Origin: a virus
DNA: 64,000 bases
IMG/VR virus record: IMGVR_UViG_3300036780_000119
Span: 1-64,000 of that record
Strand: one strand, 5' to 3'
Shown: piece after piece, positions 1-64,000 of the stretch
How the letters are laid out: the number at the start of each line of letters is the position of its first letter
How positions within the stretch are numbered: position 1 is the stretch's first letter
Position numbers and translations under genes: made by a program
The notes under the pieces: generated by a model
What the model saw: the letters and a program-made list of their open reading frames with translations, nothing else
Database searches by the model: none
Told to the model about the DNA's origin: nothing

Positions 1-783
1 GCAGCTGCTCAAAACCCCAACCGCCCAGCTTGCGGTGAACGGCGGGAGCCAGCACCCAGACAAACGCCGGGAGGGCGGCCACGGGCCGACGCTGGCCGAC
101 CAGGTGGAGTGCGAGCTCCTGCCGACACCGAACGCGACGGACAGCCAGGGTGGGCCGCGGAAGCTGCCGGAGAGACGGACGAGCGGAGGCAAGGACCACG
201 GGCCGCGGCAGGCCCGGGGCGAGGGAGGCCACTCCGACCTGGCCAGCGCGGCAATGTGGCTGGGCCAGGACCCGGCGCTGCTGCCGACCCCAGATGCGTC
301 GATGGGCACCGGGGGCCGGGTGTCGGCGACGCCGGGGGGGGAACGGGAATCGGGGGCGAAACGGTCGATCCCGCTGTCGGACGCGGTGACGCACTTCCTG
401 CCGACGCCGACGGCGATGGACTCCCATTCCTCCAGCGGCCGGAACCCAGACTGGGGCCACGGGACGACGCTGACGGACGCAGCCCAGTCAACTGGGGAAA
501 CTACGGGCCCGCCATCCGCCGGTGGGAGGCCGTCACCGGGCGGCCAGTTCCCCGGCCAACTGAGCCTGGACGAACTGGAGAACGGCTGAGCCCGCGGTTT
601 GTGGAGTGGCTGATGGGCTTGCCGGACGGCTGGGTCACCGATGTGCCGGGCCTGTCCCGCAACGCCCAGCTGAAAGCGCTCGGCAACGGCTGCGTCCCGC
701 AGCAGGTGGCGTTCGCGCTGCATGTCCTGGCCGGCCGGGTGCACGCGGAACGGGAACGTCAGACGGTACGGAGAACGGCATGA
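1..783 (+). CDS. DNA cytosine-C5 methyltransferase, C-terminal part (5'-partial)
   Basis: Frame open from base 1; ends in LSPRFVEWLMGLPDGW...QLKALGNGCVPQQ, typical of the motif IX/X end of actinophage C5 MTases. Confidence 0.8.
   Translation, partial: AAAQNPNRPACGERREPAPRQTPGGRPRADAGRPGGVRAPADTERDGQPGWAAEAAGETDERRQGPRAAAGPGRGRPLRPGQRGNVAGPGPGAAADPRCVDGHRGPGVGDAGGGTGIGGETVDPAVGRGDALPADADGDGLPFLQRPEPRLGPRDDADGRSPVNWGNYGPAIRRWEAVTGRPVPRPTEPGRTGERLSPRFVEWLMGLPDGWVTDVPGLSRNAQLKALGNGCVPQQVAFALHVLAGRVHAERERQTVRRTA
2..589 (+). CDS. Alternative-frame LLPTP-repeat polypeptide nested in the MTase gene (5'-partial)
   Basis: Second open frame with LLKTP/LLPTP/LLPTP/FLPTP repeats each followed by L-x-D/S segments; stop at 589. 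Confidence 0.65.
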   Translation, partial: QLLKTPTAQLAVNGGSQHPDKRREGGHGPTLADQVECELLPTPNATDSQGGPRKLPERRTSGGKDHGPRQARGEGGHSDLASAAMWLGQDPALLPTPDASMGTGGRVSATPGGERESGAKRSIPLSDAVTHFLPTPTAMDSHSSSGRNPDWGHGTTLTDAAQSTGETTGPPSAGGRPSPGGQFPGQLSLDELENG

Positions 784-869
784 CTACCTGCACGCCAGCG
801 AGGGAACGGGGAGGCGCCTATGAATCATCACGCCACGGGCCGTCTGATCGTCCTGGCGGGGAGGATCTG

Positions 870-1658
870 ATGCCGTGGGTTACATTCGATGACCAGTACC
901 CGATCCACCGGAAGGTGAGCGGCCTGTCGGATGCGGCGTTCCGCCTGCACACGGCGGCGATTTTCTGGTGTTCCCGGAACCTGACGAACGGGTTTATCCA
1001 GAAAGCCGATCTGGGGGATGTGCGCCCGCAGTTGCGGGCCCCGGGCCGGTTCGCTGCGGAATGTGTCAGCCGGGGAGTCTGGCATGTTTCCGGGTTTGAC
1101 TGCCCATCGCAGACGTGCCCGGCCCCGCGTGACGGGGACGGCTGGGTGGTCCATGACTATCTGGAGTTTCAGGAGACGAAAGTGAATGTGCTCACCCGGC
1201 GTGCCGAGACGGGGGTGAAGAAGTCTTTCGGCGGCAAACTTGGCAACCATATCCGGTGGCATGCGAACCGGGGGATCAGCGATCCCGGGTGCTGGTGGTG
1301 TGGTCACGCCCCGGGCTCGGTCCGATCGGGGAGCGACTCGGACCCCGATCGGACCGAGCGATCGGACTCCGATCGCTCCCCGATCGCCCCTATCCCTATC
1401 CCAGATAGATCTGGGGTTTCTGTAGTCGGATCCCCTGCAGACCGTAACGCGCGAACCGATCCGGATTTGATCAAGGACATTCAGGTGGCAATCCACGACC
1501 GCACCGGGTGGGACATCACCGACACGTGGGCCCGGCGGGTGATCGAGACCATCCTCGGTGGCCGGGCACCGGCCAACCCGGGCGCGTACTGCCGCAAGGC
1601 GATAGCCAGCGAAAACGACCCCCGCACCCGGTTCCTGCCGAACGGGGGCAGGCCGTAA
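870..1658 (+). CDS. Putative phage replication initiation protein
   Basis: MPWVTFDDQYPIHRKVSGLSDAAFRLH N-terminus resembles actinophage replisome-organizer proteins; GGAGG RBS; internal repeat-rich linker. Confidence 0.6.
   Translation: MPWVTFDDQYPIHRKVSGLSDAAFRLHTAAIFWCSRNLTNGFIQKADLGDVRPQLRAPGRFAAECVSRGVWHVSGFDCPSQTCPAPRDGDGWVVHDYLEFQETKVNVLTRRAETGVKKSFGGKLGNHIRWHANRGISDPGCWWCGHAPGSVRSGSDSDPDRTERSDSDRSPIAPIPIPDRSGVSVVGSPADRNARTDPDLIKDIQVAIHDRTGWDITDTWARRVIETILGGRAPANPGAYCRKAIASENDPRTRFLPNGGRP
1322..1387. repeat. Five CGATCG palindromes, candidate origin iterons
   Basis: CGATCG at 1323, 1346, 1359, 1370 and 1381 inside the replication gene. Confidence 0.5.
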
Positions 1659-1952
1659 ATGCCCACGTCAGCGGCGCCACAGTTGCTGGACCTGGCCGAG
1701 GCGATGCGCGGCCAGGTCTGGCGGGACCAGCTCGTGCCGGCGATGGCCGCAGCCAGGCAGCGGGGCTGGTCGTTCGAGCAGGTGGTGCTGTTCACCGCAC
1801 GGTTGCTGGTGCGTCCCGGTGCCACCCCCGCCGAACTCCTGGACGCCGTCCGTGACCCGCTGGACCGGGCACGCCGGCCGGCCCCCGATGTGGCTGTGCG
1901 GGGTGCGGCGCGGGCACGTTCCGCGCTCGAAGATGCCGGGGATGTGCCGTGA
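1659..1952 (+). CDS. Hypothetical protein
   Basis: Abuts previous stop, operon-like packing. Confidence 0.6.
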   Translation: MPTSAAPQLLDLAEAMRGQVWRDQLVPAMAAARQRGWSFEQVVLFTARLLVRPGATPAELLDAVRDPLDRARRPAPDVAVRGAARARSALEDAGDVP

Positions 1953-2167
1953 ACCCGGCACTTCGGCGTGCGGTTCAGGCGCTGGAAGCTGAACGTCTGG
2001 CACCGCTTCCGCGTGTCTCACGTGCTGTCGCGGTGGATGTTGATGACCTCATCGTGCTGCTGGAGCACGTGCGCCAGCGGACGCCGATGCGGCGGGTGCC
2101 CGCTGAGGTGGCGGACGTTTATGACCGGCTGGACCGGGCTGCCCGGCGGCAGCCGCGGGGAAAATAA
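1949..2167 (+). CDS. Hypothetical protein
   Basis: GTGA overlap with upstream gene. Confidence 0.55.
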   Translation: MNPALRRAVQALEAERLAPLPRVSRAVAVDVDDLIVLLEHVRQRTPMRRVPAEVADVYDRLDRAARRQPRGK

Positions 2168-2182
2168 ACGGGGGGTGGCCTG

Positions 2183-2395
2183 GTGAATCGTGACGCTATC
2201 CGTGATGGTGCTGAATTGTTTTACGCCCCGTCGGCGGGGAAAGCGGATACGACGCCGGCGGCGTTGCCGGAGCCGGTGGTCAATGGCGTGCCTGCCGTTG
2301 GTGATGTGCGGGATGTGCTTATCGCGGCCCGGCTGGCTGAGCGGGCGCGGGAAGCGCAGATTGTGGCCGGGCTGACCGGCCCGGCGGAACCGTGA
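2183..2395 (+). CDS. Hypothetical protein
   Basis: Operon context. Confidence 0.5.
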   Translation: MNRDAIRDGAELFYAPSAGKADTTPAALPEPVVNGVPAVGDVRDVLIAARLAERAREAQIVAGLTGPAEP

Positions 2396-2419
2396 ATCAT
2401 GAGAACGGAGGGTAAGGGC

Positions 2420-2716
2420 ATGCAGCAAAAACTGCGGCATAACCACGTGACTGCCGTGATAGCAGATAACTGCCCCGTGTGCCGGGCGCAGTTCCCGGAG
2501 CACTTGCCGGGGACGCCGGGAAAGTTTTGTGAGGTGGGGTGGCTGCCCGCCCGGGAGTGTCATCATTGCCGGGGGCCGGGGTACCGGCAGTGGGTGCCGT
2601 CGCGGTGCCAGACGGTGTGCGCGGGGCCGGGCTGCGTGGTGGTGATCCACCGGGGGGACCGGGCCCGCGCCGATGGGCGTGGCGGGCTGCTGTGTGCGGG
2701 ATGCGGCGAGGACTAG
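2420..2716 (+). CDS. Cys-rich hypothetical protein, putative zinc-binding
   Basis: Several CxxC pairs. Confidence 0.5.
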   Translation: MQQKLRHNHVTAVIADNCPVCRAQFPEHLPGTPGKFCEVGWLPARECHHCRGPGYRQWVPSRCQTVCAGPGCVVVIHRGDRARADGRGGLLCAGCGED

Positions 2717-3000
2717 GCGGCGGTGGTGCCGTCGTCGCTGGCGTTGCTGTCGGTGAGCTGGCGGCGGATCCAGGTGTGGGAGCGGCCGACGATGGCGGCG
2801 AGTTCGCGGTGGGACAGCCCCATGGCGTAGGCCTCGGCCAGGACGGCCCTCAGATCGTCGTCAGCGGCCTCGGCGGCGGCCCGGATGGTCTCTTCCCGGT
2901 CGCGGTGGCGGGTGGCGCCAGCGGCGGCCAGGCGGCGTGCCTGGTAGCGCCGCAGGTCGGGGTCACCTGCGTCGCCGGTCGTGGTCTCGTCGCCGATCAC
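2713..3000 (-). CDS. Small helix-turn-helix protein
   Basis: GLSHRELAAIVGRSHTWIRRQL HTH-like motif. Confidence 0.6.
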   Translation of the reverse strand: MIGDETTTGDAGDPDLRRYQARRLAAAGATRHRDREETIRAAAEAADDDLRAVLAEAYAMGLSHRELAAIVGRSHTWIRRQLTDSNASDDGTTAA

Positions 3001-3408
3001 GGGTGGCAGTATCCCATGACATCTTCGGCACGTCCACGTGCCAGTGCCGGAACGGGCTGTTTCCAGATGTGGCACAACTGGTTGACAGGCCGGGGCGGAG
3101 TTGGGAGAGTGTACCGGTCCTGAAATACCCGGCATCGTTTAAATGAGTCGAACAGATGTGCTATCCGGTACGTGAATTCACCGGCCTGCCACGCCGGCTA
3201 ACCCCCCATGAGATCCCGCAGGAAATGCTCACCTGCGAAGCGTGCAAAACGGCACCGGCCACCCATGTGGTCGTTTATGACTGGCAGGGCCGGCCGTTGC
3301 GGCGGATCAAGGTTTTCCTGTGCCGCCTGTGCGCTGATGACACGCCGGCGCTTCCCGGTGGCCGGTGGATATTCCGGCTGGCAGACGCCACCTACGAAGG
3401 CGGGGGCT

Positions 3409-4032
3409 GTGGCCGGTCATTACCGGATCCTGGTCACCGGGTCGCGTTCATGGACCGACATCGATGCGATCTGGCAGGCGTTCACGCTCGCCGCCGGCCG
3501 GTGCCCGCCAGAGCATGTGATCACTCTGGTGAATGGGCAGTGTGACCCCATTGACCCGCAATTGGGGGAATACGTGCCGTGGATGCGGGCTGTGCATATG
3601 CCACGCCCGCAGAAATACGCCCTGCCGGGGCTTGACTGGCTCGCCGCGCAGGTCGCCGCCGAATCCGGGTGGCGGCTGGAGTTCCACCCCGCTGCGGCGG
3701 GTTCGGGGCCGCGGGGCCCGATCCTGCGGAACGTGGAGATGGTGCACACCCGCCCGGATGAGTGCCTGGCGTTCGCGGGCGCGTGCACCATCACGGGATG
3801 CCGCAAACCGCCGCGGGGGCTGCGGCATCCCACCCACGGGACACAGCATTGCGGGCTGCTCGCGCACACCACGGGCATCCCCACGACCTGGTGGCCGGGG
3901 CCCGGTCTCGCCGGCTGGTTCACCAGGAAACAGCATCTGACACAAGGAAGGAACAGCCCACCATGCCCACAGCAACTGCCACACGTAGACGGCGTCACCC
4001 TCACCCACCCGGGCGACGGCTTGCTCTGGTAA
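3409..4032 (+). CDS. SLOG/YspA-like (DUF2493-type) protein
   Basis: YRILVTGSRSWTD...GPILRNVEMV...CLAF...GTQHC signature. Confidence 0.7.
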   Translation: MAGHYRILVTGSRSWTDIDAIWQAFTLAAGRCPPEHVITLVNGQCDPIDPQLGEYVPWMRAVHMPRPQKYALPGLDWLAAQVAAESGWRLEFHPAAAGSGPRGPILRNVEMVHTRPDECLAFAGACTITGCRKPPRGLRHPTHGTQHCGLLAHTTGIPTTWWPGPGLAGWFTRKQHLTQGRNSPPCPQQLPHVDGVTLTHPGDGLLW

Positions 4033-4457
4033 AAGACGAGCCTGTTGCCGAACTCACCGGCGAAGGGCAGGACTGGCTGCACGCCCTCGATGACGACTAC
4101 CTGTCCTGCCGGATAAAGCACAAGTGGCCCGACTACGACCTGCGGAAGGGCAAACGTCCCCGCGGTGTCAGCTACTTCGCGCAGCCCGATGGCCGCGTCA
4201 CCGAAACCGAAACGTGTTCCCGGTGCGGCAAGCAGCGGTGGCGGCTGTCCAAGATCGGCGGCTACCTCGACCCGCACGCCAACTGGCACTATGAGGACCC
4301 GCCTGGGTTCAAGTCGCCGAAGGGGGCGAACGTCACCAGGAGTACCTGCCGGCTGGAATACGCCCGGCGGGTGGATGAAAGCCCGGTCGGGCAGATGATG
4401 CAGGACATGGCCGCCACCGTCCTGCAGCACCAGGACGGGGGGGTGCTGGCCGGATGA
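3963..4457 (+). CDS. Hypothetical phage protein
   Basis: AAGGAAGG RBS, C/H and CxxC motif. Confidence 0.6.
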   Translation: MPTATATRRRRHPHPPGRRLALVKDEPVAELTGEGQDWLHALDDDYLSCRIKHKWPDYDLRKGKRPRGVSYFAQPDGRVTETETCSRCGKQRWRLSKIGGYLDPHANWHYEDPPGFKSPKGANVTRSTCRLEYARRVDESPVGQMMQDMAATVLQHQDGGVLAG

Positions 4458-4714
4458 GGCTGCAGAAACGCGGGGACGAGCCCCGCGAGATACCAGACCG
4501 GGATCTGGAAGACGGCTTCCTCGCCGCCTATGTCGGGCGTGACCCGCTGATGCCGCTGCGGCAGGCGCTCGCGGTGTTCCTGCGGCGCACCGCAGGGGAG
4601 GACGGCCAGAATGCCGTCTGGTGGGACGCCGAGCAGTTTGAGGACTTGTACCGGAAGGTGGTCGCCCGGCTCCGGCTGATCGCCAGCGCCCTGCCCGATG
4701 ACGTCAGCATCTGA
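4454..4714 (+). CDS. Hypothetical protein
   Basis: ATGA overlap. Confidence 0.55.
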   Translation: MRLQKRGDEPREIPDRDLEDGFLAAYVGRDPLMPLRQALAVFLRRTAGEDGQNAVWWDAEQFEDLYRKVVARLRLIASALPDDVSI

Positions 4715-4917
4715 TGTTCGCTGACCCGCCGGTGTTCGTCTGCCCCTGCTGCGGCCAGTGGAGCGCCCACCCAGAGGACGTCCGGGAAGGCTACTGCGGC
4801 CGGTGTCACTGGCAGACCGGCGATCCCGAACTCGGCCCGGCGCACATGGCCGGCCCGTGCACCATGCGTGACAACCAGACAAGGCAAGGAAACACACCAT
4901 GGGTGAACGTCACCTGA
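4714..4917 (+). CDS. Small zinc-finger protein
   Basis: CPCC...EGYCGRCH. Confidence 0.55.
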   Translation: MFADPPVFVCPCCGQWSAHPEDVREGYCGRCHWQTGDPELGPAHMAGPCTMRDNQTRQGNTPWVNVT

Positions 4918-5678
4918 TCCAGTTCTTTGACGACCTGATCAAGTCCCGCACCGGGCAGGAAGTCACCGACGGTGTCTACACCGTCTACTTCTACGTGGAA
5001 GGCCGGTGGTACGCAGCCGATTTCGGCCCGGACAGCCGCGAGGAGTACGGCAAGGCGCTCCTGCCGTTCCGGGAGGTTGCCCGGCCCGTCCGCGGCCCCG
5101 GCCGCGGGAAGAAAGCCAGCGGGCCACCGCCGCTGGGCACGCCGCAGGACACGCCGCCGCAGGCGTCTAAAGCTGCGGGGAAAGCCGCGGTGACCGAACG
5201 CAACGCGCAGATCAAGGCGTGGGCGCTGACCACCGGCCGGTACAGCGAGAACGACATCCCCCGGCATGGCCGCACCCCCGCCGTGATCATCGAGGACTTC
5301 TACAGCAGCAACCCGGACGTGGCCCGGTTGCCCACCCACCAGCCGCCACGCCACCCCGTCCCGGCCGCCAGCGCGGCTGGAGAGCCGGCCAAACCGCAGA
5401 CCGGGGCCAAACCAGGCACCAAGGACACACCCGGCGCGGACCATCCGCTGATGGCCGCGGCAGGGAAACGCAACGCCGACCTGGCCAAGGCGATACGCAA
5501 CTGGGCGCTCGACCCAAAAGGTGGCGGCTGCACGCCAGAAGACTTTCCCGGCTGGTTCCCCACCCGGGAAATACGGGACCGGTGCCTGGCCTGGGCCGAA
5601 AGCAGCCCGGCGAAAGCCCGCAAGGCGCGCCTGGCGGCGGTGGACGGGAAACTGCAGCTGGTGGAGCCAGCCGGGTGA
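4899..5678 (+). CDS. Lsr2-like nucleoid-associated protein
   Basis: N-terminal DD...TVYF..Y..D dimerisation-like region; IKAWA...HGRTP AT-hook-like domain; second IRNWA repeat. Confidence 0.7.
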   Translation: MGERHLIQFFDDLIKSRTGQEVTDGVYTVYFYVEGRWYAADFGPDSREEYGKALLPFREVARPVRGPGRGKKASGPPPLGTPQDTPPQASKAAGKAAVTERNAQIKAWALTTGRYSENDIPRHGRTPAVIIEDFYSSNPDVARLPTHQPPRHPVPAASAAGEPAKPQTGAKPGTKDTPGADHPLMAAAGKRNADLAKAIRNWALDPKGGGCTPEDFPGWFPTREIRDRCLAWAESSPAKARKARLAAVDGKLQLVEPAG

Positions 5679-6169
5679 AGCAGCCACCACCGCGGCATGC
5701 CACCCGGCTGGTCACCCCTGCCGAGCCCGTCCGCCCGTGGCTCGGCAACCAGCCCATCCCCATCGATGAGGGGATCGCCGGCCTGATCGGCGAATGCTGG
5801 CGGCAGGGCATCGTCACGGTGTCCTGCTGCCAGCATGGCCTGCTCACCAGCAAAACGGAGATCACGTTCTTCCACCACCGGCACGCCACCCCGTTCATGA
5901 ACGCGGTTCTCCAGCGTGACCTGGCCGGCGCTCCTGATCTCAGCGACGACCTCACCCGGCGGGCCCGGAACTGGCAGGTGACCGGGGAACCCGCGCCCTA
6001 TCCGTGGCGGGACGGCTGGGAATACCAGTCCGCGCCCGAACTCTACCCCGGCGGCACCGGGTGGCTGATCGAGGTCCGGTTCCCTGGCACCGACATCGGT
6101 GAAGTCACCCAGCGGCTCCGCGCCGCCACGGCCAGGGGGGAACCATGCCAGATGCGGATCCCAGCCTGA
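5675..6169 (+). CDS. Hypothetical protein
   Basis: GTGA overlap; IDEGIAGLI..CW..GI.T..CCQ motif. Confidence 0.6.
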   Translation: MKQPPPRHATRLVTPAEPVRPWLGNQPIPIDEGIAGLIGECWRQGIVTVSCCQHGLLTSKTEITFFHHRHATPFMNAVLQRDLAGAPDLSDDLTRRARNWQVTGEPAPYPWRDGWEYQSAPELYPGGTGWLIEVRFPGTDIGEVTQRLRAATARGEPCQMRIPA

Positions 6170-6414
6170 CCCCGGAAGAGGTGATCAATCTTGTCCGGCA
6201 GGCGAGCTGCCCCCTCGGCTGGGCACGCTGGCACCCGTGCGTCGAACAGCCCGAGCCCGGCATGCACCTGGGCCGGTTCTGGCACGCCATCGCCATCGGC
6301 CTGCCCCGCAGCATCTACGGCAAGGTGGAAGCCATCGCCGCCCGGTACGCCGGTGGCCGGCCCGTCCGCGGCGACATCATCATCCCCGACCAGGCACTGA
6401 TCGACCTCCTATGA
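6145..6414 (+). CDS. Hypothetical protein
   Basis: Operon context. Confidence 0.5.
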   Translation: MPDADPSLTPEEVINLVRQASCPLGWARWHPCVEQPEPGMHLGRFWHAIAIGLPRSIYGKVEAIAARYAGGRPVRGDIIIPDQALIDLL

Positions 6415-6683
6415 CACCGCGATTCGACTGGGTGATGTTCACCGCCACCCTCCTGTACCCGCCGGTGTGGGCGGCGGTGGTCGTGCGGGTGCTGCTGCCA
6501 GGCTTCTGGCAGGCCCGGCCACCCTGGGTCCGCCGCTGGATGCGGTTCACCTGGATTGTCTACATCGCGATGCTGCTCATCGGCGCGGTCAGCGGCGACA
6601 ACTCGGCTGTCGACGCCGCCACCACCGGGCTTGTCATCCTCTGCATCATCTCGTGGTGGCACCGCAGCGGGCAGCGCACCTGA
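6411..6683 (+). CDS. Membrane protein
   Basis: Hydrophobic segments, ATGA overlap. Confidence 0.55.
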   Translation: MTPRFDWVMFTATLLYPPVWAAVVVRVLLPGFWQARPPWVRRWMRFTWIVYIAMLLIGAVSGDNSAVDAATTGLVILCIISWWHRSGQRT

Positions 6684-6741
6684 CCTCATACACCGTCAAC
6701 CCCGGGACAGTTATTTGAGTATCACCAGCAACCTCATCGCC

Positions 6742-7017
6742 ATGGCCATCGCCATCCCCGTCGTCCCGTACGTGGCGGCGCTGATCCGGCTGGCCGCCGA
6801 AGGGTGGCCGTCAGCGGGATGGTGGATCGGCGGCTACGCCGCCGGGCTGGTCTTCGCCGCCGCCGCCATACCCGAACGGGCCGGCGCGGTCACCGGGGTT
6901 CTGCTCAGCGCCCTGGCCGTGCTGCTCACCTGCCGGCAGGTGCCGCGGCTGCTTTCCGCCAGGCGAACACCAGCGGAACCGCAGCCACCGCACCCACCCC
7001 ACCACACGCGGCTATGA
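6742..7017 (+). CDS. Membrane protein
   Basis: Three hydrophobic segments. Confidence 0.45.
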   Translation: MAIAIPVVPYVAALIRLAAEGWPSAGWWIGGYAAGLVFAAAAIPERAGAVTGVLLSALAVLLTCRQVPRLLSARRTPAEPQPPHPPHHTRL

Positions 7018-8152
7018 CCAGCGACGGGTGCACGTGCTGCGCGACCGCCCCGGCGACGATGAACAGCAGTCCCTGCCCGAAGTACATCCCCGCCCCGTAG
7101 GCACCCATGGCCTGGCCACGATGCTCGTCAGGGACGGCGGTTATCAGCGCATTCACTGCCACCGGCTGGTACCCGATGCACAGGCACGAAGCAGTCAGGA
7201 TGATGACCGTGCCGGCCAGGGAGACGGGCAGCAAGAACAGCAGCAGCAGCGCACACGCGCCCATGGCGAGGATGGCGGCATAGCTGGAGGCCCGTTTGCC
7301 CCCGGCGAGCCGGGCGTAGAGGGCCAGCCCAGCGGCGGTAGCGCCGGTGACGGCGGCGAGCAGCCATCCGGCCGTGGGGGCACCCCCGCCGAGCTGGTGA
7401 GCCAGCGGCACGATGACGCCGCCCTCGGTGACGCCATAGAACGCGGCGAGCCACATGAGCAGCATGGCAGTACGTGCCAGCGGGGAGGCGAACACGGCCC
7501 GCAGGCCGGCCAGGAGTTCGGGCCGTTCGGGCCGGGCTGTGCTGTCAGCCGCAGGCCGGGGTTTGACCCCGTATCTGACCAGCAGCGCCGATACCGCGAA
7601 CGTTGCCGCGTCGATCAGCAGCGCCGTCCGCACGCCGGCGACGCCGGCGATCACGCCACCGGCGCCGAACCCCACTAGCTGGGCAACCTGGTAGGTGGTC
7701 TGGGTGATCGCACTGCCGAGCGTGAACCGGTCACCGAGGACTTTCCTGTTCGTCGCCGACCGGGCGTCGAGGAACGGTTCGCTGGCCATGCCGACGGCAA
7801 ACAGCAAGGCGATGAGGACGCCGGGCGGCACGCCGGGGACGGCCATGACCAAGACGAGGATCAGGCAGATGATGTCGCTGCTGATCATGACAAGGTGGCG
7901 TGGGAACCGGTCGGCTACCCAGGACAGGCAAAGACCGGAAACGCCCATGGCCAGGGGAGTGACAGCGAACGCGGCAGCCGACAGCAGCGGGCTGCCGGTA
8001 CGTCCGTACACGAGGACGGCCAGAGCGATCCTCGCGAACTGGTCACCAGTGATCGAGACCAGCTGCCCGGCCCACAAGGCCCGGAATTGGGGTTCGGCGA
8101 ACACCTGCCGGTAAGTGGCCTTCTGGGATGTTGCCGTGTTAACTGCCATCAT
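6926..8152 (-). CDS. MFS transporter
   Basis: FRALWAGQLVSITGDQ, WVADRFPRH motif A, about 12 hydrophobic helices. Confidence 0.9.
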   Translation of the reverse strand: MMAVNTATSQKATYRQVFAEPQFRALWAGQLVSITGDQFARIALAVLVYGRTGSPLLSAAAFAVTPLAMGVSGLCLSWVADRFPRHLVMISSDIICLILVLVMAVPGVPPGVLIALLFAVGMASEPFLDARSATNRKVLGDRFTLGSAITQTTYQVAQLVGFGAGGVIAGVAGVRTALLIDAATFAVSALLVRYGVKPRPAADSTARPERPELLAGLRAVFASPLARTAMLLMWLAAFYGVTEGGVIVPLAHQLGGGAPTAGWLLAAVTGATAAGLALYARLAGGKRASSYAAILAMGACALLLLFLLPVSLAGTVIILTASCLCIGYQPVAVNALITAVPDEHRGQAMGAYGAGMYFGQGLLFIVAGAVAQHVHPSLVIAACGGVGAVAAVPLVFAWRKAAAAPAGR

Positions 8153-8442
8153 TCAGCCTCCGCAACGGCCCGGTTCAGTGCCTCACATCCGGCTGCGGTG
8201 ATGCGGTAGTGGATGGGGTTTATTTTCTGCCCATGCCGGCCACACACCCTTTCGGCCAGGCCGTCGCGGATCAGCCGGGCCGCAGCAGCAGTACACCGCT
8301 TCCGGGAGCATCCAGTCGCCCGGATCAGGTCATGCACGTCACACGGAATACCGTCCCAGTAATGCATCACGGCAAGAACGGCACGGTCACGGCCGGCGAG
8401 TGTGGAAAGGTCAGCCCCTGGGAACAACTCGGCTGCTGTCAT
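8149..8442 (-). CDS. Winged-helix (MarR-like) protein
   Basis: DLIRATGCSR...LIRDGLAER...YRITAAG. Confidence 0.6.
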   Translation of the reverse strand: MTAAELFPGADLSTLAGRDRAVLAVMHYWDGIPCDVHDLIRATGCSRKRCTAAAARLIRDGLAERVCGRHGQKINPIHYRITAAGCEALNRAVAEAE

Positions 8443-8656
8443 GGAGGAGGCTGCGGGTGAATGCCCGCCACGCGGCCGGGCTGACCAGCAGCCGGGGCCC
8501 GGCAGGATCCTTGGAGTCGCGGACCGCGACGACCCCGGCCCCCGTGCCGGCCTCAACACACTGACCGAGACTGTAGCTGTGGCTGGCCTTACGCCACGCC
8601 ACCACCTCGACACACTGACCCTGGGCGGTGCTGTGGCTGGATTTGCGCCAGTTCAT
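8411..8656 (-). CDS. DUF397 domain protein
   Basis: WRKSSHS..GQCVEV (duplicated), VAVRDSKDP. Confidence 0.85.
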   Translation of the reverse strand: MNWRKSSHSTAQGQCVEVVAWRKASHSYSLGQCVEAGTGAGVVAVRDSKDPAGPRLLVSPAAWRAFTRSLLHDSSRVVPRG

Positions 8657-8665
8657 GGCAGCCGG

Positions 8666-8914
8666 CTACTGGCCGAACCGGTCGAACTCGCCATTGCGGA
8701 CACCACCCACGAACGCATCCCACTCGTCGGGCGTGAAACGCAGGACCGGGCCCCGGCGGTGCCGGGAGTTACGGACCGCAACCCCCCCCTCGGGAAGGTT
8801 TGCGACCTCAACACAGTTGCCGTTAGAGAAGCTGAGACTGGACTTAACCCACGTGAGCGACCTGACCAGCTTGACCCACCGCAGGAACCCAGGACGCCGC
8901 ATGCTGTTTGCCAT
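8666..8914 (-). CDS. DUF397 domain protein
   Basis: WVKSSLS..NGNCVEVA..GGVAVRNS..GPVLRFTPDEWDAF. Confidence 0.9.
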   Translation of the reverse strand: MANSMRRPGFLRWVKLVRSLTWVKSSLSFSNGNCVEVANLPEGGVAVRNSRHRRGPVLRFTPDEWDAFVGGVRNGEFDRFGQ

Positions 8915-8948
8915 GCTGCGGATACTAAACCGGGGCAATATTATCCGG

Positions 8949-8974
8949 TAGCTGCATGACCCCCTCAGTAACGT
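8949..8974 (+). promoter_or_regulatory. Recurrent promoter motif heading the tRNA island
   Basis: TAGCTGCA-N12-TAACGT. Confidence 0.55.
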
Positions 8975-9221
8975 GATTGTCACCTCACCGTTACAGGGTC
9001 TACCCTGGGAGCAGTGAGGACGAAAGGGACACCCATGTACGGCAGCACCACCAGCATCGCCGCACGGCACCCCGTGCCCGGCAGGGCGTGGGCGCCGCAC
9101 GGCACCCTGGCGACCCGCCAGGAGGCTCCCAGGTAACACCCCCCGAGGGGCATCTGGGAGCCGTCCGCAAAGCATCACGCGGGCGGCTTTCCTTATGCCC
9201 GGCGGCAACTGCATACAGCGA

Positions 9222-9298
9222 TGGGCAGTAGCTCAACCGGCCAGAGTCCCGGTCTCCAAAACCGGTGGTTGAGGGTTCGAATCCCTTCTGCCCTGCCA
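9222..9298 (+). tRNA. tRNA-Trp(CCA)
   Basis: Cloverleaf, loop CTCCAAA, encoded CCA. Confidence 0.9.
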
Positions 9299-9415
9299 GC
9301 ACCACCTGCGGGTGTACGTGCCAGCTGGTTGATATCTCAATAGCGTGTCAGTACAAAGACGGCAGGACCCGGGACGGAACCATGTGCGCCGGCCCGGCCT
9401 GCCGCCAGCAAGACT

Positions 9416-9470
9416 TGCCCGGCCAGGTCTCAATCGTGCCCCCCAGCACCAAAGACCAGCACGCCGGGCA
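9416..9470 (+). ncRNA. TIGR-like dual-spacer hairpin unit
   Basis: Stem tgcccggc/gccgggca; CCA-ggtctcaat-CG..CCA-aagaccagca-CGC. Confidence 0.5.
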
Positions 9471-9535
9471 GCAAAGTCCCCCAGCGTCCCCCGGTCTCGT
9501 GGTCACAAACGGGTCACGGGACGCTGGGGGACCTG

Positions 9536-9608
9536 GGGGCCTTGGCGCAGCAGGTAGCGCGCCGCCATGGCATGGCGGAGGTCGCCGGTCCGATTCCGGC
9601 AGGCTCCA
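9536..9608 (+). tRNA. tRNA-Ala(GGC)
   Basis: Cloverleaf, G3:U70 pair. Confidence 0.9.
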
Positions 9609-9609
9609 C

Positions 9610-9681
9610 GGGGGTGTAGCTCAGGGGCAGAGCGCCTGCCTTGCAAGCAGGATGTCGCCGGTCCGAATCCGGCCTCCTCCA
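9610..9681 (+). tRNA. tRNA-Ala(TGC)
   Basis: Cloverleaf, G3:U70 pair. Confidence 0.9.
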
Positions 9682-9716
9682 CGGTTTAAAGGCGGCGGTG
9701 GGCTGCTGTCCCGCCA

Positions 9717-9789
9717 CGAGGTGAAGGGGATGCGGTGCCCCGCCTGGTTTGGGACCAGGAGATACGGCGTTCGACTCGCTGCACCTCGA
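9717..9789 (+). tRNA. tRNA-Pro(TGG)
   Basis: Cloverleaf, loop TTTGGGA. Confidence 0.85.
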
Positions 9790-9790
9790 C

Positions 9791-9867
9791 CGGGCTATGG
9801 CGCAGCTTGGTAGCGCGCGCCCTTCGGGAGGGCGAGGCCGCCTGTTCAAATCAGGCTAGCCCGACCA
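9791..9867 (+). tRNA. tRNA-Pro(CGG)
   Basis: Cloverleaf, encoded CCA. Confidence 0.95.
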
Positions 9868-9917
9868 GTGAGCCACCCATCCCTGATCCGTGTCCCAAAG
9901 CGACGGCGGTGGCTCAC
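9868..9917 (+). ncRNA. TIGR-like dual-spacer hairpin unit
   Basis: Stem gtgagccacc/ggtggctcac; CCA-tccctgatc-CGTGTCCCA-aagcgacgg-CG. Confidence 0.65.
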
Positions 9918-9922
9918 TTCCT

Positions 9923-9995
9923 GGCTGTCTAGCTCAAACGGTAGAGCGGCGCCCTGAAAAGGCGCAGGTTGAGGATTCGACCGCCTCGGCAGCCA
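9923..9995 (+). tRNA. tRNA-Phe(GAA)
   Basis: Cloverleaf, loop CTGAAAA. Confidence 0.9.
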
Positions 9996-10058
9996 CTTGG
10001 GACGGTGTGGACCTCTTTCTTTGGAGGGAGAGGGTAGGCGCTGCACCGTCCCACCATC

Positions 10059-10131
10059 GCGGGCGTAACTCAATGGCTGAGAGTCCCGGCCTTCCAAGCC
10101 GGTCATGCGAGTTCGATTCTCGTCGTCCGCT
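10059..10131 (+). tRNA. tRNA-Gly(TCC)
   Basis: Cloverleaf, GCG start, U73. Confidence 0.9.
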
Positions 10132-10213
10132 CTGGTGCAGCCGGACAGCCGGTAAGGGCGCTCACCGCAATAGAGGGCTGCTGGGCGGAATCGCGCCGCT
10201 GCGCCGTGACCAC

Positions 10214-10288
10214 GCGCCGCTAACTCAGCCAGGTCAGAGTAGCGGATTCTTAATCCGCGAGCCGAGAGTTCGAATCTCTCGCGGCGCA
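10214..10288 (+). tRNA. tRNA-Lys(CTT)
   Basis: Cloverleaf, loop TTCTTAA. Confidence 0.9.
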
Positions 10289-10289
10289 C

Positions 10290-10375
10290 GGGGGTGTGGC
10301 GGAATTGTGGTAGACGCGCCAGGCTCAAGTCCTGGTGGGCTGCGGCCCGTGAGAGTTCGATCCTCTCCGCCCTCA
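10290..10375 (+). tRNA. tRNA-Leu(CAA)
   Basis: Cloverleaf with long variable arm. Confidence 0.9.
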
Positions 10376-10389
10376 CATTTTGCTTGCGA

Positions 10390-10461
10390 TGCCCGTTCGT
10401 CTAACTGGCAGGATGCCGCGTTCTGGGCGCGGTGGTCGTGGTTCGAATCCACGGCGGGCAG
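10390..10461 (+). tRNA. tRNA-Gln(CTG)
   Basis: Cloverleaf, U1-A72. Confidence 0.9.
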
Positions 10462-10464
10462 CTT

Positions 10465-10785
10465 TCCCCGGCTAAGCCAAAGTACGTCCGTTCCCCCACG
10501 GGTACTGCGCTAGCCGGGGACCCTGTTCTCCCCGGCTGGCCATTTCGCCAAACGCTTGCCCATAGTAGGCTCGCTGGCCGGGGCCTGTTCCACCTGGCTG
10601 GCTAAACACGCTTCGTGTGCCCATATTTTTAACGCCGGCCAGGGGGTTGTTTCCCGGCCGGTCATAGGGTAGTCGTGAATCCATCGGGCTAGACACCGGC
10701 CGGGGTTTCGTTTCTGATTTCTCCCTGGCCGTCCCGCCGGGTCAAGGCAAGCACCGTTACCCAATGATCCCTCGCCGGGCGGGAC
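10465..10785 (+). ncRNA. Array of five TIGR-like stem-loop dual-spacer units
   Basis: Five GC-rich stems each enclosing G(C/T)(C/T)A-N9/10-CG(N4-5)CCA-N9/10-C(G/A)C, joined by pyrimidine-rich linkers. Confidence 0.75.
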
Positions 10786-10787
10786 AG

Positions 10788-10858
10788 GCCCCTGTAGCTC
10801 AATGGCAGAGCACTGTCCCCGTAAGGCAGTGACCGCGGTCCGACTCCGCGCGGGGGCT
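10788..10858 (+). tRNA. tRNA-Thr(CGT)
   Basis: Cloverleaf, loop CCCGTAA. Confidence 0.85.
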
Positions 10859-10866
10859 CGCAACCC

Positions 10867-11058
10867 GTGGAAGAGTGGTTCATCGTGTGGGCGAACGGTA
10901 TTCCTATGACAGTGGACGAGATGCATCGAGTCGCGTTGCTGCGGGCGGCGGGGTGTGAGTGCCCGGTGCCGCTGCTGGGTGAGCGGCCGGGGGTAGGACC
11001 ACGCTGCCGGCTTTGTAACACGCAAGCCCGATCGGCCGGGGACGACACCGGCTCCTAA
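10867..11058 (+). CDS. Small Cys-motif hypothetical protein
   Basis: CxC and CxxC; fills the gap between tRNAs. Confidence 0.5.
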   Translation: MEEWFIVWANGIPMTVDEMHRVALLRAAGCECPVPLLGERPGVGPRCRLCNTQARSAGDDTGS

Positions 11059-11064
11059 GGTCAG

Positions 11065-11147
11065 GCGCCCGTGGCGGAACGGAATACGCGCACGCTTGAG
11101 GGGCGTGTGCCCGTCAGGGCATGAGGGTTCAACTCCCTCCGGGCGCA
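11065..11147 (+). tRNA. tRNA-Leu(GAG)
   Basis: Cloverleaf with long variable arm. Confidence 0.9.
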
Positions 11148-11151
11148 CCGT

Positions 11152-11222
11152 GCCGGCTTAGCTCAGGGTAGAGCGGCGGTCCTGTAAACCGCAGGTCAGG
11201 GGATCGGACCCCCTAGCCGGCT
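11152..11222 (+). tRNA. tRNA-Thr(TGT)
   Basis: Cloverleaf; atypical T-loop ATCGGAC. Confidence 0.8.
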
Positions 11223-11255
11223 CTCATCCTCCCGCACCCGTGGAAAGGCGGTGCG

Positions 11256-11633
11256 TTGTTGAAGAAGAAACATGTGGCCGCCGTCATCGGCGTGCTGATC
11301 CTTTTCGTGCTCGCGCATTCCTACGGGATCGCGATGCTCGGCGGTGCCGCCCTGGCCACCGGGTATGTCATCGACGTCCGGCTGAAACCGCGGTCCGCGT
11401 GCGGGACGTGCGGTGGCCGGGGTGGGCACGGCGGCTGGCTGTTCGGCTGGGGCCAGTCCAGCTGCCTGGACTGTGGTGGCGCGAAAACGCATGTGCGGTG
11501 GGGTGCCCGGCGGTTCGGTGGCCCGGCCGCGAAGACGGAGTACCGGCTGCAGCGGGAAGCGAAACGCCGCGGGTACCGGCGTTTAGGTGGCCGTTGGGGT
11601 AATTGGCAGCCCGCCGGGTTTTGGTCCCGGTAG
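11256..11633 (+). CDS. Membrane protein with CxxCxGxG motifs
   Basis: GAAAGG RBS, two TM segments, CGTCGGRG/CLDCGG. Confidence 0.6.
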   Translation: MLKKKHVAAVIGVLILFVLAHSYGIAMLGGAALATGYVIDVRLKPRSACGTCGGRGGHGGWLFGWGQSSCLDCGGAKTHVRWGARRFGGPAAKTEYRLQREAKRRGYRRLGGRWGNWQPAGFWSR

Positions 11634-11659
11634 TTCAGGTCCGAGTCCTGAACGGCCAG
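11588..11659 (+). tRNA. tRNA-Gln(TTG)
   Basis: Acceptor tggccgt/acggcca, loop TTTTGGT; overlaps 3' end of upstream ORF. Confidence 0.85.
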
Positions 11660-11906
11660 CGGTTCATGGCAAGACGTGGGAGATATGTAAAGTGACTCAG
11701 GAGATTCCTTTGCGCATCAAGTACCGGGACGTGTCGAATGGGCATCACCAGTCCCGGGCGTCCAACAGTGGCGTGAACAGGCACCGCGGCGAAGCGGATA
11801 AGAACCGGCTCGCCGCCGCGCAGGATCAGACGCGCCGTAACCAGAAAATTCTTGTGCTCGCCGGGGGGCGTAAACGCGCCTGGCGGTGGAGCGTGCAGTG
11901 AGCCGG

Positions 11907-11979
11907 GCCCTTGTAGCTCAGGTGGCAGAGCGCTTCCTCGGTATGGAAGAGGTCAGCAGTTCAATTCTGCTCAAGGGCT
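11907..11979 (+). tRNA. tRNA-Thr(GGT)
   Basis: Cloverleaf, loop TCGGTAT. Confidence 0.9.
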
Positions 11980-11983
11980 CTGC

Positions 11984-12055
11984 GCGGACGTAGTGTTAAT
12001 GGCAGCACAGCACCTTGCCGAGGTGTAAGCGCGGGTCCGAGTCCCGCCGTCCGCT
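11984..12055 (+). tRNA. tRNA-Gly(GCC)
   Basis: Cloverleaf. Confidence 0.9.
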
Positions 12056-12181
12056 CTAGGGGGCCGGGTTCCATGCGGGGTTACTATCCTTCCTTACCCG
12101 CCGGTGGGCGCTGGTTCACCGACCTGGCCCTCCTTGTTTGTCCTGGCTGTCTTTCGCTGCATGGGGGCAGCCAGGGCTTTC

Positions 12182-12272
12182 GCGTCCGTGGCGGAATATA
12201 GAAGGTATACGCGTACGGTTCAGGTCCGTATACCCCTGTGGGGTGCTGAGAGTTCGAATCTCTCCGGGCGCA
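12182..12272 (+). tRNA. tRNA-Leu(CAG)
   Basis: Cloverleaf, enlarged D-loop, long variable arm. Confidence 0.85.
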
Positions 12273-12274
12273 CG

Positions 12275-12329
12275 ATCCCAGCCAAGCCATATGACCTGCG
12301 GTTCCCGCATTTCACTCGCTGACTGGGGT
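12275..12329 (+). ncRNA. TIGR-like dual-spacer hairpin unit
   Basis: AGCCA-tatgacctg-CGGTTCCCG-catttcact-CGCT inside a stem. Confidence 0.6.
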
Positions 12330-12334
12330 TTGGG

Positions 12335-12423
12335 GGAGCATTCGCCTAGTGGCCTAGGGCGCCGCACTGCTAATGCGGTAGGCGTGTTCAAGCGTCTCGC
12401 AGGTCCGAATCCTGCATGCTCCG
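12335..12423 (+). tRNA. tRNA-Ser(GCT)
   Basis: Cloverleaf, long variable arm, G73. Confidence 0.9.
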
Positions 12424-12425
12424 CT

Positions 12426-12625
12426 GTGCAGCCCCGGCCGGCCCACGAGGTGTTGCTGATTCTCATGGGACCTCCAGCTGGCTGGGGCTGCACGCAAGGG
12501 TGTTCCCCGCAGGCCATTCGCCGGACAGCGCACCTTTCTCATAGGAGGGACGCCTGCGGGGGGCCAGCGCGTGGGGGCTGGGGCCAAAGGTGAACCCCGT
12601 TCAGAGTGGATACGTCCCAGCCCCC
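12426..12625 (+). ncRNA. Three further, more divergent TIGR-like hairpin units
   Basis: Stems 12426-12493, 12505-12561 and 12573-12625, each with CCA-N9+..TCA-N9-C(G/A). Confidence 0.55.
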
Positions 12626-12639
12626 GCCGGGGGGGGCGT

Positions 12640-12729
12640 GGAGGGTCAACCGGGCAGGCGTACCGGCTCCCGCTGGAAACGGGATGGGCGTGCCACGGGC
12701 GCGCTGGAGATCATGTCTTCGGCTCTCCG
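12640..12729 (+). tRNA. tRNA-Ser(GGA), atypical
   Basis: Acceptor ggagggt/gctctcc, loop CTGGAAA, T-loop ATCATGT. Confidence 0.7.
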
Positions 12730-12879
12730 CGAGGTGTGGCACCGGCCCCGCAAGAGGGGGTATGCCTGGCGGCTGGCCGTCGGCTGGGCTCCGGAGGTGC
12801 CCAGAGTGTCCCCTGGCAGGGGGGTGCGAGGACGGCCATGGCTTCCCTAGGTAAACAAAACTGGCCGGATATGACCGGG

Positions 12880-12905
12880 TAGCTGCATTAAAACGCTACT
12901 AGTTT
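12880..12905 (+). promoter_or_regulatory. Recurrent promoter motif, likely leaderless mRNA
   Basis: TAGCTGCA-N12-TAGTTT, 7 nt before GTG at 12913. Confidence 0.65.
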
Positions 12906-12912
12906 CGGTGGC

Positions 12913-13395
12913 GTGAAACTCGCAGAAGCACTAGCACTCCGCAGCGACCAGCAGAAGAAACTCGCCCAGCTCAGCCACGAGATCCGGGGGGCGGCCCGCT
13001 ACCAGGAAGGCAGCGAACCCGCCGAGGACGCTGCCGGGCTGCTCAACCAGGCGCACGGCATCATCGGCGACCTGGAACGGCTGATCCGGGCGGTTAACCG
13101 CACCAACACGGCCACGCTCCTGCCCGGCAGTGGCGGGATGACGCTGACCGATGCGATCGCCCGCCGGGACGCTCTCGGGCAGCACCGCACCCTGTGCGCC
13201 GACGCCGCAGCGGCAGCGTCCAGCGATGGCAGGTTCGCGTTCCGGCAGCTGCGGTCCGAACTGCGCACCATAACCAGTCTGCCGGTGGCCGAGCTGCGCC
13301 GGCAGGCCGACGAGCACGCGCGGCAGCGCCGCGAACTTGACGTCCAGATCCAGCAGGCCAACTGGAACACCGACCTGCTGGAGGCAGACGAGTAG
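12913..13395 (+). CDS. DIP1984-family coiled-coil protein
   Basis: MKLAEAL..R.D...YQEG..PAED...IRAVNRTN..T...MTLTDAIARRD...IQQANW..DL. Confidence 0.85.
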   Translation: MKLAEALALRSDQQKKLAQLSHEIRGAARYQEGSEPAEDAAGLLNQAHGIIGDLERLIRAVNRTNTATLLPGSGGMTLTDAIARRDALGQHRTLCADAAAAASSDGRFAFRQLRSELRTITSLPVAELRRQADEHARQRRELDVQIQQANWNTDLLEADE

Positions 13396-13398
13396 GCA

Positions 13399-13630
13399 AG
13401 AAGGGCGGGAGAGTTGGTAGCTGCTGGCTTCCGGACTGGGGCGAGTGCAGAACCCACACCTAGCTGACCGCTAATCAGCGCCAGGCGTGCGGGGCCGCGC
13501 CAGAGTTAACAGGGCAGCCCTGGACAATGCACCGCGAGGCACCGGGTCAAGCGCACATGTCACTACCGTGCATTGACCAGTCCTGGCCGGCAGTGAGGGA
13601 TGGGTAAGGGGACACGTCCCGCCCCCTTCT
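13399..13630 (+). ncRNA. Structured RNA candidate downstream of the DIP1984-family gene
   Basis: Nested helices 13399-410/13617-630, 13421-439/13577-593, 13525-532/13568-575. Confidence 0.6.
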
Positions 13631-13720
13631 GGGGAAGATGAACCTGCCATGGGGTGGGCCCCGATTCGAAATCGGGTGGGCCGGGGTAACCGGCTGGGGA
13701 TCGCGCCCTCCGTCTTCCGC

Positions 13721-13903
13721 GTGAACTATACAGAGTTTGAGCAGAGGCTGGTGAACGTGGACCGGTTTGAGGTTATTGACCACCGCGCCCCAGTCCTCTC
13801 CGGTAAGCCAGCACGGGTCCTGGTCGTTCACGACGCCATAGTCCAGGTCACGTTCCAGGATGACGGGCACACGCTCAAGGTGTTCCTGTCGGATGACCGC
13901 TGA
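13721..13903 (+). CDS. Hypothetical protein
   Basis: VDRFEVIDH...QDDGHTLKVF; TGATG overlap. Confidence 0.6.
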   Translation: MNYTEFEQRLVNVDRFEVIDHRAPVLSGKPARVLVVHDAIVQVTFQDDGHTLKVFLSDDR

Positions 13904-14274
13904 TGCGGTGGCGGTTCGTGGGTTACCGGCTGGGCCGCTGCTGGGGACGGGTGAAACGGGTCCTGCTGCTGCGGGACGTGCGCATGTTCTGCCAGCGTGG
14001 CCGCCGCGGCTACTCCGACGAAGACCTGTGGAGTTTCGACTGCTACATCGCCCGGGTGATGAGCCGCGGTATCGCTCAACTCGCTGATGTCACCCATTCG
14101 TGGCCGTCGAACATGGAGTGGCCGCAGCCCGAAGACTGGGACACGTACCTGCGGGACCTGTCCCGGCGGCTGGGCCACTGGACGGATGAGAATTTCCTCG
14201 ACCGGGACGCGTTCGAGGTGACCCGCGCCGCAGTTGAGGAGTTCGGGAAGAACTTCGGCCACTTCTGGGACTGA
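13903..14274 (+). CDS. Hypothetical phage protein
   Basis: QRGRRGYSDEDLWSFD...FWD. Confidence 0.7.
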   Translation: MRWRFVGYRLGRCWGRVKRVLLLRDVRMFCQRGRRGYSDEDLWSFDCYIARVMSRGIAQLADVTHSWPSNMEWPQPEDWDTYLRDLSRRLGHWTDENFLDRDAFEVTRAAVEEFGKNFGHFWD

Positions 14275-14289
14275 AAGGGAGGAAAGGTA

Positions 14290-15018
14290 GTGAGCAGCAT
14301 AGGAACGACCGCCGCCAGCCCCAGTGGCCTGTTCGCGGTGCAGGTGCTGTCTGCGGTACCCACCGGCCAGCGTGCGCCGCTGGAACTGTACCGGCGTGTG
14401 GATGGCCGCGTGTTCGTCATAGGCCATCCTGGCCAGCCGTATGTGCTGTCGGTGCGCAACCGCACCAGCGGGCGCATTGAGGTGGTCAGCACGGTGGACG
14501 GGCGCAACACCCTGGAGGACGAACCTGGCAGCCTGGACTGCCGGGGGCTGGTGTTCGCAGCCCTGTCGGAGGGCGAGTTCACGGGGTTCCGGCTGAACAG
14601 CGACAAGACACGCCAGTTCATTTTCAGCGACCCCGGGCAGAGCGTGGCCGCGCAGGCCACCGGCTCCACGGAGAACGCTGGTATTATCGGCCTGGCCGCT
14701 TACAGCGAGCGGAAAATCTGGCAGGCCACCTGCCAGAACCATCCGGGGCCTTTGCTGCGCAGCCATGGGGTAAGCGGTCAGTGCGCCAGCGTCGCCGCAG
14801 CTTCCGCAGATATGGCGGTGCCGAGCCTGGGCACGGCCATGGGCCAGGTGCAGGACGACCGGGTCACCTCGACGCGCTTCACCCGGTCCGGCGATGCGGA
14901 TCTGCTGGCCATCGGGTACGGAACCCGTGAGCACCTGGAGGCTATGGGTGTGTTCGGGCCACCCGAACCCAACCCGTTCCCGGCCACCGGCGCCACGGGA
15001 TACGCGAACTATGCGTAG
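14290..15018 (+). CDS. Conserved hypothetical beta-rich protein
   Basis: Strong RBS; Y.L.VRN....RIEVV.TVDGRN motif. Confidence 0.7.
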   Translation: MSSIGTTAASPSGLFAVQVLSAVPTGQRAPLELYRRVDGRVFVIGHPGQPYVLSVRNRTSGRIEVVSTVDGRNTLEDEPGSLDCRGLVFAALSEGEFTGFRLNSDKTRQFIFSDPGQSVAAQATGSTENAGIIGLAAYSERKIWQATCQNHPGPLLRSHGVSGQCASVAAASADMAVPSLGTAMGQVQDDRVTSTRFTRSGDADLLAIGYGTREHLEAMGVFGPPEPNPFPATGATGYANYA

Positions 15019-15041
15019 CATGATCGTGGAATATCACCCGC

Positions 15042-15068
15042 TAGCTGCACGCAGAGGGTGGCTAGTTT
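15042..15068 (+). promoter_or_regulatory. Recurrent promoter motif, likely leaderless mRNA
   Basis: TAGCTGCA-N13-TAGTTT, 6 nt before ATG at 15075. Confidence 0.65.
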
Positions 15069-15074
15069 CTGCGC

Positions 15075-15974
15075 ATGGTCTTGTTCATATTCGCAATCAT
15101 CGTCGCAGTAATAGGTGCCGTGCTGGTGCTGGTCGCCAGGCCAGCCACCACATCTGCTGGTGCCAGGGCGGGAATGCGGGCAGGTGGCGCCGCGGCTGTC
15201 CTGCTCGGCATCATCTGTTTCTTCCTGGCCACGACAACGACGGTCGGCCCGTCAGATGTCGGCATCGAAACCGCGTTCGGCCACGTCGACGGCGACCTCA
15301 CCCCCGGTATTCACCTGGTCGCCCCGTGGGAAAGCGTCACCGTCTGGGATGACTCGGTCCAGCAAACCCAGTTCGACAGCGCGAAAGGCTCGTCTGGGTG
15401 CCTGCGGATCAGGATCGCAGGCCAGCAGTCCGCGTGCCTGGACGTGAATATTTTCTGGCGGGACAACCCGGCCGGGTCAGACGCCCAGTTCCGCGAGTAC
15501 CGCACCTTCCCGCGGGTTGCCGGGGCGTTCATGTCCCGGGCGGTTGTCACCCGGTATTTCAACAGCGTGTTTGAGAAGTTCGACCCGGTGCAGCAGGTCG
15601 CGTCCGGCACCACGTCCGGCACGACCGTGTCCACGCTCGCCGCGCAGGTGCTGACCGACATGCGCACCGCCTACGCCGGGACGATCTTCATCCAGTCGCT
15701 GTCCGCTGGGCAGATCCAGTACGACTCCTATGTCGAGTCAGCCCTCTCATCGGTGATCAAGGCGAAGGCGAACACGGCGGTCGCGCAGCAGAACGAGCAA
15801 ACCGCCCACGATCAGGCCACCGCCAACGCCGAGCTGGAGAAGAAACTCAACGCCGCGGTGATCGAGCAGGACTGCCTGAACATGACCCAGCAGCAGTTGC
15901 AGGCGGGGAACACGCTGCCGCAGGGCTGGAACTGCACCGGCAGCTCGGCTGTCGGCATCCTCGCCGGGCACTGA
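15075..15974 (+). CDS. SPFH/Band-7 domain membrane protein
   Basis: Two TM helices then V.P..VGI...FG......PG.H...PW; C-terminal coiled coil. Confidence 0.85.
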   Translation: MVLFIFAIIVAVIGAVLVLVARPATTSAGARAGMRAGGAAAVLLGIICFFLATTTTVGPSDVGIETAFGHVDGDLTPGIHLVAPWESVTVWDDSVQQTQFDSAKGSSGCLRIRIAGQQSACLDVNIFWRDNPAGSDAQFREYRTFPRVAGAFMSRAVVTRYFNSVFEKFDPVQQVASGTTSGTTVSTLAAQVLTDMRTAYAGTIFIQSLSAGQIQYDSYVESALSSVIKAKANTAVAQQNEQTAHDQATANAELEKKLNAAVIEQDCLNMTQQQLQAGNTLPQGWNCTGSSAVGILAGH

Positions 15975-15976
15975 CC

Positions 15977-16363
15977 ATGCGCATCAAGACCGCCGCCCTG
16001 GCCGGCCTCGCCGTGCTGCTGCTGGCTGCGGGATGTGGCAGCAGCCCCCGGCCACGCCACACCGTCACGCCACCGGTGGTGACACCGCTGCAGCAGGCCA
16101 TGCTGAAAGCGGAAATCTGCCTCAGTGAGCAGCCCGACATTCCCGGCACCGCCGGCGTGGGCACCCCCATCACGGCCGCCTGGCTGCTCGCCCACCCGGC
16201 CGCGGGCACGGTCAGGTGGGTGGAATGTGCGCAGCCCGCCGGGACGGTGAAGCCCCTGCTGGAATGCCTGGCCCCGGCGCTGCGCCGCCAGGGTGTCACC
16301 CGGCAGGCCCTCCCAGCGGACGTCAGGGCGCTGGCGAACTGCATCACCGGGGCACCGCAGTAA
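15977..16363 (+). CDS. Putative lipoprotein
   Basis: LAAGC lipobox. Confidence 0.6.
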   Translation: MRIKTAALAGLAVLLLAAGCGSSPRPRHTVTPPVVTPLQQAMLKAEICLSEQPDIPGTAGVGTPITAAWLLAHPAAGTVRWVECAQPAGTVKPLLECLAPALRRQGVTRQALPADVRALANCITGAPQ

Positions 16364-16593
16364 CGACCTCATGGCCTGGAAGGAGGCCAGCATGCCAACC
16401 GGCGCCCAGTTCCACGGATACGACGACGGTCGCTGCGGCCTGCTCGGCAAGCAGGTCCGCGTCACCCTGGACGAGCACGTGATCATCACCGGCCGGCTCC
16501 TCGCGTTCAGCGACGTGGGCGAGTTCGTGGTGCAGGACGGCTGCGGCGACTTTCACCACTGCTGGCCGATGCTCCGCGTGGAGGAAGCCGACG

Positions 16594-17094
16594 ATGCCCG
16601 GTAAGCATGAGCGTCACGCCGCCAGCCGGTGGGAGTGGGGCACCCAGCCAGCCCGGTCCACCGAGCTCCGTGAGGCGGTCGGGGATGACCCCCATCCGTC
16701 ACGCCGGCCACCCGGCCGCAAAGACAAACGCCACTGGTGCCGCGGCAAGCCGGGCCGCGAGCACGTCCCCGAACTCGCCATCAACCAGAGCGGCATCTAC
16801 TGGGGCCGGCAGTGCGGCTGGAAACCTTCCTGGAACGTCACCGGCCAGGACTACGACGTCACCTGGTGGTGCCGCCACCGGGAGGTGTGCGCGAACTGCG
16901 GCAAGATACTCCGCGAGGCGTGGGATGTGGAGATCACCGAATGTCCCCTCTACCCGGGCAGCCTGGCCCAGCTCATGGCCGCCCGCGAGCAGCTGAAAGA
17001 CCTGCGCATCCAGCGGGCCGGGCGGAAAACCTGGCGCAGGAAACCGGCACCGGACGGGCCGTCGCATTACCGGCGGCCACGGAAGACAAACTGA
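16594..17094 (+). CDS. Hypothetical basic Cys/His protein
   Basis: WCRGKPGREH, CANCGK. Confidence 0.6.
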   Translation: MPGKHERHAASRWEWGTQPARSTELREAVGDDPHPSRRPPGRKDKRHWCRGKPGREHVPELAINQSGIYWGRQCGWKPSWNVTGQDYDVTWWCRHREVCANCGKILREAWDVEITECPLYPGSLAQLMAAREQLKDLRIQRAGRKTWRRKPAPDGPSHYRRPRKTN

Positions 17095-17291
17095 TGACCA
17101 CCGTCACCGAAGCCGGCCGGCGGGTACTCCAGCTGATCAGCAACGGCACCGACACCATCGACGCCCTGGAGAAAGCGACCGGCCGCGACGCGGAGGGGAT
17201 CGCCCGGACGCTGGCCGCGCTGAAACGCCGCAGCCTGATCGAACGATGGTGGGAGCGCGGCTGCATGCGGTGGCATGTCACGGGCCAGTAG
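17094..17291 (+). CDS. Small winged-helix protein
   Basis: TIDALEKATG...LAALKRRSLIER. Confidence 0.6.
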   Translation: MTTVTEAGRRVLQLISNGTDTIDALEKATGRDAEGIARTLAALKRRSLIERWWERGCMRWHVTGQ

Positions 17292-17357
17292 CTCAGCGGT
17301 CGGAGCGCGCTCCTGATAAGGGCGAGGTCGAACGTTCAACTCGTTCCTGGCCCACCA
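17282..17357 (+). tRNA. tRNA-Ile(GAT)
   Basis: Cloverleaf, encoded CCA. Confidence 0.95.
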
Positions 17358-17429
17358 AGTTCAGTTCGATTCTGAGGGAGAAGACAATGGGCAGTTTCTG
17401 TAAACAGGTGCAGCGAACATGAACGCTGC

Positions 17430-17500
17430 GCCCCGCAAGCATTAACGTGATGCAATCGGCTTTTAACCGATGGAACGGGGATCAATACCTCGGCGGGGCA
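17430..17500 (+). tRNA. tRNA-Lys(TTT)
   Basis: Cloverleaf, loop CTTTTAA, atypical T-loop. Confidence 0.8.
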
Positions 17501-17870
17501 CGTGACTACACCACTTATCGTCCGGTACGCCGCCAGGCACCTGAGTGAACGGCAGCGGATCCGGCTCGCCAGAACCATGTACACGGCAGGCGGCTGGATC
17601 TGGGCACACGTCAAGCTGTACAAGCGGATGTACACGATGGAACTTGACGAGGCCACCGGCGAGTTCACCTTCCCCCCGGCGCCGCGGCGGTGGATTGGTG
17701 TTCGCTGGGCGCTGGAATGGGGCCTGATTCATTCGGAGGTGATCGACCCGGTCCACTATCCGCATTGGGCTTACCAGCATCAGCGGTGCACCGTGACATG
17801 CGGCGTGTGCGGGGGGATGGCATGCGACGCAAACGGATGCACCGGGCCTCCCGGCGCGGAACAACCCGGG

Positions 17871-18086
17871 TTACCGGCGTCTCACCACGTACACGACGAA
17901 CAGGATGGCCAGCGCCATCCCGGCGGCGACCGTGCCGAGCCGGGTGGCCACCACCGCTGCCCTGCTCCCACCGGGGCCACCGCCCCCGTCCAGTGCGCCG
18001 GTGAGCGCCGCCGCAGCGCCGGCGATGAGGAGGATCCCACCGAGGATGGTCATCCGCCGGATCCGCTGCCGTGCGGCCTGGTTCAT
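17871..18086 (-). CDS. Small membrane protein
   Basis: Two TM segments. Confidence 0.55.
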   Translation of the reverse strand: MNQAARQRIRRMTILGGILLIAGAAAALTGALDGGGGPGGSRAAVVATRLGTVAAGMALAILFVVYVVRRR

Positions 18087-18367
18087 GTGTCTGGGCCGTA
18101 CATGGTGAGGGTGGTGGCGAGTTTGGTGGTGGCGTGGCCGGTCTGGCCGGTGTGGGCCTGGGCGTCGCCGCCGGTGAGTTCACCGCAGGTGGCACACGTC
18201 ACGGCAACAGCGTTGTGGTAGGCGAGCACTTTGACGCCCTTGCCGCTTGGCCAGTCTTCTGGCTGCGCATTCGCCGGTTCGGCTGGTTCGGGTGAGCCGT
18301 ATCTGGCGCGGTTGGCCGCGGCGAGTTCGGCTAGTTCCCCGGGGGGGAGGGAGGGCTGGGGGCTCAT
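18083..18367 (-). CDS. Hypothetical protein
   Basis: CATC..H....H; ATGA overlap. Confidence 0.55.
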   Translation of the reverse strand: MSPQPSLPPGELAELAAANRARYGSPEPAEPANAQPEDWPSGKGVKVLAYHNAVAVTCATCGELTGGDAQAHTGQTGHATTKLATTLTMYGPDT

Positions 18368-18829
18368 GGCACGTTACCCTAACAATCCTGTTGCGTCATG
18401 AAAACACCCCCTCTCCAGAACGGTGGCCCACCCATGGCAGCCGAACCCCGCACCGTACCCGTATCCGTCGTGTTCCCCCGCTCCACCGTCAACGCAATGA
18501 AACAGGCACACGGGGAAGCGGCACGATCCCGCTGGATCCTCGCAGTGATCCAGGACCGGCTCCACAGCGGCCACGCCGGCCCACACGAACAGGCACTCCT
18601 GAACGGAGACGGCAGTGACCAGGATGCGGGCCGGAGACTTCCCACTGAATGAATGGACCGAACACGACACCGCCAGATGCCCCGAATGCGGCGGCCGGCC
18701 ATGTGAGCTGCGCCGCTGCCTGAAAGTTCTCGGCCCATCCCACCTGCCCGGCATGCAGATGAAAATGGACGCGGCAGAAAGGTGGGAAGGCCGCTGCACC
18801 GTGTGCGGCTGGACCGGCCCCGCCACCCC

Positions 18830-19207
18830 TCACCCCTCGGGCAGCCGGTAGATACACCGGTGCCGCTGGCCGGGATGCCGCCACGCCACGATACGCAGCG
18901 TGTATCTGGCCCCGGTAGCCACGATGCTCCAGTCCTGGGTGCGGGGCGGGAACTGGATCGTCGTCGGCAGCGGAGTGTCCATGTCCCTCACGTTAAGAGT
19001 CCCCGGGCCGGCCCAGAAGTCAGCAAAGACACCCCGGCCCGAGGTGCCCGTGGTCACCGTTCCCGGGTATTTGCTGCGGCAGTCCGCTTCCAGGATGATC
19101 ACATCCGGTGTGGCGTACAGCACGTCAACGTTGTTCACCACGAGCTGTCCCTGGGTGACGGTGATCCCGGCGGCGTGGTCAGTCACTGCATGCTCTGATC
19201 CCTGCAT
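18830..19207 (-). CDS. Hypothetical protein
   Basis: Protein-like composition. Confidence 0.45.
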   Translation of the reverse strand: MQGSEHAVTDHAAGITVTQGQLVVNNVDVLYATPDVIILEADCRSKYPGTVTTGTSGRGVFADFWAGPGTLNVRDMDTPLPTTIQFPPRTQDWSIVATGARYTLRIVAWRHPGQRHRCIYRLPEG

Positions 19208-19241
19208 AAACCGGTCATCCTAACTCACCGGCCGGATCCCA

Positions 19242-19314
19242 GCGCCTGTAGCTCAACTGGACAGAGCGCCGCCTTCTAAGCGGCAGGCCGCAGGTTCGAC
19301 CCCTGCCAGGCGCG
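19242..19314 (+). tRNA. tRNA-Arg(TCT)
   Basis: Cloverleaf, loop CTTCTAA. Confidence 0.9.
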
Positions 19315-19378
19315 CAGGGTGGATGCGTATCACCCCCGTTTTGCACGGGGATGGGAGGCGGCGCATCCACCCGTTTTG

Positions 19379-19450
19379 GCCCCGTTGGAGGAACGGCAAC
19401 TCACCCGGTTCTCAGCCGGGAGATCACCGGGTCAGCACCGGTACGGGGTA
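19379..19450 (+). tRNA. tRNA-Glu(CTC)
   Basis: Cloverleaf; atypical T-loop GTCAGCA. Confidence 0.8.
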
Positions 19451-19581
19451 CGGAGACCAGGCACGGCCGCCTAGAGATCCTCACCGATTCCATGGACGTG
19501 TCAGGGGATTGCTCGTGCATAGGTGAACAAAGTCCGTTGGAAACCCGGCAAGCGTACCGCCCTCTACCTGGTCTCCCCGTT

Positions 19582-19664
19582 GCCGCTGTTGCTCTGCTGG
19601 CTAGGGGCCGCCGGGCCTTCAACCCGGATAAGCGACGCGGGTTCAATTCCCGCCAGCGGCACCA
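19582..19664 (+). tRNA. tRNA-Glu(TTC), atypical
   Basis: Loop CCTTCAA, 9-nt variable region, encoded CCA. Confidence 0.75.
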
Positions 19665-19686
19665 AACACGCCCAAATATTACCGGC

Positions 19687-19713
19687 TAGTTGCAGCCCGC
19701 ATAGCCATACGCT
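19687..19713 (+). promoter_or_regulatory. Recurrent promoter motif before tRNA-Met
   Basis: TAGTTGCA-N13-TACGCT. Confidence 0.6.
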
Positions 19714-19718
19714 AGCAG

Positions 19719-19791
19719 CGCGGTGTGGAGGAGTTCGGTACCTCGGCAGGCTCATAATCTGCAGGCCTCAGTTCAAATCTGAGCACCGCTA
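19719..19791 (+). tRNA. tRNA-Met(CAT), initiator-like
   Basis: Cloverleaf, C1xU72 mismatch. Confidence 0.85.
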
Positions 19792-19792
19792 C

Positions 19793-19866
19793 TGCGGGGT
19801 GGCCAATGCGGGAAGGCACCGGATTCATGCTCCGGCATATGCGGGTTCGATCCCCCGTCCCCGCTA
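19793..19866 (+). tRNA. tRNA-Met(CAT)
   Basis: Cloverleaf, loop TTCATGC. Confidence 0.8.
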
Positions 19867-19917
19867 CGAGGTGCCACGGTGACCGTATCCTGCTCCGGTC
19901 ATCGCGGCGCCACCCAT

Positions 19918-19991
19918 TCTCCCGTGGCCTAAATTGGCAGGGCTCTGGATTGTTAATCCAGTGTGTAGACGTTCGAATCGTCTCGGGAGAG
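19918..19991 (+). tRNA. tRNA-Asn(GTT)
   Basis: Cloverleaf, G73. Confidence 0.9.
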
Positions 19992-20010
19992 CGGAAGGGT
20001 GGATACATCC

Positions 20011-20427
20011 GTGCCATATGCGGATCCCGGGCGCCAACGTGAATATCAGCGTTTTTGGATTGCTCAGCGCCGGGCAACGTGGTTCACCGGGAAAGTATGC
20101 GACGAGTGTGGGACGGCGCAGAACCTTGAGCTAGACCACAAGGATCCGTCAACCAAAGTTACTCATGCCGTATGGAGTTGGTCAGCTAAGCGACGAGAAG
20201 CAGAACTCGCAAAGTGCCGCGCCTTGTGCTTCAAATGCCACCTGGCCAAATCCGGTGGTGAACATGCCAAAGGTGAACATAACGGCATGGCTAAGCTAAC
20301 GGAGAAGGATGTTATAACTATCCGCGCGTCGCCTTTGGGACACCGTCCTCTCGCTCGGGCTCTCGGTGTGGATGAGGCGACCGTCCGTGGTATTCGTTCG
20401 GGCCGGACATGGAAACACGTTGCGTAG
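20011..20427 (+). CDS. HNH homing endonuclease with C-terminal HTH
   Basis: CDECG..NLELDHKDP...CRALCFKCH; GEHNGMAKLT. Confidence 0.85.
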   Translation: MPYADPGRQREYQRFWIAQRRATWFTGKVCDECGTAQNLELDHKDPSTKVTHAVWSWSAKRREAELAKCRALCFKCHLAKSGGEHAKGEHNGMAKLTEKDVITIRASPLGHRPLARALGVDEATVRGIRSGRTWKHVA

Positions 20428-20438
20428 TTGTGCAGCGT

Positions 20439-20512
20439 GGGGGTGTAGCTCAGTTGGTTAGAGCATCGGATTGTCGATCCGAAGGTCGCGCGTTCAAGTC
20501 GCGTCATCCCCG
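20439..20512 (+). tRNA. tRNA-Asp(GTC)
   Basis: Cloverleaf. Confidence 0.95.
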
Positions 20513-20609
20513 CTGGGAGGGCCGAGGTTCGCCCTTGGAGTAAAGCCGGGATCGCGTTAACTCCCGGTCCGGTCCTCCCGCCCACCAGAACCACCCGGAT
20601 ATCATCCGG

Positions 20610-20635
20610 TAGTTGCAGGCACCTACCGGTAGTTT
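20610..20635 (+). promoter_or_regulatory. Recurrent promoter motif, likely leaderless mRNA
   Basis: TAGTTGCA-N12-TAGTTT, 7 nt before ATG at 20643. Confidence 0.65.
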
Positions 20636-20642
20636 TTCCTGC

Positions 20643-20870
20643 ATGGTGCGAGGGGAAATCCCTGGTGAATTTGTTCAGTTCACATGCCGGCTGATCCCGT
20701 CTGTGGCGCAGGTACTGGCCGATGCGTCCACGCGTGAGGGATTGTCCCGGACAGACATCACGAACCGCGCCTTGCAGGTGTACAGCTTCCTGCTGGCCGA
20801 ATCACACGCCGGCAGTGATCTGCTCATCCGCCGGCCCGGTGATGAGCTGATGCTGGTGCGCCTGTTCTGA
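20643..20870 (+). CDS. Ribbon-helix-helix-like protein
   Basis: FTCRL...LADASTREGLSRTDITNRALQVY. Confidence 0.65.
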   Translation: MVRGEIPGEFVQFTCRLIPSVAQVLADASTREGLSRTDITNRALQVYSFLLAESHAGSDLLIRRPGDELMLVRLF

Positions 20871-20874
20871 AAAT

Positions 20875-20946
20875 GCCCGCTTAGCTCACTGGGAGAGCAC
20901 CCCTTTGACGGGGGGGAGGCAGGAGGTCCGATTCCTCCAGTGGGCA
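20875..20946 (+). tRNA. tRNA-Val(GAC)
   Basis: Cloverleaf. Confidence 0.9.
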
Positions 20947-21190
20947 CATGTCAAATCCTGGAAGGGGAACACGGGGTGCCTGAGGATCCGGAAAGCGGCT
21001 GGAAGTGGCATGTCGCCCGCGCCGAAGAAGCACTTGAAGCAGCCGCCCGGTCCGGCCTGCCAACCGAACGGATCCAGGCCCACACCGCACGGGCCCGCGG
21101 CCATCTTGAGGTAGCCAGGGAGATGCGGTCGGCCTGGACGTGGCGCCGGTTCGAGGGACAGGTGATGGCGGGAGAAACGGCCCCAGGCAA

Positions 21191-21598
21191 GTGAAACTGT
21201 ATCTGGCAGGGCCGATGCGCGGCTGGCCCGAATTCAATCACCCTGGTTTCCGTGCCGCCGCCAGGCTGCTCCGCGACGCCGGCCATGTGGTGTTCAGCCC
21301 AGCAGAACACGACCGGGCGATGGGCCTGGACACGTCGGGAATGCGGGGCGACCTGGCTGAGACTGAGCATGTGGTGCCGTTGCGGGTTCTCCTCGCCGCG
21401 GACTTGGCCTGGATCTGCGGGGAGGCGCAGGGCTTGGTGGTGATGCCCGGGTGGGAAGCGTCCCTGGGGTGCCGGGCGGAGGTGGCGGTTGCGTTCACGC
21501 TGGGGTTGCCGGTGTGGCCACTGGATGAATTCCTCGCTGTGGGAGTGGATGCCCGGCGCGTGCTGGCGGTTCCTGCGATCACGGTGGAGGCCGCGTGA
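21191..21598 (+). CDS. DUF4406 / nucleoside deoxyribosyltransferase-like protein
   Basis: KLYLAGPMRG.PEFN...PGWEASLGCRAE. Confidence 0.85.
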   Translation: MKLYLAGPMRGWPEFNHPGFRAAARLLRDAGHVVFSPAEHDRAMGLDTSGMRGDLAETEHVVPLRVLLAADLAWICGEAQGLVVMPGWEASLGCRAEVAVAFTLGLPVWPLDEFLAVGVDARRVLAVPAITVEAA

Positions 21599-21987
21599 CC
21601 GTGACAGTGGTCCGCGGGGACGCTCGTGATCTGCCGTTGCCGGACGGCTCGGTGGACTTGATCATTACCAGCCCCCCCTATTTCGGATTGCGTTCCTACA
21701 CGGACGCCGGCGAGCACTACGACGGCCAGATCGGCTCCGAGGCGACCCCCGCCGAGTGGCTGGCGGCTGCGCGCAACGTGGCTGCTGGTGTGGCGGCACC
21801 GGGCTATCCCCGTGGGCGGTGGGGCGCTGGCTGCGGGTGCTGCGATCATCGGGGCTGGACTCCAGGCCGGCGGTGGCACCGGGATTCTCGTGATCCTGCT
21901 TGGTTTGATGACTGGCGGGGTGGGCGTGTTCTTCGTCGCGTGGGGTCTTGGTTTCAGCAGCGGCTAAGGCGACGGCGGGAAAGCTAA
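21595..21987 (+). pseudogene. Truncated N4/N6 DNA methyltransferase
   Basis: GDARDLPLPDGSVDLIITSPPY; similarity stops after about 57 aa; no FxGxG motif. Confidence 0.7.
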
Positions 21988-22018
21988 GCCCTGCGTAACT
22001 ACCTGGTGGTGAGAGTCC

Positions 22019-23014
22019 CTAAGAGAACAGCTCACCTTGCCCGTCGATTTCGGGTGCCTGGCAGCGGGAACATAGCCGCCCGGTGCGACGGGGCCGTTCC
22101 CGGTCGGCTCCCCATCCCCAGGTGAGGCGTTCCGCGGGCACGTCCAGGCCGAGGGAGCGGGCTTCGGCTTCGATGTCGTGAAGTTCGGCAGCGGTGTCGG
22201 GGTAGAACAGTTCGAGGCCGTAGATTTCGCCTTTCTGGGCGAACGCCCCGCATAGGCAGTCGCCAGACATGTGCAGGTGCACTGTCACCTCGTTGACCGG
22301 CAGCGTCCCGGGTTCGCAGAGCCGGTGTTCGGCGTGGTTGTGGGCCTGGCGGCAGCGGTGCCGTTCCCGGTATTCGCTCATGTGCCCGTCGGTCCAGTGG
22401 ACGATCGGGGAGCACCACACCATGGCACCTTTGCGGTCTACCTCATCGGCGTTGCGCCACCGTCGTTCTGATTCGCCCCAGCGCATGCCGTCGAGGAACA
22501 CGATCTGGCCGGCCCGGCCGCGTTTGCCGACGAGTTGGCTGCGGAGTCCCTCGAACGCGCGTTCTTTCAGCCGCTGGTACATGAGGTAGTGGCCGGCTGG
22601 GCCGGGGAAGCCTTTCCACACGGGCCGTCCTTCCCCGGTGCGGGGGAGGACCCGCCCGCATACCAGGTCCCGGTAGGTGTCTTGCCCGTGGGGCTGGAAC
22701 AGTTCCATTCCCCATGCTGCGGCGCAGGCTTGCACGTAGCGGGCGGTGCCGGGGACGCGGATCCTGGTGTCGGCCAGCGCGACCTGGTGGACGCGTTCCC
22801 GCAGCAGGTGTGACAGGAGGGTTGAGTCGTTGCCGCCGGAGAACAGCAGGACCACGAACTGTGGTGACCACTGTTCGCAGACCTCGTCCAGGATTTGATG
22901 GGAGCGGGTGATGGCCTGGTTGAGGGTCATGCCTGCGTAGCTGAGGGCTTTCGGTGGGGTTTTCGCGAGGACGTCTGGCATGCCGGGGAGCAGCCCGGTG
23001 GTGCGGGTTTTCAC
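22019..23014 (-). CDS. PAPS reductase-family (PP-loop) protein
   Basis: LLFSGGNDS PP-loop, GMRWGESERR, SGDCLCGAF. Confidence 0.85.
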   Translation of the reverse strand: MKTRTTGLLPGMPDVLAKTPPKALSYAGMTLNQAITRSHQILDEVCEQWSPQFVVLLFSGGNDSTLLSHLLRERVHQVALADTRIRVPGTARYVQACAAAWGMELFQPHGQDTYRDLVCGRVLPRTGEGRPVWKGFPGPAGHYLMYQRLKERAFEGLRSQLVGKRGRAGQIVFLDGMRWGESERRWRNADEVDRKGAMVWCSPIVHWTDGHMSEYRERHRCRQAHNHAEHRLCEPGTLPVNEVTVHLHMSGDCLCGAFAQKGEIYGLELFYPDTAAELHDIEAEARSLGLDVPAERLTWGWGADRERPRRTGRLCSRCQAPEIDGQGELFS

Positions 23015-23061
23015 GCGCTGTCCATGTCGCAACCGCAGGCAGCCTCGTGTTTCACGGCCGA

Positions 23062-23087
23062 AACTTAGGAGCCGGGGCGTGCAACTA
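23062..23087 (-). promoter_or_regulatory. Recurrent promoter motif (minus strand)
   Basis: TAGTTGCA-N12-TAAGTT. Confidence 0.6.
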
Positions 23088-23137
23088 CCCGGTGGTGAGA
23101 ACCACGGTTCGTGGCCGCCGGCGAGGCGGTGCACTAG

Positions 23138-23210
23138 GCCCCTGTAGCTCAACGGAAAGAGCATCTGCCTACGGAGCAGACGGTTGCGCGTTCGAATCGC
23201 GTCAGGGGTA
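23138..23210 (+). tRNA. tRNA-Arg(ACG)
   Basis: Cloverleaf. Confidence 0.95.
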
Positions 23211-23249
23211 CGCGGGAAGGCGACATCGCCTTTCCCAGAGTGTTGTTTT

Positions 23250-23321
23250 GCCTGGTTAGCTCAGCGGGAGAGCGCCCCGTCCACGCCGGGGAAGCGGGAG
23301 GTTCGACACCTCCACCGGGCA
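23250..23321 (+). tRNA. tRNA-Val(CAC)
   Basis: Cloverleaf, loop TCCACGC. Confidence 0.85.
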
Positions 23322-23322
23322 C

Positions 23323-23397
23323 GGTGCCTGTAGCTCAGCCGGTCAGAGCGCCTGGTTGTGGGCCAGGAGGACGCGCGTTCAAGTCGCGTCAGGCACC
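23323..23397 (+). tRNA. tRNA-His(GTG)
   Basis: Cloverleaf with G-1:C73. Confidence 0.9.
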
Positions 23398-23422
23398 CGG
23401 AAGGAAAGGCGACGAAAAGCGG

Positions 23423-23740
23423 ATGAGATTCCGGACCGAAACCGGGTCGGTGTATGAGATCAAGGGGCACCGGATGCGGCGTCTCACCGGGACACGCCCG
23501 CCGACACGGAACCAGCGTGGTGAGGGTGTGTGGCGTGAGTACACGGCGATCGTGCCGGCCCCGCGGGTGGGTGCCCGGCCACTGGTGCAGTGGGGCTGGG
23601 AAGGTGACGTGCTCCGGCAGACCCTGCTGTCGGAGGTGGTGGAGGTTTTTGATGGCATCCCCCTGGAGCATGATGGGCCGGATTTCTATCTGGGGACGCC
23701 GGTCACTGGAGCGCACATCCGGCGGCGTGTCCTGAACTGA
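23423..23740 (+). CDS. Hypothetical protein
   Basis: MRFRTETGSVYEI, upstream purine-rich RBS. Confidence 0.6.
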   Translation: MRFRTETGSVYEIKGHRMRRLTGTRPPTRNQRGEGVWREYTAIVPAPRVGARPLVQWGWEGDVLRQTLLSEVVEVFDGIPLEHDGPDFYLGTPVTGAHIRRRVLN

Positions 23741-23781
23741 AAAAAGCGACGGAAAGCGACAGCAAGAGATGGGAGACGGGC

Positions 23782-24174
23782 ATGCCCGAGAGAGTGACGG
23801 TCCGCAAAGACGAGCTCCTGAAAGTGCTGCGGGCGAACCGGGAGGCGCACCGGGGCAAGTTCGAGCGGGCGTATGAGAGGTTCCGCGGGCAGGCGATCGC
23901 CGCGTTGCGGGAGAACCTCGACGCGGCCCGGGTGGGTGGCCCGGTGGTGCTGGTGGTTGGCTTGCCGGTGCCGGAGGATCACACGGAGGATTACGACCGG
24001 GAGATCCGGATGCTGGAGATGCATCAGGGCACCGAGGTCGAGATTGCGTCGCGGTTGTTCGACCAGATTGTGATGGACCGGTGGGGGTGGAAGGCGTCGT
24101 TCGCGGCCAACACCGAGTCCTACCTGGTTGAGGAGGTTCCGGAACGGTGTGACGCCGGCGAGTTCTACCAGTAA
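23782..24174 (+). CDS. Conserved hypothetical phage protein
   Basis: ELLKVLRANRE.H...P.DHTEDYDR.I.MLE. Confidence 0.75.
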   Translation: MPERVTVRKDELLKVLRANREAHRGKFERAYERFRGQAIAALRENLDAARVGGPVVLVVGLPVPEDHTEDYDREIRMLEMHQGTEVEIASRLFDQIVMDRWGWKASFAANTESYLVEEVPERCDAGEFYQ

Positions 24175-24183
24175 GAAGCCCTG

Positions 24184-24624
24184 GTGGCCTACACGAGACA
24201 ACAGCGACGCGAGTACCAGGCCCGGCGCCGTGCCGCCATTCGAGCGGAGTTGATCGCCATGCTCGGTGGCCGGTGCGTGATATGCGGGACGGTGGATGAC
24301 CTGGAGTTTGATCACATAGACCCGCAGACCAAGGTTTTCACCATTGCCTGTGGCCTAGATCGGCCGCGTCCGATCCTGGTAGCGGAAGCCGCTAAGTGCC
24401 AGCTTTTGTGCTGCATAGATCACAAGGTCAAAACGAAAGGAGATGGTGAACAGCCGAACCGGGCCCGTGGTGAGCGTGTCGCAGGGGCCAAGCTGACCGC
24501 AAATGACGTTCGGGAGATCCGGATATCTGATCTGCCGACGCAGCAGCTAGCACTCCTGTACGGCGTGTGTATCTCAACAATCCAAGAGGCCCGTGCGGGG
24601 CGTACCTGGAGGCATGTGGCCTAG
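24184..24624 (+). CDS. HNH homing endonuclease with C-terminal HTH
   Basis: LGGRCVICG..LEFDHIDP...KCQLLC..H; paralog of 20011-20427. Confidence 0.85.
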   Translation: MAYTRQQRREYQARRRAAIRAELIAMLGGRCVICGTVDDLEFDHIDPQTKVFTIACGLDRPRPILVAEAAKCQLLCCIDHKVKTKGDGEQPNRARGERVAGAKLTANDVREIRISDLPTQQLALLYGVCISTIQEARAGRTWRHVA

Positions 24625-24704
24625 CCAGAGATGGGCAGTGGCTGCCCCGTCGCCTGTAAAGCGACCGCCTTTGGGTACTGGAGGTTCGATTCCTCCCTCT
24701 GGCA
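24624..24704 (+). tRNA. tRNA-Tyr(GTA)
   Basis: Cloverleaf with variable arm. Confidence 0.85.
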
Positions 24705-24957
24705 CGAACGCGGGGCGGTTCCCGCTAAGTGGCCACACCGCAGGAACCGCCCCGCTGCCTTGGATCAGGACTTGCGTCCTTTGAGATGGGATCCAGGTGG
24801 CGGCCCCGGCCGTGCCCCGGTGAGGAACTACGGGGCGCGGACGGGGACCGCCGGACTGGCTCTGATCCTCCTAGGCGATGGCCGGCCGTGAAGTGGGCCA
24901 TGGCGGTAGGAGTTGTGACGATCCGGGCCAGTTGTTCGCTCACAGTAACACGACCAA

Positions 24958-25031
24958 GCTCTCGTGGCGCAAGGGATTAGCGCACGCGGCTCCGGACCGC
25001 GAGGTTGCCAGTTCGAATCTGGCCGAGGGCA
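24958..25031 (+). tRNA. tRNA-Arg(CCG)
   Basis: Cloverleaf. Confidence 0.9.
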
Positions 25032-25032
25032 C

Positions 25033-25124
25033 GCAGGGGTGGCCAGCCAGCCACAAACCATGCGGCCGGGCCCGCAGAACAGCGACCTAGGCCCGTTGAG
25101 CCACCGCTGGCTGGCCACCCCTGC
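25033..25124 (+). ncRNA. TIGR-like unit with extended loop
   Basis: 19-bp stem; AGCCA-caaaccatg-CG...CCG-ttgagccac-CGCT. Confidence 0.6.
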
Positions 25125-25127
25125 TGA

Positions 25128-25200
25128 TGGCCCGTAGCTCAGGGGACAGAGCGGCGGTTTCCTAAACCGCAGGGCGCGGGTTCGAGTCCCGCCGGGCCAG
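25128..25200 (+). tRNA. tRNA-Arg(CCT)
   Basis: Cloverleaf. Confidence 0.9.
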
Positions 25201-25202
25201 CT

Positions 25203-25280
25203 GGGGGTGGCAGGCCGGCCACCGGCAGCTCCGTGGGATCCCCCTCCCATAACACCGTTCACGGCCGGCCTGCTACCCCT
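25203..25280 (+). ncRNA. Divergent TIGR-like unit
   Basis: Long stem; GGCCA-ccggcagctc-CGTGGGA..TCCCA-taacaccgt.. Confidence 0.45.
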
Positions 25281-25286
25281 GTTTGT

Positions 25287-25360
25287 GGCGCACGTCTCGC
25301 TGGTGGTGGGGGGCAGCCTGCAAAGCTGCCGGTAGACCGGTCCGATTCCGGTGTGCGCCT
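25287..25360 (+). tRNA. tRNA-Cys(GCA)
   Basis: Acceptor ggcgcac/gtgcgcc, U73, loop CTGCAAA. Confidence 0.8.
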
Positions 25361-25413
25361 CTAGGTGCTGGCACGCTATTGGCTGGTGATGGCCCACCGG
25401 TTCTATTGCCGGG

Positions 25414-25439
25414 TAGTTGCGGCGGACGGTCTTTAAGTT
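25414..25439 (+). promoter_or_regulatory. Recurrent promoter motif, likely leaderless mRNA
   Basis: TAGTTGCG-N12-TAAGTT, 6 nt before GTG at 25446. Confidence 0.55.
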
Positions 25440-25445
25440 ACGCCG

Positions 25446-25682
25446 GTGGTAGACGGGGTTGTGGGCTGGGAATTTGGCGTACGGCACGCCGATGGGACTA
25501 TCAGCCGGTGCGCTAGCCGGGCTGAGGCTGATCGTGTGGCCGCAGATGAAGGCGGCGAGATTGTGACGCGTCGCGCCTGGACGCTACAGCCGGAAAATGT
25601 CCTCGTCAGCGGGCACCCACGCGCCCTGGGCGCGGACGATGTCGCTCCGCTTGATCCAGAAGGCGAATCCGTAGTCGAGTAG
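25446..25682 (+). CDS. Hypothetical protein
   Basis: Follows the promoter motif; overlaps the integrase 3' end convergently. Confidence 0.45.
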   Translation: MVDGVVGWEFGVRHADGTISRCASRAEADRVAADEGGEIVTRRAWTLQPENVLVSGHPRALGADDVAPLDPEGESVVE

Positions 25683-27044
25683 GAGCTGGTTCCGGGTCTT
25701 GTCGTCGCTGCTTTCCCAGTAGTCGGCCACGGTGATCTCAGGCACGACTGGCAGCCAGACGGGCCGGTCTGGCTGGTGTGGCGTGCTCTCCAGTTCTGCG
25801 ATCTTGGCTTCGGCTTCGGCTACGGCATGCGCGATGCCCTGGTTGAATTCCTCGTCCAGTTCGGCGCGGAGCCGTTCGGCGCGGCGTTGGAGCCGGGCGA
25901 TCTCGGTGGCATGGTCGTCGCCAGGGATGATAGTTCGCTCCAGTAGTTTGCGGTGGCCGTAAGCGCCGAGCACTTCGCTGGTCACGGTGGCTTCCAGGTG
26001 GCGCATGGATGTTCCGTTGGGGCAGCGCGGGCAGAAGTACCGGTTGCCTTTGTTGATGTGCTTGGTACGGCGGTAGCCCTTCATGGGGGCATCGTGGTCG
26101 GAGCATGGCCTGCTGTGCCCGCAGTCGTCCATTGGTGAGCAGTCGGCGCAGTAGGCGACGTGATACAGCAGGAGCCGCGCTTGGGGCATGTCCCGCTTTT
26201 TCACCCGCTTGCGCACGGCGTCTTGCACGGCGCGCCATTGGTCATCGGTGAGGATGGGGTTGTCGGTGAACCTGACCGGCTGCCCGTGGCTGTCGCGGAA
26301 GATCACGGTTTCGCGGTGGGCGATGGTCTTGGTCACGTACCCGATCATTGCGGGGGATGTGAGGATGCGTTTGACCGTGAACCCGCTCCAGGTTTTTCCC
26401 CACGGTGATGGGATTCCCTCGGTGTTGAATTCGTTGGCAACGGTCAGGAAACCTCTCCCGTTAATGACGGCTTCTGCCATGCGCAACGCAAGGTCGGTGT
26501 TAACGTCGTCTTTTATGAGCCGGTAGTTACCTTTGCTTCCGGCCGCCATGTAGCCGAAGGGTGTCCTGCCGCCACCCCACCGGCCGGCCTCTGATATTCC
26601 CTCAGCCGCTTCGGCGCGGCGCTGGCCACCGCGTTTCCGTTCAAACTGTGCGAAGGCGACGAGCTGGTTTGCCATGAGTTCGCCTTCGGGGGTGGTGAGG
26701 TCATATCCCTCGGTGACGGAGACGAGTTTCTTGCCGCGCTGGTCGGCCCATTCGCTGGTTTGCGCGAAGTCGAGGACGGAGCGGAACCCGCGGTCGAGTT
26801 TGGCGGTGGCGAGGACGTCCCACTCGCTGATCTTGGCTGATTCGGTGAGCCAGGGGCCGAGGTTCTCCCGCTCCGCGGCGGGGGTGCCGCCAGATGTAGC
26901 TTTGTCCTCCGTCCACGACACGACGGTATGTCCGTGATCGTCGGCCCACTGCTGGATACGCTTCTTCTGGTTGGCTATTGAGATGGATTCCTCGCCCTTG
27001 CCGCTCTCTCGGCAGGCCCCGAGCACCCTCGCCATGACGGCCAC
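25584..27044 (-). CDS. Large serine recombinase (integrase)
   Basis: R-x-S catalytic motif, SIANQ, KLDRGFR, FAQFER, recombinase domain, zinc ribbon, coiled coil. Confidence 0.9.
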   Translation of the reverse strand: MAVMARVLGACRESGKGEESISIANQKKRIQQWADDHGHTVVSWTEDKATSGGTPAAERENLGPWLTESAKISEWDVLATAKLDRGFRSVLDFAQTSEWADQRGKKLVSVTEGYDLTTPEGELMANQLVAFAQFERKRGGQRRAEAAEGISEAGRWGGGRTPFGYMAAGSKGNYRLIKDDVNTDLALRMAEAVINGRGFLTVANEFNTEGIPSPWGKTWSGFTVKRILTSPAMIGYVTKTIAHRETVIFRDSHGQPVRFTDNPILTDDQWRAVQDAVRKRVKKRDMPQARLLLYHVAYCADCSPMDDCGHSRPCSDHDAPMKGYRRTKHINKGNRYFCPRCPNGTSMRHLEATVTSEVLGAYGHRKLLERTIIPGDDHATEIARLQRRAERLRAELDEEFNQGIAHAVAEAEAKIAELESTPHQPDRPVWLPVVPEITVADYWESSDDKTRNQLLLDYGFAFWIKRSDIVRAQGAWVPADEDIFRL

Positions 27045-27325
27045 CTACTTCCTTCCCTTGACCCCACGCCCAATCTTACACCCGTACGACGTGTCGTACG
27101 TGAACAAAAGTGGGGCGGGGTGATGAGCCAGTTCCCGCAGGTCAAGGGGTCGGTCATAGTCTGGGCCGGTGCCAGGTTGTGACCGTGAGCCTGGCACCGA
27201 CGGCAGGGCTGTCGCCGGCCGGGACGGCTAGCAGCCGTCGGGGGCTGCCTACACCCACGCAGGTTTTGAGATGCGGTAAAGGCTCCAGATGCTGAACACA
27301 ACTGGAGCCTTTATCACCCTTCGAG

Positions 27326-27829
27326 CTACAAGTTTTCCCTGAGCACCTGGGCTTTCTGGTCAGGGTCGAGAAGGAAGATGTGCTGACTGTACTCGCCGGG
27401 CCATGCCACGAGGATCTCATAGTCCGTTGTGAGTAGCATGGCCTTTCCGGCAACGTCGTTGGCAAAGGTCACGGGCCCATCACCGGCTAGGGCGATGAAT
27501 GTTACGAGCCGGCTCGTCCAGGGGCAGGCGGCAGAGGACTGATCATCAAATCGCCGGAACTTGCGGCGCGTACCATCTAGCCGCTCGCGGGCGTGCTGGC
27601 GCTGAAACTCTTCCCAAGTAGCGCGCCGTTCCTCATCCCGTATTCGTTCGGCGTTGTCCCACCGCTCGCACTCTTCGGCGGTCATCGGAGCGGCATCCAT
27701 GCCGCAGGGCTGCTGATGGCCGTCCTTCCATTGCGTATGGCCCCACAGCGTGCCGCTGCGGGTTATCGCACGTTCCGCTCCACATTCGGGGCATCGACCC
27801 CGTGGGAGGGTAGGAGTATTCACTGACAT
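27326..27829 (-). CDS. Zinc-finger hypothetical protein
   Basis: GRCPECG...H......C. Confidence 0.5.
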   Translation of the reverse strand: MSVNTPTLPRGRCPECGAERAITRSGTLWGHTQWKDGHQQPCGMDAAPMTAEECERWDNAERIRDEERRATWEEFQRQHARERLDGTRRKFRRFDDQSSAACPWTSRLVTFIALAGDGPVTFANDVAGKAMLLTTDYEILVAWPGEYSQHIFLLDPDQKAQVLRENL

Positions 27830-28343
27830 GGCGGGAGAGGGTAACAAGCCATCGTCGGCAACTGCCTGGCAATAGAAACAAGGATTTGTACGAACACGCA
27901 GCCGAAGGTCTAGCATGTGGCGTGTTTGAACTCGGTCTGGGGTTGGTGCATCATGTGTTCGACCGTGCAACATCTGAGGCTCTAGAAAGCAGGGACAGCC
28001 TCGTGGGACTTGCCAAGCCGCCGCGTACCCGGGACCGGACGTTTCCGGTGGAGACGGCGCAACTGCCGATGACGCCCCGCTGTGACTTCTGCCAGCGGCA
28101 GTTCCCGATCCTGGCCGGGCAGACCGCCAGCAGTGTGCTGACCAAGCATTACAACGAGGAGCATCCCGGTGGACTCGCTGGTGGCTGAGCGGCGGCAACC
28201 GCTGGCGGCCCGGGTGTGGGGTCGCTCGTACCGCACCTGGTGGCCGCCGGACGGTACACGGCATCGCAAGAGGGCCAAGCGCCGGTCCGGCCACCGTGAG
28301 CGGCAGCAGACGCGCGCCCGGCTGCGTGACTGCGAGAGGGGCG

Positions 28344-28580
28344 ATGATGACTGACGGCCCCCGTAGCCCGGCTGTGATCGTGTCTGAGGCGGCGGATGAT
28401 GTGTCGTCGCTGTTGCATGGCGCGTCGGCGTTGTGTGCGGGTGGTGCGTTGTCGCAGGCGCACTTTGGGACGATGGCGGCAGCGATCCGTGAGCGGCTTG
28501 ACCGGGCGGTGGAAGATGTCCATGCGGCCGAGCGGCCGGTGCCGATCCGGGAGGAGTTCCCTGGCATCACGGAACCGTAG
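28344..28580 (+). CDS. Hypothetical protein
   Basis: GAGAGGGG RBS. Confidence 0.45.
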   Translation: MMTDGPRSPAVIVSEAADDVSSLLHGASALCAGGALSQAHFGTMAAAIRERLDRAVEDVHAAERPVPIREEFPGITEP

Positions 28581-28657
28581 TGCGGCTCCCAGAACGTGAA
28601 GGTGCCCCAGACCCTCCACCGGGTCTGGGGCATCTTCCTTTGCGGGTGGCGACTCCG

Positions 28658-29407
28658 TCAGGAGGGTTCGGCGGGGACGGCTCCGTACTTGTATCCGAGG
28701 GGCATCCGGCCGGAGGCGGTCACGATGTCGATGAAGTTCAGCACCCGGTGCTGCTGGTCGCGGGTGGTGCCCTTGACGGTCAGCACGGGTGCCCCGGGCC
28801 CGATTTCCAGTCGCTGTGCTTCGGCTTCGGTGGCTTGCCGGGCGTCTACCTGGTCGGTGCTGTATGTCGGGCCGAATGCTTCCCGCAGCAGGCGTGGCAT
28901 TCCGCCGGCGTGCGGGTCGCCAAGCTGGGGGGCTGCGTCGACCACGTAGGGCGGGAAGTAGCTGGTTGCGATGCTGATGGGTGGCATGTCTTCGGCGCGC
29001 AGCAGCCGGTCTCTGATGACTACTTCGGAGCCGGCTGGGATGTCGAGCCAGTCTGCGACCTCGCCGGTGGCGGGGCCGCGGGTGACGGTGGTGATAGTGG
29101 CTGGCCGTTTTCCCTGCCGTTTCAGCACGTCGTAGAATCCTCCGTCGGCGGTGACGTCGGAGTCGAGGCGGTGCAGCCCGGCGGGGGCCTGGACGAATAC
29201 GCCGCGGCCCTGGTGGCTGGTGACGAGTCCTTCGGCGCGGAGCTGGACGATGGCGGCGCGGACGGTGTTGCTGCTGACTTTGAACCGTTCGCGGAGTTCG
29301 CGTTCGCTGGGGAGTTGGTCTCCTGGCGTGTACCGGCCGGCGCGGATGTCGTTGCGGAGCGCGTCGGCTACTTGTGCGTAGAACGGCTGTCCATGCGTGA
29401 TGCTCAC
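28658..29407 (-). CDS. GntR-family (HutC/UTRA) regulator, probable repressor
   Basis: YAQVADALR..I..G...PGDQLPSERELRERF.VS..TVR.A...L..EGLV...GRGVFV plus UTRA domain. Confidence 0.9.
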   Translation of the reverse strand: MSITHGQPFYAQVADALRNDIRAGRYTPGDQLPSERELRERFKVSSNTVRAAIVQLRAEGLVTSHQGRGVFVQAPAGLHRLDSDVTADGGFYDVLKRQGKRPATITTVTRGPATGEVADWLDIPAGSEVVIRDRLLRAEDMPPISIATSYFPPYVVDAAPQLGDPHAGGMPRLLREAFGPTYSTDQVDARQATEAEAQRLEIGPGAPVLTVKGTTRDQQHRVLNFIDIVTASGRMPLGYKYGAVPAEPS

Positions 29408-29494
29408 TGTGACTTGCTCCCGAAGTGATGTTGTGACCAAGCCTAGCGCTTGACCCTGGAGAGGATGAAGTGCTTGACTTACAGTGTAATCCAC

Positions 29495-29515
29495 TTAGTC
29501 ACGAAGTGACTGAGC
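29495..29515. promoter_or_regulatory. Inverted repeat, candidate GntR operator in divergent promoter region
   Basis: cttagtcac-gaa-gtgactgag next to TTGACT. Confidence 0.45.
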
Positions 29516-29840
29516 GACACAGTACAACCCGGAGGGGAGGCGGCATGCGTGACACGCCCGTCAGAACCGCAGACGTGCCAAGTGCCGCGCATGCCGCCCA
29601 CCATCCGGCCGGCACCACCTCTGGCCAGAGGCGCAGTACAGGAAGCGCGACCGGCCCGCCCGGCGCCAGCCTGCCACTTCACAGGAACCCTTCACGGACC
29701 GCCAGGAACCACCCGGCTGGCTGCGAGGGCTATCCAAACCGGTATGCCGGCTCCCTGGATGTTGACGCGTGGGGAAGCGTTGTTCAGCTTCCAGGGAGCC
29801 TCCGGCATCTTTCAAACCCAAAGGGAAGGACAGGCGGGGC

Positions 29841-30914
29841 ATGACTGCTGCCGTCGCAGTACTGGAACGCGGGGGCACCCAGCCGGGTGCTGACCCGGCG
29901 AAGGCTACCGCCAAGAGGGACGCGGCGCTGGCGCAGGCGTTCACGCAAGCCGAGCGGCAGTTCGGCAAGGGGTCGGCGATGCGGCTCGGCGACAAGCCCC
30001 CCGGACGTGTTGAGGTGATCTCGACCCGGTCGGTCGCGCTGGATGTGGCGCTGGGCGTCGGTGGGCTGCCCCGCGGGCGGATCGTGGAAATGTCCGGTCC
30101 CGAGGGCAGCGGCAAGTCGAGTCTTGCCCTGACCGTGATCGCGACCGCGCAGCAGGCGGGCGGGATCGGCATGCTCATCGACGCTGAGCATGCGCTGGAC
30201 CCCGAGTACGCGAAGAGACTCGGCGTCGATACTGACGCGCTGTGCGTGTCTCAGCCCGATACGGGGGAGCAGGCGCTGGAGATCGCTGACATGTTCATCC
30301 GTTCGGGTGCGGTCGATGTCGTTGTCATCGATTCGGTGGCGGCGCTGGTGCCGCGGGCGGAACTTGAGGGAGAGATGGGCGACAGTCACGCCGGGTTGCA
30401 GTCGCGGCTGATGTCGCAGGCGCTGCGGAAGCTGGTCGGCGTGATCAGCACAACCAGAACGACCGTGATCTTCATCAACCAGTTGCGGGACAAGGTCGGT
30501 GTCCTCTTCGGCAGTCCGGAGTACACGACCGGCGGGCGGGCGCTCAGGTTCTACGCGTCGGTCCGGCTGGACGTGCGCCGTATTGAGACGCTCAAGGACG
30601 GCACGGATGCGGTGGGGAACCGGATCCGGGTCAAGGTGGTCAAGAACAAGGTGGCCCCGCCGTTCCGGCAGGCCGAGATGGATCTGCTGTTCGCGGAGGG
30701 GATCAGCCGCGAGGGTGGCCTGATCGACCTGGGCGTGACGCACGGCATCGTGCGCAAGTCCGGTGCCTGGTACACCTACGACGGCGGCGAGCTCGGGCAG
30801 GGCAAGGAGGCCACGCGGGTCTTCCTGCGCGGCCATCCTGATGTCGCCGACGCGATCGGCAAGCGGATCAATGACAAGCTGCTGCCGCCGGCGGCGGCTG
30901 CGGTGGCGTCGTGA
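29841..30914 (+). CDS. recA: Recombinase A
   Basis: [57 protein letters not shown]. Confidence 0.97.
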
Positions 30915-31198
30915 GCATCGTGGACGGCACCCCGGCCGGTGTGGATGCCATCCTCGGCGCTGGTGACGTGTTCGAGGGGATCCTGTGGGCGACCGGGCTG
31001 CCCAGCCTGACCCCGCCGGCGGACCCGGTGGGGAATCTGGCCTACCTGCCCGGCTGCGGGCCGGTGCCGCAGGGGCACTTGTATGCGATCACGGTGCAGC
31101 GGTCGGGTGATGGGCCGCTGGTGCTGGACTGGGTTGAGGAACTCCCCGGTGATGTTGACCCGGCGGTGGTCATGGCGGCGCTTGGGGTGCTGCCATGA
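30911..31198 (+). CDS. Hypothetical protein
   Basis: GTGA overlap with recA. Confidence 0.55.
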
Positions 31199-31412
31199 CG
31201 CTGACCGAGGAGGTGGGTGAGCCAGTCGTCTGGCTGGCCGCGTCCAGCGAGGTGGTCATGTACGTGGACGAGTGTGGCGTGATCGGTGCGACCGATCTGA
31301 GATACGACGAGAACCGGTTCTGATCGTCGCCCCAGCGGGGTGGCCGGGCGGGAGGGGAAGCCTTCCCGGTTCACCACAGGGGCGTGAACGCCAAAGGGAA
31401 GGGACAACGACA

Positions 31413-31859
31413 GTGAGTACAGCAACAACCAACGGGCACGGGACACGCCCGCACATCATGCCCGGCACGTTCGGCCCACCGGGAGGCAATCCGGCCCATG
31501 AGGGTTCGGGCCTGTACCAGCCGGCGTTTCCACCGCCAAGCCAGGCACCGGACCAGGCGCCGCCGAGCCGGGTAGGCGACATGGCCCGGTACGAAACTTT
31601 CGCGATCGAAGGGGTGAACCGCAGCCGCGAGGATGTGGCTCGCCGCGAAAGGGAAGTGGAGCGGCTCTCGCACGAGCGCCGGGTGGAGGATCTCGGCGAC
31701 GACGTGGCGGGTGACATCTGGGCTGTGGTTCTGGAGATGCTGCCAGGTGAGGACCAGCACGAAGGGTGGGTAGTCCGCGCCCACCTCGCGGCGATGATAG
31801 AGCGCGCGTGGCGGAAAGGCTTCGACGTCGGCCGCAGCGACCAGGACTCGCCCCGCTGA
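31413..31859 (+). CDS. Hypothetical protein
   Basis: RBS, operon context. Confidence 0.55.
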   Translation: MSTATTNGHGTRPHIMPGTFGPPGGNPAHEGSGLYQPAFPPPSQAPDQAPPSRVGDMARYETFAIEGVNRSREDVARREREVERLSHERRVEDLGDDVAGDIWAVVLEMLPGEDQHEGWVVRAHLAAMIERAWRKGFDVGRSDQDSPR

Positions 31860-31875
31860 GGAGGGACTGGGTGTT

Positions 31876-32199
31876 ATGCGTGGGGCGCAGCATGGGTCGC
31901 CACCGTGGGGGCCGTCGCCGAAACCTGCGGGGGCCGGCGACGGCCGGGTGCGCATCTGGCTGGATTATGCGGCGCCGCGGCACCGCCAGCCGCCCCGCGT
32001 CTCCCCGTTCCGCCGTGCGCTGGGGCGGGCCGTCGTATGGGCGGTGGACTGGCTGGTGGGTTTGCGGGTGGTGTGGCTGTTCGGCCGGTGGCCGGTGCCG
32101 CGCTGGTTCCTGATCTTCATGCCGGTCATGACGGCGCTGATCGTGGTGGCGCTGAAAGCGCCGCCGTCGTGGTGGGCGTACGCCAGCGCCCACCTGTGA
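31876..32199 (+). CDS. Membrane protein
   Basis: GAGGAGG RBS, TM segment. Confidence 0.55.
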   Translation: MRGAQHGSPPWGPSPKPAGAGDGRVRIWLDYAAPRHRQPPRVSPFRRALGRAVVWAVDWLVGLRVVWLFGRWPVPRWFLIFMPVMTALIVVALKAPPSWWAYASAHL

Positions 32200-32227
32200 A
32201 CTCACAAGGAAAGGGGATCTGATCCGG

Positions 32228-32668
32228 ATGGCCGAGATGCTGGCGGACCTCCTGAGTCAGGAGGTCCGCCATCTGCGGCGGCACACGGCAGCAGCCCATG
32301 ACGGCTGCCGTTACTGCCTGTACCGGCAGGAGCACGGTGGTACCGGTGTCCCGGTGTTCCGGGTGGTTGACCAGACCCGGGGCCGGGTGTTTCTGGAGAC
32401 GGATGACTGGGTGGATGCCGAGCATCTGAGCATGCTCAGCGCCGCCCGTGGCGAGCTGCGGTACATCCTGGGCACGCACCCGTCGCACGTGTGGGGTGAC
32501 CGCGCCCGGTATCCGCATCGGTGTGAGAAGTGTGACGCGCCGGCCAACGGCAGTTTCGCCTCACACGCGCCGTGTGGGTATGACCTGGGCCGGCTGGCGC
32601 TGCTGACTGTCATTGAGTTCGAGCTGGCGAAACGGGAGAAGGAGCCTGCCCATGAACGGAATGGTTAA
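32228..32668 (+). CDS. Hypothetical Cys/His protein
   Basis: CRYC, CEKC. Confidence 0.6.
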   Translation: MAEMLADLLSQEVRHLRRHTAAAHDGCRYCLYRQEHGGTGVPVFRVVDQTRGRVFLETDDWVDAEHLSMLSAARGELRYILGTHPSHVWGDRARYPHRCEKCDAPANGSFASHAPCGYDLGRLALLTVIEFELAKREKEPAHERNG

Positions 32669-32888
32669 CCAGGAGAGGCCGATACCGCTGACGGACACGC
32701 CGGCCACGCAGAATGGTGCCGGGCCGCCGGCGGAGCCGCCGGTGCTGATGTCTTTCCTCGGCATTGAGAAGTACCTGCGGCTGATCTGGATCGCGCTGGC
32801 CGTGCTTGTGCCGCTGGCGGGGGCCGGGGTGGTGGCGCTGGCGGTGCTGGCCGTGGATGCCAGCCGGTTCGCCGGGCTGCTCGGGTAA
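32652..32888 (+). CDS. Small membrane protein
   Basis: AAGGAG RBS, TM segment. Confidence 0.55.
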   Translation: MNGMVNQERPIPLTDTPATQNGAGPPAEPPVLMSFLGIEKYLRLIWIALAVLVPLAGAGVVALAVLAVDASRFAGLLG

Positions 32889-32904
32889 AGGGGAGGGTCT
32901 GGTT

Positions 32905-33171
32905 GTGGACAGGCAGCATGATCAGCCGGCTGGGCCGGCCGGGCAGGAGAGTAATGGCAAGCCACCGCTGCAGGAGACGGCCCGGATGCCGCCACGTCCG
33001 GCGGTTCCGTTCTATGGCCCGTGGCCGCTGCCGCCCCCGTTTGTTCCGGGCAGTACGGCGGAGGGGCACCTGCGGGATATCCGGAATGCGCTGATGATCC
33101 TGGCGGTGTGTGTGGCCGTCTGGACGCTGATAGGGGTCGCGGACATTCTCGGTCACGCGCTCGGCAAGTAA
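32905..33171 (+). CDS. Small membrane protein
   Basis: GGAGG RBS, C-terminal TM. Confidence 0.5.
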   Translation: MDRQHDQPAGPAGQESNGKPPLQETARMPPRPAVPFYGPWPLPPPFVPGSTAEGHLRDIRNALMILAVCVAVWTLIGVADILGHALGK

Positions 33172-33335
33172 GAACGGCGTGCCGGTGCTGCGGCGTCAGG
33201 TTCGGCGGCGGCTGTGGCTGGTGTTCAGTGGCATGGTGTGGGCGGTGGCCGCCGGGTGTGTGGTGGCCGCCGCCTTGCTGATCGCGGTCGAGGCGATGGC
33301 CGGCAGGTAGCATCCACCGGCCTGGCTGGGGGCGG

Positions 33336-33614
33336 TCACGCCATCGGTTCGGGGGCGCCGTCGTGGAACTCGATTCGCGTCCCGTACTCGGGATGCCCGT
33401 GCACCTGGTAGAAGTCGCGCCAGCATGCCCAGACGCTGTGTGACCGGAACTCGGTCAGCCAGCGGATCACGACGGTCTGATCGGAGAAGATCACCCCCTC
33501 ATAGTCGGGAGCCTCTCCAGCGTTGGTGATCCCCATCCGCCGGTATTCCTCCGGCGGGGCGGGCCGGTACCCTGTGAAGGCCCGCGGGTAGGTGAGGGTT
33601 CGCGTGTGCGTCAT
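33336..33614 (-). CDS. Hypothetical protein
   Basis: EGVIFSD..V.IRW......S...W......VHGH...T.IEF motif. Confidence 0.7.
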   Translation of the reverse strand: MTHTRTLTYPRAFTGYRPAPPEEYRRMGITNAGEAPDYEGVIFSDQTVVIRWLTEFRSHSVWACWRDFYQVHGHPEYGTRIEFHDGAPEPMA

Positions 33615-33677
33615 GGGCTGAGGGTAGGGTGCGGCTGCACGCTACTGGTTCTCTCGTTCCGGGTTTCTACCACGAGG

Positions 33678-33704
33678 CAGTTGCAGGGGGGCCGCGGCTA
33701 CGTT
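33678..33704 (+). promoter_or_regulatory. Recurrent promoter motif, likely leaderless mRNA
   Basis: CAGTTGCA-N13-TACGTT, 8 nt before ATG at 33713. Confidence 0.55.
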
Positions 33705-33712
33705 GCGGCAGC

Positions 33713-34447
33713 ATGACACGGCTTAATCAGATCATCGCCGTCGAGGGCGGCGTGAAAAGTGACACCACCCGGCAGGTCACTGACCTGCATCATCAGGTGC
33801 AGAAGCAGGCGCTGCTGTCGGGGATTTCCCGCACGTATGAGCCGCGGGACCGTGAGGGTGACCCGATCCCGGCTGAGTCCACGAAGGTGCAGATCAGCGC
33901 GGAAGATGTGCTCGCTGGGGCGGCGAAGCTGTGGACGCGGCTGTATGACGTGACGCTGACGAAGGATGTCGCGAACACGCTGGCCCGCGCAGACGTGGTG
34001 GTTGCGGGGGAGCGGATCCTGTCGAATGTGCCGGCGACGTTCCTGCTGTTCCTGGAGCGGCAGCTGACGGACCTGCACACGTTCGTGGCGAAACTGCCGG
34101 TGCAGGATCCGGCGGAGGACTGGACGGCGGAGGGTGCGCCGGCGGGGCAGTGGAAGTCGGCGCCGGCGCGGACGATGCGGACGAAGAAGGTCCCCCGCAA
34201 TCATGTGATGGCTGAGGCGACGGCGCAGCATCCGGCGCAGGTGCAGATGTACCACGAGGATGTGCCGGTGGGGGACTGGACAACGGTCAAGTTCACCGGG
34301 GCGCTGCCGGCCCGGCGGGTGCGGCTGCTGCTGGACCGGGTGACAGCGCTGCAGCGGGCGGTGAAGTTCGCCCGGGAGGAGGCGAACTCCCGGGAGGTGG
34401 AGGACCAGGAGGCGGGCGAGGCCGTGTTCGGCTGGCTGTTCGCCTGA
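33713..34447 (+). CDS. Conserved coiled-coil protein of unknown function
   Basis: MTRLNQIIAVE.GVKS...LLSGISRTYEP...TKDVAN..ARADV...AVKFAREEAN; recalled as a widespread uncharacterised actinobacterial/phage family. Confidence 0.85.
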   Translation: MTRLNQIIAVEGGVKSDTTRQVTDLHHQVQKQALLSGISRTYEPRDREGDPIPAESTKVQISAEDVLAGAAKLWTRLYDVTLTKDVANTLARADVVVAGERILSNVPATFLLFLERQLTDLHTFVAKLPVQDPAEDWTAEGAPAGQWKSAPARTMRTKKVPRNHVMAEATAQHPAQVQMYHEDVPVGDWTTVKFTGALPARRVRLLLDRVTALQRAVKFAREEANSREVEDQEAGEAVFGWLFA

Positions 34448-34468
34448 ACGGCGGGTTTCACCACCGGG

Positions 34469-34494
34469 TAGCTGCCCGGCCGGGCCGGTAGTGT
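34469..34494 (+). promoter_or_regulatory. Recurrent promoter motif driving the downstream ncRNA
   Basis: TAGCTGCC-N12-TAGTGT; predicted start about 34501. Confidence 0.6.
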
Positions 34495-34500
34495 CCGGTG

Positions 34501-34800
34501 GTGAGCACAAGCTGAAACTCAAACTCATCCTCGTGCAGCACGTCCGTGGCAGGTGAAGGTTCGAGTCCTTCCTGCGGCTCCATCGTGCCGCAGTGGCCCA
34601 ACTGGCAGAGGCACCCGGCGTGCAGGTCAAACTCAAGTTTCCGCTCTAGATTCAGCATTCCGCTTATCACCAGATCAAGCGGGCACAGGCAGGGTTCCCG
34701 GAGGTTGCCGGTTCGAGGCCGGCCCGCCCCTCCACTACATCGTGGGGCGGTAGCTCAAGAGGCAGAGCACCGGGCATTTCACGGTGACTTGTGTCCTTAA
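34501..34800 (+). ncRNA. Structured RNA with two circularly permuted tRNA-like domains
   Basis: T-arm + acceptor 3' strand + TCCA precede acceptor 5' strand + D-arm, twice (34538-34623, 34697-34774); closing stem gcacaag/cttgtgt. Confidence 0.8.
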
Positions 34801-34854
34801 ACGCCGCTGGTGTGCGAATGGGCGGCCAATGATGATCTTTGAACGTTCATCTTT

Positions 34855-34891
34855 GGTCCCCCGGGCCTGGGCAGGCCCGGGGGACCTTTTT
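34855..34891 (+). terminator. Intrinsic terminator
   Basis: ggtcccccgggcct/aggcccgggggacc followed by T tract. Confidence 0.75.
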
Positions 34892-35263
34892 GTCCCTGTT
34901 GGCGGGGGATTGGGTTTTGGCGTGGTGGTGTTATTTTGCCGGGTGGGGTGACAAGGCCGGTGGAATGGCTACACTGTTGCATGTTGCGGAACAGTCCCCC
35001 TTCCCCCGGGGGGGATGCGTGTTCCCGCCCCTCGCCGCTGACCTTGGTGGCTAATCCCAGGCAGCGGCACCGGGCCGGTCAGCGCTGCCTGGCCGGCCCG
35101 TTTTCCTGCCCTGCCACAGGTGTTGCACCCCTGGTGGTGCCGTTTTACCATGGAAGGGCACTCGTCCTTTCGCTTTGCTAGGAGCCGGGGGACGTGCATG
35201 GGCTGGGCCGTTCGGCCGCTGAGCAGGCGGGGGCCCAGCCCGCTTCGCTGCCCAGGGCACAGT

Positions 35264-35319
35264 AAAAAGCGGCCCCGCCGCCTGCCCGCCACAGGGGGCG
35301 GGTGGCGGCAGGGCCGCTT
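35264..35319 (-). terminator. Intrinsic terminator of the late operon
   Basis: GC hairpin followed by TTTTT on the minus strand. Confidence 0.6.
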
Positions 35320-35333
35320 ACCCGGGGGGAGGG

Positions 35334-35615
35334 TTACCGGGTGCTGGTGGCCTGGATGAGGAGCTGCTGCGCGCGGGCGGCGACGGCTTTCGCGGTGCCG
35401 GTGAGCTTGGCCACGGCCGGTTCGGCGTGCGGGTCTACCGCACTGACCAGCTGGTCGGTGAGGGATGCGAGGTCGGCGGCCTGCTGGGCGTGTTCATGGG
35501 TGGCTGCTTCGAGGGCGGTGAGCCGGTCTTTGGCCGCGCTGATCTCGGGCCAGAGGTCTTTCTCGAACCATTCCCGCAGGTGGTCGGGCACGTTTTCCAG
35601 GTCAAACACGGGCAA
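35334..35615 (-). CDS. Hypothetical protein, lysis region
   Basis: GAGG RBS, helical. Confidence 0.6.
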   Translation of the reverse strand: MPVFDLENVPDHLREWFEKDLWPEISAAKDRLTALEAATHEHAQQAADLASLTDQLVSAVDPHAEPAVAKLTGTAKAVAARAQQLLIQATSTR

Positions 35616-35639
35616 TTCCTCTCCTGCCGGGGACGGCGT

Positions 35640-36227
35640 TCACTGCTTGCCTGCTGGGGGCGGCGCGAGCTTCCACATCTGGCGGTCGTTCCACCGCCAC
35701 CAGTCGGCCGGCTCGCACTGCCGTTCGGTGTCCATCGATGGATGCGGCCAGTCAGCGATCTCGTACAGGTTCGCCGCGAGTGAACTGCACACCAGGTGAC
35801 CTGGCAGCAGCATCCTGTTCGCAGGCCACGCCCACAGGCGATTGACGAGGCCTGCCAGGTCGTGCAGGTGCAGGGCGTCCAGGCCGTCCTCCGCGATGCC
35901 GGCCCAGTCGTAGCCGATGCCGAGCGACTTGGCGCACGACGCCAGGAACACAGTCATCTCCGGTGACCCGGCGGCAGGTTTGGGCTGGCCATGGTTGGAT
36001 CGCGTGACCGGCGCGGACAGATACGGGGTGCAGTCGGCCAGGGCGACACCGCCGGGCTGTCCCTGGATGCCGATCCACCGGCCCACCCGGTCCTGGTGGG
36101 TGACGATGACGACGTGGTCGACGGGGCAGGCCAGGCCGCGGAGCCGTTCCCCGGCCTCGATCAGCTGCCGGGCCCACCACGGCCCGGCGGAGACGGCGAG
36201 CACGTCCCCGGGGGCTGCGGGCAGCAT
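35640..36227 (-). CDS. Permuted NlpC/P60 (YaeF/YiiX-like) protein
   Basis: PGDVL, HVVIV, GIGYD, LVCSSLAA.LY (His before Cys). Confidence 0.7.
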   Translation of the reverse strand: MLPAAPGDVLAVSAGPWWARQLIEAGERLRGLACPVDHVVIVTHQDRVGRWIGIQGQPGGVALADCTPYLSAPVTRSNHGQPKPAAGSPEMTVFLASCAKSLGIGYDWAGIAEDGLDALHLHDLAGLVNRLWAWPANRMLLPGHLVCSSLAANLYEIADWPHPSMDTERQCEPADWWRWNDRQMWKLAPPPAGKQ

Positions 36228-36229
36228 GG

Positions 36230-37048
36230 TCACTGGGCGGGCGGGTTGAACCGGACGGCCAGCCGCGGGCCGCCGCCGCTGGTGATGTCGAGGCGGGCTT
36301 TCTTGATCCCTTTGGGGACTTTGAGGGAGGGTTCGCTGCCGGCGGCGCCCCAGGAGACGGGCACGTCGACGGGCTTGTTGCCTTCGTCTAGCCAGGTGAC
36401 CCGGACCTGCGTGGGGGTGCCCTGGGTGGCGACGCTGAGCAGGTCCATCGTCGGGGTGCCGTAGGGCAGCAGCAGCGGATGCGATTTGACGGTCGTGTCG
36501 AGCTCGATCACAGGATCCTCCAGAACCGGGACAGGCGCAGGCGGCGGCGGTGCGGGCGGCGGGGTGGTGGTGAAGAAGTCCGCAGTGAGGAGCGACTGGT
36601 CGAGGGTGCGGCCGAGCGCGGTGCTGGTCCACTGGGTGCCGTCGGCTTGCGGGTAGCCGCAGCCGGTGCCGCAGATGTGCTCGCCGAGACCGTAGTGGGC
36701 GGTCCACAGCCGGTATTCGCTGCGGGCGTAACCGTTGGCGGTCATGGTGGCGATGAGGTCGGCGGCCAGGCCGGCGCTGATGTAGAGGACGGGCCGGTGC
36801 AGGCCGCGCTGCCGCTGGCGGGTGAACCAGCCGTGCACCTGGGCGATGGTGGCGTCGCCGGTTTCCACGTCGAGGCAGTCGGCGTCTTCGCTGGCGGCGA
36901 TGGCGATCGACAGCAGGTGCGCGCCGGGGAACATCCCGGTCAGGGTGACCCAGGTTGGCCACCGGCCACCGACATAGCCGGCGTAGGCGGCGCCGCCGCG
37001 GGGAAGCTGGCCGGGGTTGATGCTGTCCCACATGGTGATACCGGTCAC
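36230..37048 (-). CDS. Endolysin, glycoside-hydrolase (GH25-like) type
   Basis: LDVETGDA, RPVLYIS, LWTAHY, ADGTQW, LDQS; Pro-rich linker. Confidence 0.75.
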   Translation of the reverse strand: MTGITMWDSINPGQLPRGGAAYAGYVGGRWPTWVTLTGMFPGAHLLSIAIAASEDADCLDVETGDATIAQVHGWFTRQRQRGLHRPVLYISAGLAADLIATMTANGYARSEYRLWTAHYGLGEHICGTGCGYPQADGTQWTSTALGRTLDQSLLTADFFTTTPPPAPPPPAPVPVLEDPVIELDTTVKSHPLLLPYGTPTMDLLSVATQGTPTQVRVTWLDEGNKPVDVPVSWGAAGSEPSLKVPKGIKKARLDITSGGGPRLAVRFNPPAQ

Positions 37049-37437
37049 GGCGGCTCCCCTTGCGCGAGGTGGTGGCGGGTTTTCGCCGCGTGGTGGGCGT
37101 GGTGCAGGTCGCGGGCGGTGCGGTGGGGTTCGGGGTGGTGCCGCCAGCAGGCTCGTTCGCCGGCGGCGGTGGTGCGCCGCGCATACCACCAGCAGCCGTC
37201 AACCGCGCATTGGTGGTGCCACCACAGCAGCGCGGCGATCAGGGGCCATTCGAAGACCCGCAGGCCACCTGCGAACCCCGACCACAGGCCATACCAGCCG
37301 CCGGGCTCGTCCCGGTTGCCGAGCAGGATGAAGGTTTCGTTGCGGACCTGCGGCCAGTAGACGACGGCCAGTACCACGGCGGCGAGGATCGCGTTGCCGG
37401 CGGCCAGCCGCAGGGTCAGCCGCACCGTCGCACGCAT
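37045..37437 (-). CDS. Membrane protein, lysis region
   Basis: TM segments; WYGLWSGF, HQCAVDGCW. Confidence 0.6.
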   Translation of the reverse strand: MRATVRLTLRLAAGNAILAAVVLAVVYWPQVRNETFILLGNRDEPGGWYGLWSGFAGGLRVFEWPLIAALLWWHHQCAVDGCWWYARRTTAAGERACWRHHPEPHRTARDLHHAHHAAKTRHHLAQGEPP

Positions 37438-37450
37438 GCCGGTCAGGTGG

Positions 37451-37657
37451 TCAGGGTTTGCGCCATGGCGTGTACGCCCAGGCCAGGTGCAGGGCGGTGA
37501 GCGCCAGCCCGGCCAGGGTGAAATCGGTGACGTAGCTGCCGGCGTGGCCACCGGTGATGTGCAGGATCAGCGCGACAGCGAACGCGGCGACGGCGAGGAC
37601 AGCCCACATGAGCATCACGTTCCTGGTGGCGGGGGATGGGGCCGCCGGCTGGTGCAC
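37451..37657 (-). CDS. Small two-TM protein, holin-like
   Basis: Two TM segments next to the endolysin. Confidence 0.5.
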   Translation of the reverse strand: MHQPAAPSPATRNVMLMWAVLAVAAFAVALILHITGGHAGSYVTDFTLAGLALTALHLAWAYTPWRKP

Positions 37658-37737
37658 CCCCCCTTGCCAGCGGCCGGGGCGGGCGCAGAAGCCGGGTAGG
37701 GGGACCAGCCGGCGGCGGCCTGGTCAGCGGGCGATGT

Positions 37738-38112
37738 TCACTGTTTTCGCAGCCGTTCGGTCGCGGCGGACAGGTTGCTGCCGCGTTTGTGCAGCTGGCG
37801 GCGGACCTGGATGTCCATTCCGCTGTTGATCAGCCAGATGCCCTGCACGACGGTGAACACCACCAGCGCTTCGGGGCCGAGCGTGCCGGCGCCGGGGATC
37901 CGCACCCCGGCGACCGCCACGGCGGCGGCAGTGGTGTAGATGCAGGCGGCCAGGACCCGGCAGGCGGCGGTGCGGACGTACCCGTGGCCGGCGCGGCGCT
38001 CAGCGTCATAGGAGGCGTGCTGGCGCCACAGGTGGGCCAGGGCGGCGGATTGCAGGATGAGGCTGGCGCAGGACACCGCCAGCATCATCAGCAGCAGCGG
38101 GGACGTGTTCAC
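37738..38112 (-). CDS. Membrane protein
   Basis: Three TM segments. Confidence 0.6.
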   Translation of the reverse strand: MNTSPLLLMMLAVSCASLILQSAALAHLWRQHASYDAERRAGHGYVRTAACRVLAACIYTTAAAVAVAGVRIPGAGTLGPEALVVFTVVQGIWLINSGMDIQVRRQLHKRGSNLSAATERLRKQ

Positions 38113-38465
38113 GGGGAGATGTCCCGGCCCCGCAGCAGCCGCTGCAGGCTTTCCACGTCCCGTTCGAGTTCCTCGATGCGTTTGCGGTCGAGCGCCCGTT
38201 CACGTCCGTGCCGGGTTTCCTGCTCGCCCAGCTGCCGTTCGTAGTCCTCACGCATGCGGTCCATTTCGGTGCGCAACCGCTGGATCTCCCTGTCCAGAGC
38301 ACTGTTCAGCTTCGTCCAGGACGCGACGTCGGTGGCGTCGCGGTCGTGCTCGGCGCGGTTCTTGTCCTTGGCGGACTGGCGCCACACCGTCACGATGGCG
38401 GCGGCGGCGCCGATGCCCGCACCGGCCGCGCCGAGCCACGCAGTGAGGTCGACCGGGCTAGCCAT
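38109..38465 (-). CDS. Membrane-anchored coiled-coil protein
   Basis: N-terminal TM plus coiled coil. Confidence 0.65.
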   Translation of the reverse strand: MASPVDLTAWLGAAGAGIGAAAAIVTVWRQSAKDKNRAEHDRDATDVASWTKLNSALDREIQRLRTEMDRMREDYERQLGEQETRHGRERALDRKRIEELERDVESLQRLLRGRDISP

Positions 38466-39021
38466 CGGCGTCGGCGCGCGGCAGGGAGGCGGGCCGGTTG
38501 CGTTCCTTTCCGACCAGGACCCCGGCACGCAGCAGGACGTAGCTGAATATGGCCCAGCTGGTCCAGGTCTCTGGGGTGGTGGCGGAGTTGGTGATCCAGC
38601 GGACGATGAACGCCACGTCCCAGCTGGCGGTGAGCATGACGGCCAGCAGGACCGCGGAGTAGGCCAGCCACGGCGGCCGGGGGCGGAACGCGCCGGCCAG
38701 CAGCAGGACAGCGGACACGCCGAAGAACACGCCCCACGTCCCGGTGGGCATGATGATCAGCAGGTTGTGGTAGGCGGGTGTGCGGTGCCAGCGCTGGGAC
38801 TGGAACGCCAGTGACCAGGAGTAGATGGCGTAGGTGAGTCCCATGACCAGCATGTGTGATCCGGACGCGCCGATGGGGCGCGGGATCTTGCGGGGCAACC
38901 GGGGCACGGTGTTCCCTCTCTGCCGGGAGGATCCGGCTGCCCGCTGCATCGCCACCACGGTTACCAGCGAGATGAACACCGCCGTGACGGTGATCAGCAG
39001 CACGGCGTTACCGCTCATCAC
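38458..39021 (-). CDS. Membrane protein
   Basis: About five TM segments. Confidence 0.65.
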   Translation of the reverse strand: MMSGNAVLLITVTAVFISLVTVVAMQRAAGSSRQRGNTVPRLPRKIPRPIGASGSHMLVMGLTYAIYSWSLAFQSQRWHRTPAYHNLLIIMPTGTWGVFFGVSAVLLLAGAFRPRPPWLAYSAVLLAVMLTASWDVAFIVRWITNSATTPETWTSWAIFSYVLLRAGVLVGKERNRPASLPRADADG

Positions 39022-39457
39022 GGACCCGGTAGGACAGCAGGGCGGCGGTGTACAAGAGGGCGGTCAGGATGACTGGCAGCTGGTCGCCGAGGATGAACGG
39101 CCAGGGCCGCGGCACACCGTCCGCGTAGTGGCCTGCGGCGGTGGCGTGCAGGGCCGCGCCGGCGCTCATCAGCAGCAGGGTCTGCTGCGGCACGAGCAGC
39201 ACCGGCAGCAGCCGGCCGCGGCGGGCCAGCGGGGCCGCCAGTGCGGCGGACGCGCAGGTGACCAGCGCGGCCAGCGCACCCCACCGGCCACCGGACACGG
39301 CCACGACCGCGGACACGGGTGTTGAGTGCATAGCCTCGGGGCTGGCCGCCAGCAGGACGCTCCAGGCGTAGTGCAGGACACACGCGTACCAGACGATGAC
39401 CCGGCCCGGTCTGCGTGCCATCAGGGGAAGGCGGCGGGGCGCAGGTCCAGTCACCAC
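39008..39457 (-). CDS. Membrane protein
   Basis: Four TM segments. Confidence 0.6.
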   Translation of the reverse strand: MVTGPAPRRLPLMARRPGRVIVWYACVLHYAWSVLLAASPEAMHSTPVSAVVAVSGGRWGALAALVTCASAALAAPLARRGRLLPVLLVPQQTLLLMSAGAALHATAAGHYADGVPRPWPFILGDQLPVILTALLYTAALLSYRVRDER

Positions 39458-39478
39458 GCCTCCGCCCGCCGGTCCGGT

Positions 39479-40801
39479 CTAAGGGAAGGTGGCCATCAGC
39501 AGCCCCGGCCGGGCCGGGGCGGATGTCACTTCGACGTCGACCCAGTAGTTCTGCGCCAGCCCATCCACGTACAGGTAGGGGTAGGTGTCGGAGCCGGCGC
39601 CGGACACGGGCTGGTAGAAGGTCGCCTGCCCCGGCTCGGTGATCGTCCCGGAGCTGTTGCTGTACGGCGGCGTGCCGGCGGGATTGCTGCCGTTGAACAG
39701 GTAGGCGGACGACGCGCTGGCCAGGGCGGGTGCGGTGAGCGGCCCGTTGACGAGGTCGGCGTTGGTGTAGCCGTAGCCGAGGGAGAACCCGGCATTGGCC
39801 TGGCCTTGCGGATCCCAGAAGTACAGCGACTTGGCGCCCCACCCGTCTGGGGTGGCGTTGCTGTTGTACACGCTGGCCTTGTACGACCCGGCGGGCAGCG
39901 TCACCCCGCTGAACGTGCAGTACAGCCAGCCCGCCCCGGCCGTGCCCGTGGTGCCGTCCGGGTTCTTCCACGCCGGGGAGCTGGCGGTGGTGGCCTTCGT
40001 GCCGGAGTTAGCCCCGGTGATCGCCCAGATGTCACAGGTGGTGGCGAGCTGCGCGGCACCCGGCGGCGAGTAGTACCACAGCTTGCCCAGCGTGCACGTG
40101 GCGGACAGGTGGAACTCGGTCGCGATCGAGTAGTTGACGGAGGCATCGAACGTGACGGACGGGTTGGCGCACTTCTGGTTGACCTTCGGCCCGAAGATCG
40201 AGTACGGGCCGGTCCAGGTGGACGGCGCGGTGTCGGACACCTGGACGTCGAGCCAGAAGTTGTCCTCACTGGACAGGGACTGCGGGAAGCTGGCGGCCGG
40301 TGCCGCGCCGGACGTGTCGAACGTAACCGGGCCGTTCGCCCACATGTCCTTGTTTGCCGTACCACCGTTCTGAGGAGAGGAGAACCCGACAAGTGGCCCG
40401 TTGATGATCCCGGCCGCGCCCGGCGTGCCAGCGCCGCCCCAGTAGCCGCTAGTGTCGGGGAACCCGTGCGACGGGGTCCACCCAGTCACCGCCATGTAGC
40501 ACTGGCCGAAGCCGAGTTCGACGGGTGTGGCCAGTGCGGTGAAGTTCCACGAGTCCGCGGTCAGCGCCGCAGAGGTGACGGTGCTGTTCGGCACCAGGAC
40601 GCCAGAGCTACTAGCATTCATCTGCCACAGGGCGAACGGCTGCGCGGCGGTGTCTCCACCGGTCGGCACCCACCACCAGTAGCCGGTGAACCACATGCCG
40701 GCCTTGGTCACCTGGAACTGCATCCCCACGCGGAACGGGGTGCTGGTGTAGGCGACGAGCGAGCCGCCGTTGGTGGACGGCCACAGCCGGTAGGTGGTCA
40801 C
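39479..40801 (-). CDS. Minor tail protein with tandem DUF4082-like domains
   Basis: G..F.V.....TG.WW and N(F/Y)W.DV.V repeated twice. Confidence 0.7.
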   Translation of the reverse strand: MTTYRLWPSTNGGSLVAYTSTPFRVGMQFQVTKAGMWFTGYWWWVPTGGDTAAQPFALWQMNASSSGVLVPNSTVTSAALTADSWNFTALATPVELGFGQCYMAVTGWTPSHGFPDTSGYWGGAGTPGAAGIINGPLVGFSSPQNGGTANKDMWANGPVTFDTSGAAPAASFPQSLSSEDNFWLDVQVSDTAPSTWTGPYSIFGPKVNQKCANPSVTFDASVNYSIATEFHLSATCTLGKLWYYSPPGAAQLATTCDIWAITGANSGTKATTASSPAWKNPDGTTGTAGAGWLYCTFSGVTLPAGSYKASVYNSNATPDGWGAKSLYFWDPQGQANAGFSLGYGYTNADLVNGPLTAPALASASSAYLFNGSNPAGTPPYSNSSGTITEPGQATFYQPVSGAGSDTYPYLYVDGLAQNYWVDVEVTSAPARPGLLMATFP

Positions 40802-40802
40802 G

Positions 40803-42734
40803 TCAGTAGCCGAGCCCGCTTCCGAGGTAGCACCATTTGCTGATGCTCGCCACGTACTCGAACGCCGCGATATCGACCTTCCCGGCGGCGGTGGACAGGG
40901 TGGGTGCGGAGGCGGTGCCGAAGTCGTAGGCGGTGCCGTAGGCGAGGGTGAACGAGCCGCCAGTGCCCTGGGTGATACGGAACCGGATCACCTGCCCGTC
41001 CACCGGGTTCGTGGGGTTGGCCAGGGTGCCGGTGGACGCGGTCAGGGTCAGGCTGAACGCGTTGCCCAGCGCGGCGTTGACCGCGATCGTCGTGCCGAAC
41101 GTGAGCGCCACCACGGCCGGGGCCAGCCAGCCCGTCATCGTGCCGCCCGCCTGCGGCAGCGGCGTGGACGCGAACCCCGGGCTGGGGTAGGTGCCGGACA
41201 GGACCCCACCCGCGGCCCCGTTCGGCGGCAGCGCGGTGGGGATCTGGCCGAACGCGGCGGCGTCCTGCGCGCCCGTGCCGTTGACCAGGCCGGTGACCTT
41301 GTGGGAGCCCATCGCGATCGCACCGGACATGGTGCCGCCGGCCTTCTGCAGCGCCAGAGCTTCGGCCGTCTGCGCCCGGCTGGTTTCGGCGGCGACGGCG
41401 GTGGTCACGAACGCGTCGGTGGCGATCTTGGTGGAGTTGTCGGCCGCTGTCTGTGTCGGTGCCGTGGGTGAGCCGGTCAGCGCCGGGGACGCCAGCGGGG
41501 CCAGGAGGGTTTCGGCTGCCTGGGCGCGCGTCTTCTCCGCGCCGGTGGCGCTGTCCGCGTAGGCCGTCGTGGCGAGCTTCGTGGAGTTGTCCAGCGCGGC
41601 TGGTGTCGGCGCGGTTGGTGTGCCTGTCAGCGCCGGGCTTGCCTTGGGTGCGAGCAGGGCTTCCGCCGCCTCAGCCCGCGTGGTCTCGGCACCGATGGCG
41701 GTCGCGTTCGCGCCTTCGGCGGCCTGCGCCCGCGTGGTCTCCACGGTGACGGCGGCGTCGGTGTAGGCGGTGGTGGCGATGGCCGCCGAATCGGTCAGGG
41801 CGCCCTGCGTCGGCGCGGTGGGTGTCCCGGTGAGTGCCGGGCTGGCGAGCGGGGCCAGGAGGGCTTCGGCGGTCTCGGCGCGGCTGGTCTCCGCGGCGGC
41901 GGTCCCGGCGGCGTCGAACGCGGACGTGCTCTGGGTGGCGGCCGTGCCGAGCCCGAGGCTGGTGCGTGCCGTGGCGGCGGACGTGAGGTCGGACAGGTTG
42001 CTGGTTTTCTGCAGTGCAGCCGTCTCGGCCGTCTCGGCGCGGGTGGTTTCGGTGGCCACGGCTGAGGTGGTGAAACCTTCGGCTGCCGTCTGGGCTGCTG
42101 AGGCGGCACCGGCCGCGTCCGCGCCCACGTCGGCTGCGGTGAGTTCCACGGCGCCGGTGTGGCCGTTGACCGAACTGACCGCGCCGCCGCCGCCGGTGGC
42201 TGGCTGCCAGGAGCCGTTGCCGTCGGCGTCTGATGTCCACACGTACCCGGCTGCGGCGCCGGCGGGGATGCGCAGCCCGTTGCCGAGGATCAGCAGCCCG
42301 GACAGGGTGCCGCCGGTCAGTGGCAGGTAGCTGGTCAGGCCGGCGGTGGAGGTGGCCGGGATCAGCTGGGACAGGTCGATGGGGTCGGGGGTGGACGGGA
42401 TTTGGCAGAGGAACCCGTAGTCGGGGACGCCGGTGATCTGGAAGGTGACCTGATACAGCCAGCCGGCCGGGGCCAGGCCGGCCGCGTCGGTTGGGGTGAG
42501 GGTGAGCCCGGCCGTGCCGCCGGCGCCGGTGACCTGGCCGGCCGGGTCAAGCGGGGCGGTGACACCGGCCATCGGGATGACGGTTTCCCCGGCCGGGTCG
42601 GTGATCACGGTGATGACCGGGTCGCCGAAGGAGTCGTAGGTGCCGGTGGCGGGGGTGAGCACGACCTGCCCGGTGGCGGGCTGCTGGGCGGCGTCCAGGA
42701 CGGTGCCGGTCAGCGTCACAGCGGGCAGCGTCAC
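40803..42734 (-). CDS. Tail fiber protein with internal repeats
   Basis: VSSVNGHTGAV; repeated ETTRA..AEALLAPLASPALTGTPTAPT. Confidence 0.8.
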   Translation of the reverse strand: MTLPAVTLTGTVLDAAQQPATGQVVLTPATGTYDSFGDPVITVITDPAGETVIPMAGVTAPLDPAGQVTGAGGTAGLTLTPTDAAGLAPAGWLYQVTFQITGVPDYGFLCQIPSTPDPIDLSQLIPATSTAGLTSYLPLTGGTLSGLLILGNGLRIPAGAAAGYVWTSDADGNGSWQPATGGGGAVSSVNGHTGAVELTAADVGADAAGAASAAQTAAEGFTTSAVATETTRAETAETAALQKTSNLSDLTSAATARTSLGLGTAATQSTSAFDAAGTAAAETSRAETAEALLAPLASPALTGTPTAPTQGALTDSAAIATTAYTDAAVTVETTRAQAAEGANATAIGAETTRAEAAEALLAPKASPALTGTPTAPTPAALDNSTKLATTAYADSATGAEKTRAQAAETLLAPLASPALTGSPTAPTQTAADNSTKIATDAFVTTAVAAETSRAQTAEALALQKAGGTMSGAIAMGSHKVTGLVNGTGAQDAAAFGQIPTALPPNGAAGGVLSGTYPSPGFASTPLPQAGGTMTGWLAPAVVALTFGTTIAVNAALGNAFSLTLTASTGTLANPTNPVDGQVIRFRITQGTGGSFTLAYGTAYDFGTASAPTLSTAAGKVDIAAFEYVASISKWCYLGSGLGY

Positions 42735-42737
42735 CGC

Positions 42738-42863
42738 TTACCCCCTTCCTGACGGCTGCACGAGGTAACTGCCGGTGAGGACGGTGGTTTCGCCGGTGGC
42801 CGGGTCGGTGACGGTGAAGGTGACCTCGCGGCTGGCCGGCGGCGGCGGGGCGAGGACCGGCAC
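42738..42863 (-). CDS. Small tail-associated peptide
   Basis: 41 aa; shares TVTDP.TGET with the upstream gene. Confidence 0.4.
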   Translation of the reverse strand: MPVLAPPPPASREVTFTVTDPATGETTVLTGSYLVQPSGRG

Positions 42864-42867
42864 CGGA

Positions 42868-43188
42868 TCAGGCGGCGGTCGCGGTGAACGTGGCGGTGAA
42901 CACGGTGCCGGCCTGGCTGGAGGTGCCGGCTGACCACTGGATAGGCGCGTCGGTTTCCGACACCGAGGCCTGCAGCGGGTTGGGCACGCCGGTCACGTCG
43001 AAACTGCCGGTGACCGGGCTGGTTTCGCCGGTGCCCGGGTCGGTGACGGTGCCGTCCAGGGTGCGGGTCACCGTTGAGGCGTTCTCGCTGGTGGCGGTGA
43101 GTGTGGCGGTCACCGGGGCGCCGTAGCTGTAGCCGCCGTCCGGCTCATCGAAGGTCAGCTGGGCGTTACCGGGTGCGGTCATGGGCAT
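42868..43188 (-). CDS. Small beta-rich virion protein
   Basis: GGAAGGA RBS, Thr-rich. Confidence 0.65.
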   Translation of the reverse strand: MPMTAPGNAQLTFDEPDGGYSYGAPVTATLTATSENASTVTRTLDGTVTDPGTGETSPVTGSFDVTGVPNPLQASVSETDAPIQWSAGTSSQAGTVFTATFTATAA

Positions 43189-43245
43189 GGTCCTTCCAGG
43201 AAGGGGGGGGGGAAGTGCGGGAGGGTTTGCCTGGTGCCGGTTCTG

Positions 43246-46053
43246 CTAGTTCCAGGCACCGCTTACCGGGGTGTGGATCGTGGCGGCCTGCCACGTGCCG
43301 CCCTGCACGGACATGGGCTGCGGGAACAGCCAGGTGATGCCGATGAGCACTTGCAGTTCGGCCATGCCGCCGGCCGGGCCGGCCGCGGGAACGATGATGA
43401 TCGTCAGCGTCGCCGACGCTGTGGACCCGTTGGCGTCGGTGACGGTGAACTGCGGGCTGTAGGAGCCGGGTGCGGTGGGTGTGCCGGTGATCGCCCCGGT
43501 CACAGTGCTCAGCGTCAGCCCCGGCGGCAGCGCCCCGGCAGTGACCGACCAGGTGTAGGGGCTGGTGCCGGACGTGACAGCCAGCACCGTTCCTGTGTAG
43601 GCGGTGCCGGTGGTGCCGCCAGTCACCGCCGTGGTGGTGATCACCGGGGCGGTGGAGGTGATGGTGATGGTGAACGACCCGGGCGCGGTCACCCCGTTGG
43701 CGTCGGTCACGGTGATGGTGACCGGCTGGGCGGTGACCGCCCCGGTGGGGGTGCCGTGGATCGTCCCGGCGGTGCCGGTGGCCGACCCGTCACCGTCGAG
43801 CAGCAGCCCGGCTGGCAGCGACCCGGCGGTGACCGCGAACGTGTACGGCGTGGTGCCCTGGGTGGCGGTCACCACCACCGGGTTGCCGCCGGTCTTGGTG
43901 TAGGCGGTGCCGGTCTTGCCGTTGGGCAGGCTGGTGGTGGTGATGGACAGCACCGCCGCGGTGAGGGTGGTCAGCACGGCCGCCCAGCCGTTGGCCTTGG
44001 TGACCGCCGAATAGCTGGGGGCTGCGGTGGCGGTCAGCGCCTGGGTGCCTGCGGACAGGTCGTCGGCGGTGCACATCTGCCAGACGCTGGGCGCGCTGGA
44101 CGCCAGGTGCGCGGCCTGCGTGTACCCGGACGGGACGGTCCAGGTGCCGGATGGGCTGGTGGCGTGGAAGGCGGCCACCGCCAGCAGCGCCATCGAGTCC
44201 GCGGCGTTCGGGGCACCGGCTTTGATCGGCATCGTGGCCGTGCCGGTCAGGCTCGCCGCGAATTTAGAACACTGGTTGTAGATGTAGTTGAGGCCGGGCA
44301 GCAGATCGTAGGCGGTGACGAAAAACCCGGCCTGGTTGCCGGCGCTGGAGTAGCTGATGGCGCTGCCGCCGGAGCTGCCGGCCAGGTAACACACGTCACC
44401 CGAGGGCGCGGGGGAGGAGGCGACGAAGTAGAACCCCTCGGTGAACCCGCCCGGCATGGTGGTGTTGGCGGCCAGCCACAGCTTGTCCCCGGCGTGGAAG
44501 GTCATCCCGGGCACGGTGAACTTGGCCGCGCCGCCGCTGCCGGAGGTGACGGTGGCCGCTTGCAGGATTTCCCCGTCGGGCAGGATGTTGTACTCCGGGT
44601 TATTCGCCCCGGAGAACCAGTTGATGCAGGCCACCGGCTTGCCGGCGGCGAGCCGGGCGGCCATCACATCGCCGACGTAGTTCATCCACGGCTTCTGCGT
44701 CTGGCCGCCGTCGCCGGGGCTGGCCCAGCCGGCGAAATAGAACTGGTTTTTCACCGGGTAGTTGGTGACGCCCTGCTGGGACATGCCAAGCTCAGCGACA
44801 CCGAACGGGACCGGGTAGGGCAGGTGCTGGTCGGCGTAGTCCATCATCGACTTGCCGGGGCCACCCTGGGATGCCTGCGCAAGGCCGTTCGGCTGGTCCA
44901 GGTAGTAGGTCGGCGGCCCGTTGGTGTAGGTGTTGCCGTACATATCAGCGACGATGAAAAAAACGAACTGGTCGCCGGGGTAGTACTGGTAGTAGTTGCC
45001 CTGGGTGGAGTGGTTGGTGGCCCAGTCCACCCCCACCGGCGTGAACCCGTACGGCCGGGCGGGCAGCCCCGGGTTGCCGGCCAGGCCCCAGTTCGGGTGC
45101 GCGTCCGCGAACAGGATCGCCGGGGCGTAGTAGTTGTAGTAGGCGTTGTACACCGGCCCGGAGCCGCTGAACGAGCCGCCGTTCGGCTCCTGCCAGACGG
45201 TCACCCACAACTGCGGCGGCTGCGTCCACGCGGGGCTGGCCGCCCAGGCGGTGGCCATCGCCTGCTGGAGGATGTTGACCGTCGTGGCCAGGTGCGAATA
45301 GTCGCCGGACGGGCTGGCCGGGTCCGCGCCGTTCAGCGACTGGGACGGCTTGACGCACAGCAGGACCGACGTGCCCGCGTTGATCAGGTCGAGCAGGTCG
45401 CCGGGCAGCCCGTTCGGGTTGCCGCCGGTGGACGGGCTGGAGTTGAGGATGTACTGCTGGCCGGATTCCTGGGCGGTGCCGGACCCAAGGAACCACTTCT
45501 GCATGTGGATGGCTATCGGCCCGGCCAGGGTGGTGCCGTCGACGGAGGACGCAGCGGTGTTCACCCAGTTGGCCAGGTTCAGCCGGCCGGAGGTGGGGGC
45601 GTGGCCACCGGGGTCGCCGCCGTACCCGCTGGGCAGTGTGGTGGCGCCGACAAACCCCGCGGACTGGCCGGAGTTGACCGCTACCGTCTCGATGATCGGG
45701 TAGGACCCGGCGGGCAGGCTGTATTCTTTCAGGCCGCCGTGGCAGTTCACCCCCACCTGGGCGGCGGGCAGGGTGAACGACACGGAGGTGAGGCCGCCGG
45801 GCTGGCTGGCGCCGGGCAGCATCCACGTCTCCACCCGGCCCGCGCCGCCGGCCGCTGAGACGGCCAGCTGAACCCAGTTGCCGTCCGGCGGTGTGAACGG
45901 GACCGCGGGTGCCGGGGCGAGCACCATGGCCAGCAGCATGTTCCCGGCGGTTGTCGGGGTAAATGTGGACCCGGTCTTGGCGGTGGTGAGCGCCACGGTG
46001 CCGTTGCCGGTGCACTGCGGCCCAGTCTGCACCGTCGTGAACTTGGCGGTCAC
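43246..46053 (-). CDS. Tail protein with GH26-like hydrolase and Ig-like domains
   Basis: WQEPN, DMY, PFGVAELG; two GG..PYT(F/W).V..G.LP.GL repeats. Confidence 0.7.
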   Translation of the reverse strand: MTAKFTTVQTGPQCTGNGTVALTTAKTGSTFTPTTAGNMLLAMVLAPAPAVPFTPPDGNWVQLAVSAAGGAGRVETWMLPGASQPGGLTSVSFTLPAAQVGVNCHGGLKEYSLPAGSYPIIETVAVNSGQSAGFVGATTLPSGYGGDPGGHAPTSGRLNLANWVNTAASSVDGTTLAGPIAIHMQKWFLGSGTAQESGQQYILNSSPSTGGNPNGLPGDLLDLINAGTSVLLCVKPSQSLNGADPASPSGDYSHLATTVNILQQAMATAWAASPAWTQPPQLWVTVWQEPNGGSFSGSGPVYNAYYNYYAPAILFADAHPNWGLAGNPGLPARPYGFTPVGVDWATNHSTQGNYYQYYPGDQFVFFIVADMYGNTYTNGPPTYYLDQPNGLAQASQGGPGKSMMDYADQHLPYPVPFGVAELGMSQQGVTNYPVKNQFYFAGWASPGDGGQTQKPWMNYVGDVMAARLAAGKPVACINWFSGANNPEYNILPDGEILQAATVTSGSGGAAKFTVPGMTFHAGDKLWLAANTTMPGGFTEGFYFVASSPAPSGDVCYLAGSSGGSAISYSSAGNQAGFFVTAYDLLPGLNYIYNQCSKFAASLTGTATMPIKAGAPNAADSMALLAVAAFHATSPSGTWTVPSGYTQAAHLASSAPSVWQMCTADDLSAGTQALTATAAPSYSAVTKANGWAAVLTTLTAAVLSITTTSLPNGKTGTAYTKTGGNPVVVTATQGTTPYTFAVTAGSLPAGLLLDGDGSATGTAGTIHGTPTGAVTAQPVTITVTDANGVTAPGSFTITITSTAPVITTTAVTGGTTGTAYTGTVLAVTSGTSPYTWSVTAGALPPGLTLSTVTGAITGTPTAPGSYSPQFTVTDANGSTASATLTIIIVPAAGPAGGMAELQVLIGITWLFPQPMSVQGGTWQAATIHTPVSGAWN

Positions 46054-46054
46054 G

Positions 46055-47833
46055 TCAGCCGGCCGCCGTCCACCAGCTCTTGCCGCCGCTGGACAATGCC
46101 GGCGTCGTCCCGGGCAGTGTGGTGGCCCCCGTGCCGCCGGTCGCGATCCGGTAGCTGGCCGCGGTGAGACCCAGGTTGTACAGGCCCCCCTGGCCGGTCG
46201 CGCCCCACATGTCGCCGAGCGTCGGCATCGTGGTCGCGTTCATCAGGAACGCCACCCAGTACTGGCCCGGGGTGAGTGCTTGCGCGGTGATCGTGCAGGT
46301 GACCAGGCTGCCGAGGGCGCCGCCGAATGAGGCGTCGGTGGCGGCGGACGCGAGCAGCGCCGTGGAACTGTACAGGCCCGCGAAGTTCTCCCCGGCGGTA
46401 ACTCCCGCAGCGGGGGTGCCGCCCAGCGCGAAATACAGCTTGGAGACGGTGACGGGCTGCCGGATTTTGAGGCCGAGCAGGTAGATCGTGCCGGAGGTGG
46501 GGGCGGTGCTTGCCGCGATCAGCATCGGGTCATATACCCAGGCGGCGAGACCATGGTCGGCGGGCATCCAGCCGTGTGCCGGGTGCACGTGCCCGGCGTC
46601 GGCCATCAGCCCCTTAGCCCCGGCTGCCTGGTTCCCGGCTGGCTGAATGTCGGTGGCCGTGCTGTCGAACGACAGCCCCTGGCTGTGCGCGGCCGACAGC
46701 CACACCTTGTTCGTGGATACGTACTGGAACAGGACCGTTTCGGCCCGGGACAGCAGGTAGGTGGTGGCGCCGCCGCCGACGTTGAACACGTCGGTCCCGG
46801 CTGCGGCGATCGTGCACGTGTTGCCGCTGGTGATGACCTTGACGCCGATGATGATCCGGTCGGCGGGGCCGTTGGGCAGCGTGATAGTGACCGCGCCGCC
46901 GGACGTGTTCACCCGTACCAGGTCATACGGGGCGGCGGTGTAGGCGGCGGTCTTCACGCCGGTCGGGATGATCACCCACGGGTGGATGTGGTCAGCGCGG
47001 GCCACCGATCCGAGGCTGCCCGCGGACTGGGTGCCGGCCGGCTGAATGTCGGTGCTGGTGGAGTCGAGCGTCACCGTGGAAAGCTGGCTGACGGTGGCTG
47101 CGTCCTGCGGGCTCACCCCGTCGGCCAGGTTCGACAGGGTCTGGCTGTTCATCGGCACCGTGGCCGTGGGCGGATGCTCGGTGGCAATTATGTCCAGGCT
47201 GCTGGTTTTGACCAGCGGCGTGTCCGGGTTGGTGTTGTCCACCGTGACCGAGCCGTCGGCCGCAGTTACTGACGTGACACCGCCGGGTGCAATGCCGCTG
47301 GTCGTGTTCAGCCACACGTCGGTCGGCAGCGCGCCGCCGGTGCCGCCCAGCGTCGGCGCGACCGGCCCAACCCACCACACCACTGATGAGGTGGTGTCTG
47401 GCCGCAGCGGGTAGCTGGCGGTGTCCGGGTCGTAGTACACGTAGGGGGCGAGCTGCATCGCGGCAAGGGGCGCGACGTCGCCGGCCAGCGTGGTCAGGTC
47501 GGTGCCGATGTCGTTGGCGTACAGCCACCGCCGCGGCCCGGTACCACCGGACGCGTCGGCGGCCATCCGGTAAATCCCGTCCGGCCCCTGGAGGCTGTCG
47601 GGGATTTCCCCGTTGGCATCACAGGTGACCGACGCGGTGGGGGTGCCGGTGCCATCCAGCAGGCCGGTGCCGTCGTCCACGCCGCCGGGCAGCGGCGCCG
47701 CCGGGTACTGGGCGCCGCCGACGAGGCTGTCCCAGAAGGTGAGCGTCACCCCGGGCGCCTGGGCGATCGACCCGTCGGTGTTCCAGGTGAACGCCCAGTC
47801 CGAGCTGCCGCCGCCGAAAGTGTGCCTAGCCAA
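46055..47833 (-). CDS. Minor tail protein
   Basis: MARHTFGG..DW N-terminus; ARADH.HP repeats. Confidence 0.75.
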   Translation of the reverse strand: MARHTFGGGSSDWAFTWNTDGSIAQAPGVTLTFWDSLVGGAQYPAAPLPGGVDDGTGLLDGTGTPTASVTCDANGEIPDSLQGPDGIYRMAADASGGTGPRRWLYANDIGTDLTTLAGDVAPLAAMQLAPYVYYDPDTASYPLRPDTTSSVVWWVGPVAPTLGGTGGALPTDVWLNTTSGIAPGGVTSVTAADGSVTVDNTNPDTPLVKTSSLDIIATEHPPTATVPMNSQTLSNLADGVSPQDAATVSQLSTVTLDSTSTDIQPAGTQSAGSLGSVARADHIHPWVIIPTGVKTAAYTAAPYDLVRVNTSGGAVTITLPNGPADRIIIGVKVITSGNTCTIAAAGTDVFNVGGGATTYLLSRAETVLFQYVSTNKVWLSAAHSQGLSFDSTATDIQPAGNQAAGAKGLMADAGHVHPAHGWMPADHGLAAWVYDPMLIAASTAPTSGTIYLLGLKIRQPVTVSKLYFALGGTPAAGVTAGENFAGLYSSTALLASAATDASFGGALGSLVTCTITAQALTPGQYWVAFLMNATTMPTLGDMWGATGQGGLYNLGLTAASYRIATGGTGATTLPGTTPALSSGGKSWWTAAG

Positions 47834-47897
47834 AGGATGTCTCCTCGCGGGGGTCAGATACCGGGCGGGTGGCTGCCAGACCCCTCCGTGACGGGGG

Positions 47898-48830
47898 TCA
47901 GAAGGCCAGCGGGTAGCAGCCGGTGCCTTCCAGGACGCTGGCTGAGGTGGCGACGCCGTATGCGGCGACGGTGCCGTCGGCGCGGAAGGTCAGGGACGCG
48001 GTTTCGAAGGAGCCGGAGCCGCCTTGCGGGGACTGCTTGACCGCGTCGCAGCGCAGCGGCACGTGGTGATACACCGGCGGCGCGTAGGAGCTGGAGATGC
48101 TGCAGATGACGGTGCCGTCGCCGACGTCCGCGGCGCCGCCCAGGGTGATTTCCGCGGCCACCGCGACCAGGCCAGGCGCGACCTTCGCATACGACAAGGT
48201 GCCGCGCCAGCCTTGTGGCCGGAAGTTGGTGATGGTGTGGGGTGTGTCGGGGGTCAGCGCGATATAGGACCAGGAAGACCCGTCCCACAGGGCGACCATC
48301 CCGGTGTCGCTTTCATACAGCAGCCCCGGCGATGGCATTTTCGGCCGCACCGACGACACGCCAGCCAGTATCAGCCCACCGGAGTACCGTTCATCGGCCA
48401 TCTGGGTGAGCCCGCCGGAGGATGCCGACTGCCAGGACATGATGGGCAGGTCCCACAGGCCGGTGGAGGTTTGCGTCAGGGCGGGTTTCTGCGGATTGGC
48501 GCCGGGGGTTCCGGTGATGACGGTGGGCACGATGAACAGGGACGGGTCGCTGGCGGCCCGGTCCAGCCTCAGCACGAGCCTGTCGATCCTGTTCTGTGAT
48601 GAGGCAGCCGGCACCGGCGTGGCGGTGCTGGCGGAGACGGGTTTGCAGAACGACCGGATGATCGCGGCGCCGGTGCCGATGACGGCGTTGCGGCCCGACC
48701 CGTCCAGCGACGGCGCCAGCCCGGTGATCACCCCGGACCACAGGCCGGGGGAGAACAGTTCCTCCCACTGGCTGATGTTGCTGACCGTGGAAACACCCGG
48801 CAGCGGGAAGGCGTCATCGGCGATGGTTAC
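47898..48830 (-). CDS. Minor tail protein (start codon unclear)
   Basis: RIDRLVLRLD...GTPGANP..PALTQ...WDLPI. Confidence 0.75.
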   Translation of the reverse strand, partial: VTIADDAFPLPGVSTVSNISQWEELFSPGLWSGVITGLAPSLDGSGRNAVIGTGAAIIRSFCKPVSASTATPVPAASSQNRIDRLVLRLDRAASDPSLFIVPTVITGTPGANPQKPALTQTSTGLWDLPIMSWQSASSGGLTQMADERYSGGLILAGVSSVRPKMPSPGLLYESDTGMVALWDGSSWSYIALTPDTPHTITNFRPQGWRGTLSYAKVAPGLVAVAAEITLGGAADVGDGTVICSISSSYAPPVYHHVPLRCDAVKQSPQGGSGSFETASLTFRADGTVAAYGVATSASVLEGTGCYPLAF

Positions 48831-50626
48831 TGCCCTGCCTTTCTGGCAGCCCTGATGGCCTTGTTGATCTTGCGGACCTGGGAGGCGAGCCGCCGCACCG
48901 CGCTGCGGTCGGCCGTGCTGTCGTCGGAGGAGGCGCCGACGGTGGGCGTGACCACCTCGTAATAGCTGCCGTAACTGCCGGTGACCTGCACGCCGGTTGT
49001 CGGGCCCATGTAGACGGTGCCGGAGGTGTCTGACCCGGCGGTGAGCTCGACCGCGCTGATCACGTCGGTGTAGGAGATGCCCGGGTGGATCTGGATGGTG
49101 ACCGTGTCGCCAAGCTGGTAGCCCTGCACGACGCCCACGGTTTCGCCGAACCGCAAGTGCGGGATGTCGGTGGCGGTGATGGTCAGCGTGTGCGCGCTCG
49201 CGCCGTCCGCCAGATCCTGGTCGACCGCGGTGGAGATGTCGTCGGCGTTGGTGGAGGATGTCTGGTCCTCGAACAGTTCGGTGCGCCGCCACGGGTCACC
49301 GGCCGCGTCGCCGGAACTGTCGTGTTCGGTGAAGTTCGGTGGCTGCGCGCCGTCTTCGATGAGCACGACGTCTGTGGTGGGGATGGCGTCGGCGATGCTG
49401 TCGCCGCGCAGGTTGCCCAGCGTCGTGGAGAACACGGCCTTTTTGGACAGGTCACGGGGCAGGTAGCAGTCGAACACCAGATTGCCGCCGGCCAGGCCGA
49501 TGCTGACCCCGATCAGGCTCTTGGACGCGACCGTCCGGATTTTGTCCATCAGGGTCTGCCCCAGGTTGGACACGTAGGTGCCGGTGGCGCCGCCGCCGGA
49601 GTCATACAGCATCACGTCATCGACGTAGTGCACCTCACCGGCGTTCTGCGTGTTCTGCACCTTGACCGCGGCCAGCGCCCACACCGAGTTGTCCGGGGCG
49701 GCGACCGACCCGGTGGACTGGGTCCAGCCGGAGTCGGAGTCCACGGCACCCTGGGCGTAGATGGTGGCCAGGTGGCTGCCGGAAATGTCATAGAACGACG
49801 CGCCCGTGTCGCAGGTCTGGGCGAAGTTGAAGGTGCGGAACCATGCGGAGCAGTTGATGGAATCACCGGGGCGGACGCTCATCCCCTGGGCGGCGACACT
49901 GCCCGGGGCGCCGGAGAACGCGGTCATGTCCCCCGCCGCGGCCGATGTCATCTGCATGCTGTGGCCGCCGGAGTGGGCACGGTCGGTGGTGCGGGCAATG
50001 CCGCAGTTCGCCTGGGCGGTCCAGTTGCCGAGGCTGCCGTCGAATCCGGCGCTGTCACCGGACAGCCAGTTCGATGACCCGGTGGCCAGCGGCGCGGTCA
50101 GGGTGAGGCTGATCGTGCCGCCGCGGCCCTGGTCGGTGGCGACGGTGAAGTTGGGCACATTGCGGGCCGTGTCGCCGGCGGTCACCATGTTCTCGGTGAC
50201 CAGGGTTTTGATGACGGTCTCGGCCGGGCCGGAGATGACCCGCGGGGTGGTGGGCTGGTTCGCCCACGTTTTGGTGCCGTCGATGTACGCGACCCGGTTG
50301 GCCAGCAGGCACAGGAAGTCCGCGCCAGACAGTGTGATGGTTTCGGTGATGATGCCGGTGTTCGGGTCAACAACCAGGTCGTGTTCCCACTGCTCGGCCA
50401 GCAACGGCACCTGGAACACGCCGTTCCAGTCCACAAACAAGGCGCGGGGAATGAACTCGCCCTGGGAGTCGAACGTGACCAGCAGCCAGTTCCGCGGGGT
50501 CGCCGGCAATACCAGGGTGAACGCGCCGACCTGGTTGAACTGCAGCGTGTTGACGTCCAGTTTCTGCCAGGTGATCGGCTGCTGGGGCACCAGCTCGTCG
50601 CTGAGCGCGTCAATGCGGACCGTCAC
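48827..50626 (-). CDS. Baseplate hub / Gp37-like minor tail protein with CBM-like insertion
   Basis: FNQVGAFTL, SGPAETVIK, YQLGDTVT; insert RAHSG.HS...YVDDV. Confidence 0.8.
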   Translation of the reverse strand: MTVRIDALSDELVPQQPITWQKLDVNTLQFNQVGAFTLVLPATPRNWLLVTFDSQGEFIPRALFVDWNGVFQVPLLAEQWEHDLVVDPNTGIITETITLSGADFLCLLANRVAYIDGTKTWANQPTTPRVISGPAETVIKTLVTENMVTAGDTARNVPNFTVATDQGRGGTISLTLTAPLATGSSNWLSGDSAGFDGSLGNWTAQANCGIARTTDRAHSGGHSMQMTSAAAGDMTAFSGAPGSVAAQGMSVRPGDSINCSAWFRTFNFAQTCDTGASFYDISGSHLATIYAQGAVDSDSGWTQSTGSVAAPDNSVWALAAVKVQNTQNAGEVHYVDDVMLYDSGGGATGTYVSNLGQTLMDKIRTVASKSLIGVSIGLAGGNLVFDCYLPRDLSKKAVFSTTLGNLRGDSIADAIPTTDVVLIEDGAQPPNFTEHDSSGDAAGDPWRRTELFEDQTSSTNADDISTAVDQDLADGASAHTLTITATDIPHLRFGETVGVVQGYQLGDTVTIQIHPGISYTDVISAVELTAGSDTSGTVYMGPTTGVQVTGSYGSYYEVVTPTVGASSDDSTADRSAVRRLASQVRKINKAIRAARKAGQ

Positions 50627-51576
50627 GGGCGCAGCCAGCGGCGCGTGTAGAACAGGGCAATCTGGGATCCGGCGCCGGTGCCGGTGAGCTCGACGTCGAT
50701 CAGGTTGACGCCGGGCACCAGCGGCCACAGGTCCCGCGGGTCGGCGGCGGCCAGATGCGCCCACTGGGAGTTCCCGGCGGCGTCGGTGACGCTAGTGCCG
50801 GTGACCGGGTCGGTGACGACCGTCCACACATCGCCGTCGGGCACGGACGTGTCCAGGGTCCACTCCAGGCCGGTGGTCACGTTGGTCACGGCCGGCTGGC
50901 CAGGACCGGTGACCTGCCAGGTCGGGTAGGTGTCGGCGTCGCCGGTGTAGTTGATGTCGCTCTGCCCGAGTGCCATGCCGGGGGACAGCAGGATCGGCGG
51001 CATCGGCGGCACCCCGGCGCCGGGGATGGCGGCGGCGAACACGATCGGCCCCACCTGCTGGGCGGGCACATCGGTCCAGTACGGCTGCCCGGTGAGGGTG
51101 AGCGTCCACTGTGACCACCACAGCGGGATGTCGGTCTCATCGGGCTGGTCCAGCCCGGCCGTGCAGTAGCATTCGAGCAGCCGCAAACTCCCGTCGGGCT
51201 GCTGAATCCCCAGGTAGCCGGGTTTCGGAACGCCGGCGCGGACGGTCCAGAAAGCGTTGCTGACCGCCTCATACAGCAGGTGCGCGGCCGATGGGTCGGT
51301 TTTGTCCGGCGCTTCGGCGTACAAGGCGAGGGTGACGGTCCGCGGCTGCGGGATCTGGCTCTGGATGATGAACGCGCCGGTCGGCAGCGGCAGCATGGTC
51401 AGCGCGTTGGGGAAGCCGCCGATGCCGCTGATGGCGGTGGCGATGACCCCGTCGCCCAGGCCCAGGTCGGACAGGTCCCACACTTTCCCGTCCGGGTCGG
51501 TCCAGGTCAGGTCGGGCCGTGCGCCCAGCTGCGGGAAGGTGGGCAGGGTGATGGTGGCCTGGGCGAGAACAGGCAA
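50623..51576 (-). CDS. Distal tail protein
   Basis: Directly after tape measure; GDADTYP.W.VTGP, LWPLVPGVN. Confidence 0.8.
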   Translation of the reverse strand: MPVLAQATITLPTFPQLGARPDLTWTDPDGKVWDLSDLGLGDGVIATAISGIGGFPNALTMLPLPTGAFIIQSQIPQPRTVTLALYAEAPDKTDPSAAHLLYEAVSNAFWTVRAGVPKPGYLGIQQPDGSLRLLECYCTAGLDQPDETDIPLWWSQWTLTLTGQPYWTDVPAQQVGPIVFAAAIPGAGVPPMPPILLSPGMALGQSDINYTGDADTYPTWQVTGPGQPAVTNVTTGLEWTLDTSVPDGDVWTVVTDPVTGTSVTDAAGNSQWAHLAAADPRDLWPLVPGVNLIDVELTGTGAGSQIALFYTRRWLRP

Positions 51577-51603
51577 ACCGTGCCCCCCTTTCCCGGCGGC
51601 TGG

Positions 51604-54600
51604 CTAGTTGGGGCGGCCGATGCGGGCGCGGCGGCCGTCGTTGATGGCCATGGCGGTGAACGCCTGCCGGACGCGGGATTCCATCGCCGTGGCGGCCCAT
51701 TCGTCGGGGAACTGGGCGATGTAGGTGTTTGAGCCCGCGCCGGGGTGCCCGGCCCGGTGGAGCTGGCTGGCCGGCAGCACAACCTCGGGTTTGCCGGTCA
51801 GGTTCGCGGCCAGGGTGAGACCCGGCGGCAAGATGCCGCCGCGGTCATACCAGCCGTGCGAAAGCTCATGCGCCCAGGCGTTGTCCGGGCCGCCGTAGGT
51901 TGCCTTGATGTAGCCGAGACCCCACCGGATCTGTGTTTCGGGGTTGGTGAGGTAGTCCGCGCCGGCGGCGGCCATTTTCGACGCCGGGAGGGACTGCGGG
52001 ATACCGTATGCGCCGCTCGGGTTGGCCGCGTTCCACCGCCAGCCCGATTCGCGGGTCCACAGCAGGTCCAGCGCCGGCCACTGATCGGCCCAGCCCATCG
52101 TGGCGATCAGCCGTTTGGCGATCGACTGGGCCGGCCCGGTGGCCGCCACGGCACCGGGAATGCCAAACCCGGATGCCGCTGCGGTGGCGGCGGTTTTGAT
52201 GGCGGACTTCATCGCCGACACCATGGAGCTGGTCATGTCGCTGGTGAAGTTGTTCACCATGTTCGTCGCGTACTTGCCGTCCAGCACGTTTTTGTTGCCG
52301 GCCAGGACGAGGCCGCCGTCGGCGAAACCGGGGATGCTGCCGCGCAGGTGATCGACCAGGCCGGCCGAGACCATTTTCGCCGGGACGATCAGCTCACCCT
52401 TGGACACGCGGGCGAACACGTCATCGGCGGTCGCGGTCGTGCCGGCGTGCACGTAGGCCCCGCTGGCACCAGATACCGGCGTGGTGCCGCCCTGGGTGGC
52501 GTGCCCGCTTTCACCCTGGAAGTACGCGCCCTGCTGGTGGATCGAATACTGGCCTTTGCCGGTCATCGACAGGTAAAAACCCTCTTTGGGAGGGATTTTC
52601 TTGATGGCGCCGGTCAGGTTGTTGACATCGATTTTGGCCTGGCCGGCGGTCAGCCCGGTTTTCTCCAGGTCTTTAATCAGCTGGGCGCGGGCGCCACGCC
52701 CGGCGTCGGTGTTCTGCGTGTTGTTCCGGACATCGGTGTTGTAAGCCTCAAGTGCCTTGCTCAGGGTGCTGGTCTGGGTTTGCCCCTGATGCATTGAATC
52801 CCACAGCGCGGTCGCCGCGGTTTTGCTGATACCCAGTTTTTGCGCCAGCTGGGCGATCTGCTGCTGCACGTTCTGGATTTTCGAGCCGGTGGCGCTGAAC
52901 GGCTGATTGCGGAAGGTGTCCCACAGCACCTTCGCCTGGTAGTTGGTGGCACCCATTCCCTCGGCGAACGTCATGAATGCCTGCCGCGCTTCCCCCACAT
53001 TGTGCAGGGTGCCGATGAGGGTGTTGCCGACCCGTTTCGTCGCCGCCGCCACCTGGCTGCTGGCGAGGCTGTGATGGGCCATCGCCTCGGCGAAATTATT
53101 GAATGATGCCTGGCCGCCGTGTGCGATGAAAATCGCGGTGGACATGGCATTGGTGAGGGTGGTGCCAAGCGCCGTGGACAGCCGCTTGACGTCGCGGGCC
53201 AGCCCGGCCGCGTCGACGGTCAGCGTGGTCGTTGCCTTGTCGGTGCGGGCCAGCCCGGTGGCGGGTTTCCCGGCCCATTCGGCCAGCTGCTTGAAACTGT
53301 CGGCCGCGGGGTAGCCGCCCTGCTGGGCCAGTGCGTACAGTTCGGCGGTCGCGGACTTGCTGCCCTTCACCGACGGCAGCAGCGTCGCGACAAGCCCCTT
53401 GATGCCGTCGGTGAGCAGGTGGTAGCCCTTGGTGCCGTCCCCGGCGGCGCTGGCCAGGGTCATCAGGTTGTCCGCCTGGGTCTGGGCAGCGCCGATGGTC
53501 TGCTGGAACTGCATCCGGGCGGCGATGCTGGACGTGTTCAGCCCGTCCAGGGACACCTTGGTGGCCTTGGCTGCGGAGCCGCTGCCGGACATGTCCTTGT
53601 TCAGCGTCGCCAGCTGCTGGGCGAACTGGCTGAACCCGGTCTCACCGCCGGACACGGTTTTGAAGAACGCATCCCAGCCGCCGGTCACCTTAGCGATCGA
53701 GGACTGCTGCTGCAGCGTCGCGAAGGTGACCGCGTTGACGCTGTTGCCGAGCAGCCCCGCCTGGATACCGGCGGCTTTGTAGCCGTCCTTCAGGTTCTGG
53801 ACCTTGATCGCCATCGTGGCGACGGAGTCACCGGCCCGCACCCCGGCCAGGTTCATGATCGCCAGCGACTGGGAGTAGGTGTGCCCCTGGGTGATCAGGT
53901 TCCCGGTCTCGGTGAACAGGTTTTTCTGTTTCCCGAGCAGCTGACCGATTTCGGCGTTGTATTTGGAAATGTCGATGCGGGCGGCTTCGGCACCGGCGCC
54001 GGCGTGGCCGAAAATGGCGGTGAAGATGCCGCCGATGGCCTTGATCTGGCCCAGGCCGGGCCCCTGGGAACCCATGACGTGGCCGAGGTTCGCGAACGCA
54101 TGCCCGACACCCATGATCCAGTTCGGGACGCCCTGGGTGAAGAACTCGCCGAGCTGGGTCCAGAACCCGCCGGACTGCATCTGCTTGAGTTCGCTGCCAG
54201 AGGTGGTGGCCGCGATTTTGGTGTTGAGCTGGCCGATCGCGACGCCGATGTCGGTGATCGCGGTGGATGCCTGGTCGGTGTCGATCCGCTGGTTGATCGT
54301 GTCGATGAACTTCCGCGCCGCCGGGGTGCCCTGCGACGCCTGGTAGGTGAAGTAGCCGATCGCCGCGGACGCGGTGGCGATCCACCCCCACGGGCTGGTG
54401 ACGGCGAACTTGAGAAGGTTCTTGAAACTGGTCCCAGACTTGACCGCGTCAACCTGCTTGGCGCTGAGATAGCCGAGCCCCCGGCCCGCAGCCAGCAGCG
54501 GCGCGGACAGCACCTTGGACCACAGCCACAGGCCATGCAGGGCAAGAACGGTTTGCACGATCGGTGCTGGCAGTTCGGTGAACAGTTTCAGCAGTTCCGC

Positions 54601-56085
54601 GGCGCCCTGCACAATGTCCAGCAGGTAGTGGGCGATGCCCGGGTCTTCCTTGAGCAGGTTGCCCAGCGCCTGCCCCAGGGTGCCGACGATGTGGCCGAAC
54701 TGCTGCAGGTAGCCGACACCGGACTGGAGCAGCGAGCCGAACCCGCCTTGTGCCTTAACCCACAGGTCGATCTTGGCGATCCAGTCGTCAAAGACCGTGA
54801 CAACCTGCCGGGCGGTGCTGTTGAACGCGCCGGTGTTCGACTCGACCGCACGCAGCGCGCCGCCGTAGGCCTCGATGGTCTGCGGCGCCATCGCCTTGTT
54901 CAGGTTGTCGAACGAGCCGGTGATCGGCTTGAGGTGGGTGCCGAAGGAGTCGCCGACCTGGGTGAGCGCCATCCAGTGCGTGTACAGATCCTGGGTGCTG
55001 TTCACCATGGCGGTGATGCCGGCGGCTGCCGCCACGGTGGCCAGCCCGACGGACAGCATCGCTTCGGCGACGCCGTCCAGGGCGACGTGCCACAGCTTGA
55101 CCCCGCCGATGGTGCCGGTCAGCCAGCCGAACCGGCCACCCGCACCGCCGAGCACCCCGCGGCCCCCACCGCCGGCGGCGCCCCCGGCGGCGTTGGCTGC
55201 CAGGTTGGTGCTGATCGCGGCCCGGATCGCCGCCAGCCGGGCCAGCCCGGCAGCACCCAGGCTGGGCAGGATCGGCACCGTCACCGGCCGGTGGGTCGCG
55301 GCCACGAGCTGCGCCCAGGCGGCGACAAGGGACGGCTTGTTCAGGCTGGCACCCAGCGGGACCGTGCCGCCGGGCAGCAGGTGCAGGCCGGCCCGGAACG
55401 CTGCCTGCGCCCGCGCCAGCGACGTCTGATTCAGGCTGATGTTCAGCGGCAGCTGGCCGCCGTGGGCGATGCCGGTGGCGGCGCGGAACTGGGCGAGCGC
55501 CTGCGTCAGGGACGTCTGGTTCAGGTTCACATCCAGCGGGATGCTGCCGCCGTGGGCGATGCCGGTGGCGGCGCGGAACGCCGCCATGGCCCGCTGCAGG
55601 CTGGGGTAGTCGAAGTCCACGACCAGGGGCAGCCGGCCACCGGTCAGCAGCCCGGTGGCGGTGCGGAACTGGGCCGCGGCCTTGGCCAGCGACCCGGTGT
55701 TGAGGGCAAAGTTCAGGTCGATGGTGCCGCCGGGCAGCAGCCCGAGCGCGTCCCGCGCGGCGGCCTGCGCACGGGCGAGGGATGCCTTGTCGGTGTCGAA
55801 TTTGATCGGCACCGTCTGGCCGGCCAGCGGCCCGAGCGCGGCCTTGGCCTTGGCCGCCGACGCGGGGTCCACGTTGAACCGCAGCGGCACCGACTTGCCG
55901 GCCACCAGCGGCCCAAGCGCGGCCTGCGCTTTGGCCACGGAGTCTTTGTCGATGGTGAACTTGACCGGGACGCTCGTGTCGAGGGCGGCGAGCGCGGTTT
56001 TGAGGTCAGCCTGGGTTTCGGCGAGGAAACCCCGCATGTCCGGGAGGATTCCGACCCGGGCGGTGCCGACCAGGACTCCAGGCAT
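51604..56085 (-). CDS. Tape measure protein with C-terminal lytic transglycosylase domain
   Basis: 1493 aa Ala/Gly-rich; RESGW...ANPSGAYGIPQ...QIRWGLGYI..YG. Confidence 0.9.
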   Translation of the reverse strand: MPGVLVGTARVGILPDMRGFLAETQADLKTALAALDTSVPVKFTIDKDSVAKAQAALGPLVAGKSVPLRFNVDPASAAKAKAALGPLAGQTVPIKFDTDKASLARAQAAARDALGLLPGGTIDLNFALNTGSLAKAAAQFRTATGLLTGGRLPLVVDFDYPSLQRAMAAFRAATGIAHGGSIPLDVNLNQTSLTQALAQFRAATGIAHGGQLPLNISLNQTSLARAQAAFRAGLHLLPGGTVPLGASLNKPSLVAAWAQLVAATHRPVTVPILPSLGAAGLARLAAIRAAISTNLAANAAGGAAGGGGRGVLGGAGGRFGWLTGTIGGVKLWHVALDGVAEAMLSVGLATVAAAAGITAMVNSTQDLYTHWMALTQVGDSFGTHLKPITGSFDNLNKAMAPQTIEAYGGALRAVESNTGAFNSTARQVVTVFDDWIAKIDLWVKAQGGFGSLLQSGVGYLQQFGHIVGTLGQALGNLLKEDPGIAHYLLDIVQGAAELLKLFTELPAPIVQTVLALHGLWLWSKVLSAPLLAAGRGLGYLSAKQVDAVKSGTSFKNLLKFAVTSPWGWIATASAAIGYFTYQASQGTPAARKFIDTINQRIDTDQASTAITDIGVAIGQLNTKIAATTSGSELKQMQSGGFWTQLGEFFTQGVPNWIMGVGHAFANLGHVMGSQGPGLGQIKAIGGIFTAIFGHAGAGAEAARIDISKYNAEIGQLLGKQKNLFTETGNLITQGHTYSQSLAIMNLAGVRAGDSVATMAIKVQNLKDGYKAAGIQAGLLGNSVNAVTFATLQQQSSIAKVTGGWDAFFKTVSGGETGFSQFAQQLATLNKDMSGSGSAAKATKVSLDGLNTSSIAARMQFQQTIGAAQTQADNLMTLASAAGDGTKGYHLLTDGIKGLVATLLPSVKGSKSATAELYALAQQGGYPAADSFKQLAEWAGKPATGLARTDKATTTLTVDAAGLARDVKRLSTALGTTLTNAMSTAIFIAHGGQASFNNFAEAMAHHSLASSQVAAATKRVGNTLIGTLHNVGEARQAFMTFAEGMGATNYQAKVLWDTFRNQPFSATGSKIQNVQQQIAQLAQKLGISKTAATALWDSMHQGQTQTSTLSKALEAYNTDVRNNTQNTDAGRGARAQLIKDLEKTGLTAGQAKIDVNNLTGAIKKIPPKEGFYLSMTGKGQYSIHQQGAYFQGESGHATQGGTTPVSGASGAYVHAGTTATADDVFARVSKGELIVPAKMVSAGLVDHLRGSIPGFADGGLVLAGNKNVLDGKYATNMVNNFTSDMTSSMVSAMKSAIKTAATAAASGFGIPGAVAATGPAQSIAKRLIATMGWADQWPALDLLWTRESGWRWNAANPSGAYGIPQSLPASKMAAAGADYLTNPETQIRWGLGYIKATYGGPDNAWAHELSHGWYDRGGILPPGLTLAANLTGKPEVVLPASQLHRAGHPGAGSNTYIAQFPDEWAATAMESRVRQAFTAMAINDGRRARIGRPN

Positions 56086-56155
56086 GGCGTGACCTCCCTC
56101 ACCGGGGCTCGTGGAGGTACGCTGACGTCAGCCGTCAAGAGGGGGAAGGATTTAC

Positions 56156-56524
56156 ATGAGCATGCGCAGAACACGCGCCGCCGTGGTGGTGTGCGCGGTA
56201 GCCGCCGCGGTGGCCGGGTGTGCCGCATCCGGGCAGACGCCGGTGCAGCGTAATATCGCCGCGCACCCGGCGGTGGCCTGTCCGGTGATCGCCGCGCAGG
56301 TGCGGGCGCTGAACCGGTACAGCAGTTTCCCCGGGCCGGTGGGTGACCCGGGCGCGGGGGAGCGGGAACTGGCCGGCGAGTTCGGCAACGTCAGCTCGGG
56401 GGCGGGCCGGCTCGCCGCCGCCGAAGTGACCTTCGCCAGCGACGTTTCGTCCCTGCCCGCCGGCACGCCCGGGTATAACAGCACCGTGGCCGGTGACGTG
56501 GCCGCTCTCGCCCGCCTCTGCTAG
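56156..56524 (+). CDS. Putative lipoprotein, antisense insert in the tail operon
   Basis: VAGC lipobox, RBS. Confidence 0.6.
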   Translation: MSMRRTRAAVVVCAVAAAVAGCAASGQTPVQRNIAAHPAVACPVIAAQVRALNRYSSFPGPVGDPGAGERELAGEFGNVSSGAGRLAAAEVTFASDVSSLPAGTPGYNSTVAGDVAALARLC

Positions 56525-56997
56525 CTGCCGCCCTCGCCGTGAATCAGGTGCAGCGGCGGGTCCTGCCCGGTCAGCTGCCGGTAGGCGGCAACGGTCAGCA
56601 CCTTGCGTGGCCTGCCGGTCACACCCGGCCGGATGATCGGGTCGGGCCGGGGGACGCGGGTGCTGCTGCCACTGTTCACCGTCGAATACAGCCAGACCAG
56701 TTCCCGCATCGTGTCCACCGCCGCGGCGAGCAGCATCTGATCATGGGACCAGGGCCGCGCCGCCGGGTCTGCGTCCCCCGCCGCCTGGGCGGTGGCTTCG
56801 GGGATCTCGGTGCGGATCGCGGTCATCGTCGCCGACTCCGCGGGCAGATGCTGCACGAGCCGGCCCAGTTTCCGCCACGACAGGCGGCTGCCGGGCCGCC
56901 ACAGGTCCAGCAGGTCCAGGTGGTAGTAGCGGTGCAGGTCGGCCTCTACTGCCCCGCCGTGCTCGTGGACGAGCCAGGCGAGGCGGCGGATTCCCCC
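56521..56997 (-). CDS. Tail assembly chaperone, frameshifted C-terminal extension
   Basis: -1 frame from the slippery site reads GIRRLAWLVHEHGGAVEADLHRYY...HLPAESAT...PDPIIRPG. Confidence 0.75.
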   Translation of the reverse strand, partial: GGIRRLAWLVHEHGGAVEADLHRYYHLDLLDLWRPGSRLSWRKLGRLVQHLPAESATMTAIRTEIPEATAQAAGDADPAARPWSHDQMLLAAAVDTMRELVWLYSTVNSGSSTRVPRPDPIIRPGVTGRPRKVLTVAAYRQLTGQDPPLHLIHGEGGS

Positions 56998-57350
56998 TCA
57001 TCCACCCCGGAATGCTCCTGCCAGGACTGCCACAGCTTGTTGTAGCCGCCGGTGCTGAGCCGGACCGCGGTGAACTTCTCCCACTGGCCGGCCAGGCCGG
57101 CTTTCAGCAGGTCGTGGATGGTGGCCTGCGCCGACATGACACCGTCGGGGCCTTCGCCGACATGCCAGTCCAGGTCGGCCATGTGCGGCATCTCGAACCG
57201 GTGGCCGCCGAGAGTGAAAACGAACGGCTCCCGCAGCGCCTCCGCCTGCCAGATGTCCAGGTCAAGCGCCACCGGCAGCCCGTTTCTCTTGTTTTCCAGT
57301 GGCGTGCCGTGGTTCTGCGGGCTGCGGGCCCTGGCGGATGTTCCTGCCAT
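56946..57350 (-). CDS. Tail assembly chaperone
   Basis: Between major tail and tape measure; ends GVDEGES. Confidence 0.8.
   Translation of the reverse strand: MAGTSARARSPQNHGTPLENKRNGLPVALDLDIWQAEALREPFVFTLGGHRFEMPHMADLDWHVGEGPDGVMSAQATIHDLLKAGLAGQWEKFTAVRLSTGGYNKLWQSWQEHSGVDEGESAASPGSSTSTAGQ
56991..56997 (-). other. Programmed -1 frameshift site GGGGGAA
   Basis: G GGG GAA near the chaperone end; -1 frame continues to 56521. Confidence 0.75.
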
Positions 57351-57364
57351 AGGTCAGGCCTCTC

Positions 57365-57961
57365 TCAGGAGTTGGTCGCGGCCGGGGTGACCGGCGCGTT
57401 GTCGAGCCGGTAGCAGGTGACCCCGGCGTTGTCGGGGTAGCAGGTCAGGGTGCAGTCGAACTTGGCGACGTCGTTCTGGCTGTAGGCCACGTTCGCCCGG
57501 GTGGTGACCTCACCGACCGGGACGTAGAACTGCTGGAGGGTGGGCCCGTCGGCGAGCCGGAACAGCCACGCCCGCCGGTCAGGCACCGGCGTTGGCGAGT
57601 CCGCGACAGTGCGCAGCCCGGTGGTGCGGGTCAGCGACGACAGCGGCACCCGGAACATGACCGACTGGCAAATGTCCCGTTCGGCTTCGAGCATGACCAC
57701 CTGGAACGTTTTCGCCTGCTCCGTGTACAAAACACGAAAGGGTGTCAGAATGCCAATGGCCATGACATTCGTGGTGGTTTCGGAAAAGCCTTCGGTGATG
57801 CCGGTCTGGTCACATGCGCCGACCGGGATCCACGACGCCGACGGGACGGTGGACGGGTCAGCGGGCGCGCCGGGCGGATCCCCGGCATAGTCCACGGTGA
57901 ATGCGACAGCATTGCCCGCGTTGAGGGTAAGCGCCTCGTCACGGTCGACAACGAACGTCAT
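57365..57961 (-). CDS. Major tail protein
   Basis: W..VG.....GITE, GEVTTR..V.Y......F..TLTCYPD. Confidence 0.85.
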   Translation of the reverse strand: MTFVVDRDEALTLNAGNAVAFTVDYAGDPPGAPADPSTVPSASWIPVGACDQTGITEGFSETTTNVMAIGILTPFRVLYTEQAKTFQVVMLEAERDICQSVMFRVPLSSLTRTTGLRTVADSPTPVPDRRAWLFRLADGPTLQQFYVPVGEVTTRANVAYSQNDVAKFDCTLTCYPDNAGVTCYRLDNAPVTPAATNS

Positions 57962-57979
57962 AATGGATCGCCTTTCCTG

Positions 57980-58408
57980 TTATGCGGGCGCTGGGTGCAG
58001 ATAGATTTCGTAGGTGGCGGTGCTGCGGCGCACATCCAGGTCCTGGTAGGTCATCCAGCCGGGGCCTTTGATGGTGTTGACCAGGCCGATGACGGCACCG
58101 CCGGTTACCGCGCCGGTCAGGTAGCGGGTGAGCAGAAGGTGGGCCTGCCGGCCCAGCAGCGACGCGCCGATCCGGTCGGCGGCGAACGCGTCCACGTCCA
58201 CGATGGGCCGGTCGAGGATGCCTTCGAGGTCGCTGCCGCTGCTGCGGGCGACCGCCACGAGAGGCACCGCACTGGCCAGGCCGGCGGGGGTTTCAGTGCA
58301 GGTGCGGACCGTGGCCGCGTACCGGGTGGTGAACTGGGCGGCCAGCCACGGCACCAGCACGGCCTCGATGTCGGGGAACAGCGCCGGCGCGGGAACCGGG
58401 GTGGTCAA
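57980..58408 (-). CDS. Tail terminator
   Basis: FPDIEAVLV.WL, DRPIVDVDAFA; position. Confidence 0.75.
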   Translation of the reverse strand: MTTPVPAPALFPDIEAVLVPWLAAQFTTRYAATVRTCTETPAGLASAVPLVAVARSSGSDLEGILDRPIVDVDAFAADRIGASLLGRQAHLLLTRYLTGAVTGGAVIGLVNTIKGPGWMTYQDLDVRRSTATYEIYLHPAPA

Positions 58409-58758
58409 GCCGCGCCCCCGGCCGCCTGGAGCAGGGCAATGAGCAGCGTGTGATACCGCTGAATGTTTTTGTTGCCGTACTCGATGAACAGCGCTTCGGG
58501 GGCGTCGTTTTCCACCGTGGCCCAGGCCCGGTCGCTCAGCACGCGTGCGCCCGGCATCCCGGACAGGCCGTGATGCAGCCGGAACGATTCCTTGTAGCGG
58601 CCCCTGTGCGGGTCGTCGCCGCCGCCGACGGGTGCCTGCGCGATGGCCTGCGCCATGACAGCTTCCATGCGGCGCACCATGTCGGCTTCCATGTCGGGGG
58701 TGCGGAGCAGTTCACCGACTGCGGCCTTGTCGAAATCGATGGACGTGACCTTGGCCAT
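58405..58758 (-). CDS. HK97 gp10-like neck protein
   Basis: APV......GRYKESF, ALFIEYG. Confidence 0.75.
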   Translation of the reverse strand: MAKVTSIDFDKAAVGELLRTPDMEADMVRRMEAVMAQAIAQAPVGGGDDPHRGRYKESFRLHHGLSGMPGARVLSDRAWATVENDAPEALFIEYGNKNIQRYHTLLIALLQAAGGAA

Positions 58759-58775
58759 GGAAAACGCACCCCCGG

Positions 58776-59165
58776 TCAGCCGGTGATTTTGATCAGTTCC
58801 ACTTGCACGCATGCGGCGACGCCGGTGAAAGGTGACGTGTAGCTGCCGGGGACGCCGGCGACGCGCCACGTTTCGCCGCCGATCAGCACCTCATCGAGAT
58901 CCCCAACCGGGGTGCCGGGCGGCAGGAACATCGTGTAACCGGCCGCGATGATGACTTCGCCTTGCAGTTCCTCAGCGAACGAGGAGCCGCGGGTGGCGCG
59001 GGGCGCGAGTTTCATCTGCAGCGGCACCAGGACGGCCTGCACCTGGAAGGAGGTTGTGACCGTGTACACGTCGTTGCCGAGGTCGTCGGTGCCGGTGACG
59101 CCGCGCCGCTGGATGGTGACCGGGGTGCCGCCGGGCCAGTTGGAGGTGAGCGCGGGTGTGCTCAC
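58776..59165 (-). CDS. Head-to-tail stopper
   Basis: DDLGN, D.V.I.G..W.V.G.P....SPFTG. Confidence 0.75.
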   Translation of the reverse strand: MSTPALTSNWPGGTPVTIQRRGVTGTDDLGNDVYTVTTSFQVQAVLVPLQMKLAPRATRGSSFAEELQGEVIIAAGYTMFLPPGTPVGDLDEVLIGGETWRVAGVPGSYTSPFTGVAACVQVELIKITG

Positions 59166-59168
59166 CTG

Positions 59169-59780
59169 TCAGGCCCTCCGCCACAGCGACACCGGTTGCG
59201 CGGCCGGGGACGTGTGCAGCGACCAGCCCGCAGGAGGGTCTAGTGGCTCCAGCCCGCATGCCCGCGCCACTGCGAGCCGCCGGGCCCGGTCCCAGGTGGT
59301 GACACCTATCCAGGTCGCCGCCTCGCACGGGTACGGGCTGACCGGCCAGTCGAGTGCCAGCACGCCACCGGGGCGCACCGCTCCGGCGAGAGCAGCGGTG
59401 ATGCGGGCGCCGTCGTCCCAGCTGTGATGGATCAGGACCGCCAGGCATATGGCCGCATCCACCTCGAACCCGGCGAGCGCGGTGCCCTGGGTGAGGGCAA
59501 CCGGAATGTGGGGTGCCCGGCGGGTCAGTTCGCGGAGCATTCTCGCGGACGCGTCGGCGGCGGTCACGTCGTAGCCGAGCGCGGCGAGGGGGATGGTTAC
59601 CCGGCCGTCGCCGCAGCCGAAGTCGATCACGCTCCAGTCAGCGGGGAGCAGCTTCGCGAGATGGCGTGCCTGGGCGGCACCGGACGCCCAGTAGGCGTCC
59701 TCAGAGACGTGTTCCCGGGTGGGGTGGATGCACGCCAGGTCCGCTTCGTCCCACGCCTGGATGACCGACTGGAAGGTCAC
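59169..59780 (-). CDS. Class I SAM-dependent methyltransferase
   Basis: VIDFGCGDGR, ADAS..ML, VRPGG. Confidence 0.85.
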   Translation of the reverse strand: MTFQSVIQAWDEADLACIHPTREHVSEDAYWASGAAQARHLAKLLPADWSVIDFGCGDGRVTIPLAALGYDVTAADASARMLRELTRRAPHIPVALTQGTALAGFEVDAAICLAVLIHHSWDDGARITAALAGAVRPGGVLALDWPVSPYPCEAATWIGVTTWDRARRLAVARACGLEPLDPPAGWSLHTSPAAQPVSLWRRA

Positions 59781-60742
59781 GGCGCGAGCGCCTCAACGGC
59801 GCGGCACCACGCCTCCAGTTCCCCGGCCGGGTCGAGTTCGGCGTACCGTTTCTGCGCCGCCTCGGAGGCTTTGAGCCACGCAGCGGGTTTGGCCAGCCGC
59901 CGGATCTGGGTGACCCATTCGGCTGGGTTGTCCCGGCTGGCCCAGATGGCCGCGCCGCCGAGGTTCTCCACCAGGGCGCCTTCGGCCTGGTGGGCGATGA
60001 CGGGGATGCCCGAGCACATGGCTTCGGTGGCGACGCGGCCCCAGCTTTCGTAGTTTGAGGGGACCATGAGGATGCGGGTGCGGGCATACACGTCGTCACG
60101 CATCAGGCGGCCGTCCATGCAGTCCAGGACGGTCACGTTCGGCGGCACCACGGGGGGGATGACCTGCTCGCCGTAGGAGCCTTTGACGGCGAGGAACCCG
60201 GTGCCCGGCATCTGCCGGGCAACCTCCCAGAACAGTGGGGCGCCTTTGCCGGGGGTGAGGTTGATCTGGGTGACCAGGGTGCCCGGGGTGGTCTGGTAGG
60301 TGCCGGCGTCGACCGGTGGCCGCACCAGGACGGTGGTGCCGGCCCAGGAAAGCTGGCTGGCCATCCATTCGCTGTTCACCACGGCGAGGGCCGGGCTGGC
60401 GGCCGGCAGCAGTTCGGCGTCGCGGCGGGTGTTGTGCAGCACCAGCACCAGCGGGACGCCGTAGCCGCGGGCCAGGTCGGCAACCGGGACGGTGTTGTTC
60501 AGGTGGGTGACGTACACGTCGGGGCGCGGCCCGGCCGGGATGCTGCCCGGTGGCAGCACCCGCACCCCGTCCAGGGTCCACGGGTCTGGGTGGGCGGGCA
60601 CCGGCTGGCTCAGCCGCACCTCCACCCGGTGGCCCCGGGCCGCGAGGGCGGCGAGCATCGGCGCCAGCATCCATTCCGCGCCGGCGTTGGTGGCCGGCGG
60701 GAACCCGTGCACCTGCGCAACCACATGCAGCCGCCGGGTCAC
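59777..60742 (-). CDS. Glycosyltransferase family 4
   Basis: GAE, PS.YESWGRVATEAMCSGIPVI. Confidence 0.85.
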   Translation of the reverse strand: MTRRLHVVAQVHGFPPATNAGAEWMLAPMLAALAARGHRVEVRLSQPVPAHPDPWTLDGVRVLPPGSIPAGPRPDVYVTHLNNTVPVADLARGYGVPLVLVLHNTRRDAELLPAASPALAVVNSEWMASQLSWAGTTVLVRPPVDAGTYQTTPGTLVTQINLTPGKGAPLFWEVARQMPGTGFLAVKGSYGEQVIPPVVPPNVTVLDCMDGRLMRDDVYARTRILMVPSNYESWGRVATEAMCSGIPVIAHQAEGALVENLGGAAIWASRDNPAEWVTQIRRLAKPAAWLKASEAAQKRYAELDPAGELEAWCRAVEALAP

Positions 60743-61371
60743 CGCAGTCCCGTCTGGATCGTGTTCACCTTGTCGCGGAAGTCGTCCAGGATGGCCAGGT
60801 CAGCCTGCGACAGTGCCACCGCGACGCCGCCGCCGCCGGCCTCCAGCCGGTAGGAGTAGGGGCCGATGGTTTCGCCGATGACCCCGGCCGCGGCGGTGGG
60901 TGCGGTGAGCACGGCGAGGGCGGCGTTCGCGCACACCATCACCACCTCGTCGGGCACCTGCGGGTAGCCGTAGCTGTAGGTGACGCGGAACGTCTGCGGG
61001 TACAGGTCGCTGGTCCACCAGATTTCCGGCAGGTTGATGATCCCGGTGCCCGGCGACATGCGGATGGTGCGGATCCCGTCGAACGTGTACCAGGGGATGG
61101 GCACGTCGGGCAGGCCCATCCCGCCGCCGATCGCCACCACCGCCGAGACGGACTGCACCGGGTACTGGGGCAGCCAGATCATGCTGTCGTGCCCGTGCAG
61201 CACCTGCGTTTCGCTGGTGTGCAGGAGGAAGTCCCGGCGGCAGTACCTGCGGATCTGGGCGGACGCGTCGGCGAGCAGCGCACCGAGCCGGGCGTTTTCC
61301 GCCTCGGTGATGTTGCGGCCGAGCCGGGCGGCCACGTCGGTTGGTGTGGCGAGAGGAGGCAGCGAGGACAT
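60739..61371 (-). CDS. Head-to-tail adaptor
   Basis: LATPTDVAARLGR...LLADASAQIR, VTYSYGY..VP, ETIGPYSY. Confidence 0.8.
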   Translation of the reverse strand: MSSLPPLATPTDVAARLGRNITEAENARLGALLADASAQIRRYCRRDFLLHTSETQVLHGHDSMIWLPQYPVQSVSAVVAIGGGMGLPDVPIPWYTFDGIRTIRMSPGTGIINLPEIWWTSDLYPQTFRVTYSYGYPQVPDEVVMVCANAALAVLTAPTAAAGVIGETIGPYSYRLEAGGGGVAVALSQADLAILDDFRDKVNTIQTGLR

Positions 61372-61473
61372 GGCCCAACCCCCGTAAACGTTGCTCGTGA
61401 GAAGCTGCCGGGCACGGTTCACCGGCGAGACGCGCAGCAGACCCGGGAAGGAGGCTGCTCCCGGCAGCCGTTT

Positions 61474-62142
61474 CTAGAACGCGACGACCTGCACCGCGCT
61501 GCCGAGGGTGGCGAACCCCTGCAAGGTGTCACCCGGGCTGAGGAACACCCCTTCCTCCGCCAGCCGCGGGTCATCCAGCGCCGAGTACGCCCACGACCCC
61601 TGCAAGGTGACAGCGGCGGCGACGGTTTCGGTCACGCCGGAAATGGCCCGCACGATCGTGAGGGTCACGTTCGCGTTCGCGCCCGACGTGTTCTGCACCG
61701 GCGGTGCCGCACCCGTGCCGCTGGGCGGCGCGGTCAGGGTGAGGCCGGTCCCGATCGCGGTTGGCGAACCCGCCGCCTGCTGCCGGGTCAGGCCGGTCCC
61801 GTTAACCTGGGAAACGTAGGCGTACCAGCCGGTCGCGCCGGTGGAGGCTCCCGGCGACGACACGGTCAGTGTGGATGTGCTGCCGGTGGTCACCTGCGTC
61901 TTCGCCGCCGACGGGGTTGTCTCGCCGCTGGCTGTCACGTACGTGACCTCCACCGTGTACGTTCCCGCCGCCACCGTGCCGCCCGTCGTCGCCGTGCTCG
62001 TGGACGGCTGGGCAGGTGCCGCAAGGTCGGTGCTGCTGACCGCGACCAGGCTGGAGAACGCCGTCTCCCCGCCTGCGGGTGCCGTGTACAGCGTCGCGTT
62101 GGAGGTGGTGAGAGTCCCGTTGTACAGGACCGGCGCAGTCAT
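61474..62142 (-). CDS. Virion protein, paralog of 62146-62475 with an inserted domain
   Basis: Shared LYNG, LYTA, LDDPRLA.E.V.L.PGD.L.G.A. Confidence 0.65.
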   Translation of the reverse strand: MTAPVLYNGTLTTSNATLYTAPAGGETAFSSLVAVSSTDLAAPAQPSTSTATTGGTVAAGTYTVEVTYVTASGETTPSAAKTQVTTGSTSTLTVSSPGASTGATGWYAYVSQVNGTGLTRQQAAGSPTAIGTGLTLTAPPSGTGAAPPVQNTSGANANVTLTIVRAISGVTETVAAAVTLQGSWAYSALDDPRLAEEGVFLSPGDTLQGFATLGSAVQVVAF

Positions 62143-62145
62143 CGG

Positions 62146-62475
62146 CTAGAACGCGGTGACGGTGACCGCGGTCGCGGTGCCAGCCGAGCCGTGCAGGCTG
62201 TCGCCCGGTTCCAGCTCGACCTCTTCGAGGGCAAGCCGCGGGTCGTCCAGCAGCGACACCGCCGACAGGGTCGGGATCGACAGGGCCGCGCAGATGGTCT
62301 CCACGTCCGTGCTGATGGACCGGTGCACGCTCAGGGAGAGCGTGACCGCGGCGCCGGTGGCGTTCACCGCGACCAGGCTGGCGAACGTCTTCGCCGACCC
62401 GGAGGCGGTGTAGAGGGCCGCGTCGGAGGTGCCGGGCTGCCCGTTGTACAGGTATGCGGTGGGGGTTGCGGTCAT
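62146..62475 (-). CDS. Small virion protein, possible capsid decoration
   Basis: GAAAGGA RBS, directly after capsid gene. Confidence 0.65.
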   Translation of the reverse strand: MTATPTAYLYNGQPGTSDAALYTASGSAKTFASLVAVNATGAAVTLSLSVHRSISTDVETICAALSIPTLSAVSLLDDPRLALEEVELEPGDSLHGSAGTATAVTVTAF

Positions 62476-62538
62476 GACGGTGTGTTCCTTTCGTGCCGCT
62501 CACGCGGCGCTGAAATACCAGGGCCGGGAAAGGCGCGG

Positions 62539-63534
62539 TCAGGAGACGCCGTGAGTGGTCACGACACCGAACGGGAACCGCTGGGTGATGGTCTTGGAAC
62601 GCTGCAGGATGGTCACCGGGTTGACCGTGGCATAGGCGAGCCGCATAACGAGCCGCATGGCGACAGCGTCCTGCTGCATCAGGTTCAGGACCACGTTTCC
62701 GGAATCATCCGAAATGACACCTTCGGTGAACAGCTTGAAGGTCATATCCTGGCGGATGCCGATGATTGCCTTGCCGAAGTCACCGGCCAGCAGTTGCGCT
62801 TTCGACGCATCCCACGACCCGTTTTCGATCATGCTGATCGGGTAGCCGTACAGGCTGGGCATGCCCGGCACGGCACCCTGGGGCTGGATGGCGTTCGCGG
62901 CGAAGATCGGCACACCGGAACCAGAGGACCGCAGGCCCATCAGCTTCCAGTTCAGCCCAGGCCGGCCGGCGAACCCGTTGATGTTGTAGCCGGTGTTGGA
63001 CATCAGGTCGCCGAGCGCGGTGACGGTGACACCGAAGTCGTCGGCGGCGGTGGTGCCGTCGTCGGTGTACCCGTCCTGGATGATGTTCCCGGCGCCGTGC
63101 GCGGCGGTGTAAATGTCGGTGCCCCAGGTGGCTGGCTTGTTCACGCCGAACAGCACAGCGGAGTCGATCAGCGCGCCGAGCGCCTCAACCATGCGGGGCT
63201 GCACCTCAGACCAGATCGGCACGTCCGCGTCGGCCAGGTACGCCTCTGGGACGGGGATGATCGTCGCGGCTTCTTCCACGACGAGGGTGACGTTTTTCCA
63301 TTCCTGGGTGCTGGTCTGCTTCATGCCGGTGTCGCCGCCGACCCAGTAGGCCATCGGCAGCACGTCCAGCACGGGCAGCCGCTGCGTCTTAGACGACAGG
63401 TTGGCCCGCCGCATGAGGGTCAGCGCGGAGCTGGCTTTCGGCAGTTCCTGGATGATCTGTGCCGACAGGGGTTCGGGGACGAGGGCGTCCGAACCCGGGC
63501 TGGTGCGGGCAATGATGTCCGTGTAGTCGGGCAT
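62539..63534 (-). CDS. Major capsid protein (HK97 fold)
   Basis: LVPEP....II, AYWV, LYGYP, GDF, NLMQQD.VA.R. Confidence 0.9.
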   Translation of the reverse strand: MPDYTDIIARTSPGSDALVPEPLSAQIIQELPKASSALTLMRRANLSSKTQRLPVLDVLPMAYWVGGDTGMKQTSTQEWKNVTLVVEEAATIIPVPEAYLADADVPIWSEVQPRMVEALGALIDSAVLFGVNKPATWGTDIYTAAHGAGNIIQDGYTDDGTTAADDFGVTVTALGDLMSNTGYNINGFAGRPGLNWKLMGLRSSGSGVPIFAANAIQPQGAVPGMPSLYGYPISMIENGSWDASKAQLLAGDFGKAIIGIRQDMTFKLFTEGVISDDSGNVVLNLMQQDAVAMRLVMRLAYATVNPVTILQRSKTITQRFPFGVVTTHGVS

Positions 63535-63596
63535 TGCTGCGTTACCTCACTTCTAGTGCAGGCAGCCGGATCCACACGGGTGTCCGCTGCGTGGCG

Positions 63597-64000
63597 TTAC
63601 TGCCGTTTGGCGTTGAGGAGTTCCCGGAACCATGCGTTGGCGTCCCGGGGTTTGTTGTCGCTGGCTGGCAGGGCGCCGGGGCGCAGCGACTCGACGGGGC
63701 CGCGGTATCCGGCACCGCCCGGTGGGCTGGTGGTGGGGTTTGCCTTGGCCTGCGCGGCGGCGAGCACAGCGGCGCGTTCGTTGATCGCGGCGGCGAGCGT
63801 CTCCGCGGAGGCGTTGATCTCGTCTTCGCTGCCGCCGTGCACCTTGTCGATCAGGTCTGGCGGCAGGTCGTAGCGGGCGCAGGCGAGGGTGCGGTGGTAG
63901 AGGCTTTCCGCCTCGGTGGCGCGTTTTTCCGCCTGGATGGCCCGGTCGCTGGCCCGCTGCACCTCGGTCTTGTTGGCGTCCTCGAACTCTTTGAGTTTCG
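63597..64000 (-). CDS. Capsid scaffolding protein (5'-partial)
   Basis: KLKEFEDANKTE..., G.SEDEI.A.A; position upstream of capsid. Confidence 0.8.
   Translation of the reverse strand, partial: KLKEFEDANKTEVQRASDRAIQAEKRATEAESLYHRTLACARYDLPPDLIDKVHGGSEDEINASAETLAAAINERAAVLAAAQAKANPTTSPPGGAGYRGPVESLRPGALPASDNKPRDANAWFRELLNAKRQ

What the first reader, a model, noticed from the sequence alone, without database searches (positions are those of the whole stretch)
9416..25280. Guide-like cassettes dispersed through the tRNA island, possibly released by tRNA processing
Seen: at least eight more units of the same grammar lie in tRNA spacers: 9416-9470, 9868-9917 (starts on the base after the tRNA-Pro CCA), 12275-12329, 12426-12493, 12505-12561, 12573-12625, 25033-25124 and 25203-25280. 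Their stem sequences are unrelated but the YCA-N9-CG..YC(A/G)-N9-CG register is kept, sometimes with a hairpin inserted in the loop motif. Most begin or end within a few nt of a tRNA end. Inference: RNase P and 3' tRNA maturation would cut these out, giving a natural tRNA-punctuated guide polycistron of about 13 guides. No effector gene is in this window, so it must act in trans.
Basis: partly seen in the sequence, partly recalled or inferred. Interest (0 to 1): 0.85.

Follow-up and report, generated by a model that had tools for sequence, protein, structure and literature searches.

The report
TIGR guide RNAs between phage tRNAs
A soil phage carries guide-RNA hairpins of the recently described TIGR-Tas DNA-targeting system packed between its tRNA genes, far from the partner protein gene, so ordinary tRNA-cutting enzymes probably release them; this points to a testable answer to how such guides mature.

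Summary
The hairpins are real. The shared "grammar" is that of published stem-loop TIGR guide RNAs (tigRNAs): stem, CCA-N9-CG, short loop, CCA-N9-CG, stem.

How the eight listed units fit:
- Two fit the strict register: 9868-9917 perfectly, and 12275-12329 with one box variant.
- Four keep only the closing CCA...CG boxes and one canonical half: 9416-9470, 12505-12561, 12573-12625 and 25033-25124.
- Two do not conform: 12426-12493 and 25203-25280.

On the tRNA strand, 6 of 22 spacer hairpins carry the closing boxes, against 1% background (P=5e-8).

The effector exists in the same phage but outside the window, at record position 93274-94782. It is a nuclease-less Tas protein. A profile of its family matches TasR structure 9MTY at E=4e-15, and the predicted fold's best matches are TasR and TasH. 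Its own array uses the same grammar.

Two unrelated Tas-bearing phages show the same arrangement. One has 10 units in its tRNA cluster and the other has 2. All lie on the tRNA strand, many 0-3 nt from a tRNA end, and box D follows each phage's own array.

Release by RNase P and RNase Z is an inference from this geometry. I found no RNA data and no targets.

The system is a known kind. The tRNA-embedded, remote placement is not in the papers I could search. This scan has noted the same arrangement before on at least three other phage genomes.

The parts
9867..9918 (+). Canonical stem-loop tigRNA unit. 11-bp stem, CCA 9877-9879, spacer A 9880-9888, CG, loop TGTC, CCA 9895-9897, spacer B 9898-9906, CG. 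It begins on the last base of tRNA-Pro(cgg) and ends 4 nt before tRNA-Phe.
   Evidence: Outside the tas locus this is the only genome-wide hit of the strict scan. It scores deviation 0 in the high-specificity detector. Fold.
12274..12330 (+). Near-canonical unit: CCA-N9-CG (12287-12300), loop GTTC, CCG-N9-CG (12305-12318), interrupted 12-bp stem. It lies 1 nt after tRNA-Leu(CAG) 12182-12272 and 4 nt before tRNA-Ser(gct).
   Evidence: The flanking tRNA was found by Rfam only. C12287 pairs with G12318 in the minimum-energy fold.
9415..9471 (+). Variant unit. 9-bp stem, correct closing boxes and a canonical half A (CCA-N9-CG). Half B needs a 10-nt spacer, or CAA as box C, and the loop is 12-13 nt. 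Not flush with a tRNA.
12426..12493 (+). Hairpin with a 17-bp stem, 1 nt after tRNA-Ser(gct). Its 34-nt interior has the 3+9+2+6+3+9+2 register with CCA and TCA, but the box D positions read GC and CA. It does not conform.
   Evidence: Not found by any scan.
12502..12564 (+). Variant unit. 13-bp stem, closing boxes correct, half B canonical (TCA-N9-CG). Half A needs a 12-nt spacer.
12571..12627 (+). Variant unit. 14-bp stem, closing boxes correct, half B canonical (TCA-N9-CG). Half A has CC in place of box D, or an 11-nt spacer with a 1-nt loop.
25033..25124 (+). Variant unit. 19-bp stem, CCA-N9-CG and CCG-N9-CG halves separated by a 28-nt loop that holds its own hairpin. It lies 0 nt after tRNA-Arg(ccg) and 3 nt before tRNA-Arg(cct).
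   Evidence: Extended loops that form a secondary stem are described for stem-loop arrays in the TIGRFinder preprint.
25203..25280 (+). Hairpin with an 18-bp stem, 1 nt after tRNA-Arg(cct) and 6 nt before tRNA-Cys. It fits the grammar only with 10- and 12-nt spacers, a 12-nt loop and a helix slipped by one base. A weak candidate.
   Evidence: Not flagged in the census.
10465..10785 (+). Context, from a sibling finding. A five-unit tandem tigRNA array fills exactly the spacer between tRNA-Gln(ctg), 2 nt upstream, and tRNA-Thr(cgt), 2 nt downstream. Units: 10465-10520 (9/5/9, perfect), 10529-10583 (10/5/9), 10589-10646 (CTA box, 9/5/9), 10656-10710 (TCA...CA, a T:A closing pair) and 10731-10785 (TCA, 10/4/9).
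9222..25361 (+). tRNA island: 35 ARAGORN tRNAs plus tRNA-Leu(CAG) 12182-12272, all on the + strand. Only 4 of the 36 encode a 3' CCA.
9477..9533 (+). One example of about a dozen flush spacer hairpins that carry no box grammar. The others are 9998-10053, 10134-10205, 12058-12134, 12140-12177, 19317-19372, 19452-19576, 19870-19911, 23212-23236 and 24706-24755. They are not explained by the TIGR reading.

Best explanation
The cassettes are genes for stem-loop tigRNAs, the dual-spacer guide RNAs of a TIGR-Tas system. They belong to the phage's own nuclease-less Tas protein (TasA type), encoded at record position 93274-94782, outside the window.

**Unit architecture.** Each unit is a hairpin with a 9-19 bp stem that differs in sequence from unit to unit. 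The stem closes an internal loop that reads box C (CCA), a 9-nt spacer, box D (CG), a 4-5 nt loop, then box C, a 9-nt spacer and box D again. The first C of box C pairs with the G of the opposite box D.

**Proposed release.** The units sit on the tRNA strand, 0-2 nt after one tRNA and 2-6 nt before the next. There is no room for a promoter of their own, so they are made as part of the polycistronic tRNA precursor. RNase P cutting at the 5' end of the downstream tRNA would free the unit on one side. RNase Z-type cutting after the discriminator of the upstream tRNA would free it on the other, since 32 of 36 tRNAs lack an encoded CCA. In the tandem runs these cuts would trim only the outer ends.

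**Proposed action.** A TasA dimer would then bind the box pairs and use the two spacers to recognise an 18-bp DNA site, 9 nt on each strand. It would bind or repress rather than cut.

**Shown:** the grammar and its statistics, the Tas homology and predicted fold, the strand bias, the flush geometry, and recurrence in other phages.

**Inferred:** transcription, the processing enzymes, loading onto TasA, and the function. Targets are unknown.

Of the eight listed units, two are solid, four are variants that may be functional or decaying, and two probably do not belong.
For: [quoted passage not shown]
2. **Effector.** The 502-aa ORF P0001 matches 9mty_A by phmmer (E=1.7e-6). The paper's data statement confirms that 9MTY is the TaTasR complex. 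A profile of 31 homologues matches 9mty_A at E=3.7e-15 and TasH at 9.2e-5. The AlphaFold model's top Foldseek hits are TasR and TasH complexes (E=3.6e-7, prob 1.00), followed by IS110-family recombinases and Nop5.
3. **The phage's own array.** The units around and inside tas use CCA-N9-YG-N4-CCA-N9-CG. That array itself contains 10-11 nt spacers and 5-6 nt loops.
4. **Specificity of the detector.** It gives 9+3 hits on the + strand of this phage (deviation 0 + deviation 1). Hairpin-preserving controls (reversed and complemented sequence) give 1+4 in total over eight genomes. Two Tas-less relatives give about 0.7 hits per 100 kb of strand.
5. **Enrichment in the island.** Four high-confidence units lie in 5.5 kb of tRNA blocks (P=4e-4). 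The closing grammar occurs in 6 of 22 island hairpins against 13 of 1345 elsewhere (P=5e-8).
6. **Independent recurrence.** Phage record G016 (Tas 44% identical) has 10 of its 25 units inside its tRNA cluster, all on the tRNA strand (P=4e-9). Gaps are -2 to 2 nt after a tRNA and 2-3 nt before one. I read this directly in L162. G019 (54% GC) has 2 such units, with box D = TG exactly as in its own tas-adjacent array. Across the three phages, 16 of 16 tRNA-embedded units are on the tRNA strand (P=1.5e-5).
7. **Transcription context.** No sigma-70-like promoter was found in 8900-13000, and terminator-like sites are no more than chance.
8. **Feasibility.** Engineered tigRNA-tRNA arrays release working tigRNAs in yeast.
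Against: - No RNA evidence exists. Only two soil DNA runs hold this sequence.
- Six of the eight listed units deviate from the strict register. By the published TIGRFinder thresholds only 9868-9917, and at the borderline 12275-12329, would be called.
- About a dozen equally flush spacer hairpins have no boxes. Flush hairpins therefore exist in this island for some other reason as well.
- Five of the eight Tas-bearing phages with tRNA clusters that I examined have no unit on the tRNA strand of those clusters (G012, G014, G017, G022, G024). One of them, G022, has a perfect unit on the strand opposite its flanking tRNAs.
- The CUU motif reported at processing boundaries of stem-loop tigRNAs is not consistently present here.
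- Units inside tandem runs still need another nuclease to be separated.
Confidence: 0.65

Rival explanations
1. The units are relics. On this reading tigRNA hairpins were copied or recombined into the tRNA island, where non-coding DNA tolerates them. They are decaying and no longer serve TasA. Their place between tRNAs reflects tolerance, not a processing mechanism.
For: Six of the eight listed units deviate (10-12 nt spacers, 12-28 nt loops, box variants), and one has lost both box D motifs while keeping the length register. No target was found for any spacer pair.
Against: Two units in this phage and nine in G016's tRNA cluster are perfect. All 16 tRNA-embedded units in three phages lie on the tRNA strand, which random insertion would not give. 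The cognate array itself tolerates 10-11 nt spacers. Box D follows the resident Tas system in each genome.
Confidence: 0.2
2. The hairpins are generic structural spacers of a GC-rich polycistronic tRNA precursor. On this reading they insulate neighbouring tRNAs from misfolding, mark processing sites or block exonucleases. The CCA/CG register is coincidence plus the reader's selection.
For: About a dozen further spacer hairpins, equally stable and equally flush with tRNA ends, carry no boxes.
Against: The unbiased census gives 6 of 22 against 1% background, and 0 of 76 in control orientations. The strict scan hits only the tas locus and 9867-9918. A cognate Tas protein is in the genome. The arrangement recurs with genome-specific box D in other Tas phages. 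This rival may still be right for the box-less hairpins, and for 12426-12493 and 25203-25280.
Confidence: 0.07
3. The units are real Tas-binding RNAs, but on this reading their job is in cis. TasA bound to the nascent precursor, or to the matching DNA, would regulate expression or processing of the phage tRNAs rather than guide TasA to distant targets.
For: The tas gene and tRNA clusters co-occur in several phages. In G019 and G022 tas lies inside or directly beside the tRNA cluster.
Against: No spacer pair matches the phage's own genome within 1 mismatch. Nothing in the published biochemistry suggests RNA targets.
Confidence: 0.05

Closest known systems
Stem-loop TIGR arrays with TasA (Faure et al. 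2025, Science, PMC12045711; TIGRFinder preprint 10.64898/2026.09.09.750476, e.g. Bifidobacterium longum TasA)
   Same: The unit grammar is the same: a variable palindromic stem, box C CCA, a 9-nt spacer and box D CG/TG twice, and a short loop. The effector is a Nop-domain Tas protein without a nuclease domain. Part of its array is written inside disordered segments of the tas gene. The host is a phage.
   Different: Published arrays were sought and described next to or inside tas. Here further units lie in the tRNA gene cluster, 68 kb away on the record. The distance would be about 14.6 kb if the 126-bp repeat marks the circular junction. They occur singly or in runs of 2-5, flush against tRNA ends. 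Neither paper mentions tRNA genes next to natural arrays.
Plant dicistronic tRNA-snoRNA genes (Kruszka et al. 2003, EMBO J; cited as ref. 66 in PMC12045711)
   Same: A box C/D-type guide RNA is transcribed together with a tRNA and released by tRNA 3' processing (RNase Z).
   Different: Those are eukaryotic snoRNAs that guide RNA methylation, with K-turns and L7Ae-type proteins. Here the units are phage guides for a DNA-binding Tas protein, and processing is inferred, not shown.
Engineered polycistronic tRNA-guide arrays (tigRNA-tRNA arrays in yeast, preprint 10.64898/2026.07.30.739390)
   Same: Guides are alternated with tRNAs so that endogenous RNase P and RNase Z release them.
   Different: Those arrays are synthetic and use dual-repeat 36-nt tigRNAs with TasR in a eukaryote. 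The arrangement here is natural.
Small stable RNAs in the phage T4 tRNA gene cluster (species 1 and 2; recalled from my own knowledge, not checked here)
   Same: Non-tRNA small RNAs encoded within a phage tRNA cluster and matured from the same precursor.
   Different: Those RNAs have no known guide function or partner protein.

Membership tests
Stem-loop TIGR guide RNA (tigRNA) unit | [quoted passage not shown] | tested here: met
   Met fully by 9867-9918. Met with one box variant by 12274-12330, and by units of the tandem array 10465-10646. Met only in part, through 10-12 nt spacers, a variant box or a 28-nt loop, by 9415, 12502, 12571 and 25033. Not met by 12426-12493 and 25203-25280.
Stem-loop TIGR guide RNA (tigRNA) unit | Palindromic flanking stem of at least 5 bp, variable in sequence between units | tested here: met
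   Stems are 8-19 bp and all differ in sequence.
Stem-loop TIGR guide RNA (tigRNA) unit | First C of box C pairs with G of the opposite box D | tested here: met
   At sequence level the closing C:G pair is followed by CA and preceded by C in 6 of 22 island hairpins, against 1% background. Unit 10656-10710 has T...A at these two positions, a compensatory change (read directly).
Stem-loop TIGR guide RNA (tigRNA) unit | A Tas (Nop-domain) protein encoded by the same genome | tested here: met
   P0001 at record 93274-94782. The family profile matches 9mty_A at E=3.7e-15 and TasH at 9.2e-5. The predicted fold's best matches are TasR and TasH complexes. The Pfam Nop model finds nothing.
Stem-loop TIGR guide RNA (tigRNA) unit | Array adjacent to or inside the tas gene | tested here: not met
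   The island units lie 68 kb from tas on the record. This is a difference in placement, not in unit grammar. The phage also has a canonical array at tas.
Stem-loop TIGR guide RNA (tigRNA) unit | Box motifs match those of the resident tas-adjacent array | tested here: met
   This phage and G016 use CG as box D both in tas-adjacent and in tRNA-embedded units. G019 uses TG in both.
Stem-loop TIGR guide RNA (tigRNA) unit | Transcribed, processed to a discrete small RNA and bound by Tas | not testable with these tools
   No RNA run holds this sequence.
tRNA-linked guide release (as in plant tRNA-snoRNA genes or engineered tRNA-guide arrays) | Same strand as the tRNAs, directly abutting them, with no room for a promoter of its own | tested here: met
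   Gaps are -1/4 nt (9867-9918), 1/4 nt (12274-12330), 0/3 nt (25033-25124), and 2 nt at each end of the tandem array. No promoter-like site was found in 8900-13000. All 16 units in three phages are on the tRNA strand.
tRNA-linked guide release (as in plant tRNA-snoRNA genes or engineered tRNA-guide arrays) | Cleavage by RNase P and RNase Z at the unit boundaries | not testable with these tools
   Only indirect: 32 of 36 tRNAs lack an encoded CCA. By established knowledge, CCA-less precursors are the class cut endonucleolytically by RNase Z.

The most novel reading that the evidence does not exclude
Some phages deliberately place guide RNAs of their TIGR-TasA system between tRNA genes. The host's universal tRNA-maturation enzymes (RNase P and RNase Z) then cut out ready-made guides. 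This would be a natural counterpart of engineered tRNA-guide polycistrons and of plant tRNA-snoRNA genes. It would identify at least one of the unknown host RNases behind stem-loop tigRNA maturation, and it would tie guide supply to the strongly expressed tRNA island.
Probability: 0.5. Interest if true: 0.8.

Novelty: new variant of a known kind. Interest (0 to 1): 0.7.

Why it matters
TIGR-Tas systems were described only in 2025. [quoted passage not shown]

Guides wedged flush between tRNA genes in at least three divergent phages suggest a concrete, testable route: RNase P and RNase Z.

The finding also shows that searching only around tas misses guides. Here and in G016 a third or more of the units lie far from tas. 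That matters for cataloguing spacers and for finding natural targets, which are still unknown.

The parallel with plant tRNA-snoRNA genes is notable, because tigRNAs and box C/D snoRNAs are thought to be related.

Tried and rejected
- **Close relatives of the island.** Megablast and blastn of 9200-12900 against deposited phages gave only tRNA hits. The DUF6847 protein and the serine integrase gave no relatives in IMG/VR. The two closest capsid relatives (G001, G002; about 80% capsid identity) have no tRNA island and no tas. No orthologous comparison or covariation test of individual hairpins was therefore possible.
- **Pfam Nop model.** PF01798 against the whole phage, and Pfam against P0001, found nothing. 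The family is too diverged, and PDB profile and fold searches were needed.
Neither confirmed nor excluded.
- **Spacer targets.** I built 18-mers from spacer pairs in both possible arrangements and searched this phage and ten related phage records. Nothing matched within 1 mismatch, and the 2-3 mismatch hits are at chance level. The exact 18-mer of unit 9867-9918 in 185,579 genomes gave 15 hits scattered over unrelated phyla, about the number expected by chance.
- **RNA evidence.** No RNA holder is listed. Only two soil-metagenome DNA runs hold the sequence, one of which may be its source.
Long metagenome contigs that carry close Tas homologues (P0038, P0051, P0094) could not be examined.
- **A relaxed scan** (spacers 9-12, loops 3-15, loose boxes) was too permissive, at 60-110 hits per strand, and I abandoned it as a detector.
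- **CUU motif at stem bases.** It is present beside 9867-9918 and 10465-10520 but not consistently (read).
- **** was a mistyped query.

Full report
**Setting.** The window is the first 64 kb of a 100,466-bp IMG/VR phage record that is 96% complete, about 68% G+C and comes from soil. It encodes a tape-measure protein, tail-fibre proteins and a serine integrase. Its capsid protein is nearest to those of actinobacterial phages. Between 9222 and 25361 lie 35 tRNA genes found by ARAGORN, plus a tRNA-Leu(CAG) at 12182-12272 found only by Rfam. All are on the + strand.

**The observation.** Folding every tRNA-tRNA spacer shows that nearly all spacers of 50 nt or more are filled by one or more hairpins. 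These have a long G+C-rich closing stem and a 20-55 nt interior. They start 0-2 nt after the upstream tRNA and end 2-8 nt before the next.

**What the grammar is.**
- a variable palindromic stem;
- box C (CCA, CGA, CTA or CAA), a 9-nt spacer and box D (TG or CG), occurring twice, with the two halves no more than 15 nt apart;
- the C of box C paired with the G of box D.

The units individually resemble snoRNAs and guide a Nop-domain Tas protein to an 18-bp DNA site, 9 nt on each strand.

**The effector.**
- Record positions 93274-94782 hold a 502-codon ORF, P0001.
- Pfam finds nothing in it.
- phmmer against PDB sequences finds chain 9mty_A (E=1.7e-6). The paper's data statement identifies 9MTY as the TaTasR-tigRNA-DNA complex.
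- The core has more than 800 homologues. A profile of 31 of them hits 9mty_A at E=3.7e-15 and TasH at 9.2e-5.
- An AlphaFold model has 212 residues with pLDDT of 90 or more. Its best structural matches are the TasR and TasH complexes (E=3.6e-7, probability 1.00), followed by IS110-family bridge recombinases and Nop5.
- There is no room for a RuvC or HNH domain, so it is of the TasA type.
- The low-confidence segments of the model coincide with stretches of the gene that are themselves written as tigRNA units. The preprint describes this arrangement.
- Around and inside this gene the strict pattern CCA-N9-YG, 4-nt loop, CCA-N9-CG with a stem of at least 8 bp occurs eight times. Further units there have 10-11 nt spacers and 5-6 nt loops.

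**Are the tRNA-island units the same thing?**

1. *Strict scan.* Genome-wide and on both strands, the strict pattern hits only the tas locus and one other place, 9867-9918 in the tRNA island.

2. *High-specificity detector.* It allows at most one box C variant or one 10-nt spacer, loops of 3-8 nt, and gapped stems of at least 8 or 10 pairs. On the + strand it gives 9+3 hits (deviation 0 + deviation 1). Reversed and complemented versions of the sequence preserve hairpins and composition. They give 1+4 hits in total over eight genomes. The two Tas-less relatives give three hits inside coding DNA, which sets a conservative false-positive rate of about 0.7 per 100 kb of strand. Four hits fall in the 5.5 kb of tRNA blocks: 9867-9919, 10465-10520, 10529-10583 and 10589-10646 (P=4e-4).

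3. *Hairpin census.* I took all perfect-stem hairpins of at least 9 bp. The closing signature is a paired C or T followed by CA, with the interior ending in CG. It occurs in 6 of 22 island hairpins on the tRNA strand, in 0 of 76 in the three control versions of the same blocks, and in 13 of 1345 in the pooled background (P=5e-8). The six are 9415-9471, 9867-9918, 10530-10583, 12502-12564, 12571-12627 and 25033-25124.

| Interval | Verdict | Detail |
|---|---|---|
| 9868-9917 | Perfect | 9/4/9 register |
| 12275-12329 | Near-canonical | 9/4/9, CCG as second box C, interrupted stem in which C12287 pairs with G12318 |
| 9416-9470 | Variant | Correct closing boxes and one canonical half; the other half needs a longer spacer or a variant box |
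| 12505-12561 | Variant | As above; half A needs a 12-nt spacer |
| 12573-12625 | Variant | As above; half A has a variant box D |
| 25033-25124 | Variant | Both 14-nt halves present, separated by a 28-nt loop with its own hairpin, a variant the preprint describes |
| 12426-12493 | Does not conform | Length register kept, but both box D motifs lost |
| 25203-25280 | Weak | Fits only with 10/12-nt spacers and a slipped helix |

By the published TIGRFinder thresholds only the first, and at the borderline the second, would be called. About a dozen further flush hairpins have no boxes at all, and the TIGR reading does not explain them.

**Independent recurrence.** I found no orthologue of the island. 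The closest capsid relatives lack both the island and tas.

Searching IMG/VR with the Tas alignment gave 49 phage loci. I checked 25 of the parent records for tRNAs, and six of them carry 19-39 tRNA matches each. I scanned five of those six whole, and the tRNA clusters and tas loci of a sixth and of one smaller cluster.

- **G016** (119 kb, Tas 44% identical). Ten of its 25 units lie inside the 8-kb tRNA cluster, all on the tRNA strand (P=4e-9). Nine of them are perfect. Gaps are -2 to 2 nt after a tRNA and 2-3 nt before one. Direct reading of L162 shows tRNA-Leu, then a unit, then tRNA-Met, with 2-3 nt between them.
- **G019** (173 kb, 54% G+C). Two units lie flush with tRNAs. Their box D is TG, exactly as in that phage's own tas-adjacent array, whereas this phage and G016 use CG in both places.
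- **Strand bias.** Over the three phages, 16 of 16 tRNA-embedded units are on the tRNA strand (P=1.5e-5).
- **Not universal.** G012, G014, G017 and G024 have none in their tRNA clusters. G022 has one on the opposite strand.

**Mechanism.** Several facts point to co-transcription with the tRNAs:
- the gaps are 0-6 nt;
- no sigma-70-like promoter site was found in 8900-13000;
- the units share the tRNA strand.

Only 4 of 36 tRNAs encode CCA. By established knowledge, CCA-less precursors are cut endonucleolytically after the discriminator by RNase Z, and RNase P cuts at each tRNA 5' end. These two cuts would release a flush unit as a 50-60 nt hairpin with tails of 1-6 nt, and would trim the ends of the tandem runs. 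That tRNA processing can deliver working tigRNAs has been shown with engineered arrays in yeast. The steps from transcription to loading on TasA are inference. No RNA run holds this sequence.

TasA-type proteins were reported to act as RNA-guided repressors. I found no target: nothing within one mismatch in this or ten related phages, and only chance-level hits for one exact 18-mer in 185,579 genomes.

**Comparison with what is known.** The system is a member of the stem-loop TIGR-TasA kind, including the intragenic units. The new feature is placement. Guides are dispersed into the tRNA cluster, 68 kb from tas on the record. The distance would be about 14.6 kb if the 126-bp repeat at 1-126 and 100189-100314 marks the junction of a circular map. 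The guides abut the tRNA ends.

Neither TIGR paper mentions tRNA genes beside natural arrays. The only paper in the held library that joins the two topics concerns engineered arrays. The nearest natural analogue is the plant dicistronic tRNA-snoRNA gene, processed by RNase Z.

Earlier notes of this scan describe the same arrangement on at least three other phage genomes. I did not test those, but my own checks on G016 and G019 agree with them.

**Verdict.** It is a new variant of a known kind.

Noticed in passing
window 12182-12272 (+): A tRNA with a long variable arm and anticodon CAG (tRNA-Leu) is found by Rfam at 43 bits but missed by ARAGORN. It is the tRNA that unit 12274-12330 abuts.
   Followed up: partly
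window 9477-9533, 9998-10053, 10134-10205, 12058-12177, 19317-19372, 19452-19576, 19870-19911, 23212-23236, 24706-24755 (+): About a dozen stable hairpins fill tRNA spacers flush with tRNA ends but have no box C or box D. They could be decayed guides, another small-RNA class, or plain processing or insulating structures.
   Followed up: partly
window 1-126 and record G000 100189-100314: An exact 126-bp direct repeat joins the start of the record to a place 152 nt before its end. It may mark the junction of a circular or terminally redundant genome. In that case tas lies about 14.6 kb upstream of the tRNA island on the same strand.
   Followed up: partly
record G000 93274-94782 (L095:9274-10779), outside the window: The Tas gene carries tigRNA units in frame at its 5' end, in an internal insert and at its 3' end. 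The model's low-confidence segments (residues 145-195 and 302-407 of P0002) coincide with them. RecT and a PD-(D/E)XK nuclease gene follow directly downstream.
   Followed up: partly
L162-L167 (record G016): This 119-kb Tas phage has 25 detector hits scattered over the whole genome on both strands. Only two are next to tas and ten are in the tRNA cluster, so a search limited to the tas neighbourhood would miss most of its guides.
   Followed up: partly
L177 (record G022) 116391-116452: A perfect unit with a 16-bp stem lies between two tRNA genes but on the opposite strand. This is a counter-example to simple co-transcription with tRNAs.
   Followed up: no
window 9222-25361: Only 4 of the 36 phage tRNA genes encode the 3' CCA: Trp, Pro(cgg), Ile and Glu(ttc).
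   Followed up: yes
several units, e.g. window 10465-10520, 9415-9471; L162 6850-6895: In some units spacers A and B are complementary to each other over 5-6 nt. In the tas-locus unit at record 94061-94112 they are nearly identical, which would give a palindromic target. The meaning for targeting is unknown.
   Followed up: no

Follow-up and report, generated by a model that had tools for sequence, protein, structure and literature searches.

What fills the 325-nt gap between the genes for tRNA-Gln(ctg) and tRNA-Thr(cgt) in this viral genome, where five tandem hairpins follow one another at positions 10465-10786, and which protein might they serve? The gap lies in the window, the 64-kb stretch of DNA that was analysed, which is the first part of a 100,466-bp IMG/VR virus contig with a G+C content of 69%. 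The hairpins are, with high probability, genes for stem-loop tigRNAs, the dual-spacer guides of TIGR-Tas systems, whose partner would be the only TasA of the phage and whose release would go along with tRNA processing. Because the start of the contig repeats its end, the genome is essentially complete, with either circular permutation or a terminal redundancy that includes a polymorphic segment. The repeat links window positions 1-335, in two blocks (1-122 and 209-335), to genome positions 100189-100466 (about 280 bases at the contig end). Its start copy carries some 86 extra bases, and the IMG/VR label for the contig is linear, against the end overlap. A search of sequencing runs found the sequence in two runs, both of soil DNA metagenomes, and the same search listed no RNA run that contains it.

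The gap is part of a tRNA island with 35 tRNA genes, all on the plus strand between 9.2 and 25.4 kb (ARAGORN). At gathering thresholds, Rfam reports nothing but tRNAs in the window; one of these, at 12182-12272 (43.2 bits), is missing from the ARAGORN list. When the array region was compared by blastn with 50,697 phage records, tRNA-Gln was the only match, and no close relative was found for a 7.5-kb structural region of the phage. The array and the two tRNA genes that enclose it are laid out as follows, with scores from a covariance model of the units.

10390..10462, plus strand: tRNA-Gln(ctg), adjoining the 5' end of the array
10465..10520, plus strand: unit U1, core CCA-aagtacgtc-CG-ttccc-CCA-cgggtactg-CG, 35.2 bits; stem TCCCCGGCTA(A)G / CTAGCCGGGGA, with CUU at the stem base
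10529..10584, plus strand: unit U2, core CCA-tttcgccaaa-CG-cttgc-CCA-tagtaggct-CG, 11-bp stem, 40.1 bits
10590..10646, plus strand: unit U3, core CTA-aacacgctt-CG-tgtgc-CCA-tatttttaa-CG, 13-bp stem, 39.8 bits
10652..10705, plus strand: unit U4, core TCA-tagggtagt-CG-tgaat-CCA-tcgggctaga-CA, 39.8 bits
10731..10785, plus strand: unit U5, core TCA-aggcaagcac-CG-ttac-CCA-atgatccct-CG, 12-bp stem, 40.4 bits
10788..10859, plus strand: tRNA-Thr(cgt), adjoining the 3' end of the array

The fit of the array between its neighbors is tight, with U1 starting 3 nt after tRNA-Gln(ctg) and U5 ending 2 nt before tRNA-Thr(cgt). The hairpins are spaced about 61-80 nt apart and have GC-rich stems of 10-13 bp, and all five share the core (C/T)(C/T)A-N9/10-CG-N4/5-CCA-N9/10-C(G/A), so that CCA/CG boxes stand at both the edge and the loop positions of a unit. 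The original prediction had read five tandem hairpins with one shared loop register from this stretch, and the sequence is indeed as it was transcribed there, with stems that covary; its estimate of about 36 nt for the core is corrected to 33-34 nt from box to box. The conserved motifs that it had pointed out, including CG as the motif after the spacer, agree with boxes C and D as published, CCA and YG (here CG), respectively. Its claim that the two segments of 9-10 nt are all different extends well beyond the array, as all 38 of the 38 spacers in the genome are distinct. Partial complementarity between the two spacers, which had been seen in some units, is found in U1 only (5 bp), the other units being unremarkable in this respect.

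On its own, each unit forms an outer stem that closes a large loop. In four of the five, the fold beats that of shuffled sequences (z -3.3 to -5.6) or the stem is clearly visible, and folding of the whole 325 nt gives a z of -5.2. The linkers between units are U-rich and have YUGUUY in common, while a CUU motif at the stem base occurs in U1, in the solo unit U0 described below and in some units of the unrelated phage G008, but not consistently. No promoter-like site was seen on scanning the array and no credible terminator was found within it, the lone terminator-like match lying inside the spacer region of U3. A CRISPR array was considered and rejected, in agreement with the original prediction: there is no conserved direct repeat of 25-36 nt, the only constant parts being boxes of 2-3 nt, and TRF reports no tandem repeat at the array.

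Statistical support for a structured RNA comes from an alignment of 16 units, which combines the array with the units of the tas locus described below. Across its 10 stem pairs, 95.6% of the cells are paired, and nine of the ten pairs show changes on both sides. On none of five measures does any of 500 shuffles match the real alignment, and pairing falls to 23-57% when the 3' partner is slid by 1-3 columns. In the published systems, with CCA as box C and UG as box D, the G of box D forms a pair with a C of box C (PMC12045711). The innermost pair of the alignment (10-45) is made by the G of box D with the leading C of box C, and it is C-G in 14 of the 16 units, U-A in U4 and U-G in U5; in U4, with its TCA...CA boxes, the box C/D pair has switched to U-A in a compensatory manner. 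A whole-genome scan for the boxes as a regular expression plus a stem returned 14 units, all on the plus strand, as against 0-3 units, both strands taken together, in each of 20 Markov-simulated genomes.

A guide array calls for an effector, and the original prediction had suggested looking for a Tas protein elsewhere in the genome. There is one tas gene, at 93415-94446, within a locus at 93.3-94.8 kb that lies outside the window. It is on the same strand as the array and 83 kb from it in contig coordinates, or about 15 kb upstream of it across the contig junction. The encoded protein matches phrog_4285, annotated 'transposase', with an E-value of 3e-85, and as a single sequence it matches PDB 9MTY, the TasR-tigRNA-DNA structure of the TIGR-Tas paper (PMC12045711), with an E-value of 5e-7. 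A profile of 19 Tas homologues improves this to 3.6e-15 for 9MTY and gives 1.4e-6 for TasH structures. When the AlphaFold model was searched with Foldseek against the PDB, the best ten matches were without exception chains of TasR or TasH; IS621 recombinase, Nop5/Nop56/58 and Prp31 came next, with Nop5 and Prp31 at ranks 15-27.

In this model, a coiled coil and a helical domain are confidently predicted (residues 8-140 and 205-300), with helices at 8-35 and 55-84, which form the coiled coil, and at 88-139 and 207-299; no RuvC, HNH or further folded domain is present. Because a nuclease domain is absent, the phage protein is assigned to TasA, a nuclease-free Tas with a Nop fold. The Pfam Nop model (PF01798) finds no match in the genome at E <= 10 or in the Tas protein at E <= 1; the Tas family is too diverged for this model, and its kinship is seen in the fold, through the Nop5 and Prp31 matches.

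The tas locus has guide units of its own. Eleven units of the form CCA-N9-CG-N4-CCA-N9-CG, four before, two inside and five after the gene, all lie in one open frame, and the in-frame sequence upstream of Tas is unit-encoded and of low complexity. The segments of Tas that AlphaFold predicts as disordered are exactly where the embedded units are translated. A twelfth unit of the area is found in the next gene:

95371-95435 of the genome: unit whose spacers are separated by a 19-nt hairpin linker, in frame in the gene after tas

This gene belongs to the RecT family (PF03837, E 1e-19), and the unit comes directly past the RecT domain. The linker between the half-units is 5 nt in the array units as opposed to 4 nt at the tas locus. 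The covariance model nevertheless scores the array units like those of the tas locus (35-41 bits for the array and U0). With boxes, stems, variable spacers and a tas gene in the same genome all in agreement, the reading of the array as a stem-loop TIGR-type guide array stands. The hedge that it might be a relative of that type can be dropped, since the stem-loop variant has already been published and the array is a member of it. The boxes that the array units share with those of the tas locus are what points to TasA as the protein that may bind the remote units.

Further units, complete and degenerate, were found in other gaps of the tRNA island.

9868..9917, plus strand: U0, a solo unit, core CCA-tccctgatc-CG-tgtc-CCA-aagcgacgg-CG, 41 bits
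12277..12327, plus strand: U6, near-canonical, core CCA-tatgacctg-CG-gttc-CCG-catttcact-CG, 20.7 bits
12425..12561, plus strand: two degenerate unit-like hairpins, 12433-12486 and 12505-12561, 17.5 and 21.2 bits
25042..25273, plus strand: two long-stem hairpins that flank tRNA-Arg(cct), 24 and 18.7 bits

The CCA encoded with tRNA-Pro(cgg) is followed directly by the first base of U0, whose end is 5 nt before tRNA-Phe. U6 begins 4 nt after the tRNA called by Rfam alone and ends 7 nt before tRNA-Ser(gct) at 12335. The hairpins at 12425..12561 stand between two tRNA-Ser genes and retain a recognizable box C and spacer A with an irregular second half, while those at 25042..25273 begin with CCA-N9/10-CG, continue into long linkers and are possibly degenerate units. 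All units in tRNA gaps are on the tRNA strand, 0-7 nt from tRNA ends.

The same arrangement is met in other phages. Homologues of the Tas protein (992 matches) occur in cluster-A-type mycobacteriophages, Gordonia phages and actinomycete prophages, and 18 tas-positive IMG/VR records were scanned in full with the unit covariance model. Units, mostly around tas, turned up in 15 of the 18; a scan of related phages with such a model had been proposed in the original prediction, and its outcome, like that of the other proposed checks that could be run, is in favor. G008, a tas-positive record of 118,920 bp, comes from an unrelated phage with a different tRNA order and a Tas that is 44% identical. 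Its 37 tRNAs are on the minus strand, and at E<1 the model matches that strand 26 times and the other strand 3 times. The tRNA island of G008 (G008:C1:5000-15000) contains at least 14 canonical CCA-N9-CG-N4-CCA-N9-CG units and about 10 weaker ones, whose overlap with tRNAs never exceeds 1-2 nt at an end and many of which lie within 0-2 nt of a tRNA end; a 52-nt gap between tRNA-Leu and tRNA-Met is filled almost exactly by a single unit. Few units are near the tas gene of G008, which is about 36 kb from the tRNA island. In another record, G010, one unit abuts a tRNA. In the cultured phages BENtherdunthat and Rich, units are found at tas only, and in Arthrobacter phage Talia1610 the model, which was trained on GC-rich units, has no match. 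The spacers of the G008, BENtherdunthat and Rich units are unrelated.

The closest syntenic relative, G004 (130 kb), has the tRNA gene order of the window, but its gap between tRNA-Gln(ctg) and tRNA-Thr(cgt) is only 50 nt long and its tRNA island gives no match to the covariance model. Conserved spacers at a homologous locus, named by the original prediction as a finding that would speak against it, were not seen; the syntenic site lacks the array altogether. The 50-nt gap (L063:3099-3148) resembles a second tRNA-Thr-like gene reduced to its 5' part, so that a truncated tRNA would occupy the site of the array. The units of G004 form several small scattered clusters, at distances of as much as 17 kb from tas (G004:C1:106300-107400; 119.6-125 kb). 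Two more tRNA islands, those of G012 and G013, are likewise without a match, and because these and the G004 island give nothing, a tRNA cluster by itself is not enough to trigger the model. Taken together, these observations indicate that units are placed among tRNAs independently in separate phages and not in all of them, and that close relatives differ in this trait. The array is dispensable, since the closest syntenic relative is without it.

Variation is also seen within the soil populations. In contigs from the second soil run (X2), with a depth of 2-2.5, position 10580 is joined to 10642, and the 61 nt that are missing correspond to exactly one guide unit. In the same contigs, 18 other bases replace the 205-nt stretch from tRNA-Thr to tRNA-Leu (window 10859-11065). 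These contigs suggest strain-level variation in the tRNA island, and the junction of 10580 and 10642 is weak evidence for copy-number variation of the units.

Possible targets were sought with the two half-sites in both orders (B+rcA and rcA+B). The best match in the phage's own genome has 2 mismatches. At <= 3 mismatches, over both orders, seven self-targets were counted as compared with 2.9 +/- 1.8 for shuffled spacers, two of the seven overlapping the array itself, and near-matches in the own genome are not in excess of those of shuffled spacers. Over 1.09 Mb of related phage loci, four matches with 2 mismatches were obtained, which is about the number expected by chance, and the U1 and T12 matches there lie in unrelated genes. 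With 2 mismatches, the T12 spacers (B+rcA) match a small gene (MDELIAFLNARL...) around its start codon in two related contigs (L003:11544, L004:7242); the gene is about 2 kb downstream of tas, and the match is statistically at chance level. For U3 only, both orders were also searched in 401 genomes from the taxonomic class to which G019 belongs, the MAG of Streptosporangiaceae with the closest genomic Tas relative, and gave one match with 1 mismatch, the level of the control. A clue for target hunting may come from base composition, as the spacers of the tRNA-island units are much more AT-rich than the phage, with a G+C content of 47% against 61% at the tas locus and 69% in the genome.

The outcome of these searches is one of several points in favor of an alternative in which units of the tas locus have spread into the gaps in a MITE-like manner or by recombination, and the hairpins, as decayed or passenger copies of them, are transcribed with the tRNAs and no longer act as guides. 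No targets were found, several of the tRNA-gap hairpins are clearly degenerate (12433-12561, 25042-25273), the array is missing from the syntenic site in G004, and the low-depth contig of the second soil sample is without one 61-nt unit. Decay is difficult to reconcile, however, with the state of the five array units and U0, which keep all four boxes and have compensatory changes in their stems, including the box C/D pair, and which score as high as the units of the tas locus. It would also be odd for junk to be distributed as in G008, where the tRNA island holds most of the units and few are near tas. Loss of function is therefore considered unlikely for the hairpins.

A second alternative, which is even less probable, sees in the hairpins structural spacers of a general kind within the tRNA operon, with no connection to Tas. 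They would then serve as terminators or insulators, as RNase E/III sites or as signals for processing. Phage tRNA clusters commonly have hairpins between their tRNAs, and those of the array do abut tRNA ends and have U-rich linkers. Yet a processing hairpin needs neither loop boxes in a fixed register nor two variable 9-nt segments, the identical grammar recurs around and inside tas, and no such hairpins are found in the islands of G004, G012 and G013. A role in termination is further opposed by the lack of a T tract after the stems. Least probable of all is a function at the level of DNA, as cruciforms, protein-binding inverted repeats or recombination sites, for although the stems are inverted repeats of 10-13 bp, their sequences vary while complementarity is kept, as in a folded single strand and not in a sequence-specific DNA site, and the strand bias is strict.

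If the hairpins are tigRNA genes, their position offers a plausible route of maturation. The anatomy would have the array co-transcribed with the tRNA genes. Its two ends would then be freed by enzymes that act on the tRNAs: the array transcript would get its 5' end from 3' processing of tRNA-Gln(ctg), 3 nt before U1, and the RNase P cut at the 5' end of tRNA-Thr(cgt), 2 nt after U5, would free the 3' end of U5. Between the units, a host RNase may cut the U-rich YUGUUY linkers. By analogy with the published systems, a TasA dimer would assemble on the two box C/D pairs of each hairpin, and spacers A and B would each base-pair with a 9-nt stretch of DNA, the two stretches being adjacent and on opposite strands. 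The target would be bound without being cut and would probably be repressed or blocked; such an outcome of binding or repression is expected because TasA has no nuclease.

Guides that are remote from tas and punctuated by tRNAs suggest release by RNase P and 3' tRNA processing. Guides are found 0-7 nt from tRNAs in two unrelated tRNA islands, which points to these activities as ready-made releasing enzymes. If this holds true, tRNA-guide polycistrons represent a maturation route for stem-loop tigRNAs. Slightly favored over its converse is the broader proposal that large tRNA-rich actinophages keep part of their TIGR guides, and in G008 most of them, as natural tRNA-tigRNA polycistrons, the guides being packed base to base among the tRNA genes and released by RNase P and 3'-end processing independently of transcription of the tas locus. 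The system itself is not new; its remote, tRNA-punctuated organization appears to be. A search of article full texts found no description of natural tRNA-interleaved TIGR units, the only hits being an engineered yeast design and mentions in reference lists. Since guides can sit tens of kilobases from tas, catalogues centered on tas may miss part of the repertoire.

Among known systems, the closest is stem-loop TIGR-TasA. Stem-loop arrays were described by Faure et al. (2025; PMC12045711), and a recent preprint reports 2,559 of them around tas loci (Xu et al., 2026; bioRxiv 10.64898/2026.09.09.750476). The latter also describes in-frame intragenic units in disordered regions, stem-loop Tas proteins without the Y/H processing loop, CUU as a motif at the base of stems, and TasA acting as a repressor (10.64898/2026.09.09.750476). 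Examples include PlTasA, from a Peromyscus leucopus gut contig, and BlTasA of Bifidobacterium longum (PMC12045711; 10.64898/2026.09.09.750476). The phage system resembles these in its tandem hairpins with variable palindromic stems, each with two spacers of 8-12 nt between box C and box D, in its nuclease-free Nop-domain Tas, in the units placed upstream, downstream and, at disordered segments, in frame inside tas, and in its phage host. It differs from them in that the array is not at tas but in a tRNA cluster, with ends 2-3 nt from the tRNAs, in that single units fill other tRNA gaps, and in that box D is CG and not UG. Adjacency to tas is a trait of the published loci and not a mechanistic requirement, and because TIGRFinder was applied to the surroundings of tas, remote arrays of this kind are not expected in its reports.

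More distant are the dual-repeat systems TIGR-TasR and TIGR-TasH (TaTasR, 9MTY; SpTasH, PDB 9W04). Shared with these are a CCA box C whose first C pairs with box D, two spacers of about 9 nt, a core of 33-36 nt and a homologous protein, with the profile E-values (3.6e-15, 1.4e-6) and best fold matches given above. The conserved edge and loop repeats of those systems are replaced here by long stems, and neither RuvC nor HNH is present. Orphan or remote CRISPR arrays offer a parallel in organization, being guide arrays far from the effector gene that are used in trans, although the RNA architecture, the protein family and the mode of targeting (two 9-nt spacers, opposite strands, no PAM) are different. 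The nearest precedents for the proposed mode of release are the plant dicistronic tRNA-snoRNA genes (Kruszka et al., 2003, as listed in ref. 66 of PMC12045711) and engineered tigRNA-tRNA arrays, which work in yeast (bioRxiv 10.64898/2026.07.30.739390). In both, as proposed here, box C/D-type guides lie beside tRNAs and tRNA enzymes release them from a common precursor; those examples are eukaryotic or man-made, while the present one is natural and belongs to a bacteriophage, and its processing is a prediction. Nature would already employ the tRNA-guide design that engineers have built for multiplexing.
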